DNA of 64,000 bases, taken from contig CBDCKN010000015.1 in NCBI GenBank assembly GCA_965218295.1, positions 1 to 64,000 on the forward strand, written 5' to 3'. A model generated the notes under the pieces. It was given only the letters and a program-made list of their open reading frames with translations, made no database searches and was not told the origin of the DNA. This DNA is from Longimicrobiales bacterium. Lineage in GTDB: Bacteria > Gemmatimonadota > Gemmatimonadetes > Longimicrobiales > Gaopeijiaceae. The stretch's first letter is position 1, and each line of letters opens with the position of its first letter. This document shows, piece after piece, positions 1 through 64,000 of this stretch. Both the position numbers and the translations under genes were made by a program.

Positions 1-333
1 TCGTGGGGCGGGCAGGCGATGAGTGGTGCCGACGCGCTCTGGGGCCGCGATACGATGGCGGGGCTCGGGGCAGCAGGCCCGGGATCGGGCAACCGCCTCG
101 ATGGCGAGCTCGGCTACGCGCTGCCGGTCGGGAGCCGGCTCGTGGGGACGCCGAGGTTCGGCGTCACAACCTCAGAGTACGGGCGCGACTACCGGCTGGG
201 CTACAAACTGACCCTGTTGCAGGCCGGCGCCATGAACTTCGAGTTCGGCCTCGACGCCCAACGCCGCCAGAGCTTGCTGGGCCAGGGAGACCCGGAGCAC
301 AGCCTGCACGGCCGCGTCACCGCGCGCTGGTAG
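1..333 (+). CDS. C-terminal end of a large autotransporter-like / outer-membrane beta-barrel protein (5'-partial)
   Basis: Frame is open from position 1. Amphipathic beta-strand pattern (RLDGELGYAL, RDYRLGYKL, NFEFGLDAQRR) and a terminal aromatic residue (VTARW), typical of OM barrel C-termini. Confidence 0.65.
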   Translation, partial: SWGGQAMSGADALWGRDTMAGLGAAGPGSGNRLDGELGYALPVGSRLVGTPRFGVTTSEYGRDYRLGYKLTLLQAGAMNFEFGLDAQRRQSLLGQGDPEHSLHGRVTARW

Positions 334-636
334 ACGCCGACGGACCGGCAATCTGAAATGCGGTGCGGCCGAACCTCAGTCGCCAGCACGGCCGGGTACC
401 GGTGCTTCATGATGTCGGATGCGTTGCAAGCCTGTGTCGAGGCCGAAGAGACGCGCCAAAGTCGCTTACAAAAACCGCGGCGCGAGGCTCGCCGTACCCA
501 CACCACAACCCGTCTGCTGGCCGCGCTCGCGGGTCGGCTTGAGCAGCACCCTCCGAGGCGAGATCGGGTCGTGCTCGGCCGGACACCGCCGTCGGGGTGC
601 GGGTCTTCGCAGGCCGTGTCCCGACCGGCAGGCGCC

Positions 637-909
637 ATGGAGACACTGACGAAGCCGTTCCGATCGCGAGTGGCTGCGTCGCTCGACCGCACGGGCATGA
701 GAACATCCACGCTCGGTCGGCAAGCGGTGGGCGATCCGATCCCGGTGCGTCAGCTACGCCGTGGCCGCTCTCCAAGGCTGGCGATGGCCTGCCAGGTCCC
801 CGTGTTCATCGAAGCCTGCCGCCGGGCCCAAGTGGCCCCTGTTCCCTCCCGGGGCAACGCGCCCCGGAATTTTTCACCGAACAGAACGGAGGCAGACCGA
901 TGTCAATAG
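637..909 (+). CDS. Small Cro/XRE-like HTH protein, probably degenerate
   Basis: ATG at 637: METLTKPFRSRVAASLDRTGMRTSTLGRQAVGDP..RQLRRGRSPRL resembles small phage/island Cro-like regulators. It overlaps the AlpA start. Confidence 0.45.
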   Translation: METLTKPFRSRVAASLDRTGMRTSTLGRQAVGDPIPVRQLRRGRSPRLAMACQVPVFIEACRRAQVAPVPSRGNAPRNFSPNRTEADRCQ

Positions 910-1127
910 CAATGGAACAGGGCATGGACGCGCCCGCGCGCGTCCTGCGGTTACCTCGAGTGCAGGCCCGCACCGGGCTGGCGCGGAGCACGATCTACGT
1001 GCGGGTGGCCGACGGGAGCTTTCCCCAACCGATCCGGCTAGGCGCGCGCGCCGTCGGCTGGATCGAGTCCGAAGTGGATGCGTGGATCCGAGAACAGATC
1101 GCCGCAAGCCGTGGCAGTGCCGAGTGA
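900..1127 (+). CDS. AlpA-family phage/island regulator (excisionase-like)
   Basis: VLRLPRVQARTGLARSTIY...GSFPQPIRLGARAVGWIESEVDAWI is the canonical AlpA motif. GGAGG RBS upstream of ATG 900. Confidence 0.93.
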   Translation: MSIAMEQGMDAPARVLRLPRVQARTGLARSTIYVRVADGSFPQPIRLGARAVGWIESEVDAWIREQIAASRGSAE

Positions 1128-1261
1128 TCTGAGACGGAAATCATCTGACAGTTCGCCATGAGAGAGGACAGGGGCCATCGATAAACTGCCCTCCCGCAAG
1201 GTTCGCTCCTTCGCCTCCTCCGGGAACCTCCGTTACGGTCCACTGGATTCCCGTTCAGAAA

Positions 1262-1340
1262 GAGGGGTGTAATGAGGGGACAATAGATAGGTGTATAGTG
1301 GTAAGTAGAATAATGGCAAGGACTTACAACAATATCACTA
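1262..1340. mobile_element. Putative attachment-site arm of an integrative element
   Basis: AT-rich tract in a GC-rich background with direct repeats GAGGGGTGTAAT/GAGGGGACAAT and inverted TAAGT...ACTTA, directly downstream of alpA. Confidence 0.45.
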
Positions 1341-2289
1341 CAGACCGGGCATCAGCAGCCCCGCCCGACCCCCGCCCGGGCCTTAAGCGAGAAGGAACGA
1401 GACAAGGTCTTCGACACGCTGTGTTCGGAGCGGTTCGTGGACCGGTCCCCAGCCGAGGTGGTGGCGACGCTGCTCGACGAGGACGTCTACCTGTGCAGCG
1501 AGCGTACGATGTATCGCGTTCTGGCTTCCCAGGTGCCGGTTCAGGAGCGTCGAGCGCAGCGGAGTCATCCCAAATACCAGAAACCCGAGTTGATGGCGAG
1601 GGGCCCGAACCAGGTCTGGTCCTGGGATATCACCCGGCTGCTGGGGCCGAAGAAGTGGAGTTACTTCTACCTCTACGTGATCCTGGACATCTTCAGCCGC
1701 TACGTCGTGGGATGGATGGTGGCGGATCGGGAGAACTCTGCCCTGGCCAGCCGGCTGATCCAGCAGAGTTGCTTGAAGCATGGCGTCCAGCCCCACCTCC
1801 TGACCCTGCATTCCGATCGAGGGGCTCCGATGACGAGCCAATGCACGGCTCAACTACTCGCCGATCTCGGCGTGACCCGCTCGTTGGGCCGACCCCAGGT
1901 CTCGGATGACAATCCGTTCTCCGAGGCTCAGTTCAAGACCTTGAAGTACCATCCCTCGTTTCCCGGCCGGTTCGGGGATCAGGGGCAAGCCAAGACCTTC
2001 TGTCGCTCGTTCTTCCGTTGGTATAATGCCGAGCACCGCCATGGCGGCATCTCGATGCTGACCCCCGAACAGGTCCACTTCGGTCACGCCGATCGGATCA
2101 TCGCCTGCAGGAAGGCCGTGCTCCGTGAGGCATGGGCCGCTCATCCCGAGCGCTTCGTCTCCGGTGAGCCGAAGCCTAAACCACTCCCGGAGGCCGTCTG
2201 GATCAATCCTCCCACCCCATCCCTCACTACACAGGAGATTGCTCTCTAATTGATTTCCAAGAGTGTCTCACTGGCGTTGACAGGTTCCG
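1341..2289 (+). mobile_element. 5'-truncated IS3-family insertion sequence
   Basis: The transposase frame is open from ~1341 with no orfA or left end. The right end TGTCTCACTGGCGTTGACAGGTTCCG follows the stop. Confidence 0.75.
1437..2249 (+). pseudogene. IS3-type DDE transposase (rve integrase core), N-terminally truncated
   Basis: PNQVWSWDIT, LHSDRG and DNPFSEAQFKTLKY DDE motifs; WYNAEHRH; N-terminal DNA-binding part absent. Confidence 0.88.
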
Positions 2290-2369
2290 GGGAGACTTCC
2301 CTGATACGCCCGGTATTACTATTTTTTTAGCTCTTAGCTTGGAAGTCTTACCAGAGGAGAGACCCTCTT

Positions 2370-2564
2370 TTGGAAGTAACCATTCAGGACAACGAGAGCC
2401 TCGAGCGAGCGCTCCGTCGGTTTAAGCGTAAAGTGCAGCGATCGGGGCTCTACTCGGAACTCCGGAAGCGCCGCTTCTATGAGAAGCCGAGCGCCCAGCG
2501 GAAGCGGAAGCGCGAGGCCGCCATACGCCGGGAGCGCAGGCGTCAGAGGCGCGGCCGGCGGTAG
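2370..2564 (+). CDS. rpsU: 30S ribosomal protein S21
   Basis: [14 protein letters not shown]...FYEKPS motif; TTG start with AGGAG RBS. Confidence 0.97.
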
Positions 2565-2605
2565 GCACCGACCCCCAGGTCTGTTCTCGGGTCAGCATAG
2601 CCTGC

Positions 2606-2639
2606 AAAAAAACGGCGACCCCCTCGGGTCACCGTTTTT
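2606..2639. terminator. Bidirectional intrinsic terminator
   Basis: A7-CGGCGACCC-loop-GGGTCACCG-T5 between convergent genes. Confidence 0.85.
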
Positions 2640-2661
2640 CTCGTACTGAAAACCACCCGAT

Positions 2662-3452
2662 CTAAGCAGCCCGCACGAAAAGAGGACCCAGCGCATCCCA
2701 ACGCCTGAGATGCTCTGGCATCAGGAGCTCACGACTGATCCGCGTCAGGACGTGCAGATGCCCCTCCACCGTCGACGCCTCCGACAGCGTGAGCCCCGTG
2801 AGGGAGCGGAACGCGCGGTAGAGATTCCCGTTGCTCGAGTACCCCAAGTGGAGCGCCACCCTGGCCGTCGTCATGCCGTGCCGGGTGAGAAGCTTGCTGG
2901 CACAGAGCGCCCGCAGCCGGGTGGTGTACGCGAATGGCGACGGCAAATCCTGGCGTCGGAATCGGGCCTTGAGCGCCCCAGGCGTGAGCCCCACCGCTTC
3001 GGCTACTTCGTCTAGGCGTGCGTACCTGGATGGGAACTCCAAAGTCCTGCGCCCCAGCGCGCCGAGTTCGAGCGGAAGAGGATGTCCCGCTGCACGGCTC
3101 AAATCTCGGAGAAGCCCCTCCACCCAATCCAAGGGGAGCGCCGCTTCGTTGATCAACTGGCGCATCCTGGCCGGGCCGTGTCGATGCGCTGAATCGCTAT
3201 CGCCGACGCCGAGCGCCGGAGCCCGGGCAAGCCCAAGGGCACCAACTCCAGCACGGGAAGATCGGAGCCCCTGGCCTTGATGGCTCGCTCTACCACCCCG
3301 TCCGCACCCCGCTCAATGACTGACACCCTCGGGAAGCCCAACTCGAGAGCAGCCAGGACATCTTCGACCTCACAGAGGACGTCTTCGGCGGGCAAAGCGG
3401 CCCGCCGAACCGAGTGGAGCAGAAACGAGTCCCTAATCGCGGCGAGGATCAT
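2662..3452 (-). pseudogene. AraC-family transcriptional regulator, frameshifted
   Basis: AraC HTH in 2662-3165 (VALHLGYSSNGNLYRAFRSLTG); N-terminal part in 3153-3452. Removing one copy of tandem GGCCG (3169-3178) fuses them in frame (DTARMRQL). Confidence 0.75.
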
Positions 3453-3612
3453 TCATAAAAACTGTACCACCTCAGAAGGCCCGGCAAGCTTGAGGACGAG
3501 TGCATCGCGTGCCTGTTCGCTCGAAAGTGGGTCCTCACCCAGGGTGGAAGGGGCCCTCGCCCCAAAAGTGGAGGGGCCGATACCCCACGGAAGGCCGGCG
3601 CCCAGCGACCTC

Positions 3613-4491
3613 TCAGATGGGAAGAGGAGTCGGTTGCTCTCCCGACCAGTCGTAGAATCCCTGACCCGTCTTCTTCCCGTATCGCCCCATCGCCGCGATC
3701 CGCTTCAGCAGCGGCGGTGGGGCGTAGCGCTCCTCTCGATACTCGTCGAACATGATCTCCGAGATGCGATAGAGGGTGTCGATCCCCACGAAATCACAGA
3801 GTACGAATGGTCCCATGGGATATCCCAGGCCGAGCGTCATCGCCTTGTCCATGTCCTCGACGCTGGCGACGCCGCGCTCGAGCTGCCTGATGGCATCAAG
3901 CATGTAGGGCACGAGGAGAAGATTCACCACGAAGCCCGAGTTGTCCTTCGCCGCGATGGGCTCCTTCCCGAGGGCTGCGGCGAAGGCGAAAGCGGCGTCG
4001 AAGGCGTCGTCACTCGTGGCGATGGTGCGCACGACCTCCACGAGCTTCATGACCGGCACCGGGTTGAAGAAGTGAAGGCCCACCACCTTGTCGGGCCGGC
4101 TCGTGCCGGCCGCCATATCCGTGATCGGCAGTGAAGAGGTGTTCGAAGCGAAGATCGTATCGGCCCCGCAGAGCTCGTCGAGGGCCGAGAAGAGCTCGTT
4201 CTTGGCATCCAGGTCTTCCACGATGGCTTCCACCACGAGATCACGATCGGCAAGGTCGGCCAGATCGGTCGTAAAGCGGATGCGGCTCCAGGCCGCATTG
4301 CGGTCGGCGGCTTCGAGCTTCCCCTTGTCCACGGCCCGGTCCAGCGACTTCTTGATCGTCCCCTGGCCCGCCTCCAAGAACTCGTCGTTGACCTCGCGAA
4401 CGACGACGTCGAAGCCCGCCTTGGCGGCCACCTCGGCGATCCCGCTCCCCATGAGACCACACCCGGCCACGCCTACCTTTTCTATCTTCAC
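3613..4491 (-). CDS. 3-hydroxybutyryl-CoA / 3-hydroxyacyl-CoA dehydrogenase
   Basis: GCGLMGSGIA Rossmann motif, ASNTSSL, GLHFFNP, DNSGFVVN, GYPMGP; GTG start with GGAGG RBS. Confidence 0.95.
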   Translation of the reverse strand: MKIEKVGVAGCGLMGSGIAEVAAKAGFDVVVREVNDEFLEAGQGTIKKSLDRAVDKGKLEAADRNAAWSRIRFTTDLADLADRDLVVEAIVEDLDAKNELFSALDELCGADTIFASNTSSLPITDMAAGTSRPDKVVGLHFFNPVPVMKLVEVVRTIATSDDAFDAAFAFAAALGKEPIAAKDNSGFVVNLLLVPYMLDAIRQLERGVASVEDMDKAMTLGLGYPMGPFVLCDFVGIDTLYRISEIMFDEYREERYAPPPLLKRIAAMGRYGKKTGQGFYDWSGEQPTPLPI

Positions 4492-4572
4492 TCGTCCTCC
4501 AGATATCGGGTGCCCCGCGTCGGCTACTGGGTCGCCGTCCGACGGTCGCCGAACTCGGGGCACTCGTTCGCG

Positions 4573-5429
4573 CTATAGATCTACCTCATCCCCCGACAGG
4601 TCGAGCTTGAACCTCCTGGCTTGACGCGTCACCCACCTCCGCCACGACGCAGGGGGTGGTGACAGGTCCTCGCCCCGCTCCAAGCGATCGAGGATCCCTT
4701 CCAACTCCTGCTGGACTTCCCCTCTGCGCTTCCGCGAGTAGTGACCTATGATACGCACCACTCCGAGCGCCACCGCCCCACCCACGGCGATCCCGACAGA
4801 CCATGCGGCAGCCGCGGGAACCACGAAGACCGATCCCAGGAGAGCCGCCACACCGAAGGTCATTCCCCCACCCGCTCCCAGCCCGCCCATGACCGCGCCG
4901 GACGTGTAGTCGCCTCGGACGCCCGGATCCACGTCAATCTGCACCAACGTAGAGCCGTCGTCGACCTCATCGAGGCGCACCTCGATCTCCTTGGCAGAAG
5001 CCCAGTAGACCGTCTGCGACATGGAGGCGCCGGCGCGGGCGAAGTTCAAGATCCAGTCTACGGCAGGCCGGTAGAGGAGAACATCGGACCCCTGCCGGAC
5101 CGACTGGAGCAGGTGTCCGGCCACGAGGAACTCGTCGATGATGAGCCGAAGGCGCTCTTTGTCACCGGGCACGACGCGCGAAACCCTCACGGTGGCGGAC
5201 CCGAACCAGCGGGCGATCACGCCTTGGGGATCCTCGGCAGTCCGGATCTCCGTGAGCGCCCGCCGCACGTGGGCATCGGGCAGTCCCACCTCATGAGCGA
5301 TTCGGAACAGCTCCGCCTCGTCGAGAGCGCCCTCACCCCCATCCGGATCCGAAGTGGCGAGCTCCGATGCACGCTTGATCACGGCCTCGACTCCCGTCGC
5401 GTCAGGCTCCTGCCCTTCGCCTCGTCCAT
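4573..5429 (-). pseudogene. Membrane protein of unknown function with a probable -1 frameshift near the 5' end
   Basis: Main ORF 4573-5382 has two C-terminal TM helices. Upstream ATG 5429 (MDEAKGRSLTRRE) joins in frame (EFEAVIKRASEL) if one base is restored at ~5390. Confidence 0.6.
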
Positions 5430-5497
5430 GGTCACCCCGAGCCCACGGTCGCGTCGAGTCCGCCCACGCGCCGTACCCCGTCCATGCCCGCGGTACC

Positions 5498-6703
5498 CTA
5501 CGGGATCTCGACGATCACGGCCCCGCCCTGCCCACCCCCGATGCACGCGGACCCGAGACCGTAGCGGTCTCCCCGCCGGCGCAGCTCATGGAGAACGTGA
5601 ATCGTGATGCGGGCCCCGGACACGGCCAACGGGTGGGTGATGGCGATGGCCCCGCCATTCACGTTGGTTTTCTCGGGATCCAGGCCGAGCTCCTTCTCCA
5701 CGGACTTGTACTGCGGGGCGAAAGCCTCGTTGACCTCCACGATGTCCATGTCCTCGAGGGTCAGGCCCGCCTTCTCCAGCGCCAAACGGGCCGCCGGCGC
5801 CGGGCCAATGCCCATCACGCGGGGCTCCACCCCCACGAAGCCCCAGGACACGATGCGCCCCAGCGGCTCAACGCCATTCTGCTCGGCCCAATCGGCCGAC
5901 GCCACCACAGCGCTGGCCGACCCGTCACCGATGCCGCTGGCATTCCCCGCCGTCACGAGCCCGTCTTCCTTGAAGTACGGGCGGAGTGCACCCAGACCCT
6001 CCACCGTGGTGTCCGGCCGCATGTGCTCGTCGTATGCGAACTCGGTCTCGCCCTTCCGGGACTTGATCGTGACGGGCACGATCTCCGCTTCGAAGCGACC
6101 CTCGTCCCAAGCGGCCTTGGCCCGCTGCTGGCTGTTGAAGGCGACCTGGTCCACTTCTTCACGGGTGACGTCGTACCGCTCCGCCAGCTCCTCCGCCGTC
6201 TGGGCCATGGTCAGATCGCAGTTCGTGTCCAGGAGCGACTCCCAGAGCAGATCCTCGAGGGCGTCGTCGGCGGGTCCGAGCCGAAGGTTGCCCCAACGGG
6301 CTCCCCGCAGAACGTGCGGCGCCTGGCTCATGGACTCGGTGCCCCCGCAGAGTGTCACGTCGGCGCCACCCAGCAGGATCTCCTTGGCACCCTGGACGAT
6401 GGCCTCGAAGCCGGAGCCGCATAGCCGGTTGACCGTGACGGCCGGCTTCTCCTGGGGGACGCCTGAGCGGAGGGCGACGTGGCGCGAAAGGTAGATGGCG
6501 TCCGCCGAGGTCTGCAGCGCGTTGCCAAAGAAAGTGTGGTCGACCTGATCAGCCGTGATGCCCGCCGCCTCGATGGCGGCCTTGCTCGAGAACACACCCA
6601 GATCGGTGGCAGTGAAGCCCTTCAGGCTTCCCCCGAAAGTCCCGAAGGCGGTCCTCTTTCCCGAAAGGATCACGATGTCCTTTGACTGCCCCTGCGTTCC
6701 CAT
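5498..6703 (-). CDS. Acetyl-CoA C-acyltransferase (thiolase)
   Basis: NRLCGSG catalytic Cys, NEAFA, NVNGGAIAITHP, CIGGGQG. Confidence 0.96.
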   Translation of the reverse strand: MGTQGQSKDIVILSGKRTAFGTFGGSLKGFTATDLGVFSSKAAIEAAGITADQVDHTFFGNALQTSADAIYLSRHVALRSGVPQEKPAVTVNRLCGSGFEAIVQGAKEILLGGADVTLCGGTESMSQAPHVLRGARWGNLRLGPADDALEDLLWESLLDTNCDLTMAQTAEELAERYDVTREEVDQVAFNSQQRAKAAWDEGRFEAEIVPVTIKSRKGETEFAYDEHMRPDTTVEGLGALRPYFKEDGLVTAGNASGIGDGSASAVVASADWAEQNGVEPLGRIVSWGFVGVEPRVMGIGPAPAARLALEKAGLTLEDMDIVEVNEAFAPQYKSVEKELGLDPEKTNVNGGAIAITHPLAVSGARITIHVLHELRRRGDRYGLGSACIGGGQGGAVIVEIP

Positions 6704-6809
6704 TAGCCCTCATAGGTCAGATGACTGTGGTCAAACAACGGCGCTCGGAACGGACGCACCGCTGGCCCTGGGCTACCCCCACCGTGCAGGAACGGTTCGT
6801 GATTACCGG

Positions 6810-7019
6810 TAGGAGCCTGTCCGAGTAATGGGGCGAGCCGCGTTAGGAGCGCCGACAAGCGCTAGCGCGCTTGTTACCGGCCAGACCCTAGGCGGCGCCC
6901 CGAAGGCATAGCCATAGCTACGTCGAGGGGCGCCAAGAACGGAGATGGCCCCGTACCGCCCTAACCCGAAGGGCATAGGGGGTTACGCGGCCGCACCCCA
7001 TTATTCGGACAGGCTCCTA
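6810..7019. mobile_element. MITE (~206 bp) with terminal inverted repeats and TA target duplication
   Basis: TAGGAGCCTGTCCGAGTAATGGGG (6810-6833) vs CCCCATTATTCGGACAGGCTCCTA (6996-7019), 23/24 complementary. Internal hairpins; no ORF. Confidence 0.85.
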
Positions 7020-8097
7020 GACGAACTCCTCTTCGGGCTCCTCCTGCAGGTACTGCTTGAAGGCGTCTTTGTGGCTGGCCTTCATATAGGCCTCGGTGGG
7101 ATCGATGACGCCCGACATCAGGAACTCGAGGATGTGCTGGTCCATGAGCTGCATGCCGTCCTTCTTCCCGGTCTGGATCATGGACGGAATCTGGTGGATC
7201 TTGCCTTCCCGGATCAGCGCTCGGACCGCGTTGGTTCCGACCATGATCTCCCAGGCGGCACAACGGCCCTTCCCGTCCTTCTTGCGCAGGAGGACCTGGG
7301 CGATCACCCCCTTGATGGACTCGGCTAGCATCGACCGGATCTGATCCTGCTGGTCCGCCGGGAAGACGTCGATGATGCGGTCGATCGTCTTGGGCGCCGA
7401 ACTCGTGTGAAGCGTACCGAACACCAGATGGCCCGTCTCGGCGGCCGTGATCCCCAATTCGATGGTCTCCTGGTCACGCATTTCTCCCACGAGGATGACG
7501 TCCGGATCCTCACGGAGTGCCGCCCGGAGCGCATTAGCGAAGCTCTTGGTGTTGGTGCCGACCTCCCGCTGGTTGACCAGACACTTCTTGTTGGGATGCA
7601 CGAACTCGATGGGATCCTCGATGGTGAGGATGTGGTCTGCGCGGCTCTCGTTGATGAGGTCCACCATAGCAGCCAGCGTCGTGCTCTTCCCCGACCCCGT
7701 GGGACCGGTGACGAGCACCAGGCCCTTGGTGAGCATGCACATCTTCCGGACGACGTCGGGCAGCCCCAGTTGGTCGACCGTCAGGATGTCGGTGGGGATG
7801 GTACGCATGACCGCGCCGATCCCGTTCTTCTGATTGAAGACGTTGACCCTGAAACGTGAGAGCCCTGGAATCTCGTAGGCGAAGTCGAAATCCAGATCGT
7901 CGATGAACCGCATCCGCCAGTCCTCTTCCATGATCTCGTAGACGAGCTTCTCCATGTCCTTGGCCGAAAGCTCGCGGAACTTGATCCGCTGCATGTGGCC
8001 GTGGACACGGATGACGGGTACGGAGCCCGTGGTGAGATGGAGGTCCGACCCCCCCCTGGTCCACTATCACCTTGAGAAACTGGTCGATCTGGGCCAT
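7017..8097 (-). pseudogene. pilT: Type IV pilus retraction ATPase PilT, frameshifted in a G8 tract
   Basis: VTGPTGSGKSTT, TIEDPIE, LREDPD, GEMRD, GTLHT motifs. N-terminus MAQIDQFLKVIVDQGG reads on to SDLHL only with G7 rather than G8 at 8049-8056. Confidence 0.88.
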
Positions 8098-8146
8098 CAG
8101 GTGTCCTCGCCGTTCGTATTCTCAATGATACCGTACCTGCCCGTGG

Positions 8147-9416
8147 TCAGCCGTGGAGTGGGTCCAAGCTCCACTCCAGACGGTTCCCCTCCTGAGCCTC
8201 GATCTTCAACTCCCATCGGATACCGGCCTCGTGCGCGATGCGGCTCTCCGCATCACCCGTCCAGCGCACGAACGCGATGGCGGCGATGTCCAGCGCCGAC
8301 TGCAGCCACTTCTCCGGATGTCCCGGAAGGTCCACCGTGACCACGTCGAAATGGAATCCACGAATGGAGTCCAGCTCGGCCGCCCAGTCGTCCTCGCTCA
8401 TGGGAAGCTCAACCGAGAAAGCATGGCTCGCGGCACGGCTATCTGGGTCCGTGAGGTAGATGCTCCGCCATGAAGTGTCGAGCATTAGCGTGGGCAGGTG
8501 AGGGAGGATGTCGTGTGTCGTGGCCGAGCTCCGCCGGGTTCGTGACGACCAAGAATCGGGCCGATCCCGACCGCGCAAGGAGCCGAATCTCGGACAGGAT
8601 CCCCGCAGACGGCGGAGGAAACTGGTCCTGTAGCTGAGAGTACGCGTCGACAGGGCGGAATAGATACTCGGCACCGCTCTCGTCGGCCAAGTACTGGACC
8701 TCGATGGGAGTGACCATGCCATCGCGGTTTACGTGACCGCTCCAGGAAGCCCTCCGCACATCGCCGACCTCCTCGTCCGGCGAGGGTGAGATGAGCTCCT
8801 GGAGCTCGGAGTTCCAGAGGCCTTCCAGAGGTCGACGACGAATGCGGCCCCTGTCGTCGTACCAGGCCCAGGCCCGAGGACCGCGGGTCGAGATGCCGAA
8901 CCGCTTCGACGCCGCATCCAACGCCAGCGAGAACACCTCCTTGATACTAGCGGGGGCGGGACGCTCTTCCTCCTCGTGGGCGGCGGCTCGAGCATACACC
9001 TGCCGGATCAACTCACGGATGTTCGTCGAGGAAGACAGGGCCAGCTCGATCGTCAGATCTGTCCGGGCCTCGAGAACGTCTACCGCCTCCGTCTTGATGG
9101 GTGAATCCACTACGACGGTGAGGACACTCTCCGTTCTCATAATGGGAAGCGTGAGATTGGCGAGCGCCCATTCGGGCGACACCAGAGCCGCCGCCTCCGG
9201 GTCGACGCTGTCGGGGTCCGGGAAGATGTAGGGCAGATCGAACTGGGACGCGAGTCCCCACTCGAGCTCCTCCGGGGTCACGAGCGCGAGGGCCAGAAGC
9301 GACTCGCCGAAGAATCCCCCAGTCTCGTGCTGGTGCGCCAGCGCCTTCTCCACATCCTCTTCCGTGATGCGGCCGAAGCTCATGAGGATCTGACCGATGG
9401 TACGTCGTTCAGCCAT
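8147..9416 (-). pseudogene. MshEN/GspE-N-terminal domain protein (c-di-GMP receptor-like) without a Walker A ATPase, frameshifted
   Basis: RRTIGQILMSFGRITEEDVEKALAHQ..FGESLLALALVTPEELEWGLASQ matches the MshEN tandem motif. A 7-bp duplication at 8509-8522 splits it into ORFs 8439-9416 and 8147-8722. Confidence 0.75.
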
Positions 9417-9422
9417 CTTAGG

Positions 9423-10191
9423 TCATCCGTTGCTGTGAGATGGCGAGGGCTCGCCCGCCGACAGGACGTCGCAGATCTACCCGCCTACGTCGGCCGTGGA
9501 GCTGCTCCCCCCTAGATCGGGTGTCGTCACGCCTTCGCTGAAGGCCCTCCGGACCGCAGTCTCGACGGTCGCCGACTCCTCGCTCCAACCGAAGTGCTCG
9601 AGAAGCAGGGCGACGCATCGGATCGCGCCCATGGGGTTCACGATGCCTTCCCCCGCTATGTCAGGTGCAGAGCCGTGGACTGGCTCGAAAAAAGCGTGGC
9701 GACCCGGATGCACATTGGCGGAAGGCGCGAGCCCCAAGCCGCCCGTGACCTCCGCGGCCAGGTCGCTGAGAATGTCCCCGAACAGGTTCGAGGTTACGAT
9801 CACCGAGTATTGGTCCGGGCGACGCACGAGATCCATGGCCATTGCGTCCACATACATACAGTCTTGCCGGACGTTGGGATAGCCCTCACCCACCTCGGTG
9901 AAGGGCCGGCGCCACAGCGAGCCCGCCATGGGCATGGCGTTCGCCTTGTCCACCATGGTCACCCGATCGCGCCCGTTGGAGACCGCATGCTCGAAGGCTG
10001 CGCGAGAGGGAGCGAAACTCCTCGTCCGTGATCGTCACCCCGTCCGTGAGGTAGCGCTCGGCCCCGATGTCCTGCTCAGCAAGCTCGAGATCGAGGCCAG
10101 CAACGTCTCGGAGGCACTCCAATACCCGAGTCGCCTCGCGCGTCACCTCGGTGCCGATCCCGTCTCCAGGGATGATGGCGATTCAAGGCAT
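9423..10191 (-). pseudogene. Isocitrate/isopropylmalate/tartrate dehydrogenase family pseudogene
   Basis: MP*IAIIPGDGIGTEV start with TGA at 10183-10185; internal deletion plus frameshift at ~10005; NLFGDILSD and FEPVHGSAPDIAG retained; second nonsense TAG at 9477-9479. Confidence 0.9.
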
Positions 10192-10195
10192 CAGC

Positions 10196-10651
10196 CTACC
10201 GGTCCGCCGATTCCCCCCGGACCGTGACGCTCCCGTAGACGGGCTCTCCCTGACTCCTGCTCGAAAAGACGTAGCGCCCCACGGGAGCCCCTCGGAAGTC
10301 CACGAAGAGGCGGGTCCCTCGCTCGAGGAGCGGTGCGCCGTGCAGCTGGCCCGTGGCGAGTAGAAATTCGCGCGCTTCGGTGGAGAGGGAGTCGGCGACG
10401 AACGAAAGGATGTGCACCCTGCGATCGAGGGTGACGAACTCCACCCACTCTCCCACCGAGATCTCGAGGGTGAGGGGAAGCACGTGCTCCTGGTCCCTAC
10501 CACCCTCCAGCTGGATGACCTGGGTGGCCTCCACCACCGGGAAGGGTGACTCGGCGGCATCCGCAGCATCCTTGGACCGGGTCTCGACCTCGACACCGCA
10601 CCCCCCCAGAATCAACAGCCCCAGCGTCGCGCGACGGAGCCGGCTATTCAC
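10196..10651 (-). CDS. Lipoprotein with a cupredoxin-like fold lacking copper ligands
   Basis: Lipobox LGGC; plastocyanin-like pattern (LEISVGEWVEF...H...GRYVF...GSVTV) without the Cys/His/Met ligand loop. Confidence 0.6.
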   Translation of the reverse strand: MNSRLRRATLGLLILGGCGVEVETRSKDAADAAESPFPVVEATQVIQLEGGRDQEHVLPLTLEISVGEWVEFVTLDRRVHILSFVADSLSTEAREFLLATGQLHGAPLLERGTRLFVDFRGAPVGRYVFSSRSQGEPVYGSVTVRGESADR

Positions 10652-11535
10652 TCACTTCATTCCCGCAAGAGACACAGAACTGCCATCGCGGCTCCAGCTC
10701 CTCCCCGCACTTGGGACACGGGAAGAGCCTCAGCTCGCTGCCGCAGAACGGGCAAAAGTTGAGGGCCTTCCGGCTCGGCAGGACCTGACGGCACCAGTGG
10801 CAGGCCGCCGGCCCACCGTCGGCGTGCGACCGGGTCCGCATCCTCGCCGGGCTCCTCGGGCTCCTCGGGCTCGGCGGCGACCGGGTCCGCCGTATCCTCC
10901 AGGCTCGAGATGTCGGGTGGGTCGTCGGACCGGGCGTCCTCGTGCTCCGGCTCGGTACCGGGCACCGGAACGGGAACGCCGTCGTCGGCCAGCTCGATGT
11001 GACCGATCACTCCACCGTCACCGGACTCACCGGCGTCCCCGTCGCCCTCCTCGTCGATGTCGTCTTCGTCGGGCATCAACTCTGCGATGTCGATGGCCTC
11101 CGGCCCTTCCGTGCCCGTCCCGTCGGGGGACGCGGCGGCGTCCTCCTCAAGGGCCTCGTCCGGCGACTCGCCACTCGCCTCACCCGCTCCCGTCAGGATG
11201 CGATCCGGGTTCAGGCGGACGTCGGCAGCCGCAAAGTCGCGGAAGAGACCCGTGTTCGGGTTCGGGCTCTGCAGCTCCTCCCGGATTTCGCTCCGGGCCA
11301 CCTCGGAGTCGAGAAGGAGGTAGTCCCCCTCCCCTGCCAGAAGCCTCAGCAGGGCGTCCTCGTAGTCGCCGTTCATCTCGACACCGATGAGGTCACGGTG
11401 TGACCGGTACGGCACCAGGTTCTGGTAGATCTCGGCAACGGTGAACGGTTGCGTCAGGTACTCGGGTCGAAACTCCGAGATCTCCTGAAGAAGAATCTGG
11501 TGGAACCGGTTCAGAATGTCGCTCGTTGGAGGCAT
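10644..11535 (-). pseudogene. Double zinc-ribbon domain protein with acidic linker, frameshifted
   Basis: N-domain and acidic linker in 10657-11535; CHWC/CPFC/CPKC/CVSC ribbon in another frame (10644-10841). One extra base at ~10825 relative to the upstream repeat GTCGCCGCCGA. Confidence 0.75.
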
Positions 11536-11557
11536 GGGGCTCAGTCTAGGAAGGGAT

Positions 11558-12655
11558 TCAGTCTTCGAGATAGACCAGGTCGGCCTTGATAGCGGCCTCG
11601 AGGAAGCTCTCGGGATCCATGAACGGAATCTCTACGCCGCATTGCTCGTGCCAGCGCTCGGCCAGCCGCCGCATGTAGTGCGACAGCGTCTCGTGGGAGA
11701 AGCCTGCGTGATCTCTCATCTGTCGGACGATCTCGTGCCACGTGCCCCGGAAGAGATGTCCGTCGGCGAGGCGAATCTGGTGCAGCTCGGCCTCCCCCTT
11801 GCGCTCTCCCCGCTCGAACAGCTCGAGCTGGCTCGGGTCCGTCAGAGGTCCCTCGACTCCGTTGACCTGAGCCTCCACCTCCGCCAAGAGCCGGTCAATG
11901 GGATCCTGGAGAGCTTCTAACTCAGCCAATCGCTCCTGCCACGGCACGAGGCGCGCATCGCCGTCCTCCACCTGCCAAAGCGCCCGCTTGAGCTCTATGA
12001 GCCTCCAGACGGCCAGCGAATCCCAATGATCGAGGGGGGGCACGCGCTCGAACTCCCGGAGGGCCCCGTCCCAGTCACCGCGGTCGTACAGAAGGTGCCC
12101 GAGGTAGACCCTGGCCTCGTGGAGGTCGGGGTCCAGGCGCAAGGCCCGCCTGATCTGCCTTCCCGCTCCGACCTCGTCGCCGAGCCTATGGAGCGAGTAG
12201 CCGAGAGAGGCTGCCGCCTCGGCGTTGTCTGGACGGGCTGCAGCGGCCTTCGCAAACACGTCTCGGCTCTCCGCATAGAGACTCTCCCTGTAGAGGGCGC
12301 GTCCCATGGTGAGCATGAGCTCGACATCGTCCTCGAACCCCAGGGCCGCCACCCGCTCGAACAGGCCGAGGGCCGCTTCCCGCTCACCGAAACGGAGCAA
12401 GGTCTCGCCGAGCCCCACGAGGGCATCCTCATGCCCCTGGTCGAGGACGAGGGCACGCTCGAATGCCTGTCTCGCCCACGCATACTCCTCCCTCGCCAGG
12501 CGCGCGTAGCCCATTCCGACACAGAGCTCGACGGCATTGGGATACAGAGAGAGGCCCTCTTTGAGCATCTCGAGGGCCCCTTCATAATCACCGTCGTTGT
12601 AAAGTTGGTGCGCCTGTTCGTCGTATTCCTCGGAGCTGAGGAATCGCTCTGACAT
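11558..12655 (-). CDS. Tetratricopeptide repeat protein
   Basis: Several TPR-like repeats (AFERALVLDQGHEDALVGLG; RRALRLDPDLHEARVYLG); AAGGAG RBS. Confidence 0.88.
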   Translation of the reverse strand: MSERFLSSEEYDEQAHQLYNDGDYEGALEMLKEGLSLYPNAVELCVGMGYARLAREEYAWARQAFERALVLDQGHEDALVGLGETLLRFGEREAALGLFERVAALGFEDDVELMLTMGRALYRESLYAESRDVFAKAAAARPDNAEAAASLGYSLHRLGDEVGAGRQIRRALRLDPDLHEARVYLGHLLYDRGDWDGALREFERVPPLDHWDSLAVWRLIELKRALWQVEDGDARLVPWQERLAELEALQDPIDRLLAEVEAQVNGVEGPLTDPSQLELFERGERKGEAELHQIRLADGHLFRGTWHEIVRQMRDHAGFSHETLSHYMRRLAERWHEQCGVEIPFMDPESFLEAAIKADLVYLED

Positions 12656-12776
12656 CGCGATATGGCTCCTTCGGCTGGAGTTGAGACGCCTGTCCAGAAC
12701 TTAATGGAGGCCGATCTCAATCACCACCCTGTTTTTTTTCGGGCCTAATGCCCCACGCCTTTCGGGGCTCGGCGCC

Positions 12777-13148
12777 CTACGCCCTGCCGTATCGCACCCC
12801 GCAAAGGGGACACAAGAGGTCGTTCTTCGCGCGAATTAGGAGCTGGTCCACGTGTCGCGGGCACCGCGGCTCCCGGCCTTCCTCTATCGTGTCCCGGACC
12901 TTCGTCCGCTCCGTGCGCGTGGCCTTGTTGACATTCAATCGGTAACGGAGAGACGAGGAGTTGCACTCGAGGAGTATGGACCCCGACCCGTCGGCCTCGG
13001 GCTGCACGCGCAGCACCATGAGGAACCCCCCGGTGGGGGACGGTAGACGGTTTCCCTCATAGTAGAGGCGCAGCAACTCCTTCTCGTCGGTGAGTGGGAA
13101 GGGGGTATCACCCTCCACCACGGCAATGTCCGGTCTCGTCTTGCTCAT
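12777..13148 (-). CDS. Hypothetical protein with C-terminal CxxH..CxxC Zn-binding motif
   Basis: ATG 13148 (MSKTRPDIAVV...); ends RCPRH...LLCPLCGVRYGRA. Confidence 0.7.
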   Translation of the reverse strand: MSKTRPDIAVVEGDTPFPLTDEKELLRLYYEGNRLPSPTGGFLMVLRVQPEADGSGSILLECNSSSLRYRLNVNKATRTERTKVRDTIEEGREPRCPRHVDQLLIRAKNDLLCPLCGVRYGRA

Positions 13149-13194
13149 GAGGTCTAGCGGCACTCGGCGGGTCTGTAGTCCTGCCTTCTCAAGT

Positions 13195-13355
13195 AAGAAA
13201 AAGAAGCCCGAGCAAAGGGCTGCGGGATGGCCCGTTCGGCCCCGCCTCGCCCAAATCCCGGCCACCGGACCCGGCAAGATATCACGCGTCGGACTAGGCC
13301 GCAAAGAGCGGCGCCCCAACGGGGCGATCATCAGCCCCATACGGGCTGGACTTCC
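13195..13355 (-). ncRNA. Candidate rod-shaped ncRNA (possibly 6S-like)
   Basis: Intergenic. 5' AGCCCG..GGGGCUG pairs with 3' CAGCCCU..CGGGCU; inner helices CGUU/AACG, CCGC/GCGG, UCC/GGA; followed by UUCUUUUUCUU. Confidence 0.55.
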
Positions 13356-13367
13356 AGTAAACACAAC

Positions 13368-13399
13368 AAAAAACGGCGGGAAATCCGGGTTCCCCGCCG
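13368..13399 (-). terminator. Intrinsic terminator
   Basis: CGGCGGGGA-loop-TTCCCGCCG followed by T6 on the minus strand. Confidence 0.85.
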
Positions 13400-13434
13400 C
13401 TCTTCAAATGCGCGGCTCGACCGCTTCTCTGCGT

Positions 13435-13839
13435 TCAGGCTGCGTTTGCGTCGTCGCCTTCGTCCGAGGTATTCTCGACTGCACCCGTCGCAGGGTCCGA
13501 GGAGGCGGTGGGCTGGTCCGAAGCCTCGCCGTCGGAGACGGGCCCTGCTCCGGGCGCTTCTTCTGCCTCGGCGTCCGCAACAGGAGGCTCGGCAACCGCC
13601 GTCTGGGTCGGAAAGTTGTTGATGGCAGGTTGGCAGAACCGTATCCCCACGGAGTGCAGCTCGGTCAGATCGGGCTGCGCCAACTCCGGGTAACGCTCAC
13701 CTAAATAGTCTATGGTCTCGTCCATCCAAATGGTCTTGTCCTCATCGGTTGCGTTGAGAACTCCACATCGGTTGATGTGGCTGAACAGCTCGTCCCGAGC
13801 CTGCGCGAAGAGCTTCTCTTTGGGCACCCACACCTCCAT
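13435..13839 (-). CDS. Hypothetical protein (helical N-domain plus acidic tail)
   Basis: 134-aa ORF followed by a terminator; FAQARDELFSHINRCGVL...GIRFCQP domain. Confidence 0.75.
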   Translation of the reverse strand: MEVWVPKEKLFAQARDELFSHINRCGVLNATDEDKTIWMDETIDYLGERYPELAQPDLTELHSVGIRFCQPAINNFPTQTAVAEPPVADAEAEEAPGAGPVSDGEASDQPTASSDPATGAVENTSDEGDDANAA

Positions 13840-13984
13840 GTATGGTCAGGAACGGGAGTAACATGCCCAATCCGGTTATCAAATACAATGTCTCAGCCGC
13901 TTAACCTAACGCATGCCCCATGGTCGGCCAACTAACGGCGAACGCCCCCGAGACGTGCCGGCGCCGGCGCTCCTGCCGGACGCC

Positions 13985-15592
13985 ATGACGGATCGCACGA
14001 CGCCGGACGCCGTGACCCTGGAGGTGTTTCGACACCTCTTCACGGCGCTCACGGAAGAGATGGGGGCGGCCCTCCGGCGTGCGGCGTTCTCGCCGAACAT
14101 CAAGGAGCGGCAGGACTACTCCTGTGCCCTGTTCTCTCCCGGAGGCATCCCCGTGGCCCTGGGAGATCACATGCCGGTCCACCTGGGGGCCATGCCCATG
14201 AGCGTGCGGGCCGCCCTCGACGAGCTCGGTACGCTGAGCGCCGGGGACGTGGCCTGTCTGAACGACCCATTCCGGGGCGGCACGCATCTTCCCGATATCA
14301 CGCTGATCTCGCCCGTCCACCTGGACGAGGGAGATACCCTGCTCGGGTACGTGGCCTCACGCGCTCACCACTCCGACGTGGGCGGCACCAGCCCGGGATC
14401 CATGCCTCTAGCCCAGGAGATCTATCAGGAGGGACTCCGGATACCGCCGGTCCTTCTGTACAGAGCGGGTGAGCGTCACAAGGACGTGTGGAATCTCATC
14501 CTGGCCAACGTGCGCACACCCGTGGAGCGAGGAGGAGACCTGGAGGCCCAGCTCGCGGCCTTGCACGCCGGGCGGACCCGCCTGCTGGAGATCGCCAGGC
14601 GGCGTGGCGCACCAACCGCCCTAGCCGCCATGGACGACCTGGTGGAGTATGCCGACCGACTCGTGGAAGCCGGCCTGGACGCCATCGCAGAGGACGTCTA
14701 CCGGGGCGAGGACGTTCTGGATGACGACGGGTTCGGTACGGTGGACATACCGATCCGGGTGGCCCTGACTCGCCACGCCGAGGGACTCGAGGTCGACTTC
14801 TCGGGCAGCAGCGGCCAGGTGTCGGGGGGTGTCAACGCCGTGGCCGCCATCACGGCGTCGGTCACACGATACGTGATACGCTGTGTGGTCGAAGCCCTTT
14901 TGAACGAGCCCCTACCGGCCGGGGGCGGGTCCATGTCCATGGTGAACCTGGTCCTTCCAGAGGGCTCCATCGTGAACGCCTCGCTCCCCGCCAGCGTCGC
15001 GGCCGGCAACGTGGAGACCAGCCAACGGATCACCGATGTGTTGCTGCGTGCCTTCGGCGAAGCCCTCCCCGACCTCGTTCCTGCGCTCTCGCAGGGCACG
15101 ATGAACAACACCACCGTGGGAGGCGTCGACCCCCGGACCGGGTCCGTCTTTGCATACTACGAGACCGTGGGCGGCGGCATGGGGGCGGGGCCTGCCGGGG
15201 ACGGACTGTCGGGAGTCCACACGCACATGTCCAACTCGCTCAACACTCCCGTCGAAGCCCTCGAGCACGCCTATCCGTTCTCTGTCACGAACTACACCGT
15301 GCGGCGTGGAAGCGGTGGAGAAGGCCGCCACAGTGGTGGTGACGGCCTCCGAAGGGACATCTGCCTCCTTGTCGACGGTCGTGTGACCCTCCTGACCGAG
15401 AGGCGGGCGCGCGGCCCCGCCGGAGCCAGGGGCGGATCGGATGGCAGCCCCGGCGAGAACGTGCTGATCCGAGACGGCGAGGAGACCGTCCTCCCGGCCA
15501 AGACGTCATTCGAAGCCAAGGCCGAAGACGTCGTCAGCATCCGATCGCCGGGTGGAGGGGGATGGGGCGTGCCGGAGGCCACCCCCGAATGA
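13985..15592 (+). CDS. Hydantoinase B / 5-oxoprolinase subunit
   Basis: FSPNIKERQDYSCALF, NDPFRGGTHLPD, HHSDVGG, YYETVGGG, NTPVE, SPGGGGWG. Confidence 0.93.
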   Translation: MTDRTTPDAVTLEVFRHLFTALTEEMGAALRRAAFSPNIKERQDYSCALFSPGGIPVALGDHMPVHLGAMPMSVRAALDELGTLSAGDVACLNDPFRGGTHLPDITLISPVHLDEGDTLLGYVASRAHHSDVGGTSPGSMPLAQEIYQEGLRIPPVLLYRAGERHKDVWNLILANVRTPVERGGDLEAQLAALHAGRTRLLEIARRRGAPTALAAMDDLVEYADRLVEAGLDAIAEDVYRGEDVLDDDGFGTVDIPIRVALTRHAEGLEVDFSGSSGQVSGGVNAVAAITASVTRYVIRCVVEALLNEPLPAGGGSMSMVNLVLPEGSIVNASLPASVAAGNVETSQRITDVLLRAFGEALPDLVPALSQGTMNNTTVGGVDPRTGSVFAYYETVGGGMGAGPAGDGLSGVHTHMSNSLNTPVEALEHAYPFSVTNYTVRRGSGGEGRHSGGDGLRRDICLLVDGRVTLLTERRARGPAGARGGSDGSPGENVLIRDGEETVLPAKTSFEAKAEDVVSIRSPGGGGWGVPEATPE

Positions 15593-15622
15593 CCTCTCCG
15601 TGACTCTCTGACCGGAACGTCG

Positions 15623-16036
15623 ATGCAATTACAGCTCGCTCTCGTGTGTGACCACGCCGAACAGACCCCCGAAGGCAAGCTGGACCTCAAGGGCGTGTTC
15701 AACGACCTTGCGGCCCCAGGCTTCCCTGCCAAGCACGACATGTTCCTCGTACTGGCGGTGGAGTGGGACCGATCCGACCAGGGGAGGTACGACTTCCAGG
15801 TCGATCTCCTGGATCCTTCAACCAGGTCCACAATGACCATCCGCGGGCACTCCGATGTGGACCGCAGAGACCCCGGACGCCCGCCCGCCCGCACCCGGAT
15901 CATCATGCCGCTTCAGGACGTCATCTTCCCGGAAGCCGGCCAGTACAGGTTCCAGATCCAGGTGAAGGGACGGACCCACGAGGGTCCCTCCCTCTTTCTC
16001 TTGGAGGCGGAGCCCGTGGGGGACGCGGGGGAGTGA
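15623..16036 (+). CDS. Conserved hypothetical beta-sandwich protein
   Basis: LALVCDHA...GKLDLKGVFN...FPEAGQYRF pattern; translationally coupled to the next gene. Confidence 0.75.
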   Translation: MQLQLALVCDHAEQTPEGKLDLKGVFNDLAAPGFPAKHDMFLVLAVEWDRSDQGRYDFQVDLLDPSTRSTMTIRGHSDVDRRDPGRPPARTRIIMPLQDVIFPEAGQYRFQIQVKGRTHEGPSLFLLEAEPVGDAGE

Positions 16037-17106
16037 GCGCGACCGGAGCCGGCGCCGCCGCCCGTCTCGCTCGGGCGGACCGCGTGTGCATCGTCCTCCT
16101 CTCGGGCATCGGGGACGTGATACATGGACTTCCGGTGGCCGTAGCGCTGAAGCGAGATCGACCCTCTCGCCGGGTGGTGTGGGTCGCCCAGCCCGCCCCG
16201 GCCCAGGTCCTGGAGCACCACTCCGCAGTGGACGAGATAGTCGTCTTCGAACCAGGAGCCGGCTTCGGAGCCCTCAGGCGGCTTTGGGCCGCCTTCCAGG
16301 GAAGGCCCTGCGAGGTCACGCTGAACATGCAGCGATACGCCAAGACACTGCTTCCCACCTATCTGTCGGGAGCATCCGTTCGGGTTGGTCTTGCCCCGTC
16401 GCGGACCCGCGACGGGGTGAGGCTCATCAACACCGTGCACACCCCCGAGGGACCGTGGCGGCACACGCAGGACCTGTTTCTCGAGTTTCTGGATCAAGTC
16501 GGCGTCGAACGGCCGGACCCACTGGAGTGGGGCATCGCCTTTTCCGACGAGGAGCAGCGGGAGGCGGACGACTTCTTCGCTCATCTGGGGGGAGGACCGG
16601 TGGTCGGGCTGGCGCTCGCCACGGCCAACCCGAAGAAGGACTGGCTCCCAGATCGGTACGCAGCCCTCGCCGACGTCCTGGAGGAGGAGCTCGGCTATAC
16701 GGTCCTGCTTCTGGGTGGTCCGGGCGACTCCGACCAGAAGGCCGCGCGAATCGTGACGGACCAGGGACGCGGATCACCCGTCTGGGGGCTCTCCGACTCG
16801 GTGCGAAGGTTGATCTGGAGCATCCGTGGCTGCGACCTGGTGATCAGCCCCGACACGGGAGCACTTCACATCGCCCACGCCCTGGGGGTTCCCGTGGTGG
16901 GCCTCTTCGGTCACACCAACCCATGGCGGTTAGGTCCCTACGAGCGTTTCCACGATCTGATCGTGGATCGCTACTCCAACCCCAGCGAGACACCCGACCC
17001 CTCCCGCTACGAGCCGCGCCACGAGCGAATGGAGCGCATCACTGTTGCGGACGTCCTGGAGCGGGTCCGAGTGGCGGAGCGAGAGTACGGGGTGGGCGCG
17101 GCGTGA
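16033..17106 (+). CDS. Glycosyltransferase family 9 (LPS heptosyltransferase)
   Basis: VLLSGIGDV, KDW, ISPDTGALHIAHALG, GLFGHT; GTGA overlap. Confidence 0.9.
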   Translation: MSATGAGAAARLARADRVCIVLLSGIGDVIHGLPVAVALKRDRPSRRVVWVAQPAPAQVLEHHSAVDEIVVFEPGAGFGALRRLWAAFQGRPCEVTLNMQRYAKTLLPTYLSGASVRVGLAPSRTRDGVRLINTVHTPEGPWRHTQDLFLEFLDQVGVERPDPLEWGIAFSDEEQREADDFFAHLGGGPVVGLALATANPKKDWLPDRYAALADVLEEELGYTVLLLGGPGDSDQKAARIVTDQGRGSPVWGLSDSVRRLIWSIRGCDLVISPDTGALHIAHALGVPVVGLFGHTNPWRLGPYERFHDLIVDRYSNPSETPDPSRYEPRHERMERITVADVLERVRVAEREYGVGAA

Positions 17107-17903
17107 CCGGGACGGTTGCGCACCCCGGATACGTGGCCGTGCCGGGCTTCGAATCGGCCCGGGTGGGTGCTGCGCTGGTCGTCGCACGGCCAGAGGCGCT
17201 GGCGTGGGCCCGGGACGCCCTGAGCCGACACGGGTCACTTCACTCGGCGGCCCTGGCGGACGCGGATCTGTGGCTCCGCGGTCGAGGGCCCATCCCGGTG
17301 ATGCTCAATCCGGTGGGAGAAGGCCCTGCCTGGGCGGTCCGCCATTACAGGAGGGGGGGCGGAATGCGGATCATGGACGACCGCTTCCTCCGTCTGGGAA
17401 GGCCGCGCAGCCTTCGGGAGTTGGAGAGCAGCGTTCGGGTGCGGGAGCTGGGGATCACGACGCCGCGGGTGGTGGCCGCCGGAGTCTACCCGGCAGGACT
17501 GTTCTACCGGGCCGACCTCGTCACCGAGTTAGTGTACGACGCAAGGGAGCTGGCGGATGTGCTCCTCGGCACTCCGGACTCCTCGGCCCCGCCCGCCGAC
17601 GCCGACATGCGAGCCCAGGCCCTGACCTGTACTACCCAGCTCGTGGCCCGCATGACGGAGCACGGGATCCGGCATCCGGACCTGAACGCCCACAACATCC
17701 TTCTGGCACAGAGCTCGCATGGTATGGAAGCGATCCTGCTCGATCTGGATCGCTGCGTCATCGGCAGGACGTCGGCACCCGGCGGCGGACACGGGCTTCG
17801 CCGGCGCCTCGCCCGCTCGATCCGCAAGCTGCAGCGCACCCGCTCAGGAGGGCTGAGTGATGAGGAGATGGAGGTCATTCTGACCGGATCGGAGAAGCCA
17901 TGA
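17103..17903 (+). CDS. kdkA: 3-deoxy-D-manno-octulosonic acid (Kdo) kinase-like
   Basis: VRHYRRGG, YRADLVTE, HPDLNAHNILL, LLDLDR; located between two GT9 genes. Confidence 0.85.
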   Translation: MTGTVAHPGYVAVPGFESARVGAALVVARPEALAWARDALSRHGSLHSAALADADLWLRGRGPIPVMLNPVGEGPAWAVRHYRRGGGMRIMDDRFLRLGRPRSLRELESSVRVRELGITTPRVVAAGVYPAGLFYRADLVTELVYDARELADVLLGTPDSSAPPADADMRAQALTCTTQLVARMTEHGIRHPDLNAHNILLAQSSHGMEAILLDLDRCVIGRTSAPGGGHGLRRRLARSIRKLQRTRSGGLSDEEMEVILTGSEKP

Positions 17904-18940
17904 CGCGCGGGATGACTCCGCCCGAGTCCGTCTGCATCGTGATGCTGAGCGCCATCGGCGACGCGGTCCACGTCCTACCGGTAGCCAACGCCCTGAGGCG
18001 GGCGTGGCCCGAGACGAAGATCTCGTGGGTCATCCAGCCCGTTCCGAAGATCCTGGTGGAAGGACATCCCGCCGTCGACGAGCTCATCGTCTACCACCGC
18101 CGACGAGGCATCAACTCCTGGGCAGGCTTCGCCGAATTGGGGCACTGTCTCAGGGGACGTCGGTTCGATGTGGCACTGGCCCTACAGGTGTACTTCAAGG
18201 CCGGGCTCATCACCGGTATGCTCCCGGCCAGGAGGAAGCTCGGCTTCGACACGGCCCGGGCCCGAGACGCCAACTGGCTCTTCACCAACGAGCGCATACC
18301 CGCCCATGCGCCCCAGCACGTGCAGGAGCAGTACCTCGAGTTCGTGCACCATCTGGGCATCGATCCCGAGCCGGTGGAGTGGGGCGTACACTTCTCGGAC
18401 CAGGAGCGTGAGGCTCAGGCCCGTTTCTTCGGCGAGCTCGACCGGCCGGCTTGCGCCGTGGTGGTCGGGACGAGCAAACCCGCCAAGAACTGGACCCCCG
18501 AGGGCTACGCTCGGGTCCTGGAGGAGCTCGAGTTCACGCATGGGCTCCAGCCCATCCTCGTGGGCGGGCCATCGCCGGTGGAGCGTGAGATGGCTGACCG
18601 TATTCTGGGGCTCACCAAGGCTCACCCCCTGGACACCCTGGGCAATGATCTCAGACGCGCCATCTACCTTCTGGACGGCAGCGCCCTCACTGTGAGTCCG
18701 GACACGGGCCCCCTTCACATCAGCAGAGCCCTGGAAACCCCGGTCGTCGGTCTGTACGGGCATACCAACCCCAAGAGGACCGGACCCTACCGCCGCTTCT
18801 ACGACCTGGTCGTGGACGGATACGCCGCATTTCCGGGCGAGGAGTATCCCGTGTCCATGGAGTATCGGGACGGCATGAAGCGCATCACCACGGAGATGGT
18901 CGTGGAGAAGGTGGAACTGGCGGTTGAGCGATACCTATAA
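17900..18940 (+). CDS. Glycosyltransferase family 9 (OpsX/WaaC-like heptosyltransferase)
   Basis: MLSAIGDAVH, KNW, VSPDTGPLHI, NPKRTGPY. Confidence 0.9.
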   Translation: MTRGMTPPESVCIVMLSAIGDAVHVLPVANALRRAWPETKISWVIQPVPKILVEGHPAVDELIVYHRRRGINSWAGFAELGHCLRGRRFDVALALQVYFKAGLITGMLPARRKLGFDTARARDANWLFTNERIPAHAPQHVQEQYLEFVHHLGIDPEPVEWGVHFSDQEREAQARFFGELDRPACAVVVGTSKPAKNWTPEGYARVLEELEFTHGLQPILVGGPSPVEREMADRILGLTKAHPLDTLGNDLRRAIYLLDGSALTVSPDTGPLHISRALETPVVGLYGHTNPKRTGPYRRFYDLVVDGYAAFPGEEYPVSMEYRDGMKRITTEMVVEKVELAVERYL

Positions 18941-19043
18941 CCCTGACCGTCGGAGTCCAAGGGCCGAGCTTGGCGCGTCCCACGCGCGCCGCCGCCCGAA
19001 GTCTCGTGAGCTTCCCATCCCAATCGGCACGGAGTGTGTGGGC

Positions 19044-19472
19044 GTGAAGAGTCGATGTGTAGGTAGATGGACCGCTACCATGGTCGTAGCGGCAGCGGCC
19101 ATGACGGGGTGTCAGGCCGGAGACGACTCGGGCGCGGCTGCCCCCGTCGACGAGGTGCAGGTCTTCCTGCGTCAGGTCGCGGCCACGGCACCGGCCGAGG
19201 TGGCCCAGGGCAAGGCATTGTTCGAGGAGTACTGCAGCGCCTGCCACGGGCCCGCCGCCGACGGGACCGAGCAGGGTCCACCCCTGGCACACAAGATCTA
19301 CGAGCCGAGCCACCACGCCGACGCGGCCTTTGTGCTGGCCGTGAAGATCGGGGTGCGGGCCCACCACTGGCGATTCGGGGACATGCAGCCGGTGCCGGCC
19401 GTCACGGACGAGATGGTCCAGGAGATCATCGGGTACGTCCGCTGGCTGCAGCGCAAGGTGGGAATCGAATAG
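19044..19472 (+). CDS. Monoheme cytochrome c lipoprotein
   Basis: Lipobox MTGC, CSACH heme motif, HHWRFGDMQP distal Met region. Confidence 0.85.
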   Translation: MKSRCVGRWTATMVVAAAAMTGCQAGDDSGAAAPVDEVQVFLRQVAATAPAEVAQGKALFEEYCSACHGPAADGTEQGPPLAHKIYEPSHHADAAFVLAVKIGVRAHHWRFGDMQPVPAVTDEMVQEIIGYVRWLQRKVGIE

Positions 19473-19481
19473 GGCCTTGCC

Positions 19482-19506
19482 GAAACCGTAGCGACTCGAT
19501 TCCGTA
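19482..19506 (+). promoter_or_regulatory. Putative ECF-sigma promoter GAAAC-N16-CGTA
   Basis: GAAAC 19482-19486 and CGTA 19503-19506, upstream of the cyclase gene. Confidence 0.5.
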
Positions 19507-19582
19507 GGAACATGAGGAGTCTCTGAGGGTTTAGGGTCACCGGCTCTCAGGGTGCGCTTGCACAACCGTAGGACGGTCACAC

Positions 19583-21507
19583 ATGCGACGACTCTCGGCC
19601 ATCATGTTCACCGACATGGTGGGCTTCACGGCCCTGATGCAGGAGGATGAGCATCGGGCGAAGAGCATCCGCGACCGTCATCGGGACGCGCTCCGCGAGT
19701 CCATCGAAAAGCACGGCGGGGAGATTGTCCAGTTCTACGGTGACGGAACCCTCAGCGTCTTCGGCAGCGCCGTCGAGGGGGTCAACGCCGCCGTCACCGC
19801 ACGGCGGCGATTACAAGAGAGTCCCGCGATCCCGGTCCGGATCGGAATCCACATCGGGGACATCAACCACGACGAGGACGGGATCTACGGGGACGGCGTC
19901 AACGTCGCCGCCCGCATCCAGGGCCTCGCGGTTCCGGGAGGCGTGCTCGTTTCCGGCAAGGTCTTCGACGAGATCAAGAACCACCCGGAGCTACCGGCAA
20001 CGGGGCTGGGCGAGTTTGAGCTGAAGAACGTCCAGCGACCGGTCCGGATCTTCGCTGTCTCGGCATCGGGGCTCACGGTTCCGGACCCGAAGCAGATGAA
20101 CCCCAAGGAGCAGCCGAAGAAGACCATCGCCGTGCTCCCCTTCGTCAATATGAGCGCCGATCCGGAGAACGAGTTCTTCAGCGACGGAATCTCCGAGGAG
20201 CTCATCAACGCCCTGACTCGGATCGAAGGGCTCCAGGTGACGGCCCGCACGTCTTCCTTCGCCTTCAAGGGCAAGAGCAAGGACGTGCGCAAGATCGGAA
20301 AGGATCTGGGCGTCAGCGCCGTACTGGAGGGCAGCGTCCGCAAGGCCGGCGATCGAGTGCGGATCACCGCACAGCTGATCGACACTCGGGACGGCTACCA
20401 CATCTTCTCGAAGGTGTACGATCGGGTCCTGGAGGACATCTTCAAGACCCAGGACGAAATCTCCCTCGAGATCGCGAACGAGCTGCGGGCCACGCTGCCG
20501 GGCAATGGCGACAAGCAGCCTCTCGTCACGGCCCCGACGGAGAACTCCGAGGCGTACGACTCCTACCTCAAGGGACTGTACTGCTGGTATCAGTGGACCC
20601 CCGACGCCGCGCTCCAGGCGGTCGATCACTTCCAGCACGGGGTCGATCTGGACCCCGAGTTCGCCCAGGCCTGGGCGGCCATGGCGCGCACTCACACCTA
20701 CCTGGCCGCCATCGGGTGTCTCACGGCCTGTGGTGAGGCGTACGGATGTGCCTCCGACGCGGCCGGGAAAGCCATCGAGCTCGATCCCGACCTCGAGGAC
20801 TCCCATGTGGCCCTGGCCCTGGTGCGACTCTTCCACGACTGGGACCTGCCCGCGTGCGAGGCGTCGTTCCTGCGAGCCATGTCCATCAACCCGGACTCGG
20901 TTGAGGTCCTGCACGGCTACTCCCTGTACTTCACTGCCGCCGGCCGTCACGAGGAGGCCGTCACCGTCCTGGAGAAGGCTGCCACCATCGATCCCCTCAA
21001 CCTTCCGGTGCGGGATCACCTGGCTCGGGCCTACATGGCCACGGAGCGCTTCGACGAGGCCCTGGTCCAATTCGATCGGGTCATGGAGCTGGATCCCGAG
21101 TTCCGGGCCGTGCTCGAGGGCAAGGGCTATACCTACATGGTCATGGATCGCCTCGACGACGCCCTGACGCCCTGGCCACCTTCGAGCAAGTGCGGGAGCT
21201 GACGCCTCACCCCAAGGGCGGCATCACACCTCTGGCCATTGCCTTGGCTTTCGCCGGCCGCACGACGGAGGCGGAGGAGCTATTGACCATCATCGAGGAA
21301 CGTGAGCGGGAAGAGCCCGACGTGTCCCTGGACCTGGACTTCGCCTCCGTCTACTGGGCCCTGGGGCGGTCGGACGAAGCGATGGCTCGGCTTCGCAAGG
21401 CGGCCGAATCGCGCATCGGCGCTCTCGTCTTCCTCAGACACAGCCCGAGCTGGTATCTCGGGAAGCTGGAGGGCGTCTCGGAGTTCCTGGCGGAGCACGG
21501 ACTTTAG
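19583..21507 (+). pseudogene. Class III adenylate/guanylate cyclase + TolB-like + TPR protein, frameshifted near the C-terminus
   Basis: IMFTDMVGFT, YGDG, RIGIHIGD, GDGVNVAARIQ; IAVLPFVNMSADPENEFFSDG; TPRs. An 8-bp duplication GACGCCCT at 21158-21173 breaks the frame. Confidence 0.88.
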
Positions 21508-21579
21508 GAGCCTTCGGAGCCGCAGACACGGACGCAGCGCCATCCTGCTCCCGGGCTAATTGCGGTCTTTCCCATCGAT

Positions 21580-22035
21580 CTACGGCCGAACCGTCCCGTC
21601 TGCCGAGACTTGAAATGCCAGACCGGGCTCCACGCCGCTCCCCGGAGTATCCACCACGCGGACCAACAGGGTGCCGTTGGCGAATACGCCCTCGGTGCTC
21701 GCGCCCGTGGGGTTGAGAGCGCACACGTTGGGGTCACTCACCCGTATCCGTTGCTCCTCGTCCACAGGGACATCGGAGAACGTGATTTCCCAGCGACCGG
21801 ATTCCGTAGCGCTCATGAAGACCGCGATGAAGCCCCTCCAGCCCGGATGGATATGCGTCATGGACACTCCTTGGACGCAGCCAGAGAACGCCGCCGCAAT
21901 TACCGGATCGGTCGTCGTCGAGGCCTCGTAGACGAACCGGACAGTGGTGGTCGTTCCGGCCGGACTGGAGGGATCGTCGCTGCATCCCAGGAGACTGAGC
22001 AAGGTCAGAACGGCTGAACTGCGCCAGGATCCCAA
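21580..22035 (-). CDS. Hypothetical lipoprotein
   Basis: Lipobox LLGC followed by a beta-rich domain with two further Cys. Confidence 0.7.
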   Translation of the reverse strand: MGSWRSSAVLTLLSLLGCSDDPSSPAGTTTTVRFVYEASTTTDPVIAAAFSGCVQGVSMTHIHPGWRGFIAVFMSATESGRWEITFSDVPVDEEQRIRVSDPNVCALNPTGASTEGVFANGTLLVRVVDTPGSGVEPGLAFQVSADGTVRP

Positions 22036-22319
22036 GGACCTCTCTCGCTTCCAGACATGATCAGGGCCATCGCCCTACTTATTCGCACGAGCGGCGTATT
22101 GTTTCCGTGGCTCGACCAGAGCACCCGGTCCCACCGCGTCGGCTTGCTGGTTGAGACGCTCCACTCGCTGTACTCTTCTCACCCGTGGGCAGCTCGCCGT
22201 ACGTATGGAAAGCGCCTGGCCCCTCGGGAGTGGTGGGCGAGTCGCTCACCCGGAGGCGGCGTGCTTTCCCCTGAGCACCGGGCCGCCGGGGAACTCCCGC
22301 CGCCACAGTGAGCCCCCCG

Positions 22320-22889
22320 TCAGCCCAGCAGCGTCATCTTGAGCACCAGCACGCCGTACCCGGCCACCGCACCGAGCCCGGCCTCCCACTCCCGGTTTCT
22401 CAGGTATTGCGCCGGGGAGAAGTCCCCGGTCTCCGCGCCCGTCCCGGTTCCCGCCCCCGATCCCTCCTTGCGGTACGGCGAGAGGCGAGGAACGAAGAGC
22501 GGCACGGCCGTCGCATAGGTCCGGTAGGGCTCACCGAAGGCCTCCTCTAGCTCCGCCTCTTCAAGAAGGGCGGTGGCCCGATAGACGGAGAGGTAGAAGG
22601 CCAAGAACAGGACCATGAAGATCCACTGGCCACCCGCCATCGTGACGCCGAGCCCTAGAAAGAAGCTGCCCAGATACAACGGGTTGCGTGTATAGGCGTA
22701 GGGTCCGGTAGTTGCGAGCTCCTCGCTCTTCCGGATGGATCCCGCCGCCCACGCCCGGATCGCCAACCCCACCACCCCTAGCGCCGCTCCTACGGCCAGG
22801 GCCGCGGCAAAAGGCGTCGCGAAGTAGTAGAAGGGGATGAGGAGGAGCCAGACGGCCCTCAGGCGAAGCTTTCGGAGTGGAAGTGGCAC
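22320..22889 (-). CDS. Isoprenylcysteine carboxyl methyltransferase / PEMT-family membrane protein
   Basis: LATTGPYAYTRNPLYLG; EEAELEEAFGEPYRTY...VPLFVP. Confidence 0.88.
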   Translation of the reverse strand: MPLPLRKLRLRAVWLLLIPFYYFATPFAAALAVGAALGVVGLAIRAWAAGSIRKSEELATTGPYAYTRNPLYLGSFFLGLGVTMAGGQWIFMVLFLAFYLSVYRATALLEEAELEEAFGEPYRTYATAVPLFVPRLSPYRKEGSGAGTGTGAETGDFSPAQYLRNREWEAGLGAVAGYGVLVLKMTLLG

Positions 22890-23051
22890 CGACCCCGGCT
22901 AGTGTTCCGTTGCCAAAGTTCGCGAGCCACCAAGAGGGCCGGGGCGCCGTGGGATCAAGGCGGGACGACGCGGCGTAGCGCAAGCTACGGTAAGGAGTTC
23001 CAACGCCGAGCCTGCGGATGCACCGTGCCCTCGACTGGCCGAGACACTTTG

Positions 23052-23093
23052 GTAACGGGACACTAGTTACGGGACACTAGTTACGGGCCACTA
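23052..23093. repeat. 14-bp tandem repeat x3 overlapping a stop codon
   Basis: GTAACGGGACACTA / GTTACGGGACACTA / GTTACGGGCCACTA. Confidence 0.85.
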
Positions 23094-23944
23094 ATAGCGC
23101 TCGCCCTAGGATGGATGGGCGTGCCTGGCGTGATGCTACGTAGATGCAGGGTCACGGAGCCAGCGACGGGAATCTTGGAGCGGAGATAGACCAGGTAGCG
23201 ATTCTCGTCGTCCGTGAAGTGGAGCTCCGCCTCACCCCCCTCACTGAAGAGCCCGCGGGTCTTGATGATGGGCCGGACCACGATGGTGTTGAAGGTACCA
23301 GCAGAGGTCTCACGGACCTCCTTGCGCACCACCTTGATGACGACCGGATTTCCTTCCTTCTTGAAGTAGCGCGGAACCGTGTAGGTCTTGCCGACCTCGA
23401 GCGGCAACGTTCGCACGAAGTAGATGAAGGCGACATCGTCCAGTGGCAGTGCCGTGGCCAGGTCGCCGAACTCGTCGTTGTCCGCTCGTTCCCAGTACAG
23501 CTCTTCAGGATAGAACTCGTAGTACCGGTAGCTCTTGTAGCTGAGCTCGTGGATGTCGCGGATGTAGCGGCGGGTGACGATGAGGCGAGTGTCGATCCAC
23601 GAATCGTATAGGTCGTCGACCTTGGCGGCGCCGAATAGGAGGCTCCCTCGAAGAGCCATCTGGACGTGATACGTGGGCTCCCCGCGGATCGAGTCCACGC
23701 CGAGGACGTCCATGTAGGCGTCGCCGGCGGGGAAGACGCCGATCTTGACCTGATACTCGAGGCGCTCGCCAGGCCCCCAAGGGACCACGGCGGCGAACGG
23801 GTCGATCTCGTACTGGACGACCGCCGTGGAATCGGCTGCCGGGACGTCGAGGGTGTCACCATTCGTAGACCCGTTGGACACCTGCGCCGTTACCCCGAAA
23901 GGCGCGACGACTACCAGGAATCCAGCCATCCAAGCCAATCGCAT
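23081..23944 (-). CDS. DUF3108-like exported protein
   Basis: Signal peptide; GERLEYQV...E.RETSAGTFNT..V.P pattern; TGATG coupling to the GT2 gene. Confidence 0.75.
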   Translation of the reverse strand: MRLAWMAGFLVVVAPFGVTAQVSNGSTNGDTLDVPAADSTAVVQYEIDPFAAVVPWGPGERLEYQVKIGVFPAGDAYMDVLGVDSIRGEPTYHVQMALRGSLLFGAAKVDDLYDSWIDTRLIVTRRYIRDIHELSYKSYRYYEFYPEELYWERADNDEFGDLATALPLDDVAFIYFVRTLPLEVGKTYTVPRYFKKEGNPVVIKVVRKEVRETSAGTFNTIVVRPIIKTRGLFSEGGEAELHFTDDENRYLVYLRSKIPVAGSVTLHLRSITPGTPIHPRASAISGP

Positions 23945-24696
23945 CAGTCCGTTTTCCTCCGTTCGAGACCTTCCCACTTCTCTCGTCGTACACGGAGCAG
24001 GCCGCGAAGGGTTCGAACCGGCCTGAATCTCGAGGGACGCCGCCGGATGTCGTATCGGAGATCCAGCGGCGCCTCGGCAATGCGCCGGGCATACGGTGCC
24101 ACGATCCCGAGAAGTTCGAAGTTCGCCGCCCAGCCGTCCTTAGACAGGAGGGGGCCGTCGGGCAGATCCCGGAGCGCCTTCTTGAGAACGATGAGTCGAT
24201 AGGCCCGGAACCCACAGAGCGGATCGGATACGGGAGCGCCGGCATGGGCCTTCCCCAGGAGCAGTGGAGCCATCCACCGCGCTACCCTTACCGGGCGGGG
24301 GACAGCACGACCGTTTTCCACGATGCTACCGGCCACCACGTCGGCACCGCCCTCCAATGCCTTCACGAGGGGAACGATGTGTTCGGGGTTCTCCGTGAAG
24401 TCGCCCTGGAGCACGACAGCCACGTCTCTCTTCGGATAGCTCGTTCGACGCAGTGCCGCCCTGAGCAGCAGTTCAACGGCGCGGGCATAGCCCACCCTCC
24501 GTTCCTCGCGAAGGACACGGACGGGCAACACTTTGAGGTACCGCTCGAGGACCGCAGGGGTCTCGTCGGTGGAGGCGTCGTCGAGGATCAGGACCTCATA
24601 CTCCCGACCGAACTTGAGCATCACCTTCCGGATCTTCCAGAGGAGCACCCCGATTGTTCGGCCTTCGTTGTGGGCGGGAATGCAGACGTAGATCAA
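23944..24696 (-). CDS. Glycosyltransferase family 2
   Basis: VCIPAHNE, LDDASTDET, SDPLCGFRAY. Confidence 0.88.
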   Translation of the reverse strand: MIYVCIPAHNEGRTIGVLLWKIRKVMLKFGREYEVLILDDASTDETPAVLERYLKVLPVRVLREERRVGYARAVELLLRAALRRTSYPKRDVAVVLQGDFTENPEHIVPLVKALEGGADVVAGSIVENGRAVPRPVRVARWMAPLLLGKAHAGAPVSDPLCGFRAYRLIVLKKALRDLPDGPLLSKDGWAANFELLGIVAPYARRIAEAPLDLRYDIRRRPSRFRPVRTLRGLLRVRREKWEGLERRKTD

Positions 24697-24774
24697 CGGC
24701 TCACACCATTTTGAAGAAGCCAGCCCGGGGAGCAGGCACCGGGAACGAGCGGAAATCTAATACACCACACTAGA

Positions 24775-25680
24775 TCAGCGCGGTTCCGGAGACGGCCGCG
24801 TCTTCCAGCGGCGGTGCTGCCAGAAGTACTGCTCGGGGGCCTCCCGTATGCGCTGCTCCAAAATGGAGGTATAACGTTGTGTCAGCTCCAGGATCGCCTC
24901 CTCGGCAGGTGCGTCCCGGGGAACCGGCACCCTCTCGACCTTGACCCCATAGCGGGAGGGCCAGCCCGGGAGGCGGACGGCGGTACCGAGGAAGACGGGC
25001 GCGCCGCTCCGCAGAGCGAACAGGGCCGGACCCTTCGCGGTCGCGGCGGGGCTTCCGAAGAAGTCGACGAAGACCCCTCGCTTGCGGATGTTCTGATCCG
25101 CCACGAAGGCGGCGACTCGTCCCGCCGACAAGGAGCGGAGGGCGAGGCGAAACGCGTCGTTCTTGACGATCACCGTGAGTCCCAAACGCTCGCGAGTCTT
25201 CACGAGGTAGCGGTCGAAAAGCGGGTTCTTCTGCCGGTGTGCCACCACGTCCATGGGCACACCCCTGGCTGCCGCGGAGGCGCCGGCCACCTCCCAGTTG
25301 CCCAGGTGTGCGGAGACGACCACGGCACCGGCGCCCTCCTCCACCGCCGCTCTGAAGTCCTCGAACCCCTCCATGTCGGTCCGCCGCACGACCTCCTGCG
25401 GATCCATGCGGGAGAGGCGGAAGGCCATGGCCGCCTCCCGGGCGACGTGTCGGTAGCTGTCTCGGGCGATGCGCGTCCTCCACGCGGAGCCCTGCTCGGG
25501 AAACGCCATGGCGAGATGACGGTCCACGTCCGTCCGCCGGATCCGGAAGACGACTCCGCCTAGCCATCCCAAGGTCGCGCAGAGGCTGAGGGCCAACCGC
25601 TCCGGAAGCACCACGACGATCCAGGAAAGCACTCGGAAGACCATGAACTCCAGGCGATGCCGGAGGGACACCGGTCTCAT
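24775..25680 (-). CDS. lpxL: Lipid A lauroyl/myristoyl acyltransferase (LpxL/HtrB family)
   Basis: SAHLGNWE, ADQ, VDFFG, PEQYFWQHRRWK. Confidence 0.88.
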   Translation of the reverse strand: MRPVSLRHRLEFMVFRVLSWIVVVLPERLALSLCATLGWLGGVVFRIRRTDVDRHLAMAFPEQGSAWRTRIARDSYRHVAREAAMAFRLSRMDPQEVVRRTDMEGFEDFRAAVEEGAGAVVVSAHLGNWEVAGASAAARGVPMDVVAHRQKNPLFDRYLVKTRERLGLTVIVKNDAFRLALRSLSAGRVAAFVADQNIRKRGVFVDFFGSPAATAKGPALFALRSGAPVFLGTAVRLPGWPSRYGVKVERVPVPRDAPAEEAILELTQRYTSILEQRIREAPEQYFWQHRRWKTRPSPEPR

Positions 25681-27638
25681 GGCGCCACGGCTTCGCCCAC
25701 GGTGGGCTCCCCTTCATCGGACGCGTGCGGCGGGTCACCAGCCTCCACCACGGCGCCGCCAGCGTGCGGCTCCTCCGATGGGGGATCGGAGAACTGAAGC
25801 TCATAGAGCCGTCGGTAGAGTCCGCCCGCAGCGTAGAGCGACTCATGGTCGCCCCGCTCCACGATCCGTCCCTCGTCGAGCACGATTATCAGGTCGGCAC
25901 GCTGGACGGTGGAGAGTCGGTGGGCGATGACCAGCACTGTCCGTCCCGCGAGAAGGTGCTCCACCGCCTCCTGGACCAGCCGCTCCGACTCGGTGTCCAG
26001 GGCGCTAGTGGCCTCGTCGAAGATGAGGATGGGTGGGTCCCGGAGAATCGCCCGGGCAATTGCGACACGCTGGCGCTGCCCGCCGGAGAGCCGAGTGCCC
26101 CGCTCTCCCACCACCGTGTCGTATCCCTCGGGCAGCTCCACGATGAAGTCGTGGGCATTGGCCGCGCGCGCCGCCCGCTCGACCTCGTCCTGGGACGCAT
26201 CAGACGCCCCATACGCGATGTTGGCCCTCACGGTATCGTGGAAGAGCACCGTCTCCTGAGAGACGATCCCCATGGCGCCCCTCAGGCTCGCGATGGTGAG
26301 GTCCCTCACGTCGACGCCCTCGACAGTGACCCGGCCGGCCGTCACGTCGTAGAATCGCCCGAGCAGGTCCACGATGGTCGTCTTGCCACCCCCACTGGGT
26401 CCCACCAGGGCGACGACGCTACCCGTCGGCACGTCGAACGAGATCCCGTGGAGAACCGGCTCTCCGGACTCGTACTCGAAGTCCACGTCCTCGAAGGCGA
26501 TCCCCGCCTCGGGGCCCACCATGGGCCGGGCTTCCGCACGGTCTCGGATCTCCACCGGCGCGTCGAGGAACTCGAAGACCCGCTCGGCGCCCACGAGGCC
26601 GGGCTGAACGAGCGCCGGGAACCTGGCGGCGTACTTCACGGGGGCATACAGCTTCAGACTGAGGGCCAGGAACCCGACGAACTGGGCGCCGCTCAGCTCG
26701 CCCTGCACGACCACCAGGCGCGTCCCGTACCAGAGGATGACGACGGTGCCGATGGTCGCCAGCGTCTCGGTGAGGGGTCCGGCCAACGCCCTCAGTCGCT
26801 CCGTCTTGAGGAAGGTCTCGTAGTAGGCGCCGGTGATGCCGTGGAAGCGCCTCCGCTCTATCTCCTCGGCTGCCGAAGACTTCACCAGCCGGATTCCCGA
26901 CAGCGTCTCCTGGACGTGGGCGTTCACCTCTCCCGCCAAATCCAGCACCCGCCGGTCACCACCACGCAGGCGCTTCACCAGGGGCCCCCAGATGCCCATC
27001 GTGCAGGGAATCACGATGAAGGCCGCCAGGGTGAGCTTCCAAGACAGGATGATCATGAACGCCACAGCAGCTGCGAACTCGAAGGCCGAGGACAGGATCC
27101 TGGCTATCTCCTTGGTAATGAGCCGGCGGACCTGCTCCACGTCGTGGGTGAGGCGCGATACGATCTGCCCCACACGGGTACGACCGAAGAACGCCAGATC
27201 CAGCTCCAGAAGATGATCGTACACCTCGTTCCGGAGGTCGCGGGTCACTGACTGCTCCGCCCGAGCCACCAGGTAAGTCCGCCCGAAGTCGAAGACGTTC
27301 TTCACGGCGAAGACCACCAAGATCAACAGGATGATCCCCTGCACCGCCTCGAGAGGGTCTCCCTCGATGTCCACGATCCGGTAGACCGTGGCGTCGAGGA
27401 GCCTGGTCATCAGGTCGGGATCTGCCCCTATCGTCGTGGGCCCGACGGCCCCGGCCGCGCCTCCAACAGCGCCTCCTCCGGTCGCCTGTCTGGAAAAGAG
27501 GGTCTCGACGAAGGGGATGAGCAGCACGAACGCAGACGCGTCGAGGGCCGCAAATATGAAGGTCGCCACCACCGCCGCCGAGAACACGACGGCGTGGGGT
27601 CCCAGGTAGGAAAGGATCCGGAGATAGAGCTTCACCAA
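25677..27638 (-). CDS. msbA: MsbA-like ABC exporter (TMD+NBD)
   Basis: GPSGGGKTT, LSGGQRQR, DEATSALD, IAHRLST; located in the lipid A cluster. Confidence 0.85.
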   Translation of the reverse strand: MVKLYLRILSYLGPHAVVFSAAVVATFIFAALDASAFVLLIPFVETLFSRQATGGGAVGGAAGAVGPTTIGADPDLMTRLLDATVYRIVDIEGDPLEAVQGIILLILVVFAVKNVFDFGRTYLVARAEQSVTRDLRNEVYDHLLELDLAFFGRTRVGQIVSRLTHDVEQVRRLITKEIARILSSAFEFAAAVAFMIILSWKLTLAAFIVIPCTMGIWGPLVKRLRGGDRRVLDLAGEVNAHVQETLSGIRLVKSSAAEEIERRRFHGITGAYYETFLKTERLRALAGPLTETLATIGTVVILWYGTRLVVVQGELSGAQFVGFLALSLKLYAPVKYAARFPALVQPGLVGAERVFEFLDAPVEIRDRAEARPMVGPEAGIAFEDVDFEYESGEPVLHGISFDVPTGSVVALVGPSGGGKTTIVDLLGRFYDVTAGRVTVEGVDVRDLTIASLRGAMGIVSQETVLFHDTVRANIAYGASDASQDEVERAARAANAHDFIVELPEGYDTVVGERGTRLSGGQRQRVAIARAILRDPPILIFDEATSALDTESERLVQEAVEHLLAGRTVLVIAHRLSTVQRADLIIVLDEGRIVERGDHESLYAAGGLYRRLYELQFSDPPSEEPHAGGAVVEAGDPPHASDEGEPTVGEAVAP

Positions 27639-27704
27639 AGTCGGCCCGAGGGTCTCTCGTCCTCTAGTTGGTTCATCAGGGTGAAGCTACCGTATTCTAT
27701 TACC

Positions 27705-28796
27705 GTGCAGAACTCCAGCCCGATTCGATCGATCCACGCCATCGGCAGCCGCCACCTGGGTGGGGCCGAGGCGTTCTTCGCCAGGCTGCTCAGGGGTCTT
27801 AACGACCGGGGCTATCCGTCCATGGGTGTCGTCCGCTCAGGCAGCCCCCTCGAGCACGAGCTCAGCGACGTCCCCACGACTGGCACGGGCATGCGCAACG
27901 GACTGGACGTCTTCACGATCTGGAAGATCCGAGGGCTCATCCGGCGACACCGCCCCGCCGTGGTCCAGACGTATCTGGGGCGGGCCAGCCGGCTGACCCG
28001 GATTCCCAAGGAGAGCGAGACGCTTCACGTAGCGCGTCTGGGCGGATTCTACCGGGCCAATGCCTACCGGCATGCCGACGCCTGGGTCGGCAACACACTG
28101 GGCGTCTGCGATCATCTGACCGGTCTCGGGTTCCCGCGGGAGCGCGTATTCCATATCGGCAACTTCGTCGCGGACTCGGTACCGGACGGAGAGCCGGAGA
28201 ACATTCGCGAAGGGCTCGGCATTTCTCCCGAATCGGCTGTGATCTTCTCTCTGGGACGCTTCGTCGAGAAGAAAGGCTTCGCCGACCTCCTCGAGGCCTT
28301 CGCCCGTCTCCTCTCCCTCGAGCGCGGCCGTCGGCTGATACTCGTGGTCGCCGGCGACGGGCCGGATCGGGGCTCGCTCGAAGAGCGAGCGCACCAGCTC
28401 GGCATCTCGGAGCACGTCCGATGGCCGGGGTGGGTTCGGCATCCCGGAGCCTACTTCCGAGCGGCAGACGTCTTCGTGTGCCCATCTCGTCACGAACCGC
28501 TGGGCAACGTCATCCTCGAGGCCTGGTTCCACGGCGCCCCGGTGGTCACCACACGGAGCCTCGGTGCCGAGGAGCTGGTCACGGAGGGCGAGGACGGCCT
28601 GCTGGCGCCGGTGGTCGATCCCGAAGGACTGGCGCATCGGATTCAGGATCTTCTCGACGCCGACGGCGGGCAGGTGGAGGCCCTGGTCAGGGCAGGCCGT
28701 CGAACGGTGGAGGAGCGCCATAGCGTCGCTGCGGTGATCGGTACGTACCTGGATCTCTACAAGCGCCTTCCCGAGCTGGGTCGGGCCCGACGGTAG
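27705..28796 (+). CDS. Glycosyltransferase family 4
   Basis: GGAE, GRFVEKKG, PSRHEPLGNVILEAW (EX7E). Confidence 0.88.
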   Translation: MQNSSPIRSIHAIGSRHLGGAEAFFARLLRGLNDRGYPSMGVVRSGSPLEHELSDVPTTGTGMRNGLDVFTIWKIRGLIRRHRPAVVQTYLGRASRLTRIPKESETLHVARLGGFYRANAYRHADAWVGNTLGVCDHLTGLGFPRERVFHIGNFVADSVPDGEPENIREGLGISPESAVIFSLGRFVEKKGFADLLEAFARLLSLERGRRLILVVAGDGPDRGSLEERAHQLGISEHVRWPGWVRHPGAYFRAADVFVCPSRHEPLGNVILEAWFHGAPVVTTRSLGAEELVTEGEDGLLAPVVDPEGLAHRIQDLLDADGGQVEALVRAGRRTVEERHSVAAVIGTYLDLYKRLPELGRARR

Positions 28797-28822
28797 AAGA
28801 CCACTTCGACCATAGAGGCTAG

Positions 28823-30415
28823 CTAGCTCCCTCCGGGAGTCGGGTGTCCGGTCGATCGAGGAGTGAGCCGGGCGACGGGCACGATCATCTCCTCTGGCGA
28901 GATGCCCCCGTGGAGGAACGAATTCCGGTACCGCCGCTGGTACTCCCTCAGCTTGGTCGGATAGACGAAGAAGTAGTCATCCAGCGCCAGGACGTACGTC
29001 GTTCCCAGCTTTCCCCCGGGAAGGCGAAGGTCTTCGCTCCGGGGCGTCGCGAATGCCGCCCGGGTATCCTCCGCCCTGAGGTCCTGACCGAACTTGTAGC
29101 GAAGGTTGCTGGTGGCATCACGCCTGGCGAACACCGTCGTTGGATGCTGGCACAGGATGGAGCCGTGATCGGTGGTCATGATCACGTTGTGGCCGGCCAC
29201 AGCCGCCTCTTTGAGAACGGAGAAGGCCGTCGATCTCTTGAACCACGCCCTCGTAAGACCTCGAAGCGCCGCCTCGTCCTTCGCCACCTCCATGAGGATG
29301 GGCGATTCGCTTCGTCCGTGTGTCATGAGGTCCACGAAGTTGAAGACCATTGCGATCACTGATCCGGGCTGCTTGAGGGCCGAGCCGACGCGGCCCCGTA
29401 CCTGATCGCCCTCACGGTCGGTGAAGATCTTCTCGTAGTGTACCGGGACCTTGCGACCCGTGAGACGCTCCAGCTGGGCCTCCAGCAACTCGTCCTCGAA
29501 GGCGTTCAGGCTGCCCTCGTCGTCGGAGCGATTCCACCAGCTGGGACGGTCTTCGGCGATCTGATCCGGAAACTGACCGCTGAACAGGGCATTCCTGGCG
29601 TAGGGCGTGGCGGTGGGCAAGATCGAATAGTGGTACGACTCCTCGATCTCGAAGTGCGGCGCGATGAGCGGGGCGATGACCCGCCACTGGTCCAGCCGCA
29701 TGCAGTCCAGGACCACCAGGAAGACCGGATCCTCACCCAGCAGCGGAACGAGGTGCTCCCGGACCACGTCCACCGAGAGAAGCGGGCGCTCCCCCTCGCC
29801 ACGCATCCAGCGGGGATACTCTCTACCGATCCAACGACCGAAATCGTTGCGGAGGTCGGTCATGAGCGCCTGGACGGTATCCAGGAGCCCCGCCTCCCCC
29901 GCCTCCTCGAGTCGTACGTGCCAGTCCGTGAGCTCGATGTACACTTCGGCGAAGTCGTCCGGACTCCGGGCCTCCTGCCGCTTCATCGAGAGCCGTCCGA
30001 AGCGCGACGCGAAGTCCTGTGCCACCCTTTGCTGCCGTATGGTGGACCCCTCCAGAATACGGGTCACGACGGAGAGCACCTGACGGGGGCTGGTGGGCTT
30101 CACGAGGTAGTCGGCCACGCGCCGGCCGATGGCCTCGGTCATGGTGTGGTCCTCCTGGGACTTGGTCACCATCACCACCCGTGCGTGCGGATCCTCCCGG
30201 CGCATAATCTCCAGTACCTCCAGGCCCCGCCTCCCGGGCATCTGCTCGTCGAGAAGTACGAGGTCGTAGGCGTGCTTCCGCATCAACACGAGCGCGTCGT
30301 CGCCGTTGGTGATGGCATCGACGTGGTACCCCCGCGCCTGCAGAAACAGGAGGTGGGGCTTGAGAAGGTCGATCTCGTCGTCGACCCAGAGGATGCGCTT
30401 TCCTGACAGTTCCAT
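28823..30415 (-). CDS. PorX-like response regulator with PglZ/alkaline-phosphatase domain
   Basis: Receiver WVDDE..LDEQMP..TK..VKP; PglZ motifs LDCMR, PTATPYARN, FNFVD..H, TTDHG, HGG. Confidence 0.88.
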   Translation of the reverse strand: MELSGKRILWVDDEIDLLKPHLLFLQARGYHVDAITNGDDALVLMRKHAYDLVLLDEQMPGRRGLEVLEIMRREDPHARVVMVTKSQEDHTMTEAIGRRVADYLVKPTSPRQVLSVVTRILEGSTIRQQRVAQDFASRFGRLSMKRQEARSPDDFAEVYIELTDWHVRLEEAGEAGLLDTVQALMTDLRNDFGRWIGREYPRWMRGEGERPLLSVDVVREHLVPLLGEDPVFLVVLDCMRLDQWRVIAPLIAPHFEIEESYHYSILPTATPYARNALFSGQFPDQIAEDRPSWWNRSDDEGSLNAFEDELLEAQLERLTGRKVPVHYEKIFTDREGDQVRGRVGSALKQPGSVIAMVFNFVDLMTHGRSESPILMEVAKDEAALRGLTRAWFKRSTAFSVLKEAAVAGHNVIMTTDHGSILCQHPTTVFARRDATSNLRYKFGQDLRAEDTRAAFATPRSEDLRLPGGKLGTTYVLALDDYFFVYPTKLREYQRRYRNSFLHGGISPEEMIVPVARLTPRSTGHPTPGGS

Positions 30416-30485
30416 GGCGGAAACCTAAACCCGGCCTCGGGCCGAAAGAAGGTCTGATATCCGCCGGGCGCGGTCGCGCGGATCG

Positions 30486-31157
30486 CTACATGCTGATGGT
30501 GTAGGGAAACCAGGAGCCCACGGCCTTCCCGCCCTTCTTGGCCGGCTCGAAGATCCACTCCGAGGCTTCACGGACGAGGCGGCTGTTGAAGTCGCGGTCA
30601 GACGTAGGCGGCCTCAGCCGTGTCGAGTCGGCCACCACGCGACCCAGCTCGTTCACGAACACCCAGACCTGGACCTCCTGGCCTCTGAGGCTCCTGTTGG
30701 CCGGCGGGATGATCATCCCCCTCGGTGAGGGCGGCACCAAGCGGAAGAACCCCTCCGCGGCATTGCCTCCGTCGCCTCTGCCATCCCCCTCGGCGAGACC
30801 CGGTCCGTCGTTCCCCGGCCGGTCGCCAAGGATGGAGGCCGTCTCGATCTCCTGCTCCATCTCCATTTCCACCTCCAGGACGGGCTCGACGGTGGGCAAG
30901 GGGATCCTCGGAGGAATGATGGGGCGCGGTGGAGGGATTCTGAGGCTGACGGTCTGCATCCCACCGGACGCAGCTCGGTTGTCCCCGGCACGGGGACCCG
31001 CCGCAGCGAAAGGGGATTCAAGGGGACTCTCGCCCCACCAGAAGAAGAACACGAAGAGGTGCACGACCACAGACGCAACGAGCCCGTTCCGCCAGTACCT
31101 ACGCTCGGCGAAACGTCTCTCCGCGTTACTGAGACGGTGGCTGTCCTGGGTGGTCAT
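30486..31157 (-). CDS. TonB-like membrane-anchored protein
   Basis: TM with SVVVH, Pro-rich linker, C-terminal VFVNELGRV...WIFEPA..GG TonB-C-like domain. Confidence 0.7.
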   Translation of the reverse strand: MTTQDSHRLSNAERRFAERRYWRNGLVASVVVHLFVFFFWWGESPLESPFAAAGPRAGDNRAASGGMQTVSLRIPPPRPIIPPRIPLPTVEPVLEVEMEMEQEIETASILGDRPGNDGPGLAEGDGRGDGGNAAEGFFRLVPPSPRGMIIPPANRSLRGQEVQVWVFVNELGRVVADSTRLRPPTSDRDFNSRLVREASEWIFEPAKKGGKAVGSWFPYTISM

Positions 31158-31299
31158 CGGGAATCGGTCACCTCATCCCTGGGGCAACTGGCACCCTTAT
31201 AGTACCGCCTGATGCGTGTGCGGGTTTCGTCCACGGCTACCCAACCCGCAGCCTACCGAGCAAGATCCCGAACTCACAATCCACGATCGGCAGGTGGCC

Positions 31300-31608
31300 A
31301 TGAGTATACCAGAGACTACGGCATCGGGTTCGCGGGAGTCGTGGGGGAGCCGCTTCGGCTTCATCATGGCGACCGCGGGGCGAAAAGTACGGCTCACGTT
31401 GCTGGCGGGCATGACGCGAGCCACGGGAAGTTCCATCCGCCCGTGGAACGCGATCGGATGGATGGGCACCACCACCGCCACCATCATCATGGGCTACTAC
31501 CTCATGCTCCTGGGGTGGATCGCCGGGTACATGGGCATGGCGATCTCCGGTGAGCTCGGGGCTCCCCCCCAAGGAGAACTAGTGGGCCTGTGGTTGATCG
31601 GCTCCTAG
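31300..31608 (+). pseudogene. Remnant of a sodium-dependent transporter (SNF/NSS family)
   Basis: RESWGSRFGFIMATAG and MGYY..LGW motifs kept; the intervening helices and the C-terminal majority are missing. Confidence 0.75.
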
Positions 31609-31689
31609 CGTGAAGCGCTTGCTACCCCCTCTCCCTTTGGACAAGTTCGTTCCTCGCCGGGTCCGCACCCGACAGCCGTGAGTTGAGCC

Positions 31690-32511
31690 ATGACTGACAC
31701 CAAGCCGAACGTCCCGAGGGGCCTTCGTCCCAACCTGCCCAAGCGTCCCGCCATAGAAGGAGACGCGTGGGAGCAGATCCAAGCCGCTCAGGAGAAGATG
31801 AAGCAGCGGGAGTATGTGCGTTTCTCCGTGTTTCGAGTCGACCCCGCCTGGCGCCGGCTTCCCAAGGAGGAGCGTGAGCGGCACAAAGACGAGTTCGAAG
31901 CCGCCGTCGCCGATCGGGTCAGCAAGATGATGATCTACTCGTACGCCCTGATCGGGACTCGGGGCGACGCCGACTTCCTCCTCTGGCAGGCGTGCCGGGA
32001 GCTGGATCAACTCCAAGACCTGGCGGCGGCTCTCAATCACACCGCCCTCGGGGGATTTCTGTCGCTTCCTTATTCCTACTTCGCCATGACCAAGCGGTCC
32101 ATCTACCTGAACCGCTACGAGGACGAGTACATCGCGGCCTACGGAGGTGCAGACGTCGTCGACAGGTCGCGCCTCGCCATCAACCCGCAGGGATCGGAGT
32201 ACCTGTTCGTCTATCCCATGGCCAAGACGCGGAAGTGGTACAAGCTCCCTTACGAGGATCGCCAGCGTATGATGGACGAACACATCCGTGTCGGCCATCA
32301 ATGGCCCGACGTGAAGCTGAACACCAGCTACTCGTACGGGCTGGACGACCAGGAATTCGTGGTCGCCTTCGAGGCGGATCACCCGGGGCGCTTCCTCGAC
32401 CTGCTCATGGCCCTACGCCTGACCGAAGCGTCGGCGTACACGCTCTTCGACGTGCCCACATTCACCGGCCTGGCCAGGTCTATGAGGGACACCCTGGATT
32501 CCCTGGGATGA
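31690..32511 (+). CDS. chdC: Chlorite dismutase-fold protein, likely coproheme decarboxylase ChdC/HemQ
   Basis: ADFLLW, VYPMAKTRKWYKLP..R..MMDEH...G, YGLDDQEFVVAFE; adjacent to heme o synthase. Confidence 0.75.
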   Translation: MTDTKPNVPRGLRPNLPKRPAIEGDAWEQIQAAQEKMKQREYVRFSVFRVDPAWRRLPKEERERHKDEFEAAVADRVSKMMIYSYALIGTRGDADFLLWQACRELDQLQDLAAALNHTALGGFLSLPYSYFAMTKRSIYLNRYEDEYIAAYGGADVVDRSRLAINPQGSEYLFVYPMAKTRKWYKLPYEDRQRMMDEHIRVGHQWPDVKLNTSYSYGLDDQEFVVAFEADHPGRFLDLLMALRLTEASAYTLFDVPTFTGLARSMRDTLDSLG

Positions 32512-32527
32512 GACCCCAAAGCTTTCA

Positions 32528-33427
32528 ATGACCGAGGCGGTCGAGGAGCAGGCAGCAGGGAAAGTTGCGGGCAAGCTCAGAGCTCTCTATGAGCTGACCA
32601 AGCCCGGAATCGCCGGATACGTCATGATCACCGCCGGCGTGAGCTACTACGTCGCGGCTCGAGGCCAGGCCGACTTTCTGCCCGTCACTCATACACTGGT
32701 AGGAGTGGCCCTCGGGACCGCCGGGGCCCTGGCACTCAACCAGTACGTGGAGCGGGACGTGGACGCGGTCATGACGCGGACTCAGACGCGCCCCCTCCCC
32801 TCCGGGCGCCTCCGACCCGGTGAGGCACTGGCGTTCGGCTGGGGGCTATTGGTGGTGGGGCTGGTCTACCTGAGCGTCACCGTCGGCTGGCTCCCGTCCG
32901 TTCTCACGGCCGCGGCGGCGGCGGCGTACATCCTGGCGTACACGCCCCTCAAGACGCGCTCGTATCTAGCCACTCTGGTGGGTGCCGTCCCGGGTGCCTT
33001 CCCGGCTCTGATCGGGTGGAGCGCCGCCGTCGGCACCATGGGGTTCGGGGGCGTGGTGCTCTTCTGTATCGCTTTCCTATGGCAGCTCCCCCACGTTTTG
33101 GCTCTCGCCTGGCTCCTTCGCGAGGACTATGCCCGGGTGGGCTTCTTCCTCAGCCCTCCCACCGATCCGGCGGGTGTCCGCATCGGCAAGCATATGGTGT
33201 ACCACTCCGTCTCCCTCCTGCTTATCAGTGCCCTGCCCACCTTCCTGGGGCTGACCGGCAGAATCTATCTGACAGGGGCCATCCTCCTGGGGCTCATCAC
33301 GCTGGCGTTCTCACTGGCAGCCGCAGCCGAGATGTCACGCACACGAGCTCGCAAGGTTTTCCTCTGGTCTCTCATCTATCAGCCGGCCCTTCTGGCGCTG
33401 CTTCTGATCGACACCGTCCGCATCTGA
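32528..33427 (+). CDS. cyoE: Heme o synthase (protoheme IX farnesyltransferase)
   Basis: ELTKP, NQYVERDVDAVMTRTQTRPLPSG, YTPLK, WQLPH. Confidence 0.95.
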   Translation: MTEAVEEQAAGKVAGKLRALYELTKPGIAGYVMITAGVSYYVAARGQADFLPVTHTLVGVALGTAGALALNQYVERDVDAVMTRTQTRPLPSGRLRPGEALAFGWGLLVVGLVYLSVTVGWLPSVLTAAAAAAYILAYTPLKTRSYLATLVGAVPGAFPALIGWSAAVGTMGFGGVVLFCIAFLWQLPHVLALAWLLREDYARVGFFLSPPTDPAGVRIGKHMVYHSVSLLLISALPTFLGLTGRIYLTGAILLGLITLAFSLAAAAEMSRTRARKVFLWSLIYQPALLALLLIDTVRI

Positions 33428-33451
33428 TACCGCCGCATATGGAGCTCCGTC

Positions 33452-34654
33452 ATGATCGTTGATAGAGCAATCGTCGTCACCGCACTTTCCTTTTTCGCTC
33501 TCGCGCCTGACGCCGTGAGCCAGGACGGCGACCGACCCCGCGCCCGAGATCTCGGCATGACGATGGGCGTCTTCTCCCCCGGGCCGCTGAACGCCATCAC
33601 CGACGTGGCAGGCGTCCTGGTAGGCCAGGTCACGGTGACGGAGGGCGACCGGGTCAACACCGGGGTGACGGCCATTCGACCCCACGGGGGCAGCCTGTAT
33701 CACGATCGCGTTCCTGCCGCCATGTATGTCGGCAACGGCTTCGGGAAGCTCCTGGGAGTAACCCAGGTCCGGGAGCTGGGTGAGCTGGAGACGCCCATCC
33801 TCCTCACCTGCACGCTCTGTGTATGGAAGGCCGCCGACGCCATGGTGGAGTGGGCGCTCGAGCAGCCTGGCATGGAGCGCGTACGGTCGCTGAACGCCGT
33901 GGTGGGCGAGACCAACGACGGGGGGCTGAACGACATCCGGAACCGTCCCATCACCCCGGCCCACGTTCGGGAGGCCATCGAGTCCGCCAGCGGTGGTCCC
34001 GTGGAAGAGGGGTCGGTAGGCGCCGGACGGGGCACGCGGGCGTTCGGATGGAAGGGGGGAATCGGAACGAGTAGCCGACTCCTTCCCGAGAGCTTGGGCG
34101 GCTTCACTGTGGGAGTGCTGGTCCAGTCTAACTTCGGTGGGATCCTCACCATGGCCGGCGCTCCGGTGGGACAGGAGCTGAGACGCTATTCCTTCCGCGG
34201 AGCCGTCGAGGGTGGCGTACAGGATCAGGGGTCCGAAGCCGATGATGCCGGAGGATGGAGCGATACCGACCAGGGTCAGGGGTCCATCATGATGGTAGTG
34301 GCCACCGACGCTCCCTTGTCTCCCCTCAAGCTCGAGCGCCTGGCCAAGCGAGCGATCATGGGCCTGGCCCGCACCGGCTCGTTCGCCGGAAACGGATCGG
34401 GCGACTACGTCATCGCGTTCTCGACGGCCGAAGGGGTGAGGCGCGAGCGCGGCGAGGAGTGGACGGAGTCCGTCGAAGTGCCGAACGACCGGATCTCGGC
34501 CCTGTTCGAGGGGGCCGCCGAGGCCACCCAGGAAGCGATCTACAACTCGCTGTTGAAGGCGACCACGGTCTCGGGCATGGGCCGCACCGCGGACGCCATC
34601 GATGTCGATGAGGTGGTGCGGGTCCTCAGGGAGTACAACGTCATCCGTCCCTGA
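33452..34654 (+). CDS. DmpA / peptidase P1 (S58) family aminopeptidase
   Basis: GPLNAITDV, NGFGK, VGETNDG, EEGSVGAG, WKGGIGTSSR, G|SI..VATDAP, GSGD. Confidence 0.92.
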   Translation: MIVDRAIVVTALSFFALAPDAVSQDGDRPRARDLGMTMGVFSPGPLNAITDVAGVLVGQVTVTEGDRVNTGVTAIRPHGGSLYHDRVPAAMYVGNGFGKLLGVTQVRELGELETPILLTCTLCVWKAADAMVEWALEQPGMERVRSLNAVVGETNDGGLNDIRNRPITPAHVREAIESASGGPVEEGSVGAGRGTRAFGWKGGIGTSSRLLPESLGGFTVGVLVQSNFGGILTMAGAPVGQELRRYSFRGAVEGGVQDQGSEADDAGGWSDTDQGQGSIMMVVATDAPLSPLKLERLAKRAIMGLARTGSFAGNGSGDYVIAFSTAEGVRRERGEEWTESVEVPNDRISALFEGAAEATQEAIYNSLLKATTVSGMGRTADAIDVDEVVRVLREYNVIRP

Positions 34655-34665
34655 GGGTGCTCCAG

Positions 34666-36270
34666 TCAGTCGCCCAAGAACACGGCCCGGGCGTCGGAGA
34701 TCTCGTCCTCTTCGCGCAGGGCCGCGAGGACCCTCGATCCCACTTTGCCGTCCACGGTGATCGCGGCCAGGGCCTCACCACCCTCGCTCTGACGGGCCTG
34801 CAGGTACTCCGCGATGTTCAGACCGTGGGTCCCCAGCAGCGTGCCGACCTTCCCGATGACGCCGGGAACGTCTTTGTTCCGGAGCACCACCAGGCATCCC
34901 TCTGGCTTTACGCTCAACCCGAACTCGTCTATCTGGACGATGCGCGGATGTAGCTGCTCACCGAGGAGAGCTCCACAGACGCGGACCTTCTGCTGCTCGG
35001 TCTCCAGCACGACCTCCAAGAACTCCGAGTATTCCTGACGCTCGCCCAGGAGCCTCGTTCCGGTCGCGATGTTCCTCGCCTCCGCCAGGTGCAGGGCGTT
35101 CACGTAGTTGACGTTGCGCCTCCCCACGACCGGTGTGAGCATGCCCGTCATCACGGCGGCGGATAGCGGATGGAGAATCTCGTCCGTCTCTGCCGCCAGA
35201 CCGATGTCGACGCGACGCATCCCCCCCCATCCCAGCACGGCGGCCACCCGCCCGATCTTCCGGGCGAGCTCGAGAAGGGGCCTGAGCACTTTGAGCTCAG
35301 CCCCCCCGATGGCCGGCGCATTGAGGGCCCGGGAGAGATCGCCCTCGAGGAGCGCCGCGCGCACGCCTTCGGCGATCTCGGAGGCGACCAGCTCCTGGGC
35401 CTCTGCCGTGGAGGCACCGAGGTGGGGCGTGAGAACCAGGTTGGGGGCACCCCGCAACGGGCTGTCTTCGGGCAGGGGCTCCGTGTCGTAGACGTCGAGG
35501 GCCGCCCCGGCGATCTCTCCGGCCTCCAGGGCCGCAACCAGGGCGTCCTCGTCCACCACACTTCCCCGGGCCGCATTGATCAGAATGGCCGAGGGCTTCA
35601 TGGACTGCAGCTCTTTCCGGCCGATCATGCCCTCGGTTATGGGCGTAAGAGGCACGTGCAGGGAGACCACGTCCCCCTGTGCCAGGGTGTCGGCCAGCTC
35701 GACGCGCTCCACCTCCAGCTCGTTGGCCCGCTCCTCCGTGAGGTAGGGGTCGCTGGCGATGGTCCGCATGCCGAACGCCTGGGCCCGATGGGCCACCTCG
35801 GCCCCGATGCGACCCGCGCCCACGAGCGACAGGGTCTTGCCACGAAGCTCCATCCCGGCGAAGCGGGAGCGGGCCCACTCACCGCTCCTCACCGAGTTGT
35901 CGGCCGACGACACCTTCCGCGCCACCGCCAGCATTAGCGCCATGACCAGCTCGGCGGCGGACACGGTGTTGCCCTCCGGAGCGTTGATCACCGGAATGCC
36001 GTGCTCCGTAGCCACCTCGAGGTCGATGTTGTCCACGCCGACCCCGGCACGGCCCACCACCCGAAGGTTCGGTGAGATCTCCAGGAGCTCACGGGTGACC
36101 TTGGTTGCGCTCCGCACGATGAGGCCGTGTGCCCTGGTCATGGCCTCGTACAGCCGCTCGGTGTCCCACCCGTTGGCCATCAGGACCTCGAAACGAGGAT
36201 CTCCCGTCAGGGGCTCGAGGCCCGAGGCGGAAATCTTGTCCGCCACGACAACCACGAACTTCTCGCTCAT
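34666..36270 (-). CDS. serA: D-3-phosphoglycerate dehydrogenase (with ASB/ACT domains)
   Basis: VRSATKV, GRAGVGVDNID, GAGRIG, TPHLGAST, C-terminal ACT (NKDVPGVIG). Confidence 0.95.
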   Translation of the reverse strand: MSEKFVVVVADKISASGLEPLTGDPRFEVLMANGWDTERLYEAMTRAHGLIVRSATKVTRELLEISPNLRVVGRAGVGVDNIDLEVATEHGIPVINAPEGNTVSAAELVMALMLAVARKVSSADNSVRSGEWARSRFAGMELRGKTLSLVGAGRIGAEVAHRAQAFGMRTIASDPYLTEERANELEVERVELADTLAQGDVVSLHVPLTPITEGMIGRKELQSMKPSAILINAARGSVVDEDALVAALEAGEIAGAALDVYDTEPLPEDSPLRGAPNLVLTPHLGASTAEAQELVASEIAEGVRAALLEGDLSRALNAPAIGGAELKVLRPLLELARKIGRVAAVLGWGGMRRVDIGLAAETDEILHPLSAAVMTGMLTPVVGRRNVNYVNALHLAEARNIATGTRLLGERQEYSEFLEVVLETEQQKVRVCGALLGEQLHPRIVQIDEFGLSVKPEGCLVVLRNKDVPGVIGKVGTLLGTHGLNIAEYLQARQSEGGEALAAITVDGKVGSRVLAALREEDEISDARAVFLGD

Positions 36271-37394
36271 GTGAGAACCTCCTCCAGCGCCTCCAAGACG
36301 ACCTCGAGCTCCGCCAGCGTGTGATCGCCCATGTGTCCGATCCTGAAGGTGGTGCCCTTCAGCTTGCCGTATCCCCCTCCGATCACGAAGCCCCGCTCCT
36401 TCATGGCGGAGACCACCGAGGGTCCCTCCACTCCGTCGGGCAGCACCACGCACGTCACCGTCGACGATCGCTCACCCTCGGCCGCCAGGATGGAAAGACC
36501 CACCCCGTGCTCGTCTCGCATGGAGTCCACCCACTGCCCACAGCGCTCCGCCATCGTACGGTGGCGGGCCCACCGACTTACCATCCCTTCGGACTCGATA
36601 CGACGGAGCTGCATCGCCAACGCGTATAAGAGCGACACAGCCGGCGTGTTCGGCGTGTGGAGGTTGTCGAGCTGCTTCGCGAAAATCTCCAGATCGAAGT
36701 AGACGCCCTTCCGCGGGGCTTCAGCGGACCGGGCCATGAGCCGCTCCGATGCCACGCCGAAAGCGAGCCCCGGCGGCAGAGCCAGCGCCTTCTGGGATCC
36801 CGTCAACACGAAGTCCAGCTCCCACTCGTCCGTTTGGACCTCCACCCCTCCCACACCCGTCACCGAGTCCACGAGGAGCACCACGTCGTCGCCTTCGCGA
36901 ACGGCCTCCGAGATCTCGGCAAGGGGGTTCAGAGCACCGGTAGAGGTCTCCGAGTGGACGACCGTCACCGCGTCGAAGCCGCCCTCTGCCAGTCGTACCC
37001 GGACCGAATCGGGAGAGACGGTCTGGCCCCACTCCACCTCCAGCGTATCGACCTCGAACCCGCACGCTCTGGCGATGTCGGCGAAGCGCTTGCTGAACGC
37101 CCCGTTGACCAGGCTCAGCACACGTGACCGCACCCCGTTTCGTGCGGCAGCCTCCATGAGACCGGTGGCTGAAGAGGTGGACACCAAAACAGGTTTCGTC
37201 GTGCGGAAGACCTTCTTGAGGGCGGTCTGCAGCTCGCCCATCAGCTCCCTGAAGGCCGGGCCCCTGTGGCCGATGATGGCTTGCACCTGGGCGCGGAGCA
37301 CTTCGGGGTGGACTTCGGTAGGGCCGGGAAGGAAGAACCGGCCGAAAGGTGGCACGTCCTCGGAAGACGACGGCTCCACTTCGTATCTCCTCAC
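36267..37394 (-). CDS. Class V PLP aminotransferase (serine-pyruvate / phosphoserine aminotransferase-like)
   Basis: PGPT, HSETSTG, VDSVT, GSQKALALPPG, FRIGHMG; ATGA overlap with serA. Confidence 0.9.
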   Translation of the reverse strand: MRRYEVEPSSSEDVPPFGRFFLPGPTEVHPEVLRAQVQAIIGHRGPAFRELMGELQTALKKVFRTTKPVLVSTSSATGLMEAAARNGVRSRVLSLVNGAFSKRFADIARACGFEVDTLEVEWGQTVSPDSVRVRLAEGGFDAVTVVHSETSTGALNPLAEISEAVREGDDVVLLVDSVTGVGGVEVQTDEWELDFVLTGSQKALALPPGLAFGVASERLMARSAEAPRKGVYFDLEIFAKQLDNLHTPNTPAVSLLYALAMQLRRIESEGMVSRWARHRTMAERCGQWVDSMRDEHGVGLSILAAEGERSSTVTCVVLPDGVEGPSVVSAMKERGFVIGGGYGKLKGTTFRIGHMGDHTLAELEVVLEALEEVLT

Positions 37395-37508
37395 AACGTG
37401 TATCGAGCATGGCGTTGTCGGGCGGGTCGCGGGTCCGGCCCGCAGCCGTCCCGCCGAGTAGGACCGCGCAAGATAACCCGCATGGCGAGACCGGAAAGAC
37501 CCATGGGC

Positions 37509-37964
37509 TCAACGCCAGGATTGCTCCCATCGGGTGTAGTGAACCGTGGTGACCCCGCCACGGGTCAGAACTTCCAGACCCGCAGGATCGCGGTAGGCCT
37601 CCCGGTAGAACACGACGTTCGCCTGGATCATGAGCTTGGCGCAGGCTGCGCAGGGACTGGCGGTCACGAAGGCGACTTTGCCCCGCATGGCGCCCGGGGA
37701 CTTCACCAGGGCGTTCTGCTCGGAATGGATGCAGCCACAGCTCCCGGGCGTCGGGCTGTCGCATCGATTCGGAAATCCCCTGGCGTTCCCATTGTACCCG
37801 ATGGCCACCACGTTCTCGAGGTGCTCATCGGTGATCACGGTCCCGACCTGGAGCCTGGCACAGGTGCTCCGCTTGGCAAGCTCCTCAGCCATGCGCATGT
37901 AGACCTCATACAACGGAGGGCGGGTGACAAACGACTCGTCGACCGGCTCGGTGCCGACGTTCAT
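37509..37964 (-). CDS. dCMP deaminase (ComEB-like)
   Basis: RSTC, GYNG, IHSEQNA, SPCAAC Zn motifs. Confidence 0.88.
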   Translation of the reverse strand: MNVGTEPVDESFVTRPPLYEVYMRMAEELAKRSTCARLQVGTVITDEHLENVVAIGYNGNARGFPNRCDSPTPGSCGCIHSEQNALVKSPGAMRGKVAFVTASPCAACAKLMIQANVVFYREAYRDPAGLEVLTRGGVTTVHYTRWEQSWR

Positions 37965-38014
37965 GGATGGGTATTCTCGGGAACGAGGTCTTTATGAAGA
38001 GTGGGCATCTGCCC

Positions 38015-38539
38015 TCAAGCGGCAGGATCCATCAAGCTGAGAAGCTCTCTGAGCATGGTCCTTCCCTGATCCTTGGCATAATAACGCCGGACGCGCTTAT
38101 AGCGCTCGGCCGAGGGCATGGAGAGACCCTCCTCGACGATCCACTCCTGTAGGGGTCCCGGCCGGGGGCCCCACCAGCCTCGCTCGACGAAGTCCTCGTC
38201 CAACAGCAGCACCACCGGAATGGACCGGCTCTTCCCATCGGTCAGGTGAGCATCCATCAGGTCCGGGTTCTGGTCACGCGAGAGGACTCGAAGGTCGAGA
38301 CCCGGTGCCTCCTCCGCAAGGCGGCCCAGGACCGGGAGCAGGTTCACGGCGTCGCCGCACCAGTCTTCGGAAAGGACCAGGAGATGCCACGTCCCGGGTA
38401 TCCTACGGGCCTCTTCCAGGATCTCCGGTGAGATCGATACCCGCTCGTAGATCCCGTGCCAGAGCTCCTTGTTCTCTTCCACTGACTCCAGGTACTTACG
38501 GAAGTCCGTGGCCGCGAAGTAACGCTCTTTCATATTCAT
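38015..38539 (-). CDS. Thioredoxin-like protein (single-Cys WCGDA type)
   Basis: EDWCGDA, RSIPV, WGPRP. Confidence 0.85.
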   Translation of the reverse strand: MNMKERYFAATDFRKYLESVEENKELWHGIYERVSISPEILEEARRIPGTWHLLVLSEDWCGDAVNLLPVLGRLAEEAPGLDLRVLSRDQNPDLMDAHLTDGKSRSIPVVLLLDEDFVERGWWGPRPGPLQEWIVEEGLSMPSAERYKRVRRYYAKDQGRTMLRELLSLMDPAA

Positions 38540-38747
38540 TCACTGCCATCCGCAGGTCTCTGCACAATACAGGTCGAGTAGGATGTCACGGCACTATCCC
38601 AACCAGAATCGACGACCCTCATTCCGGGTTCCGATCGGGGCCCACCACCAGCTGCTCACCCCGGATGGATCCTTGCCATGCACGAATTGAAGGGTGCTTC
38701 GGGAGCTTTGGGGAGGGGTCGCAACCCAGGCTCTCCCCTACGACCGG

Positions 38748-40577
38748 TCACGCCCTCTTGCGCACCGCTCTCCTACGGGCGTGCGGGTCCAGGTGCCGCT
38801 TGCGCAGCCGGATGCTGTCCGGTGTGATCTCTATGAGCTCGTCGTCCTCGATGAACTCCAGAGCAAGCTCCAGCGTGACCTCCCGGGGAGGCTCCAACTT
38901 GATGTGCTCGTCCGAGGCTGTCGTACGTATGTTAGTGAGCTTTTTTCCCTTGCAGACATTGACGTCCAGGTCACCGGGGCGCACGTGCTCACCGACGATC
39001 ATGCCGCCGTAGACAGCTTCGCCGGGCCCGACGAACATGGTGGCCCGCTCCTGCAGGTTGAACAGCGCGTAGCCCACCGACGCCCCTTCACGGTCCGCCA
39101 CCAGCACGCCTCGCTTGCGGCTGGCCAGGGAGCCGGCGTGGGGACCGTACTCGAGAAACCGGTGGTGGAGCGTCCCCTCTCCCCGCGTGTCGGTGAGAAA
39201 CTCGGATCGATAGCCGAAAAGACCTCTGGCCGGCACCCGAAAGCGCAGACGAACGGGCCCCCGGTCGGTGGGCTTCATCTCGATCATCTCGGCTCGACGC
39301 GGCCCCATCTTCTCCATGACCGGCCCGATGAACTCCTCGGGGACCTCTATGACCGCCTCCTCGAACGGCTCCATCAGGCCCTCGGGAGCCTGCTTCTCGA
39401 TAACCCGTGGCCGGGACACCTGGAACTCGTAGCCCTCGCGACGCATGGTCTCCATGAGGATGGCCAGGTGAAGCTCGCCCCGACCCGACACGGCGAAGGT
39501 GTCGGGCACGTCGGTCTCCTCCACCCTGAGCGCGACGTTTCGCTCCAGCTCCTTCATGAGGCGATCGCGGACCTGCCGCGTGGTCACGAACTTCCCCACG
39601 CGTCCCGCAAACGGCGAGTTGTTCACCGTGAAGTCGACGGATAGGGTGGGCTCCTCCACGGCGATCCCTTGGAGCCGCTCTCGAGTCTCCGGATCGGTGA
39701 TGGTCGTGCCGATCTCCACTCCCTCCAGTCCCGCCACCGCCACGATCTCACCGGCCATCGCCTCCTCGATCTCGACGCGCTCGAGCCCCTCGAAGCCGTA
39801 GAGCTGGGTGACCCGACCCGGCATCACGTCCTCTGAGGCCACCGGTCCCGGCTCACCGAGCGGGAGGAGCGTCACCGAGTCGCCGACGCGCACGCTGCCC
39901 CGCTCGACCCGACCGATGCCGATGCGCCCCACGTAGCTCGAGTAGTCCAGCGTGGAAACGAGCATCTGCAACGGTCCGTCGGGATCGACGAGGGGCGGGG
40001 GAATGTGCTCGGCGATCGTTTCGAACAGGAGGTTCAGGTCACCACCGGAGCCATGGGGATCCGTGCTCGCCCAGCCGTCGCGGCCCACCGCATAGAGGAA
40101 GGGCGCGTCGAGCTGAGCGTCGGACGCCTCCAGGTTCATGAACAGCTCGAGGACGTCGTCGTGGACCTTCTCGGACCGGGCGTCGGCTCGATCCACCTTG
40201 TTGATGAGGACGATGGGCTGGAGGCCGAGCTCGAGAGCCTTTCTCGTCACGAACCTCGTCTGCGGCATCGGCCCCTCGGCCGCATCGACGAGGAGGAGCA
40301 CTCCGTCGACCATGCGCAAGATCCGCTCTACCTCTCCGCCGAAGTCGGCGTGGCCGGGCGTATCCACGATGTTCACCTTCATGTCGCCCCAGCGCACCGA
40401 CGTGTTCTTGGCGAGGATCGTGATGCCCCGTTCCCGCTCCAAAGGGTTGGAGTCGAGTACGCGCTCCTCCACGACCTGGTTGTCGCGAAATACGCCCGCC
40501 TGGCGAAGCATCTGATCGACCAACATGGTCTTGCCGTGATCCACATGGGCGATGATGGCGATGTTCCTGATGTTCAT
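38748..40577 (-). CDS. typA: Translational GTPase TypA/BipA
   Basis: AHVDHGKT, ERGITILAK, DTPGHADFGGEVER, GRGELHL, TPDSIRLRK. Confidence 0.97.
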   Translation of the reverse strand: MNIRNIAIIAHVDHGKTMLVDQMLRQAGVFRDNQVVEERVLDSNPLERERGITILAKNTSVRWGDMKVNIVDTPGHADFGGEVERILRMVDGVLLLVDAAEGPMPQTRFVTRKALELGLQPIVLINKVDRADARSEKVHDDVLELFMNLEASDAQLDAPFLYAVGRDGWASTDPHGSGGDLNLLFETIAEHIPPPLVDPDGPLQMLVSTLDYSSYVGRIGIGRVERGSVRVGDSVTLLPLGEPGPVASEDVMPGRVTQLYGFEGLERVEIEEAMAGEIVAVAGLEGVEIGTTITDPETRERLQGIAVEEPTLSVDFTVNNSPFAGRVGKFVTTRQVRDRLMKELERNVALRVEETDVPDTFAVSGRGELHLAILMETMRREGYEFQVSRPRVIEKQAPEGLMEPFEEAVIEVPEEFIGPVMEKMGPRRAEMIEMKPTDRGPVRLRFRVPARGLFGYRSEFLTDTRGEGTLHHRFLEYGPHAGSLASRKRGVLVADREGASVGYALFNLQERATMFVGPGEAVYGGMIVGEHVRPGDLDVNVCKGKKLTNIRTTASDEHIKLEPPREVTLELALEFIEDDELIEITPDSIRLRKRHLDPHARRRAVRKRA

Positions 40578-40737
40578 GGGATGACTCGGGGGGACTCGAT
40601 CTCAGAGCCCCGGGACAAAGGTTGCCGACGCGTCGGAGCCGCCGCCCGAAAGCGGTCGATCGTGAGCCCAAAAAGGTAACGGAAGGGCCCTATCCTCGGG
40701 ACCTGGAGACACGCCCAAAGCGGGCCCCACCGCCCGG

Positions 40738-41714
40738 TCAGTCTCCGAGCACGTGTGAGAAGATCAGGGGAGCCACGATGGAAGCGTCGGACTGGATGTG
40801 GAAGCGCGGCGTCTCGGGGGCCAGCTTGCCCCATGTGATCTTCTCGTTCGGAAGAGCACCGGAGTATCCGCCGTACGATGCCGGAGCATCGGTGATCTGG
40901 GCGAAGTATCCCCAGAAGGGGGTCTCTCGCTTCAGATCCTGGAGGATGCATGGTACCGCGCAGATCGCGAAGTCACCGGCGATGCCTCCTCCGATCTGAA
41001 AGAAGCCCGCCGAAGGTCTCCCCTCGCCCACCCCATTGCTCGCCAGATACCACTCCAGAAGGTGCTGGAACTGCTCCGTCCCCGACTCACGCAGTGATGG
41101 TGGGGGACGACGCCCATCATGACATTGGCCGCGAAAATGTTTCCCGTGGTCGAGTCCTCCCAGCCGGGGGCGTAGACCGGAATCCCCATCTCCATAGCCG
41201 CCAGCACCCACGAGTCCGCCGGGTCGATCTGGTAGCGTTCCTCCAAGGCACCGCCCCGCAGGATCTCGAACAGGAACTCCGATGGGAATCTCCGCTCGTC
41301 GGACTCGCACGCCCTCTTCCACTCCTCGGCAAGACGGCCCTCCACGTGGCGCATGACGTCCTCGGGAATGCACGTGTCGGTCACGCGGTTCATCCCTCTG
41401 CGGTAGAGACCGGCCTCATCCTCCGCACTCAACGCACGCCAGTCCGGGATGATCTCATACTCGTGATGGGCCAGGAGATTGAAGACGTCCTCCTCCAGGT
41501 TGGCGCCCGTACACGAGATGGCGTGAACATTCCCCTCGCGAATCATGCGGGCGAGGCTCACGCCTAGCTCACCGGTGGACATGGCCCCCGCCAACGCCAC
41601 CAACATCCTCCCACCGGCGCCCACATGGGCATCGTACGCCACGGCCGCCGCAAGAGTCTCCCGGGCGTTGAAGTGCCGGTAGTGACGTGTCATGAACTGT
41701 CGGATATGACCCAT
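40738..41714 (-). pseudogene. Deoxyhypusine synthase-like protein, frameshifted
   Basis: LAGAMST, CTGANLEED, IGGG, YGGYSGA..NEKITWGK, SDASIVAP. One base is missing at ~41087 (CV[K]SGTEQF). Confidence 0.85.
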
Positions 41715-41792
41715 GCGTAATTCTCCGCTACGGCTGCATAAGATTTCCTGGACTCATGTCCGGTGAAGCTTGTATCCTTGAGATACATTCGA

Positions 41793-42467
41793 ATGATCCA
41801 GAGGGACCAACCCGTGTTCGCACTCGTCTCCGTTGTAGGAATCCTCACCATGCTCTTGGTGGTGACGAGCTCCGTGGTGTACCTCGTGTTGCCACGTGGA
41901 CGCATGTGCCCACGCTGCGGTGGCTGCACCAGCCCCATCGTGCTGCGCAGGATGTTGCGCGTCCTTTCACCATGGGTCCAATGGCGGTGGTGCTTCCGGT
42001 GCGAGTGGGAAGGCCCAGGCAGAACGGGCCCGGAGCTGGGCATCCTCGACCCGCCGGTCGACCATGAATCCGGCTTCAGATGGGGTCACCCCAACCTCCA
42101 GGGCGTTCCGGTCTTCTACTGGAGAGACGAAACCGAGACAGCGGAGACCTCCGGCACCCCGTCGGCCCATCCTTCCGGGTTCGACTGGGCCTCGGACGAG
42201 CGGGAGGGCGCCGACCGACGGGTGGTCGAGCGCCGTCAGGCCCGTCGGGCCGATCACGCGTCAGGATTTCATTTTCGGGCCTCGGAGGAGGTCGCCCCGC
42301 CCGGCTTCCAGTGGGCATCCAGCAAGCGGTCGGCTGACGAGGACGCCGAAGAGCAGTCCCGTCCCCCCTCGCAGCGACCCTGGTATCTTGCCTGGTTAGT
42401 CTCCAAGGAGCCGCCGGGCTTTCAGTGGAAGGTCCAGGGGACTAGAAAGCCGCCAGCAAGCTCCTAG
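41793..42467 (+). CDS. Membrane-anchored Zn-ribbon protein with repeated (H/P)x(S/P)GFxW motifs
   Basis: TM helix, CPRC..CFRC, then HESGFRW, HPSGFDW, HASGFHF, PPGFQW, PPGFQW. Confidence 0.65.
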   Translation: MIQRDQPVFALVSVVGILTMLLVVTSSVVYLVLPRGRMCPRCGGCTSPIVLRRMLRVLSPWVQWRWCFRCEWEGPGRTGPELGILDPPVDHESGFRWGHPNLQGVPVFYWRDETETAETSGTPSAHPSGFDWASDEREGADRRVVERRQARRADHASGFHFRASEEVAPPGFQWASSKRSADEDAEEQSRPPSQRPWYLAWLVSKEPPGFQWKVQGTRKPPASS

Positions 42468-42502
42468 CTCCTCTTCATGACACGTCCGGGCAGTACCCGC
42501 CG

Positions 42503-42916
42503 CTAGTTCATCCGGTCAGCGCCGTCGGTGGTGCCACCGGTGAGAGGTGCCTCGAGGTCGAAGCGCGGAATGACGACCTCGAACTCCCGGCCGTCGGGAC
42601 GAACGAACGTGTAATACCCCTCCATGAAGCCCGCAGGCGAGCTCAGGATACAGAAGCTCTGGTACTCGTGAGAGTTGCCGGGCTTCAAGGTGGGCTGCTC
42701 TCCCACCACCCCTTCGCCGTCCACTTCCGAGTCCTCGCCCGTGGCGTCATGGATGTGCCAGTGGCGAAAAAGGAGCGTCGCCGGCTCGTCACCCCGGTTC
42801 TCCATCTGCACGAGGTATGTGAAGACGAACCTTCCCTCATCGGGGTCGGAGTGGGACAGGGAGAAGCTCGGTCGTACGGACACGTGAATCCCCTGCGTGG
42901 TCTTCTCATAGCTCAT
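42503..42916 (-). CDS. apaG: ApaG protein
   Basis: RHWHI, VDGEGVVGEQP, G.MEG.Y. Confidence 0.93.
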   Translation of the reverse strand: MSYEKTTQGIHVSVRPSFSLSHSDPDEGRFVFTYLVQMENRGDEPATLLFRHWHIHDATGEDSEVDGEGVVGEQPTLKPGNSHEYQSFCILSSPAGFMEGYYTFVRPDGREFEVVIPRFDLEAPLTGGTTDGADRMN

Positions 42917-43046
42917 GAGGGCATCATAGGCCGAACGCCCTCATGGCGCCAACGACCCGGAGAGGGCCTGCGGATGGGATGGGAGAACGCCTGTCCCGAG
43001 GCCGCCCCGGACTTTCCGCGCGTGTGGCGTTCGCCCATGTTTACGC

Positions 43047-43736
43047 ATGGAAGACCCCTCCCCCAAGCCTCTCACTCGATCGGTCGAGGACTACCTCAAG
43101 GCGGTCTACTCCCTCACCGAACGTGGTGAGGCCGCCTCCACCAGCTCCCTGGCCGCGGCCCTCGAAGTCCAGCCCGCATCAGTAACCGGGATGGTGAAGC
43201 GGCTGGCCGAGAGCGGCTACGTCGAGCATGCCCGTTATCGCGGAGTCCGGCTCACCGAGACGGGGACCCGGGAGGCGCTGAGGATCATTCGGCGGCACCG
43301 CATCCTGGAGACCTACCTGCACGTGCAGCTGGGTTACTCATGGGATGACGTCCACGCCGAAGCCGAGCGCCTGGAGCACGCCGCGTCCGAGGAGCTCATC
43401 GACCGCATGGCGGCCGTGCTGAAGTATCCCAGCCACGATCCTCACGGAGCCCCCATCCCGACCCGGGCTGGCGACATCGAGGCCTCCAACTTCGCCACCC
43501 TCGACGAGGTGGATCTCGGAGCCACCGTCCAGATACGGGCCGTCCAGGACGAGGACCCGGAGCGCTTACGGTATATGGAGGCGTTGGGGTTGACCCCGGG
43601 GGCGCTGCTCACGGTGGTGGATCATGCCCCCTATGACGGCCCCCTGACGGTGGCTTTGGCGGATGTCCCGGGCACCGAAGTCATCGGATCCGAGCTCGCG
43701 GCAAAGATCTTCGTCGCCCCTGTTCCCAGCGAATAG
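43047..43736 (+). CDS. DtxR/MntR-family metal-dependent repressor with FeoA/SH3 domain
   Basis: SVEDYLKAVY, RRHRILETYL, VHAEAERLEH, DPHGAPIP. Confidence 0.93.
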   Translation: MEDPSPKPLTRSVEDYLKAVYSLTERGEAASTSSLAAALEVQPASVTGMVKRLAESGYVEHARYRGVRLTETGTREALRIIRRHRILETYLHVQLGYSWDDVHAEAERLEHAASEELIDRMAAVLKYPSHDPHGAPIPTRAGDIEASNFATLDEVDLGATVQIRAVQDEDPERLRYMEALGLTPGALLTVVDHAPYDGPLTVALADVPGTEVIGSELAAKIFVAPVPSE

Positions 43737-43789
43737 GACACCGTCGACCCGTCCGCCTGGGCAACCTCCCCCCCGACCGTCGGGCGCGG

Positions 43790-43982
43790 CGTCCAGTGGG
43801 CCCACGCCTACGCCGAAGGTGACCACGTCGCCCTGGGACAGGGGTTCACCGAGCGCATCCTCGTCCACTCCCGGAGCCTCGAGGATTCGCCCCACGCTCA
43901 CGTGCCCCGGGATGATCGGATAGGGCACGCCGGCTAGGCGCCCATGGTGAAGGTGGACATCCGTTCCACACACCTCGCGGAC
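43790..43982 (-). pseudogene. Fragment of a Zn-dependent alcohol dehydrogenase
   Basis: EVCGTDVHLHHG...YPIIPGH.SVG..GDVV only; start and C-terminal majority missing. Confidence 0.75.
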
Positions 43983-44059
43983 TGACCGCGTGCTCGTTAG
44001 TGTCTCTCGTTCTCAGGCGTTGGCCCCGCAGTCAACATACACCGTAACGCCAATCCAAA

Positions 44060-45049
44060 TTGAACAAAGTTCTCGCACGGCTCCAAGAGTGGCCCCGGAG
44101 CTCATTCGTCAGGGAGCCCACACCCCTGCTGCAGGCACCGAACCTGGCCCGCGTCCTCGGAAGAGAGGCGTCCGACGTGCTCCTGAAGATGGACGCCGAG
44201 ACCTCCTTCGGACTGGGGGGCAACAAGGCAAGGAAGCTGGAGTTCGAGCTGGCCCCACCACGTCTGGAGGGGGCGACGTGCGTCATCACATGTGGCGGCC
44301 CTCAGTCCAATCACTCCCGCCTGACCGCAGCGGCTGCGGCCCGCCTCGGCCTTCGATGCATCCTGGTCGTGAACGGGGACATCCCCGATCCCCCCTCAGG
44401 GAACGCCTACCTCCACAAGCTCTTCGGCGCCGAGATACACCCTGTCAATACCCGGGAGGAGCGCGATTCGGCCATGGCGGCAGTAGCCGCGGAGGTCGAG
44501 GCGAGCGGAGGCAAGGCCATCGTCATCCCCCTGGGTGCCTCGACTCCGCTGGGAGCCCTGGGCTACGTGCGGGCCGCCGGCGAGATCGTGGACCAGTGGC
44601 AGGCGCTTCCGGCCACCGGAACGACATGGGTCTTCGTCTCGGCCTCCTCCTGTGGCACCTATGCGGGGCTCGCCCTGGGCTTCGCCTTGCTAGAGCGCAC
44701 GGACGTGAGGTTGGTTGGCGTGAGCCCCGACGTCGATACCGAGGAGATTCTGGATCTTACCGAGAAGCTGTGCCGGGGTGCCGCAGAGCTGCTCCGCACC
44801 TCCATCTCGCTACCAGCGGATCTCCTGCTGCCTGCCGAGGACTACGTCGGGCCGGGGTACGGTATCCCCACGGAAGCGTCGAACGAGGCCATGTCGCTCC
44901 TGGCCCGCACCGAGGGAGTCCTGCTGGATCCGGTCTACACGGCCAAGACTGCCGCCGCCATGCTCGACTGGGCTCGGACGGGGAGGGCGCCCTCGGGCGA
45001 TCGCCTGGTCCTCTGGCACACCGGGGGCTATCCCGCCGCCTTCGCGTGA
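44060..45049 (+). CDS. D-cysteine desulfhydrase / ACC deaminase family PLP enzyme
   Basis: PTPL, GGNKARKLE, GPQSNH, GNAYL, LDPVYTAK, WHTGG. Confidence 0.9.
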   Translation: MNKVLARLQEWPRSSFVREPTPLLQAPNLARVLGREASDVLLKMDAETSFGLGGNKARKLEFELAPPRLEGATCVITCGGPQSNHSRLTAAAAARLGLRCILVVNGDIPDPPSGNAYLHKLFGAEIHPVNTREERDSAMAAVAAEVEASGGKAIVIPLGASTPLGALGYVRAAGEIVDQWQALPATGTTWVFVSASSCGTYAGLALGFALLERTDVRLVGVSPDVDTEEILDLTEKLCRGAAELLRTSISLPADLLLPAEDYVGPGYGIPTEASNEAMSLLARTEGVLLDPVYTAKTAAAMLDWARTGRAPSGDRLVLWHTGGYPAAFA

Positions 45050-45158
45050 TCGGAGCCCTCGTGATCGACCTCCGAGCGGGCTCGTAGCGCGCCTACCGGC
45101 CGCTCCTTATCTTCGAACAGTCCTGAGGACGTCCCCCTTCTACCTCCGTTTTCCTAAT

Positions 45159-46091
45159 ATGGACGTAGTAGATCACCTTAGCCGCATTCCGCTTTTCGAA
45201 GGGCTCGAGCCGGAGGCCCTCAAGAAGCTCGCGGGTCTTACGCGGACGGTCTCGTTCCCGACGGACGCCAGGATCGTGGAGATGGGTGAGTCGGGGCTCT
45301 CCCTCTTCGTCGTTCTCGAGGGGCAGGTGCGGGTTCTCTACCCGGCGAGAAGCTCCGATTTCGAGCTGGCCCGCCTGGGCCCCGGAGACTTTTTCGGCGA
45401 GATGGCCCTGCTCAACGACAAGCCTCGGAGCGCGACCGTTCAGGCCGTTGAAGACGTGGAGCAGCTTCTGGTCCTGGAGCAGGACGACTTCCGCGATGTC
45501 TTGCTCGAGGCGCCGTCGGTAGCCATCCAGCTCATCGAGAGCCTTTCGATTCGTATCCGCAGCGCCGACGAGCACATCAGCAGCCTCAGCGATAAGGCCA
45601 TGCGCGACCCTCTCACCGGGCTCATGAACTGACGAGCCTACAGGGAGCGCATCAAAGAGGAAGTGGATCGGGCCCTACGCTACGACGAGCGCTTCTCCCT
45701 GATCCTTCTCGACCTGGACCAGTTCAAGTCCATCAACGACACCTTCGGCCACGACGTGGGGGACGTGGTCCTCGGGTGGATCGGTCGGCTCCTGACCGAG
45801 CATACGCGCTCAGCCGACACGCCGTTCAGGATTGGCGGCGAGGAGTTTGCCATCCTGGCACCGAGCACGGAAGGCAGCGTCGCCCACAACGTCACGCAGC
45901 GCCTGGTGGAAGTGGTAGCCGAAGCCCGACCGCCTGTGGACTTCGAGCTGAGGGTCACGATGTCTGGTGGCTACGCCTGCTGCCCCGACCACACGGCTTC
46001 TCCCGAGGCACTGTTCACCTTGGCGGACAAAGCTCTGTTCCAGGCCAAGGCCGAAGGGCGTAACCGTGTCTGTCAGCCGGCGACGGACTGA
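45159..46091 (+). pseudogene. cNMP-binding + GGDEF diguanylate cyclase with an internal nonsense codon
   Basis: FGEMALL..PRSAT cNMP domain; DPLTGLMN*RA (TGA 45630-45632) continues in frame to DLDQFKSINDTFGH..GGEEF. Confidence 0.9.
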
Positions 46092-46093
46092 CG

Positions 46094-46136
46094 AAAAGAA
46101 AAAGGCCCGGTCGGCCTAAGAAAGCCAACCGGACCT
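46094..46136 (-). terminator. Intrinsic terminator
   Basis: AGGTCCGGTTGGC-loop-GCCGACCGGGCCT followed by TTTTCTTTT on the minus strand. Confidence 0.8.
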
Positions 46137-46252
46137 GGAGTCAGAACCTCCCCAGAACACCACCACCCCACGTCCTCACGACCACTGCGTCCGCACCGTA
46201 CCACCGGGAAAGTCCTGACACCTTCCGCACCGGCCCGATCCCATCCACTTTC
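46094..46252 (-). ncRNA. Candidate GGA-rich small RNA
   Basis: Intergenic, strongly G-skewed, about 8 GGA motifs, bounded by an ECF-like promoter and a terminator. Confidence 0.45.
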
Positions 46253-46254
46253 CC

Positions 46255-46289
46255 TACGTGTTGGATGCCAAAAGGGTTCAGTCGGTTGC
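46255..46289 (-). promoter_or_regulatory. Putative ECF-sigma promoter(s)
   Basis: GAAC(46279-46276)-N17-CGTA(46258-46255); an overlapping GCAAC-N17-CATCCAA is also present. Confidence 0.45.
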
Positions 46290-46350
46290 ATCCCCACCCG
46301 ATGCCCACATCACTATCTACACCGTTCAGAGCTCGGCATTACAGCAAGCT

Positions 46351-46758
46351 CTAGAGCGCCCGATACACTCCCACCCTCAGCGGCGGATCGATGCTGGAGT
46401 AGAAGTAGAGACAGTTCTCACCCTCCACCACGACGTTCTTCTGACGGGTCTTGGTCTTGGGGTAGTCCTTGCCCTGCTCGCTCTCGATGAAGAGGACCTG
46501 ACTCTCTTCGAGGCTCTCATGGAGAACCGAGAGCTGGGCCAGCAGATCGTCCAGCATGACGGACTCGACCTCGTCCTGCACATCTCCCTCGGCCTGGGCA
46601 GTCAAGCCGTGCTCTGAGAGCTTCTCGTGAGCCTGAAAGAACTCTTCGCCCGGCGTGGACACCTGGTGATCACGCATGAACGCAATCTCGGTGAGGGCCT
46701 TAGAGTCGAAATTCGTCTCGACGCTGTGCACGTCTTTGTCGTATCGGCGCAGTATCAT
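46351..46758 (-). CDS. Hypothetical protein
   Basis: 135-aa ORF just downstream of the helicase, with normal codon usage. Confidence 0.7.
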   Translation of the reverse strand: MILRRYDKDVHSVETNFDSKALTEIAFMRDHQVSTPGEEFFQAHEKLSEHGLTAQAEGDVQDEVESVMLDDLLAQLSVLHESLEESQVLFIESEQGKDYPKTKTRQKNVVVEGENCLYFYSSIDPPLRVGVYRAL

Positions 46759-46767
46759 TTCTCGTCA

Positions 46768-48048
46768 CTAATGCTCGAGAAGCTTCGCCAGCTCCTCGTC
46801 CGTGAGCTCGTCGGCGAGGCGAGATCCCATCCCCGTCGGCGAGCGGGAGTGCCGCCCTCGGGTAGGCGACGCGCTGGCGCCGGTTTGTGGCGTTCCCGCG
46901 TAGTCGAACTCGGGGAGGTGTATGCGCTCGAGCTCCCTGCCGATGTGATACGTGAGCGACTTGAAGGCCCCCAGATCTCCGGCGGCCAGGAACGTCACGG
47001 CGGTACCGACGGCCCCGGCGCGGGCCGTGCGACCGATCCGGTGTACATAGTCCTCCGGATCCTGGGGCACATCGTAGTTGACCACGTGAGAGATGCCCTC
47101 TACGTCCAAGCCGCGCTGGGCGATGTCTGTGGCCACAAGGACCCGCACCTTCTTCTCGGCGAACCGCTCCAACGACCTGGTCCGATGCACCATGCGGAGA
47201 TTCGAGTGCAAGGCCTCCGTGCGGATGCCGTCACGGTCGAGACGCGTCTCGAGCGCGTCGGCCCCCGCCTTGGTTCTCGTGAAGACCAGGACCTGCTCCC
47301 AATCCGGATCCTCCAGAAGACGCAGCAGCAGGTCCGGCTTCATCTCCGGCTTCACCGAGTACACCAGCTCGGTGATCCCCTCGGCCTTCGTTCCCGACGG
47401 AGCCACCTCGACCCAGACGGCCTCCCGGGTGATGCGAGAGGCCAGGTCGTGGACGCCGTGGGGCATGGTGGCCGAGAACAGCATGGTCTGCCGATCCCGG
47501 GGAGCCTCTCTCAGCACCCCCTCGATCTGAGGGCGAAAGCCCATGTCGAGCATGCGGTCCGCTTCGTCGAGGATCAACGTGCGCACCGCACCGAGCTTGA
47601 CCCTGCCACGTCCCATGTGATCGAGAAAACGGCCAGGCGTGGCAGTGATGACCTCCACGCCCTTCTGGAGTGCATCCAGCTGCGGGCCGTAACTGACCCC
47701 GCCGTAGATCGACGCAGACCGGATCTTCGTACCCTTGGCCAGGGCCTCGGTGTCATCAGACACCTGCTGGGCAAGCTCCCGGGTGGGGCACAGCACCAGG
47801 ACTTGAAGTCCTCCACCCGCCTCGATCTTCTCCAGGCAGGGGATCATGAAGGCGCCGGTCTTTCCGGTACCGGTCTGGGCGATCCCCACGAGATCGTGCC
47901 CCTCGAGCCCCGCCGGGATGCCCTTCGTCTGAATGGGAGTCGGACGCTCCCACCCCAGGGACTCGATGGCGGCGCGCAATGCGTCCGATACACCCAGGGC
48001 CTCGAAGGTCATGCCCTCAGTCGCTTCATCTCTGGTCTCGTCTTCCAC
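46768..48048 (-). CDS. DEAD-box RNA helicase (RhlE-like)
   Basis: PTPIQ, GTGKT, PTRELA, TPGR, DEAD, SAT, RGLD, HRIGRTAR. Confidence 0.95.
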   Translation of the reverse strand: MEDETRDEATEGMTFEALGVSDALRAAIESLGWERPTPIQTKGIPAGLEGHDLVGIAQTGTGKTGAFMIPCLEKIEAGGGLQVLVLCPTRELAQQVSDDTEALAKGTKIRSASIYGGVSYGPQLDALQKGVEVITATPGRFLDHMGRGRVKLGAVRTLILDEADRMLDMGFRPQIEGVLREAPRDRQTMLFSATMPHGVHDLASRITREAVWVEVAPSGTKAEGITELVYSVKPEMKPDLLLRLLEDPDWEQVLVFTRTKAGADALETRLDRDGIRTEALHSNLRMVHRTRSLERFAEKKVRVLVATDIAQRGLDVEGISHVVNYDVPQDPEDYVHRIGRTARAGAVGTAVTFLAAGDLGAFKSLTYHIGRELERIHLPEFDYAGTPQTGASASPTRGRHSRSPTGMGSRLADELTDEELAKLLEH

Positions 48049-48181
48049 CAGGGTTCTTCTCGGGATGGGCCGGCAGGGACCACGACTCGGCATGAATGTG
48101 GGGTGCGGCTGGCTCGGGATCAGCCTATAAGTTTAGGGTAAAGGTCCGAGATTCAAAGACTTCATACGCCACCGGTCTGCC

Positions 48182-48676
48182 ATGACGAGCACTCCCGAGA
48201 TATCCGTTCTATTCGTCTGTCTGGGTAACATCTGCCGATCACCGCTGGCCGAGGGGGTGCTGTCCCACCGGCTAGAAGAGGCAGGCCTGTCCGATCAGGT
48301 CTATGTCGACTCCGCAGGCACGGGGGCCTGGCACGTGGGGCAGGCCCCGGACACCCGGTCAGCGGCGGTGGCCGAGCGAAACGGAATCGAGCTCCGGGGC
48401 CGCGCACGTGGCGTGCGCATCGAGGACTTCTTCGAGTTCGAGCTCGTCCTGGCCATGGATCGCGGCAACCTCCAGGACCTGAAAGATCTCGAGTCCGGTA
48501 GCGGATCCGACGCTGCCATCAGGCTCTTCCGGGAGTTCGACCCGGAGCAGGATGGCGATCCCGACGTCCCGGATCCCTACTACGGGGGCCCCGATGGCTT
48601 CCAGCGGGTCTTCGAGATGGTCGATCGGACGTGCGCGGCCTTGGTGGATCATCTACGTCGCGAGCTCGCCTCGTGA
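48182..48676 (+). CDS. Low-molecular-weight protein-tyrosine phosphatase
   Basis: VCLGNICRSP, DSAGT, VPDPYYG. Confidence 0.95.
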   Translation: MTSTPEISVLFVCLGNICRSPLAEGVLSHRLEEAGLSDQVYVDSAGTGAWHVGQAPDTRSAAVAERNGIELRGRARGVRIEDFFEFELVLAMDRGNLQDLKDLESGSGSDAAIRLFREFDPEQDGDPDVPDPYYGGPDGFQRVFEMVDRTCAALVDHLRRELAS

Positions 48677-49581
48677 GCCTGGGTCTTCCTCCCAATCTCA
48701 AGGCCTCCATTCAGCGCTGCCTCACCGAGAGTAGCGGGCGAGCCGTCGAAGTACTCGAGGCGAGCCCTATGACCGGCGGATGCATCCATCGCAGCGTCAG
48801 GCTCTCCACGGACATGGGAGAGAGCTTCTTCCTCAAGTGGAGCCCGGATCCCGGAGGGGATGACTTCCTCGCCGAGGCCGACGGCCTAGAGGCCCTCGCC
48901 GCCTCAGGGGGCCCAACAGTACCGGAAGTGATCGGGTATTCGCCTCCGGCCGAGACACCCTCGTGGCTCTTGCTGGAGTTCGTTTCCCACGGCCGCCCGG
49001 CACCCGACTACTGGGAGGCACTGGGGCAAGGCCTGGCGGATCTCCACGGGATCCGACCGGAGCCGTACGGCTGGGATCGTCCCAACTACATCGGCTCGTT
49101 GCCGCAAGCCAATGACGTGACGGACGATTGGGAGATCTTCTGGTGGACTCGGCGGCTCCTTCCACAGCTGACGCTAGCGCGAGAGGAAAATCGTGTTCCC
49201 GGCCGCCGGGACGAATGGGAGCTCCTGGAGTCGAGGCTCCCAGGCCTCCTTCCTGCCGACGCCCTCGGGTCGTCCCTCCTGCACGGCGACCTTTGGAGCG
49301 GTAACGTCTTTCCTGGTCCGTCGGGCGAGCCGATCCTGGTGGATCCAGCCGTCTACAGGGGCCACGCGGAGGTCGATCTGGCCATGACCGAGCTCTTCGG
49401 CGGCTTTCCGGCTTCATTCTACTCCGCCTATGAGGCCGTCCGTCCCTTCGCGGGCGGTTACCGGGAGATCCGGAGGCCCCTGTACCAGCTATACCCACTG
49501 CTGGTCCATGTGAACCTCTTCGGTACAGCCTATGTGGACGCTACGTCCCGGGCCCTACAGCAGGTCCTTCGAAACGTCTGA
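48673..49581 (+). CDS. Fructosamine kinase family protein
   Basis: GGCI, FLK, EADGL, NYIG, LLHGDLWSGN, DPAVY.GH.E.DLAM.ELFGGF. Confidence 0.92.
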   Translation: MSLGLPPNLKASIQRCLTESSGRAVEVLEASPMTGGCIHRSVRLSTDMGESFFLKWSPDPGGDDFLAEADGLEALAASGGPTVPEVIGYSPPAETPSWLLLEFVSHGRPAPDYWEALGQGLADLHGIRPEPYGWDRPNYIGSLPQANDVTDDWEIFWWTRRLLPQLTLAREENRVPGRRDEWELLESRLPGLLPADALGSSLLHGDLWSGNVFPGPSGEPILVDPAVYRGHAEVDLAMTELFGGFPASFYSAYEAVRPFAGGYREIRRPLYQLYPLLVHVNLFGTAYVDATSRALQQVLRNV

Positions 49582-49634
49582 TGCCCGGCGTCCGGGTGTG
49601 GCTTCCGTCCGAAGTTCGATCTGGTTGACCCCGG

Positions 49635-50843
49635 TCACCCGGCCACGGACGCCGACTCCTGGATGGCGCCGGCGACCCTCTCGAGAGCCGTCTGGAGCAG
49701 CTCGTCCGATGTGGCAAAGCTGATACGCACATATCGGTCGTCGCCGAACGCCACGCCGGGAACCATGGCTACACCCGTCTCCTCCAGAAGCCAGGAGCAG
49801 AGATCCGCGGAGCCTGAGATTTCGCCTCCGAATAGCGAGTCGACCCTTATGAAGAAGTAGAACGCGCCGCTGGGCTCCACGAACGGGAGCTCCGGGAGGA
49901 GCTCTCCCATGAGCGCAACGATCAGATCCCTCCGACGCCGAAACGCCACGACCATCTCCCGGACCGCCTCGCGAGCTCGTGCCGGATCGCCGAAGGCGCT
50001 CAGTGCAGCCATCTGAGACGGCGTCGCCGCATTCGAGGTGGTGTGGCTCTGGAGAGCGCCCAGCTTCCGCGCCGTCTCCACGTCTGAGTACGAGAAGCCG
50101 ATCCGCCATCCCGTCATGGCAAAACTCTTCGAGGCGCCGTCGATGAGCACATGCCGCCCCACCGACGCCTCCGGGAGCTCGAGGATGCTCGGGGCGGTGG
50201 CCCGATCGTCACCGAAATAGATCTCGCGGTAGATCTCGTCGGCCAGAATGCATACGTCCCGATCCCTGGCCCACTCCGTTATGGCCTGCAGCTCGCCGAG
50301 GGAATAGACCGCTCCCGTGGGATTACAAGGGGAGCACAGAATGAGCCCCTCCGTCCGGTCGCTATACGCGGAGTCGAGATCGTCCGGCGTCAACAGGAAG
50401 TCCCGATCGGGACTCCCCGATACGGTGACCGAGTCCGCCCGGGTCAGGGACACGATCTGGGGGTAGCTGGTCCAGTATGGCGTCGCCACGAGAACCTCGT
50501 CGCCCGGTCCGAAGAGGGCGAAGGCCGCGTTGAACATCGATTGCTTCGCTCCTGCTCCAACGACCACACCCTCCCAGTCGATGGGGCGGCCAGCCAACGG
50601 CTCGAGGTATCCGGCGATGGCACGTCTGAGGTCCGGCATTCCCGCCACAGGGGTGTAGCGGGTCTTGCCCGCACGGATGCCCTCGACGGCCCCGTCCGAG
50701 ATCCACCCAGGGGTGTCGAAGTCGGGCTCGCCCGCGCTGAGGTCGATGATATCGCGGCCTTCGGCCCGGAGGCGCTTGGCCAACGAGCTTACGGCGATGG
50801 TGGCCGAGGGCTGGAGTCGGGAGATGTTGGGGCTGTAATCCAT
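49635..50843 (-). CDS. Class I/II PLP aminotransferase (aspartate aminotransferase-like)
   Basis: GEPDFDTP, GAKQ, PCNPTG, DEIY, SKSFAMTGWRIG. Confidence 0.93.
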   Translation of the reverse strand: MDYSPNISRLQPSATIAVSSLAKRLRAEGRDIIDLSAGEPDFDTPGWISDGAVEGIRAGKTRYTPVAGMPDLRRAIAGYLEPLAGRPIDWEGVVVGAGAKQSMFNAAFALFGPGDEVLVATPYWTSYPQIVSLTRADSVTVSGSPDRDFLLTPDDLDSAYSDRTEGLILCSPCNPTGAVYSLGELQAITEWARDRDVCILADEIYREIYFGDDRATAPSILELPEASVGRHVLIDGASKSFAMTGWRIGFSYSDVETARKLGALQSHTTSNAATPSQMAALSAFGDPARAREAVREMVVAFRRRRDLIVALMGELLPELPFVEPSGAFYFFIRVDSLFGGEISGSADLCSWLLEETGVAMVPGVAFGDDRYVRISFATSDELLQTALERVAGAIQESASVAG

Positions 50844-50973
50844 CCCGGAATATCGAGAGAGGTCGTCCCTCAATCAAGTGAGGTCCGCGGCACCCCGGAG
50901 TCGTGGAATCGGGCTTTGTTCGCGGGCCGGCCGCGAGCTTGATCCCTCCCACCGCGAGCAGCAGGTTTCACCT

Positions 50974-51561
50974 GTGAACGAGCGCGCACAGATCGTCTTC
51001 TACTTCGACTACGTCGATCCCGGATCCTACGTTACGGACGTACAGCTGGGGCGGCTTCTGCCCCCCGAAGTCGAGGTTACCCGTCACCCGTTCGAGCTTC
51101 GCCCACCGCCCGAAGACCTCATGGATCCGGGGAGCCCGGAATGGAGGACCTATCGGCAGTCCGTGACGGAACTCGCCGCGGCAGTCAAGCTCGGTCTGGC
51201 CTCTCCCGATTTCATGCCCTGGACCCGCAAAGCCCATGAGCTCAGGCTACACGCCGCCGAGAAGGGCCTGGAGGGCCCCATCCACGACGCACTCTTCAAG
51301 GCACGATTCGAGGACGGGGCGGACATCGGGCGCGTCGACGTTCTGGTGGGTCTGGCGGCGGGCTTGGGCCTGGATCTGACCGAAACCAAGGCCGTGCTCG
51401 ACGTGGACCGCTACGCGGATCGGGTCGCAGAGCTGAGACGCCTAGCGGAGGCAGAGGGTGTAGAGCGCACGCCCACCGTCCACATCGGGTCCGAGCGCCT
51501 TGAAGGTCCGCTTCGGATCGACGACCTTCGAGGGCTCTTGGAGGCAGCGCGTCTCGTGTAG
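50974..51561 (+). CDS. DsbA/FrnE-like thioredoxin-fold protein lacking CxxC
   Basis: FYFDYVDPGSY in place of CPWC; PFELRP; TRKAHE; GVERTPT. Confidence 0.75.
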   Translation: MNERAQIVFYFDYVDPGSYVTDVQLGRLLPPEVEVTRHPFELRPPPEDLMDPGSPEWRTYRQSVTELAAAVKLGLASPDFMPWTRKAHELRLHAAEKGLEGPIHDALFKARFEDGADIGRVDVLVGLAAGLGLDLTETKAVLDVDRYADRVAELRRLAEAEGVERTPTVHIGSERLEGPLRIDDLRGLLEAARLV

Positions 51562-51619
51562 TTCGAGGGTTACGTGACGTGCCGGAAGTACCGCACGAGC
51601 CAATACAGAAGGGCACTCG

Positions 51620-51922
51620 ATGGCAGGTTATCAGCGTAAGACGGCTCTCTCACCATCGGAAGTCCTGTCGAAGGCCGAGGAGTTGCTTCCCGAGTGGATC
51701 GGCCTCACCAAATCGAAGAGCTCGACCCACGGTGCCACGTACACGGGCAACGAGGGCACGGTCACGCTCACGGCCCATCGTCACGGCCCTTACACCGAGG
51801 TAGTCGCGTCCAGTGATCGACTGCGGACCTCCCGCATGGACTACGAGATCCAGAAGTTCCTGACCGAGCTTCCGTACGAGCCGGGGGACGCCGGTGGACG
51901 GGGATCCGGGGACCCTTCGTGA
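51620..51922 (+). CDS. Hypothetical protein
   Basis: 100-aa ORF; GTGA overlap with the next gene. Confidence 0.7.
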   Translation: MAGYQRKTALSPSEVLSKAEELLPEWIGLTKSKSSTHGATYTGNEGTVTLTAHRHGPYTEVVASSDRLRTSRMDYEIQKFLTELPYEPGDAGGRGSGDPS

Positions 51923-53517
51923 CCCACTCCTTCGAAGATCTGGAGGTCATGCCGGAGCTGGTCGAGGCGCTGGCGGCCGAAGGGCTAGAGGAGCCTTCGG
52001 AGTTTCAGCGCGCCGCCATTCCGGTCATGCGCCGGGGCAACAACCTTCTCGGGGCCGTCGGCCCTGGAGCCGGAACCCTGGTCGCCTACGGAGTGGCTTT
52101 GCTGGAGCGTACCGTGGCTGGGGCCGGACGACCTGGAGCCGTCGTCCTCACCGCCACGAGCGAAGCCGCCACGGCCCTCGCCGAGTCCCTGGGACGGATC
52201 GCCCTCTCCACGGGCCACTCGCTCGGAGCGCTGGGAGGGGCGTGGGCCCTGCCCGAACGGACGGACGTCCTCTTCGGAACTCCACGAGACATCCGAGCGG
52301 CGGTCGACGGCTCTCAGCTTACCCTCGAGGGTGTCCAGACCGTGGTCGTGGATGGAGCGAGCGCGATCGAGGCGGCCTCAGGTTTGGATTCCGTGAGTGC
52401 CCTCTTCGAGTATCTGGGGACCGGAACCCAGAGAATCGTCCTCAGCCTGCCGATCACACCTTCGGTCGAGGCGCTCGTCTCGACACACGTGGCCAAGGCG
52501 GTCCAGGTCCCGCCCCGCCCTATCGCCGAGGAGCAGGAGGCGCGGTCGCCGGATAGGGGGAAGCTGCGCTTCCGGATCACCGGCGAAGACAAGGTGGAGG
52601 CCCTCCTCAGACTCGTAGCCGAGCTCTTTGCAACCGAGGCCCGGCACGTTCTGGTGTTCTGCCGCTCCGAGGACCGCGTGGCGGATGTCGCAGACTTTCT
52701 GGCCCTCCACGGCTACATGGCCGGGTCACCGGGAGACGACTCGCTTCCCCTATGGCTGACCGTGGCACCGCTACAGGCCCGTGAGGCCCTGGCAAGCCTC
52801 GACTCATCGGAAGACGTGTCGACCGTCAGTCTGGACTGTCCGCCCGACGTGGACACCCTGGACCGGCGCCACGGAGCCGGCGGCCAGGCCACGGTGTTAC
52901 TCCTCTCGCGAGAAGTCCCCCACTTCAGGGACACGGCCCGGCGGGCCGGATACGGCGTCCGCCCTCTTCCGCCACCACCGACGGTGGTAGAGGACCGCAT
53001 CGACGAGATCCGTCAACGACTGGTGGACGCAGCGAAACGGGAAGATCTCGCGCCCCACTTCCTGATCCTGGAGCCTCTCCTGGAGCGCTTCAGCCCTCAG
53101 GAGCTCGCCGCCGCCGCCCTGGCTCTACTGTCCCGGCCAACCACTGCCACCGACGCTCACCCGGCCGCCAAGGCCAGAGCCGAGAAGGCCACGGGGACCG
53201 ACGGCTGGACGCGCCTCTTTGTCAGCGTCGGAGAGATGGAGGGCGTGAAGCCCGGTAACCTTCTGGGGACGCTGGCCGGCGAGTCGGGCGTGGACGGATC
53301 CAACTTCGGGAAGATCGAGATCCGAGACACTTACTCGCTGGTGGAGGTGCGGCCCTCGGAGGCCGAGAAGGTCATCAAGGCGGTCAACGGCCTGAGTATC
53401 CGAGGACGCAGCACCCGGGTGGACTACGATCGGGGCGCGGGGAGCAAGGGCAGCAAGCCGGGAAATTGGGGGGGAACACACCCCCGACCCCGCAGATCCG
53501 AGGATCCACGGGGCTGA
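51919..53517 (+). CDS. Degenerate DEAD-box-like protein with C-terminal DbpA RNA-binding domain
   Basis: Q-motif PSEFQ kept; Walker A GPGAGTL and VVDGAS replace GKT and DEAD; C-terminal RLFVSVG..GVKPGNLLG..FGKIEIRDTYSLVEV. Confidence 0.8.
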   Translation: MTHSFEDLEVMPELVEALAAEGLEEPSEFQRAAIPVMRRGNNLLGAVGPGAGTLVAYGVALLERTVAGAGRPGAVVLTATSEAATALAESLGRIALSTGHSLGALGGAWALPERTDVLFGTPRDIRAAVDGSQLTLEGVQTVVVDGASAIEAASGLDSVSALFEYLGTGTQRIVLSLPITPSVEALVSTHVAKAVQVPPRPIAEEQEARSPDRGKLRFRITGEDKVEALLRLVAELFATEARHVLVFCRSEDRVADVADFLALHGYMAGSPGDDSLPLWLTVAPLQAREALASLDSSEDVSTVSLDCPPDVDTLDRRHGAGGQATVLLLSREVPHFRDTARRAGYGVRPLPPPPTVVEDRIDEIRQRLVDAAKREDLAPHFLILEPLLERFSPQELAAAALALLSRPTTATDAHPAAKARAEKATGTDGWTRLFVSVGEMEGVKPGNLLGTLAGESGVDGSNFGKIEIRDTYSLVEVRPSEAEKVIKAVNGLSIRGRSTRVDYDRGAGSKGSKPGNWGGTHPRPRRSEDPRG

Positions 53518-53524
53518 AACTAGG

Positions 53525-53562
53525 AGAGGCCACGCCCACTGACCGCGTCGGGCGTGGCCTCT
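53525..53562. terminator. 13-bp perfect hairpin between convergent genes
   Basis: AGAGGCCACGCCC / GGGCGTGGCCTCT. Confidence 0.65.
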
Positions 53563-53606
53563 ATCCGATCCTTATCCTCAGGGGGGCTAACCCGCCTGGG
53601 CCGTTG

Positions 53607-53888
53607 CTACTGGATGGCGTCTTTGAAACCTTTACCGGCGCGAAAGCCGGGGGTCTTCGAAGCCGGAATGTGAATCGTAGCACCTGTACGAGGATTCCTG
53701 CCCATACGGGCCTTGCGGTGCTTCGACTCGAATGTACCAAAGCCTGTGATCTGAACGCGTCTGTCCATCCTCAGGGCCCCGGCGATGATGCCGCGTCCGC
53801 CAAAGAGTGCGTCCATGGCCCGAGAGGCGTCGGCCTTGGTCATGCCGGCGCGGTCGGCAAGGGCGGCTACCAGATCGGATTTGTTCAT
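53607..53888 (-). CDS. hup: DNA-binding protein HU
   Basis: MNKSDLV...GFGTF...GRNPRTG..I.IPA...P.FRAGK; GAGGAG RBS. Confidence 0.95.
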   Translation of the reverse strand: MNKSDLVAALADRAGMTKADASRAMDALFGGRGIIAGALRMDRRVQITGFGTFESKHRKARMGRNPRTGATIHIPASKTPGFRAGKGFKDAIQ

Positions 53889-54041
53889 TGCGTTGCTCCT
53901 CAAATGGTGTGATGAGATACGGATCACGGCCTCTGCTGGCCTTCATCGAGCCCCGAACGGGGTTCTCACGCCTCGGGCCTATCGCGCGAGAAATTTGAGC
54001 AAATGGGCCGCGACTGATTCGGGCGAGCTTTGGTCTGGTCT

Positions 54042-54071
54042 ACGGTAAAGCCCCCCCCCTTGGGCCGTCAA
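54042..54071 (-). promoter_or_regulatory. Sigma70-type promoter of hup with G9 in the spacer
   Basis: TTGACG(54071-54066)-N18-TACCGT(54047-54042). Confidence 0.6.
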
Positions 54072-54167
54072 GAGAAAATTGGCTGAAAACCCGCATCCTG
54101 CCTAGCTTCTGATGGAATCCGGGGTTCGCCGGCACTTCTCCACCGTTTTCAGGAGGCCTACTGCGCG

Positions 54168-54655
54168 ATGCGCGTGTTCATCCCGCGCTTCCTGGGAGCC
54201 CTTGCGTATCTGGTGGGGCTCGCCCTGGTCGGGGTCGTGGGCTACACCATCATCGAAGGGTGGGGGATCCACGACGCCCTCTACATGAGCGTCATCACGA
54301 TCACGGCCGTGGGCTACTCCGAGGTGCTGCCCCTTTCCGAGCTCGGGAGGGACTTCACCATGGCCCTCCTGACCGCCGGAATCACCGGAGTGGGAATTTG
54401 GTTCGCCCTGATCACTTCGTTCATCGTCGAGTTCGACCTAAGCGACGTCAGAAGGAGACACCAGATCATGCGCAGCATCGAGGCTTTGAACGACCATATC
54501 GTCCTCTGTGGAGGCGGGCGGACAGGGCGGCAGGTCATGGAGGAGCTCCTGTCCCTGGGGCAGGAGTTCGTGGTCATCGAGCGCGATCCCAAACGCATGG
54601 AGTGGATCCACGAGCAGTACCCTGAAGTGCTCACCGTGATAGGAGACGCGACGCT
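54168..54655 (+). pseudogene. Potassium channel (pore + TrkA-N/RCK), 3'-truncated
   Basis: DALYMSVITITAVGY pore, HIVLCGGGRTG Rossmann; similarity ends at GDAT and the ORF runs into non-coding sequence. Confidence 0.8.
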
Positions 54656-54753
54656 ATCCCGGCCGGCCGGCTCACCCTACCCACCTGGCAAGAAAAAGCC
54701 CCTGGGCGCCCGACATAGCGCCCGGAGGCTCCCGACATACGGCACGGAGCCGA

Positions 54754-54939
54754 TCAGTCGTCGGCGTCCTCGGTCCTGCAGCGGCAACGCTTGAACAGCG
54801 TCAACACCGCGAAGCCGACCAGCATGATGAGGGCCAGCTTGAGCAACGCTCCCACCATTGGGAGGAACAGTATGCCCAGCACCTTCCAGAGAACCACGCC
54901 CGAGAAGCCCAGCAAGGCGACTTGACCAAACATCCTCAT
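54754..54939 (-). CDS. Small two-helix membrane protein
   Basis: GGAGG RBS; 61 aa, hydrophobic; followed by a hairpin plus T-run at ~54690-54731. Confidence 0.7.
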   Translation of the reverse strand: MRMFGQVALLGFSGVVLWKVLGILFLPMVGALLKLALIMLVGFAVLTLFKRCRCRTEDADD

Positions 54940-54983
54940 CTCGACCTCCCACTCCATGTAACTGCGACGACAGTGGTGTCCCC

Positions 54984-55010
54984 TACGAGCTGGCCAGAAA
55001 CAGAGTTTCA
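54984..55010 (-). promoter_or_regulatory. Putative ECF-sigma promoter TGAAAC-N17-CGTA
   Basis: Close match to the SigW-type consensus, upstream of the small membrane protein. Confidence 0.55.
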
Positions 55011-55104
55011 CGGGTGGAGGCGACCGGCGCGCCGCGGACTCTGCTGACTTGGACGAAAGAGGGCCGGGAGGCTCGGCTGCGGCGCCTTCGGGCGCCGGGA
55101 CCGA

Positions 55105-55134
55105 TTCTACTTGTACCGGTTCTACTTGTACCGG
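55105..55134. repeat. Exact 15-bp tandem duplication of the infA 3' end
   Basis: TTCTACTTGTACCGG x2. Confidence 0.9.
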
Positions 55135-55337
55135 TAGGTCACGCGGCCCTTGCTCAGGTCGTAGGGTGACAGCTCGACCTTCACCCGATCTCCCTCGAGG
55201 ACGCGGATGTAGTGCTGCCTCATCTTGCCCGAGAGATACGCCAGCACCTCGTGCCCGTTCTCCAACTCCACCCTGAACCTGGCGTTGGGGAGGACCTCGC
55301 TTACGGTCCCTTCGATCTCGATCGCTTCTTTCGCCAC
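55122..55337 (-). CDS. infA: Translation initiation factor IF-1
   Basis: [44 protein letters not shown]. Confidence 0.97.
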
Positions 55338-55459
55338 TCGGCCTCACATCCGATCAGTTGATGCAGCACTGGACGATAGCACGCCCTCATAGGGCGAGCA
55401 ACGGGCCCTGAAGGTGTCGGTCGTCCGGCCCGACACAGGTCGACTACCGTGCCAGGCTC

Positions 55460-57850
55460 CTACAAGCGGAGCCGGTAGCTGAGCTTCGCGAACAGGCCAT
55501 CCGCCGTCGGCTGAACGTTCTCGAAACCGAAGCGGCGGGCGTCTTCCATCTCCCTCGTGTAGCCGAGGAAGAACAGCGTGCCCGGCGAGGACTCATACGA
55601 CAGGAGCACCTCGAAGAGGATGTCGTTGTCGGCGGACCCCTCGAGCAGATCGCACCCGTCCTCGTCACACGATTCAAGCGGGAGGCCCGTCTCGGGGTGC
55701 CGAAGGGCAGCCAGCTCCTGGCTGGAGTACTCCACGATACCCCGCACGAAAAGCGCCCGGTTGAACTGATACTGCGCCTTGATGCGGGGAATGGTCGCGC
55801 GGGAGTAGCGGGACCCGTCCTGCTTACGGTTCAGCATCGAGTGCCGGACGCCGGCCTGCACGGAAAGGAAGCGCGTCGGGAGGAACGTCAGACTCACGTC
55901 CCCACCCCACCTGTCCGCCACGTCCACGGGGGCCCCAGTGTTCCTGTAGAAGATGGGCTCTTCCTTGAAGTTGGCGCTGATCCGGCCTCGCAGCCTCTCC
56001 CATCCACTGGTGTACATGAAAACATTGAAGCTGTTCAGACCGCCGAACAGATCGTTATCAGGGAGGAACGGCTCCACCACACCGCCAGGCCGGGTGACGA
56101 TCCCCTCATAATCCTCGGCCGGCGAGGAGAACTCCGACCGGGTGCCCGTCACCCAAACGCTGACGTTATTGCGCAGCGACAGGCTCATGGTGAGCCGGGC
56201 TGTGGCCTCCCGCGAGCGGTTCCCGTCCCAGAAGGCGTCGTGGTCCCAGTAGCCCTGCACGTCCAGGCTGGGGCCCCATCGCTCCACGAAATCCCCAGGC
56301 CCGCCATACCAGTTGTAAGAGACCTGGGTTTGGGCGTGGGCCTCGGCCAAACGGCGAATGAACCCACTCTCCGGGCGGAACCCCGTGCTGAGGTCTTCGA
56401 AGAGGGCGCTGAAGGTCAGTCCCCGTCCCGCCCTCGCGAGCTGCGCATAGAACAAGCTGCCGGTGGAGGTCGCGCCGCCATCGTCTCGGTCCCAGCTGGC
56501 GGCACCCTGAACCTGTAGAGTGTAGCGCCGGGCCATTACGAAATGTCCGTCCAAGCCCGTGACTCGGTTGAAGTCGTCGCTGGTCCTTGTCCGATCCGTG
56601 TAGATCGCTCCCACCGTGGACGCCGACCCGATGTCCTGACGCAGGCGGACCAGGTTCACGTACAGATTCCCTTCGTCGCCCGCCTCGTCGATGGCCCCCA
56701 GGTATCCGAGGTTGGCTCCGCCCACTTTGCCGGTGAGCTTCGCTCCGGTCATGGGATCGACGATGGTACGGGTGAAGACGAGCTGCCGGGGAAGTCCGAA
56801 TATCTCGGTCCCCTCGAGGAAGAACGGGCGCTTCTCCGGGAAGAACAGGGCGAACCGCTCATTCACGGCGATCTGTCCGGCGTCCGCCTCCACCTGGCTG
56901 AAGTCCGGATTCACCGTGCCGTCCAGGGTGAGGTTCGACGTGATTCCGAACGTCATGTTGACCCCAAACTCCCCATTGGGATCGTCCCGGAAGAACTCGT
57001 CGTTGTCGTCGAGCGCGCCGTCTAGGCTTCCCGTGACGACGGGGTTGATCTCCATGAAGAGGCCCGGATCGAGATCCCGGAGCTCCAGGAGCTGGCCGGC
57101 CTCCAGGAGCTTGTTGGGCTGATTCGCGAAGCTCGGCGCCCACGACTGCTGGTAGCCGGTGCGCCGGATCCGGCGGGTCACCTGGATGCCCCACGACTGA
57201 ACCGGGAGATCGGCGAACCGGACGCTCTTGAACGGGATCCTCATCTCAACCTCGTACCCTTGGTCGGTGAGGCGTCCCCCCGACTCCCAGATGAAGTCGG
57301 GATTGTCGTCGATGGGTGGCCACCTGAACCCACCTCCTACCCGGCCGCCGCCCCTACGCCCGCCGCCGCCGCTTCCACTCTCTAGCCAGATCCCGTCCTG
57401 TTGGACCCCGTACGGGTTCACCGAGAAGGCGTACGCCCGTCGCTGGTCGTTGAACGTGTCCAGGACGACGCGGACGTAGTCGTTGGAGCGCGTGACCTGG
57501 TCGCGCTCCGTCATCGTCGCGCGGATTCCGTCCGGATCCGAGTCGAAGGCCTTGATCGCGAGGTAGATCGCGTCATCCGTCACGAAGACGCGCACCTCGG
57601 TTGGCTGCGAGGCGGGAAGGCCCTCCGACGGGTCGTATTGCGTGAAGCCCGTCAGGACCGGCGCGGCATCCCAGATGGACTCATCGATCCGGCCGTCCAC
57701 TCGCACGTCCGGGTTCAAGAAGCGCGGCGTGACGATCTGGAGCTGCCCCGCGGAGCCGTCGTACTCCAGGGCGGCGGGGCGGGACGACACCGTGTCGGCC
57801 GGTGCCGGTGCGCCGCTGAGTTGTAGGATGGCAAACAGTACTGGGATCAT
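55460..57850 (-). CDS. DUF5916-like outer-membrane protein with N-terminal CBM9-like domain
   Basis: Signal peptide; VDGRIDE..W, LDTFND, EMRIPF.S, TVNPDFSQVEAD, EKRPFFLEG; C-terminal FAKLSY. Confidence 0.8.
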   Translation of the reverse strand: MIPVLFAILQLSGAPAPADTVSSRPAALEYDGSAGQLQIVTPRFLNPDVRVDGRIDESIWDAAPVLTGFTQYDPSEGLPASQPTEVRVFVTDDAIYLAIKAFDSDPDGIRATMTERDQVTRSNDYVRVVLDTFNDQRRAYAFSVNPYGVQQDGIWLESGSGGGGRRGGGRVGGGFRWPPIDDNPDFIWESGGRLTDQGYEVEMRIPFKSVRFADLPVQSWGIQVTRRIRRTGYQQSWAPSFANQPNKLLEAGQLLELRDLDPGLFMEINPVVTGSLDGALDDNDEFFRDDPNGEFGVNMTFGITSNLTLDGTVNPDFSQVEADAGQIAVNERFALFFPEKRPFFLEGTEIFGLPRQLVFTRTIVDPMTGAKLTGKVGGANLGYLGAIDEAGDEGNLYVNLVRLRQDIGSASTVGAIYTDRTRTSDDFNRVTGLDGHFVMARRYTLQVQGAASWDRDDGGATSTGSLFYAQLARAGRGLTFSALFEDLSTGFRPESGFIRRLAEAHAQTQVSYNWYGGPGDFVERWGPSLDVQGYWDHDAFWDGNRSREATARLTMSLSLRNNVSVWVTGTRSEFSSPAEDYEGIVTRPGGVVEPFLPDNDLFGGLNSFNVFMYTSGWERLRGRISANFKEEPIFYRNTGAPVDVADRWGGDVSLTFLPTRFLSVQAGVRHSMLNRKQDGSRYSRATIPRIKAQYQFNRALFVRGIVEYSSQELAALRHPETGLPLESCDEDGCDLLEGSADNDILFEVLLSYESSPGTLFFLGYTREMEDARRFGFENVQPTADGLFAKLSYRLRL

Positions 57851-58093
57851 CTGGCTTCGCGGCAGGCTGCGCGCTGAGCCCGTCTAAGTGACACTTGAGC
57901 CTTGTAGTATATCGTATGAGTGGCGCCAAGTGCGGACTCTGCGCCCGAGGCACCTCCGGCCACCACGTCACAGAAGACACGCTCCTGCCACAGACAGTTG
58001 AGAGCGGCCCTTGCGCCCATCGCCTGCCCGAGCCGCATATTCGCCTGGCCGCACGTCGGGACCTGCGCTTTAATCTGTCGAAACCATGGGGAG

Positions 58094-58303
58094 ATGAGTC
58101 ACGACTTCGAGCCGCCTGAGCGCGCTCATATCCAGGCCGCCTTGGCGGCAGGCGAGATTCCGACGTGCCCCTGTTGCTCCGGGCGTCTGGATCGCACGGA
58201 GATAGGCCCGCGGGATGATGTGTCGTACGTGCGACGCCGGGTCTGGCTGATGTGCGGGCCGTGCGACAAGAGCCTCGTGCTGGACCAACCAAAAGCGACT
58301 TAG
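58094..58303 (+). CDS. Small Zn-ribbon protein
   Basis: CPCC...CGPC; 69 aa; GGGGAG upstream of ATG. Confidence 0.65.
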   Translation: MSHDFEPPERAHIQAALAAGEIPTCPCCSGRLDRTEIGPRDDVSYVRRRVWLMCGPCDKSLVLDQPKAT

Positions 58304-58431
58304 AAGGGCGCCGGCCGGATCGGCAATTCCGAGCGCTAGCCGACGGAAAGCTGGACGCAGACGCCGCGATTGGGAATGTTCCGGGAGGGGTGCCGACGAA
58401 CACCCCCCACCTTCAGCAACCAAGTGAGTCC

Positions 58432-58917
58432 ATGCCGAATCGAATCGCACACGTCACTACCAATCAGGGGGAGTTCAAGGTCGAGCTCTTCGAGGAGCGG
58501 GCGCCCGGAACGACGAAGAACTTCATCGACCTCGTGGAGAAGGGTTACTACGACGGCATCGTGTTCCACCGCGTCATCGCCGGCTTCATGATCCAGGGCG
58601 GCTGTCCTTTGGGAAACGGCACGGGTGGCCCAGGCTACACGATCTCCGACGAGTTCCATCCCGAGCTGCACCACGATTCCGAAGGCATGCTTTCCATGGC
58701 GAATTCCGGGCCTAACACAGGGGGCTCCCAGTTCTTCGTGACTTTGGCTCCCACCGCCTGGCTCGATGGGAAGCATGCGATCTTCGGCAAGGTCGTCGAA
58801 GGCATGGAGGCGGTTCGGGCCATCGGGAGCACCGCGACGGGTCCCGGAGACCGGCCCCTCCAGGAAGTGGTCATGGAGAAGGTCGAGATCGTGAATCCGG
58901 GCCAGCCCTCGGAATGA
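58432..58917 (+). CDS. Cyclophilin-type peptidyl-prolyl isomerase
   Basis: FHRVI.GFMIQGG, LSMANSGPNTGGSQFF, WLDGKHAIFG. Confidence 0.96.
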   Translation: MPNRIAHVTTNQGEFKVELFEERAPGTTKNFIDLVEKGYYDGIVFHRVIAGFMIQGGCPLGNGTGGPGYTISDEFHPELHHDSEGMLSMANSGPNTGGSQFFVTLAPTAWLDGKHAIFGKVVEGMEAVRAIGSTATGPGDRPLQEVVMEKVEIVNPGQPSE

Positions 58918-58974
58918 GGTCATAGCGGACGAAGTCCTAGAAGATGACGCCGATAGTGCGCCGCAGACGATGCC

Positions 58975-59190
58975 GTCCCGCGTCGATGATGAGCTTGCCG
59001 AACCACAGCTGCACGACCGGCGAGAAGGCCAGCACCAACCGCAGGGACACGATGGCGGTGGCGTAGTACGGCTCTGGCCCCGCCACACCATGCGCAGAAA
59101 GCGTGGCACAAGGCGGAGCGCCACCAGGCGCTCTTTGAGGGGCGGAAGATCGACGGAACGGCGCCGTCCGAGACCAGGGGGCACCGGCTA
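58975..59190 (-). pseudogene. N-terminal remnant of an ABC exporter
   Basis: LKERLVALRLVPRFLRMVW, then (frameshift) YATAIVSLRLVLAFSPVVQLWFGKLIID; the rest is missing. Confidence 0.65.
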
Positions 59191-59213
59191 CGCGCTCCGG
59201 AGATCGGCGGGGA

Positions 59214-59717
59214 TCAACCCTCGTCGTCTGCCGGAATCCTGGTGCCGAACTCCCGATCCAGCATGAGGAGCGCGGCCTGGTCGTCGCCGACCATGCGCAC
59301 CTGATCCCAGGCGGCCGAGGCGCTGTCCTCTTCCTCGACCTGCTCGGCGATGAACCACTGGAGCTCTTGCTGGGCCGCCCAATCCCCCTCCTCTCCCGCG
59401 AGCTCGAAGAGGCGATGGATCATGCCCGTCACCTTCTGCTCGTGCTCCAACACACTCTCTAAGATGTCCACAACAGGTCCGAAGGCGGACTGTGGCGCGT
59501 CGATGGCCTGGAGCTCGACCCGCCCGCCACGGCGGAGCACATAGTCGTAAAGTCGCAGAGCGTGGGCCAGCTCCTCCTGGGCCTGCATCTTCATCCAGTG
59601 GGCGAAGCCCGGAAGGTTCTCGCCTCCGAGGTGGGCCGACATGGATAGATAGAGATATCCGGAAGAGAGCTCGTTCTTGATCTGCTCGTTGAATGCGGTC
59701 TGGACCTTGTCGTTCAT
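59214..59717 (-). CDS. ftnA: Non-heme ferritin
   Basis: NEQIKNEL.S.Y.Y, QEELAHA, HEQKVT, WFIAEQVEEE. Confidence 0.93.
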   Translation of the reverse strand: MNDKVQTAFNEQIKNELSSGYLYLSMSAHLGGENLPGFAHWMKMQAQEELAHALRLYDYVLRRGGRVELQAIDAPQSAFGPVVDILESVLEHEQKVTGMIHRLFELAGEEGDWAAQQELQWFIAEQVEEEDSASAAWDQVRMVGDDQAALLMLDREFGTRIPADDEG

Positions 59718-59833
59718 AGAGACCCCTGACTGGCTGAGCGTCTGGCCGCCGGCCTACGTGGGGCCGGCCCTGAGGAACGGCTCACAGTACCCCCGAGCCA
59801 TGGAGAAGTGCAGCGATAACCCGAGGACTGAAA

Positions 59834-60166
59834 TCAGCCCTGTGGAGGCTCGTCCCCGCCCCGGGTGATCTGCTCGAGCTTGCCCAATAAGGTGTTGCTC
59901 CCAGCCTCGCTGACCCCGAAAAGCCCGTCCTCGTCGGACTCTGCACGCAGCGCCGCTCCGTGCAGGTTGAGCCACAGGTCGAACCTCTCGCTCACGCGCA
60001 TGACCCTGTAGAAGAACCGGCGTTCACCGTGACGCTTGAAGATGAGATCCGCCGCGAACGCCACGAACGATATCGTGAACACGGCTCCATCCTTGAGTCC
60101 ATCGATCAGCAGTTTGAGCTGGAAGATGCAGAAGTCCCGAATCGAGACCTTGGTTCTCTGGTCCAT
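59834..60166 (-). CDS. Hypothetical protein
   Basis: 110-aa ORF (FQLKLLIDGLKD..FDLWLNL) with GAGG RBS. Confidence 0.7.
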   Translation of the reverse strand: MDQRTKVSIRDFCIFQLKLLIDGLKDGAVFTISFVAFAADLIFKRHGERRFFYRVMRVSERFDLWLNLHGAALRAESDEDGLFGVSEAGSNTLLGKLEQITRGGDEPPQG

Positions 60167-60289
60167 TGTTATGCCTCGAGAGCCTTCAGTTCATCACTCT
60201 TGTTTGACCGGACCAACCCTACGGATCTATTACGTGTTTTGCTTCGCTCCCGCCACTTTCCCGGGCGGCAGGATCCTCGCTTTCTCAAA

Positions 60290-60314
60290 GGAACCTTTCC
60301 CGGGGGGTAACGTA
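60290..60314 (+). promoter_or_regulatory. Putative ECF-sigma promoter GGAAC-N16-CGTA
   Basis: Upstream of the DUF4159-MoxR operon. Confidence 0.45.
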
Positions 60315-60408
60315 CCGATACATCCCTCTCGGCCTGACCTGGACGCCGTCTGTCGCGCGTTCGGCCAACGAGGCCTGGAAGGGAGCGTCGAAGGCGAGAT
60401 TGGAGTGA

Positions 60409-61296
60409 ATGGTGCGCGCATTGGTATCTCTCCTGAGTGCGGCCACGCTCACGCTCCTAACCGGTCCGCCTGTACTTCCTAGCGCGTCGTCCGACCCGTC
60501 TCCACGATCCCCCCTCAACCAGACCACGGGAGAGGCTCGCTTCCTGTCGTCGGAGGCCGTGTCGGTGGCCCTGGGGCTGTTGCACTCCGGCATGCCAGGG
60601 GATGCGGCGGCGCAAGCCGAGGGCATCCCGCGCGAGTTCTATTTCTCCCGCGTGGCATACACCGGATACGGGCGCGGATTCTACACACGGCGCGGCTCCT
60701 GGGCCACGGATTATCCCAAAGCCGACCAGATCTTCCTGTCGTTCATCGACCGGCTTCTGGCCAACCTCGACGCGTACGAGCAGGAGCATCCGGTCCGCCT
60801 GGACGATCCCCAGTTGCGCCGCTTCCCCTACCTCTACGCCCTCGAAGTGGGATACATGGCCCTCACCGAGCCCGAGATCTCGGGACTGCGGAGCTACCTC
60901 CTGGCGGGCGGATTCCTTGTCATCGACGACTTCTGGGGATCCTACCAGTGGGCCAACTTCGAGTACCAGATGCAGCTCGTGCTGCCCGGCTATCCCATCG
61001 TAGACCTGACGCTCGAACACCCGATCTTCACGACCTTCTACGAGATCGAAGAGATCATGCAGGTCCCCAACGTCGGAAACGGCATAAACGGCGGGCAGAC
61101 CCACGAGCGTGACGGGATCGTCCCCATGGTCAAGGGCATCTACGACGAGAACGGCCGCCTCATGGTGTTCATCAACTTCAACACCGACCTGGGCGACGCC
61201 TGGGAGTGGGCGGACCACCCCTATTATCCGCTCAAGTATTCGACGTATGCCTACGAGATGGGCGTGAACTCGATCGTGTACGCCATGAGTCATTGA
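60409..61296 (+). CDS. DUF4159 domain protein (exported)
   Basis: WATDYPKAD, LRSYLLAGGFLVIDDFWG, GRLMV..NFNTDLGDAWE, GVN...YAMSH. Confidence 0.85.
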   Translation: MVRALVSLLSAATLTLLTGPPVLPSASSDPSPRSPLNQTTGEARFLSSEAVSVALGLLHSGMPGDAAAQAEGIPREFYFSRVAYTGYGRGFYTRRGSWATDYPKADQIFLSFIDRLLANLDAYEQEHPVRLDDPQLRRFPYLYALEVGYMALTEPEISGLRSYLLAGGFLVIDDFWGSYQWANFEYQMQLVLPGYPIVDLTLEHPIFTTFYEIEEIMQVPNVGNGINGGQTHERDGIVPMVKGIYDENGRLMVFINFNTDLGDAWEWADHPYYPLKYSTYAYEMGVNSIVYAMSH

Positions 61297-61318
61297 TGAG
61301 GACCGAGGAAGCGACCTG

Positions 61319-62005
61319 ATGCAGGCGATGTCGCCGTACGACGGACGTTTCACATTCGCTCGGATACGCTTCGGCACTGGGCTGTCGAGTAGGAGCTTCC
61401 GGGGACGTGGACGTGGAGGCCAGGCGCCCTGGGCCCACGACTTCCCTAGGGCCGAGCGGAACTTCATGAACATCATTCGGGAAACGACGCTCATCCGGCC
61501 GTACATGGACGGGGGCAACGTCTTCGACACCGACGACCCGGAGCTGACCCGCTTCCCGCTCGCGTACATCTCCGAGCCGGGCTTCTGGTATCCGTCGGAC
61601 GAGGAGATCCTGGGTCTCAGGAACTACCTCATGAAGGGGGGCTTCCTGATCGCCGACGACTTCGACGGGCCCGACTGGTTCAACTTCGACGCCCAGATGA
61701 AGAAGGTGATCCCTGGTGCCCAGTTCGTGCAGCTCGACGAGTCCCACGCGATCTTCGACTCCTTTTTCCGTATCGAGTCGCTGGCGACCCTCCTCCCTCC
61801 CTATTTTCGTTCCGGGAGGCCGCCCGCGTACCTCAGGCTGCACGAGGACAACGATCCGGAGAAACGTCTGATGGTGATCGCGAACTACAACAACGACATC
61901 GGAGAGTACTGGGAGTTCTCCGACGTCGGCTGGTACCCGATCGACCTCTCCAACGAGGCATACAAGTTGGGAGTGAATTACTTGATCTACGCCATGACCC
62001 ACTAA
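61319..62005 (+). CDS. DUF4159 domain protein (second paralog, no signal peptide)
   Basis: WAHDFPRAE, YLMKGGFLIADDF, RLMVIANYNNDIGEYWE, GVNYLIYAMTH. Confidence 0.85.
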   Translation: MQAMSPYDGRFTFARIRFGTGLSSRSFRGRGRGGQAPWAHDFPRAERNFMNIIRETTLIRPYMDGGNVFDTDDPELTRFPLAYISEPGFWYPSDEEILGLRNYLMKGGFLIADDFDGPDWFNFDAQMKKVIPGAQFVQLDESHAIFDSFFRIESLATLLPPYFRSGRPPAYLRLHEDNDPEKRLMVIANYNNDIGEYWEFSDVGWYPIDLSNEAYKLGVNYLIYAMTH

Positions 62006-62130
62006 ATGGCTTTGAGAATTGGCCGATCCCGGCGTTGGGCTGCGGTCTCGGCTCCCTGCGGCGTACATGAGTACGCCTCAGTCGCCTCGCCTTGCCCGCC
62101 TTGGGCTCGACTCAATTCTCTTCGCCATTT
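62004..62130. repeat. ERIC-like long imperfect palindrome (~127 bp)
   Basis: AAATGGC..GAGAATTG at the left pairs with CAATTCTC..GCCATTT at the right; apical GGCGTAC-ATGA-GTACGCC. Confidence 0.7.
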
Positions 62131-62254
62131 CGTCGGGCGATCATCAGGGAAGCTCTGCAACGGTGCCGCCGGAGCGGCGTTGAGGTGGGCAACGTAAACA
62201 CCAAATGTGACGAAAGGTCACCGGGCAGCATCCAAGGCCTGAACGGAGCGCCAA

Positions 62255-63325
62255 ATGGCATTCATTGACGAAAAGGAAGCCGTCGACGCAGCAAGCGCGC
62301 CGGACGCCCTTCCCCTCGAGAGCCCGGACGACATCGACCTCGCCGACCGGCTGAAGTCCGGGCGAGTGCAGATCCTCTCGGAGATCCGCAAGCTCATCAT
62401 CGGCCAGGAAGAGGTCATCGAGCAGGTGCTCCTCACCCTCTTCGTGGGCGGAAACAGCCTCCTGATCGGTGTTCCCGGCCTGGCCAAGACGTTGCTCATC
62501 CACACTGTGGCGGAGGTTCTGGACCTGAAGTTCTTGAGGATCCAGTTCACCCCCGACCTGATGCCGTCCGACATCACGGGCACTGACATCATTCAGGAGG
62601 ACCCGGACTCGGGCCGGCGAAGCATGGTCTTCGCACCGGGTCCAATCTTCGCGAACATAGTCCTTGCGGACGAGATCAACCGGACGCCACCCAAGACCCA
62701 ATCGGCGCTGCTGGAGGCCATGCAGGAGCACCGGGTCACGGTCCAAGGCGAGACCTACACGCTGGAAGAGCCCTTCTACGTTTTCGCGACCCAGAATCCC
62801 ATCGAGCTGGAGGGGACCTATCCCCTCCCCGAGGCGCAGCTGGACCGCTTCATGTTCGAGATCGTGATCGACCATCTCTCCGAGGAGGAGGAGCTCGAAG
62901 TGGTGCGCACGACCACGGGGATCCAGGAACCCGAATTCAGCCACGCGATCACGGGCCCGGATCTGGTGGCCTTCCAACGCCTGGTCAGGAAGGTGCCCGT
63001 GCCGGATGCGGCGCTCCGCTACGCCGTGAGTCTCGTGCGGGCCAGCCGGCCGAGCCCCAACGGTGACTCCCCCGACTTCATCAATAACTGGATCGCCTAC
63101 GGAGCCAGCGTCCGAGCCGCGCAGTATCTGACGTTGGGGGCAAAGGCCCGCGCCATCACCCAGGGTCGCTACAACGTGAGCTTCGAGGACATCAGGGCTC
63201 TGGCACATCCCGTGATGCGGCACCGCATCCTCACGAACTTCCACGCCGAGTCCGAGGGCGTTACAGGGGGTGAGCTCGTGGACAGGTTGCTGGAAGCCGT
63301 TCCCGTGCCCAGCTCGGGCCTCTAG
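62255..63325 (+). CDS. moxR: MoxR-family AAA+ ATPase
   Basis: GVPGLAKT, RIQFTPDLMPSD, LADEINRTPPKTQSALLEAM, ATQNPIE.EGTYPLPEAQLDRF. Confidence 0.95.
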   Translation: MAFIDEKEAVDAASAPDALPLESPDDIDLADRLKSGRVQILSEIRKLIIGQEEVIEQVLLTLFVGGNSLLIGVPGLAKTLLIHTVAEVLDLKFLRIQFTPDLMPSDITGTDIIQEDPDSGRRSMVFAPGPIFANIVLADEINRTPPKTQSALLEAMQEHRVTVQGETYTLEEPFYVFATQNPIELEGTYPLPEAQLDRFMFEIVIDHLSEEEELEVVRTTTGIQEPEFSHAITGPDLVAFQRLVRKVPVPDAALRYAVSLVRASRPSPNGDSPDFINNWIAYGASVRAAQYLTLGAKARAITQGRYNVSFEDIRALAHPVMRHRILTNFHAESEGVTGGELVDRLLEAVPVPSSGL

Positions 63326-63338
63326 GAGCGAGGGCTTC

Positions 63339-64000
63339 GTGGCCGTCAGGGCTCGCTCGGGATTTCAGGCCAGCGGCGCCCAGTTCCTCGATCCGGCCGT
63401 TCTGGGCCGGATCGACAACCTGGGGCTGTTGGCGCGTACCGTGGTCGACGGCTTCCTCCACGGCCTGCACCGCTCCCCCCACCTGGGGCTGTCCCTCGAC
63501 TTCGCCGAACACCGGGCCTACATGCCGGGCGACGACATCCGGCGCATCGACTGGCGCCTCTTCGCGCGCACCGACCGCTTCTACGTGAAGCAGTTCGAGG
63601 CCGAGACCAGCGCGAACTTCGTCGTGATCCTTGACGTCTCCAGGTCCATGAGCTTCGGCACGCATTCGGCCACGAAGCTGGACTACGCCCGCTATCTGGG
63701 TGCCGCCCTGGCCTATTTCTCCCAAAAGCAGCGGGATCGGGTCGGGCTCGTCACCTTCGACGACAACATTGTGGATTGGGTGCCACCATCGACACGGCAC
63801 CTCGAGCTCATCCTCCACACCTTGGCCAATTCCGTGCCTGGGCATCCCGGCACCCTCCAGGACCCGTTGATGCAGGTCGGAGAGAACCTGAAACACCGCG
63901 GCATCATACTCTTGCTTTCGGACTTCTACGAAGAAGCTCACGAGGTCATTGAGTCGGTTCGTCACCTGCGGGCCCGAGGCCACGACGTCATCGTCTTCCA
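63339..64000 (+). CDS. DUF58 (vWA-like) protein, 3'-partial
   Basis: From GTG 63339: GLHRSP..G.SLDFAEHRAYMPGDDIRRIDW, YVKQFEAET, LDVSRSM, LSDFY. Confidence 0.9.
   Translation, partial: MAVRARSGFQASGAQFLDPAVLGRIDNLGLLARTVVDGFLHGLHRSPHLGLSLDFAEHRAYMPGDDIRRIDWRLFARTDRFYVKQFEAETSANFVVILDVSRSMSFGTHSATKLDYARYLGAALAYFSQKQRDRVGLVTFDDNIVDWVPPSTRHLELILHTLANSVPGHPGTLQDPLMQVGENLKHRGIILLLSDFYEEAHEVIESVRHLRARGHDVIVF

Follow-up and report, generated by a model that had tools for sequence, protein, structure and literature searches.

Short tandem duplications in a Longimicrobiales genus carry a topoisomerase I-type C(-4) mark at both ends of the same strand

Bachar et al. (NAR 2019, PMC6954433) state in the relevant passages that the first origin of tandem repeats in non-repeating DNA is not known. 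The window analyzed here is a 64,000-nt stretch from a Longimicrobiales bacterium (a marine organism). The preliminary description listed five short exact tandems (5, 7, 8, 14, and 15 bp) and read them as the gene-inactivating signature of a lineage-specific mutational process. All five were found where described, with the 14-bp tandem starting at 23055 rather than 23052. The features under discussion are as follows:

3169..3178, minus strand: apparent 5-bp tandem; in fact a G4-to-G3 loss splitting an AraC-type regulator gene into the pieces 3153-3452 and 2662-3165
8509..8522, minus strand: 7-bp duplication without microhomology, frameshifting an MshEN-domain gene (8439-9416)
21153..21174, plus strand: 8-bp duplication (unit run 21158-21174, 1 bp microhomology) in an adenylate/guanylate cyclase-TPR gene
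22899..23066, no strand: 168-bp palindromic MITE at a TA within CTAG, intergenic, with IS630-like ends
23055..23087, no strand: 14-bp tandem (run of 33) at the right end of the MITE, 5 bp microhomology
31185..31215, plus strand: single-copy site; the orthologous site in two congeners has a 10-bp duplication
55101..55135, plus strand: 15-bp duplication (unit run 55105-55135, a run of 31; 1 bp microhomology) at the end of infA

The five flagged spots are of mixed origins, the product of unrelated events, and few genes are broken by them. Exact tandems of 5, 7, and 8 bp occur 54, 6, and 1 times in the window, compared to ~70, 5.6–5.8, and 1.2–1.7 in Markov simulations; the counts for these three lengths are at chance level. 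Tandems of 14 and 15 bp appeared in none of 60 simulations at each Markov order, and windows with as many were found in 4/48 (14-bp) and 9/48 (15-bp) cases across the genome. Collapsing one unit lengthened the open reading frame at 3169 (99 to 261 a.a), 8509 (325 to 420 a.a), and 21158 (539 to 638 a.a), as had been described, but the first of these is not a duplication. At 23055 and 55105, the reading frames remained the same length when collapsed (282 a.a and 71 a.a, respectively).

The ancestral state was polarised with two congeners, G001 and G002, which are ~95% identical to the source genome (G000), and close strains were checked using public short-read contigs from seven runs, none from the source sample. 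While G002 was unaligned at 3169, G001 carries one extra G there (GGCCGGGGCC) with the frame intact, and the site is therefore a 1-bp homopolymer loss, contrary to the earlier statement that none of the tandems were homopolymer errors. Adding one G gives an ORF of 263 a.a in this split regulator gene (Pfam HTH_18), and the site counts among 42 one-base frameshifts relative to G001. The G loss is possibly a consensus error. The units at 8509 and 21158, by comparison, are single copy in both congeners. The frameshifted gene at 8509 (325 a.a in place of 420) is of the MshEN-domain type by Pfam, and the motif test described below (a C at position -4 of both unit ends on the same strand) detected no mark there; it is a short duplication outside the marked class. 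The 21158 duplication splits the cyclase-TPR gene into 19583-21202 and 21190-21507 (Pfam, ORF lengths), and on the plus strand T(-5) and C(-4) occupy 21153-21154, with the second C(-4) at 21162, the full mark of the type expected for topoisomerase I (TopA). Its 8-bp unit is single in six of the seven close-strain runs, the remaining run (X1) having no coverage at the site.

G001 has one copy of the 55105 unit, with G002 not covering the site. The duplication copies the 3′ end of infA (55122-55337, minus strand), from the final codons through the stop. The gene product is IF-1 by Pfam and is 71 a.a with or without the duplication. On the plus strand, the duplication has C(-4) at positions 55101 and 55116. 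When metagenomes were scanned for this site, neither allele was matched. The 21158 and 55105 duplications both fit the TopA-type class. At 31185..31215, the 10-bp duplication in both congeners, without microhomology and with the both-end C(-4) mark, is single copy in the source genome, which shows that the marked class exists in independent assemblies.

Assembly or consensus error, as a general account of the private duplications, is very unlikely. This account draws on the 1-bp coding indels (42 in the source genome against 12 in G001), the 19 of 50 source-genome frameshifts located within ~11 kb of contig C3, the absence of the 8-bp duplication from six close-strain runs, and the lack of either infA-site allele in the metagenome scan. 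However, duplications are common to independent assemblies (one lies in an IS copied into both the source genome and G002), the 14-bp piece is seen in short-read contigs, and an assembler is not expected to follow C(-4). Assembly or consensus error plausibly covers only 3169 and perhaps 8509.

The proposal that such sites are selected, reversible on/off switches fares worse still and is scarcely credible. Two-copy units of 7–8 bp could indeed collapse by slippage with the frame restored, but only ~5 such frameshifts occur in ~3,000 genes (4 of 312 candidates, plus 8509), the units are present in two copies only and are not common to relatives, most duplication events are non-coding or in frame, and no duplicated 8-bp allele occurs among the matches listed from the seven runs (contigs from other strains). 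Nor do the duplications amount to a gene-inactivating signature: two of the five tandems touch no protein, and among 50 gene-breaking frameshifts relative to G001 (659 kb aligned), duplications account for two and 1-bp indels for 42. A process specific to this lineage is likewise not apparent, with eight exact-tandem indels of at least 5 bp in the source genome and seven in G001. The rate is low (nine events of at least 7 bp per 29,693 substitutions, ~1 per 3,300), and duplications do not dominate the mutation spectrum. As first framed, a lineage signature of gene inactivation or switching, the finding is ordinary.

The 14-bp tandem has its own history. The MITE site (22899-23066) is empty in both congeners and in close-strain runs X1 and X20, and the congeners also lack the extra 14 bp. 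Runs X1 and X20, however, carry a MITE-less allele that retains the extra 14 bp, so the 14-bp piece is real. It lies past the stop codon of a DUF3108 gene (23081-23929, minus strand), leaves the protein unaltered, and is a by-product of the MITE end. The MITE resembles IS630-dependent, TA-target MITEs such as RUP in being <200 bp and palindromic, with a TA target duplication and IS630-like ends, as given in the relevant passages of Delihas (2008, PMC2229807); this likeness applies to the 22899-23087 site only. Its ends resemble those of IS630 elements in G001 and in a further genome, G011, and an IS630 transposase is present in 4/4 relatives searched, with none found in the source assembly, which is 91% complete.

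This site lends some color to the idea that the duplications are target-site duplications left behind after IS elements or MITEs were excised. Repeats of at least three copies make up 8.3% of the genome, three resident families have 8-bp target duplications (24/39, 4/7, and 1/4 copies) matching the length of that at 21158, and for 3-bp repeats Danneels et al. (2018, PMC6054270) appeal to excision of IS30 in the passages relevant here. However, resident elements give 8-, 3-, and 2-bp duplications, and in unique non-coding sequence the surplus of tandems tapers off smoothly between 6 and 24 bp, without a spike at any of these lengths. Paired MITE ends have the 2-bp TA repeat in 59/59 cases, none with a long flanking repeat; TA sites at duplication ends lack the CTAG bias of MITE targets; and 11/89 duplications lie ≤300 bp from a repeat, compared to 13.9% of the genome. 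We consider excision footprints highly improbable as the source of these duplications.

Polymerase slippage in a mismatch-repair-deficient lineage is given a similarly small probability. Among 83 two-copy events, approximately 16–20 show at least 4 bp of microhomology and may be slippage products, and the MITE-end tandem has 5 bp; ~65/83 follow the chance microhomology curve. Examination of the repair genes found MutS (941 a.a) and MutL (621 a.a) with intact open frames, RecA present, and a standalone Ku adjacent to LigD (841 a.a), both intact. Slippage is likely the route for the high-microhomology minority, but it does not predict the C(-4) mark, and the marked class does not require it.

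It is at the ends of the longer duplications that a specific mutational process, acting without any prior repeat, was borne out for some of the flagged sites. In source-genome duplications of at least 13 bp with microhomology ≤2, a same-strand C(-4) occurs at both ends in 33/38 (87%), compared to 11.7 expected (p < 1e-5) on the basis of local control sites with the same coding status and microhomology; at a threshold of at least 11 bp, the figure is 41/52 against 15.5. When 32 base and offset pairs were scored, C at -4 was the sole outlier (49/67 against 19.9), the runner-up being G at 8 (31 against 19.6); the motif had also shown in an unguided profile. The mark recurs in separate DNA of the congeners (6/11 against 2.7, p = 0.03) and, for duplications of at least 11 bp, in four other genera (6/10 against 3.1). 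Of 13 duplications for which a congener shows the single unit, 11 carry the mark, including 11/11 of those of at least 8 bp. The two ends differ across 33 oriented events: the upstream end has T(-5) in 22/33, A/T at -2 in 85% (background 38%), and C at -2 in 0/33, whereas the downstream end has T(-5) in 14/33, A/T at -2 in 33%, and C at -2 in 11/33, such that the fuller T-C-W-W motif is confined to the upstream end. The mark was undetectable at ≤8 bp (19/77 against 17.1 for non-coding duplications of 7–8 bp) and not clear in non-tandem indels (22/53 against 18.7). In genes, marked events showed no strand bias relative to transcription (7 against 12).

The strand layout bears on end-joining, in which staggered nicks on opposite strands would leave overhangs for fill-in and ligation by Ku-LigD. 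This model is established in eukaryotes (animals and plants), where Schimmel et al. (2021, PMC8355091) describe, in the passages concerned, fill-in/NHEJ duplications at paired nicks that are likewise short with little microhomology, and both enzymes are intact here, with microhomology at chance level. The opposite-strand requirement, however, contrasts with a mark that lies on one strand. Among zero-microhomology duplications of the source genome, the same-strand layout accounts for 18/19 (3.7 expected); the two opposite-strand layouts, 7/19 and 5/19, exceed their null of 1.7, but these counts are explained by one fixed C plus a 31% background. Furthermore, a marked 16-bp event occurs in genome G021 (92% complete), in which no Ku was found, and duplication densities per Mb do not sort cleanly by Ku in these small samples (9.2, 4.4, 4.0, 10, and 0 with Ku; 0 and 6.2 where Ku was not found). 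Ku-LigD fill-in is therefore considered improbable.

The same-strand C(-4) at both ends is the cutting rule of topoisomerase I, so TopA likely creates new tandem repeats here. We put the probability at about 0.6 that the genus has a background class of ~9–30 bp tandem duplications, arising from non-repeated DNA with ends that obey the TopA C(-4) rule on one strand, and that TopA is the maker. The rule and the residues that read it (R169, R173, and Y177) are described by Narula and Tse-Dinh (NAR 2012, PMC3467081), the relevant passages of which concern cleavage biochemistry and do not mention duplications. The pocket residues are conserved in both congeners, each of which has one type IA topoisomerase with R168, R169, D172, R173, Y177, and Y319 intact and with P474A and T285I (E. 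coli also has I at the latter) as the only genus-specific substitutions; in the source genome, the topA locus and its neighbors are missing from the assembly.

In the proposed mechanism, TopA would cleave a strong site and remain bound to the 5′ end, while the freed 3′-OH would be extended across the unit by strand displacement, probably by Pol I, which is present. TopA would then reseal the strand, linking the 5′ end it holds to the extended 3′ end where a C four bases back fits the R169/R173/Y177 pocket. The strand would thereby carry the unit twice, and replication would fix the duplication in one daughter. A unit-long loop exceeds what MutS handles.

Another nicking-joining enzyme with a C(-4) preference, or a TopA nick followed by a different ligase or template switch, is unlikely though somewhat less so than end-joining. 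The mark is statistical, the genome is rich in transposases, and the E. coli control discussed below is only partly positive. On the other hand, only topoisomerase I and reverse gyrase are named as obeying the C(-4) rule in the relevant passages of PMC3467081, the congeners have a single type IA enzyme, and the downstream C(-4) would be hard to explain unless the 3′ end had sat in the TopA pocket.

The closest known system to duplication by TopA is the E. coli topA R168C mutator, which produces repeat-independent, head-to-tail duplications of ~4–36 bp with a type IA topoisomerase implicated (PMC6954433, relevant passages). As here, no prior repeat is needed, but the congeners keep R168, and the duplication rate here is low. 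The support that R168C duplications lend to a TopA mark is mixed. Bachar et al. report no TopA-like motif at their hotspots in the passages concerned, and their R168C duplications in galK and tdk show no mark (3/17 against 3.5 expected); 15 of these are ≤12 nt, and both longer ones fit. Genome-wide R168C duplications of at least 9 bp have the same-strand mark in 5/10 (2.0 expected, p = 0.03) and the opposite-strand layouts in 0/10, with C at 7 and T at 2 equaling C at 4 (5/10).

The literature covered by our search, which excluded most subscription journals, contained no report of a C(-4) mark on duplications. In plasmids of Bacillus subtilis, Meima et al. (NAR 1998) reportedly described illegitimate deletions linked to TopA, in which both end-points, lying in non-repeated AT-rich sequences, share a C at -4. 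Those events are deletions, whereas here it is the duplications that are marked and non-tandem indels show no clear mark. In bacterial pseudogenes, Danneels et al. found 110/217 insertions to be direct repeats with sizes following a power law, and made no link to an end motif or topoisomerase in the relevant passages (PMC6054270).

An 87% marked fraction among long, low-microhomology duplications in a natural genome suggests a specific route for the birth of tandem repeats. We raise more tentatively, at a little under even odds, the possibility that, across bacteria with intact mismatch repair, new tandem repeats have a general source in wild-type TopA, its scar being the asymmetric same-strand mark with a full site upstream and only C(-4) downstream. 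If true, TopA-made insertions could be counted in any genome.

New tandem duplications in G000, the genome to which the window belongs, carry a strong, replicated, low-rate mark of the topoisomerase I (TopA) type. Topoisomerase I cleaves DNA four bases 3′ to a C that it reads through R169, R173, and Y177 (PMC3467081). An unguided profile of duplication ends displayed a C at four bases beyond one end and a G at four bases within the other (41/80 and 37/80, versus 24.8). Scored as a C four bases before both ends on one strand (the C(-4) mark), with expectations drawn from nearby control sites of equivalent coding status and microhomology (a prior repeat at the joint), this signal was carried by 33/38 G000 tandems of ≥13 bp, versus 11.7 by expectation, and by 41/52 of ≥11 bp, versus 15.5. 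The 38 were drawn from 54 distinct tandems of ≥13 bp, with 16 left out for microhomology >2, more than three copies, or a position ≤450 bp from a contig end. The mark recurred in 6/11 events (2.7 expected) from 1.8 Mb of the congeners G001 and G002, and in 6/10 events of ≥11 bp (3.1 expected) from 0.76 Mb of four other genera. It was undetectable at ≤8 bp, and in non-tandem indels it was not significant (22/53 versus 18.7).

The geometry of the mark bears on end-joining with fill-in repair, one of the sources suggested in the preliminary description. Ku and LigD are intact open frames in G000, as are MutS, MutL, and RecA; however, fill-in predicts the wrong geometry, given that zero-microhomology duplications fit the same-strand layout in 18/19 cases and the two opposite-strand layouts in 7/19 and 5/19. 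Ku was found in 29 of the 41 genomes searched, and the comparison of tandem density between genomes with Ku and those where it was not found, at 160–200 kb per control genome, is underpowered; tandems reaching 10 bp were absent from 50 kb of E. coli, too little for a conclusion. A 1025-a.a open frame at Ku was considered as a Ku-LigD fusion and rejected.

In the mechanism we propose, TopA would cut at a strong upstream site and hold the 5′ end of the unit, while strand-displacement synthesis would carry the freed 3′-OH over the length of the unit; the genome has a Pol I. Where the newly made 3′ end has a C(-4), TopA would seal to it the 5′ end that it holds, leaving a strand with the unit twice, as a loop, which replication would fix. 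Such a loop is too long for MutS. This cut, extension, and rejoining would yield same-strand geometry, asymmetry between the ends, no need of microhomology, and smooth lengths. Among 33 oriented events, the upstream site showed T(-5) in 22, A/T at -2 in 85%, and C at -2 never, with little beyond C(-4) at the downstream site. Another nicking enzyme would be the rival to TopA in this scheme. The C at -4 stands alone among the 32 base/offset pairs, with no other coming near. A similar mark was reportedly seen by Meima et al. in 1998 at both ends of plasmid deletions in B. subtilis. Our literature search found no report of this mark on duplications.

The topA gene and its neighbours are missing from the G000 assembly, most likely through an assembly gap. 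G001 and G002 each encode one type IA topoisomerase, a TopA, in which the listed catalytic and pocket residues are intact, indicating that the congeners are not mutants of the E. coli R168C type. A P474A change (E. coli numbering) in these two TopA proteins (L259 from G002 and L260 from G001) is specific to the genus, with P in 28/28 relatives. The R168C topA mutant makes repeat-independent duplications for which Bachar et al. (PMC6954433) found no TopA-like motif and left the mechanism open. Using event positions from their supplement, our control on this mutant is mixed. Among the rows listed there, the 10 genome-wide events of ≥9 bp showed the same-strand mark in 5/10 (2.0 expected, p = 0.03) and the opposite-strand layouts in 0/10, with C at 7 and T at 2 scoring equal to C at 4. 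In the listed galK/tdk events, mostly ≤12 nt, it occurred in 3/17 (3.5 expected). One 2-nt insertion was dropped and repeated alleles were merged; units <9 nt, three 19–20 bp replacement rows, and one (unit)2-to-3 row were left out of the listed genome-wide set.

Slippage without mismatch repair had also been proposed, and finds little in its favour here, as MutS and MutL are intact and microhomology is mostly at chance. Of the 83 tandems of ≥10 bp with exactly two copies, 33, 20, 10, and 4 had microhomology of 0, 1, 2, and 3, following the chance curve (0.52, 0.28, 0.13, and 0.05), so most tandems do not need prior repeats; 16/83 had microhomology ≥4. That the class is an artefact is argued against by some events common to independent assemblies, indicating a biological origin.

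Mobile elements abound in the G000 genome (3.57 Mb, 17 contigs, 91% complete, 65% GC; the window spans the opening 64 kb of contig C15), with repeats of ≥3 copies making up 8.3% of it, and target-site footprints of excised elements were a further proposal. Resident elements make target duplications of 8 bp (24/39, 4/7, and 1/4 copies), 3 bp (23/40), and TA, with two IS481-like families and a second IS256-like family excluded. IS family names are labels we assign from protein motifs, except for the rve domain in the window, which is from Pfam. Despite these 8- and 3-bp duplications, the surplus of tandems, measured over 608 kb of unique non-coding DNA, declines smoothly from 6 bp (227 versus 142 at 6 bp, 56 versus 39 at 7, 23 versus 11 at 8, 11 versus 2.5 at 9, and 6 versus 0.6 at 10), with a tail to 24, which speaks against footprints. 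Tandems lay within 300 bp of a repeat in 11/89 cases, versus 13.9% of the genome. Long, variable target duplications by MITEs were sought and rejected (0/59). TA is frequent near duplication ends (25/64 versus ~10.5 in G000; 7/18 versus 3.2 in the congeners); IS630/MITE activity was rejected as its source, with TA equally frequent inside units and no CTAG bias, and a T-rich upstream site explains it better. The rve-domain IS at 1190–2289 has ~40–50 genomic copies with 3-bp target duplications, and several copies of its type contain an internal 10-bp tandem, also seen in G002.

All five tandems in the preliminary description are present in the sequence:

3169, 5 bp, in an AraC-type gene
8509, 7 bp, in a MshEN gene
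21158, 8 bp, in a cyclase-TPR gene
23052, 14 bp, at the right terminus of a MITE (168 bp) flanking a DUF3108 gene
55105, 15 bp, at the end of infA

Ancestral states were taken from G001 and G002 (~95% identical), using pairwise alignments instead of a three-way anchor alignment, in which synteny is broken beyond ~45 kb of the window. The tandems at 8509 and 21158 are true new duplications, each with a single unit in both congeners, and frameshift their genes in the manner claimed. The 3169 tandem, said not to be a homopolymer error, only looks like a duplication and in fact lost one base from a run of G, given that G001 carries one more G; the frame is restored equally by removing 5 bases or adding 1. 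Among duplications with a single-unit state in a congener, 11/13 fit the C(-4) mark, including 21158 and 55105, the other two being 8509 and a 5-bp A-rich duplication. Reversible switches had been suggested too. The 8-bp unit was single in 6/7 public runs of other strains among the matches listed (run X1 had no coverage; runs with small word shares, X6–X14, were left out); DNA related to the window is present in runs including seawater and marine sediment metagenomes. The nearest named match to a protein of the window, at 94%, bears a Longimicrobiales label.

Of the two longer tandems, described as sitting on stop codons, that at 55105 does repeat the infA stop, with IF-1 still 71 a.a, and the DUF3108 gene at 23052 is likewise unaltered. 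Neither allele of the infA site turned up when metagenomes were scanned by pattern. The extra 14 bp at 23052 is retained in contigs of two public runs where the MITE is absent, and is thus real; it may be a leftover of the MITE, the product of slippage at the MITE end followed by excision, or a duplicated piece of flank that took one substitution. In G000, paired MITE ends show a TA target repeat in 59/59 cases and resemble an IS630 element of G001. This family decays to shorter forms, down to 20–50-bp remnants, which account for several G000 indels relative to G001. A CTAG-CTAG tandem at 28820–28827, with 5 extra bases between the copies in G002, could be a genuine scar of MITE excision. An excess of tandems held for the 14- and 15-bp lengths, which exceed simulations (equalled in 4/48 and 9/48 genome windows), but not for exact 5-, 7-, and 8-bp tandems (54, 6, and 1 versus simulated ~70, 5.7, and 1.2–1.7).

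Comparing G000 with G001 (659,382 aligned bases, 29,693 substitutions, 408/509 indels cleanly placed), the duplications are not lineage-specific: G000 has 8 indels of ≥5 bp that are exact tandems, and G001 has 7. At ≥7 bp with microhomology ≤3, there were 4 and 5, respectively, or ~1 per 3,300 substitutions. Nor are they a gene-inactivating signature: duplications make up 2/50 gene-breaking G000 frameshifts, both in the window, while 42/50 are 1-bp changes. Genome-wide, collapsing restores a coding frame in 4/312 out-of-frame 7–40-bp tandems, or about five in total with 8509, which fell under the scan threshold; genes were called within this analysis. That direct repeats often arise from insertions in decaying bacterial genes is already known (110/217 insertions in PMC6054270); the gene inactivation described is ordinary, and the claim was partly wrong as written.

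One- and two-base frameshifts crowd into ~11 kb of another contig (C3:165000–177000; 19 of the 50), suggesting consensus error there, with a decaying operon as the alternative. At 41087 in the window, a 1-bp loss, possibly also consensus error, truncates a deoxyhypusine synthase-like gene (40932–41714). Relative to G001, a 308-bp deletion at 10005 splits an isocitrate/isopropylmalate dehydrogenase-family gene (312 a.a in G001), and a potassium channel/TrkA-N gene (54168–54794) is shortened at ~54655; its G001 counterpart is broken elsewhere, by a stretch with a 440-a.a transposase-like ORF. Finally, the strong upstream motif is enriched in in-frame 9-bp coding tandems of G000 (12/64 versus 3.4 expected), so the TopA-type process is a likely source of new tripeptide repeats in proteins.
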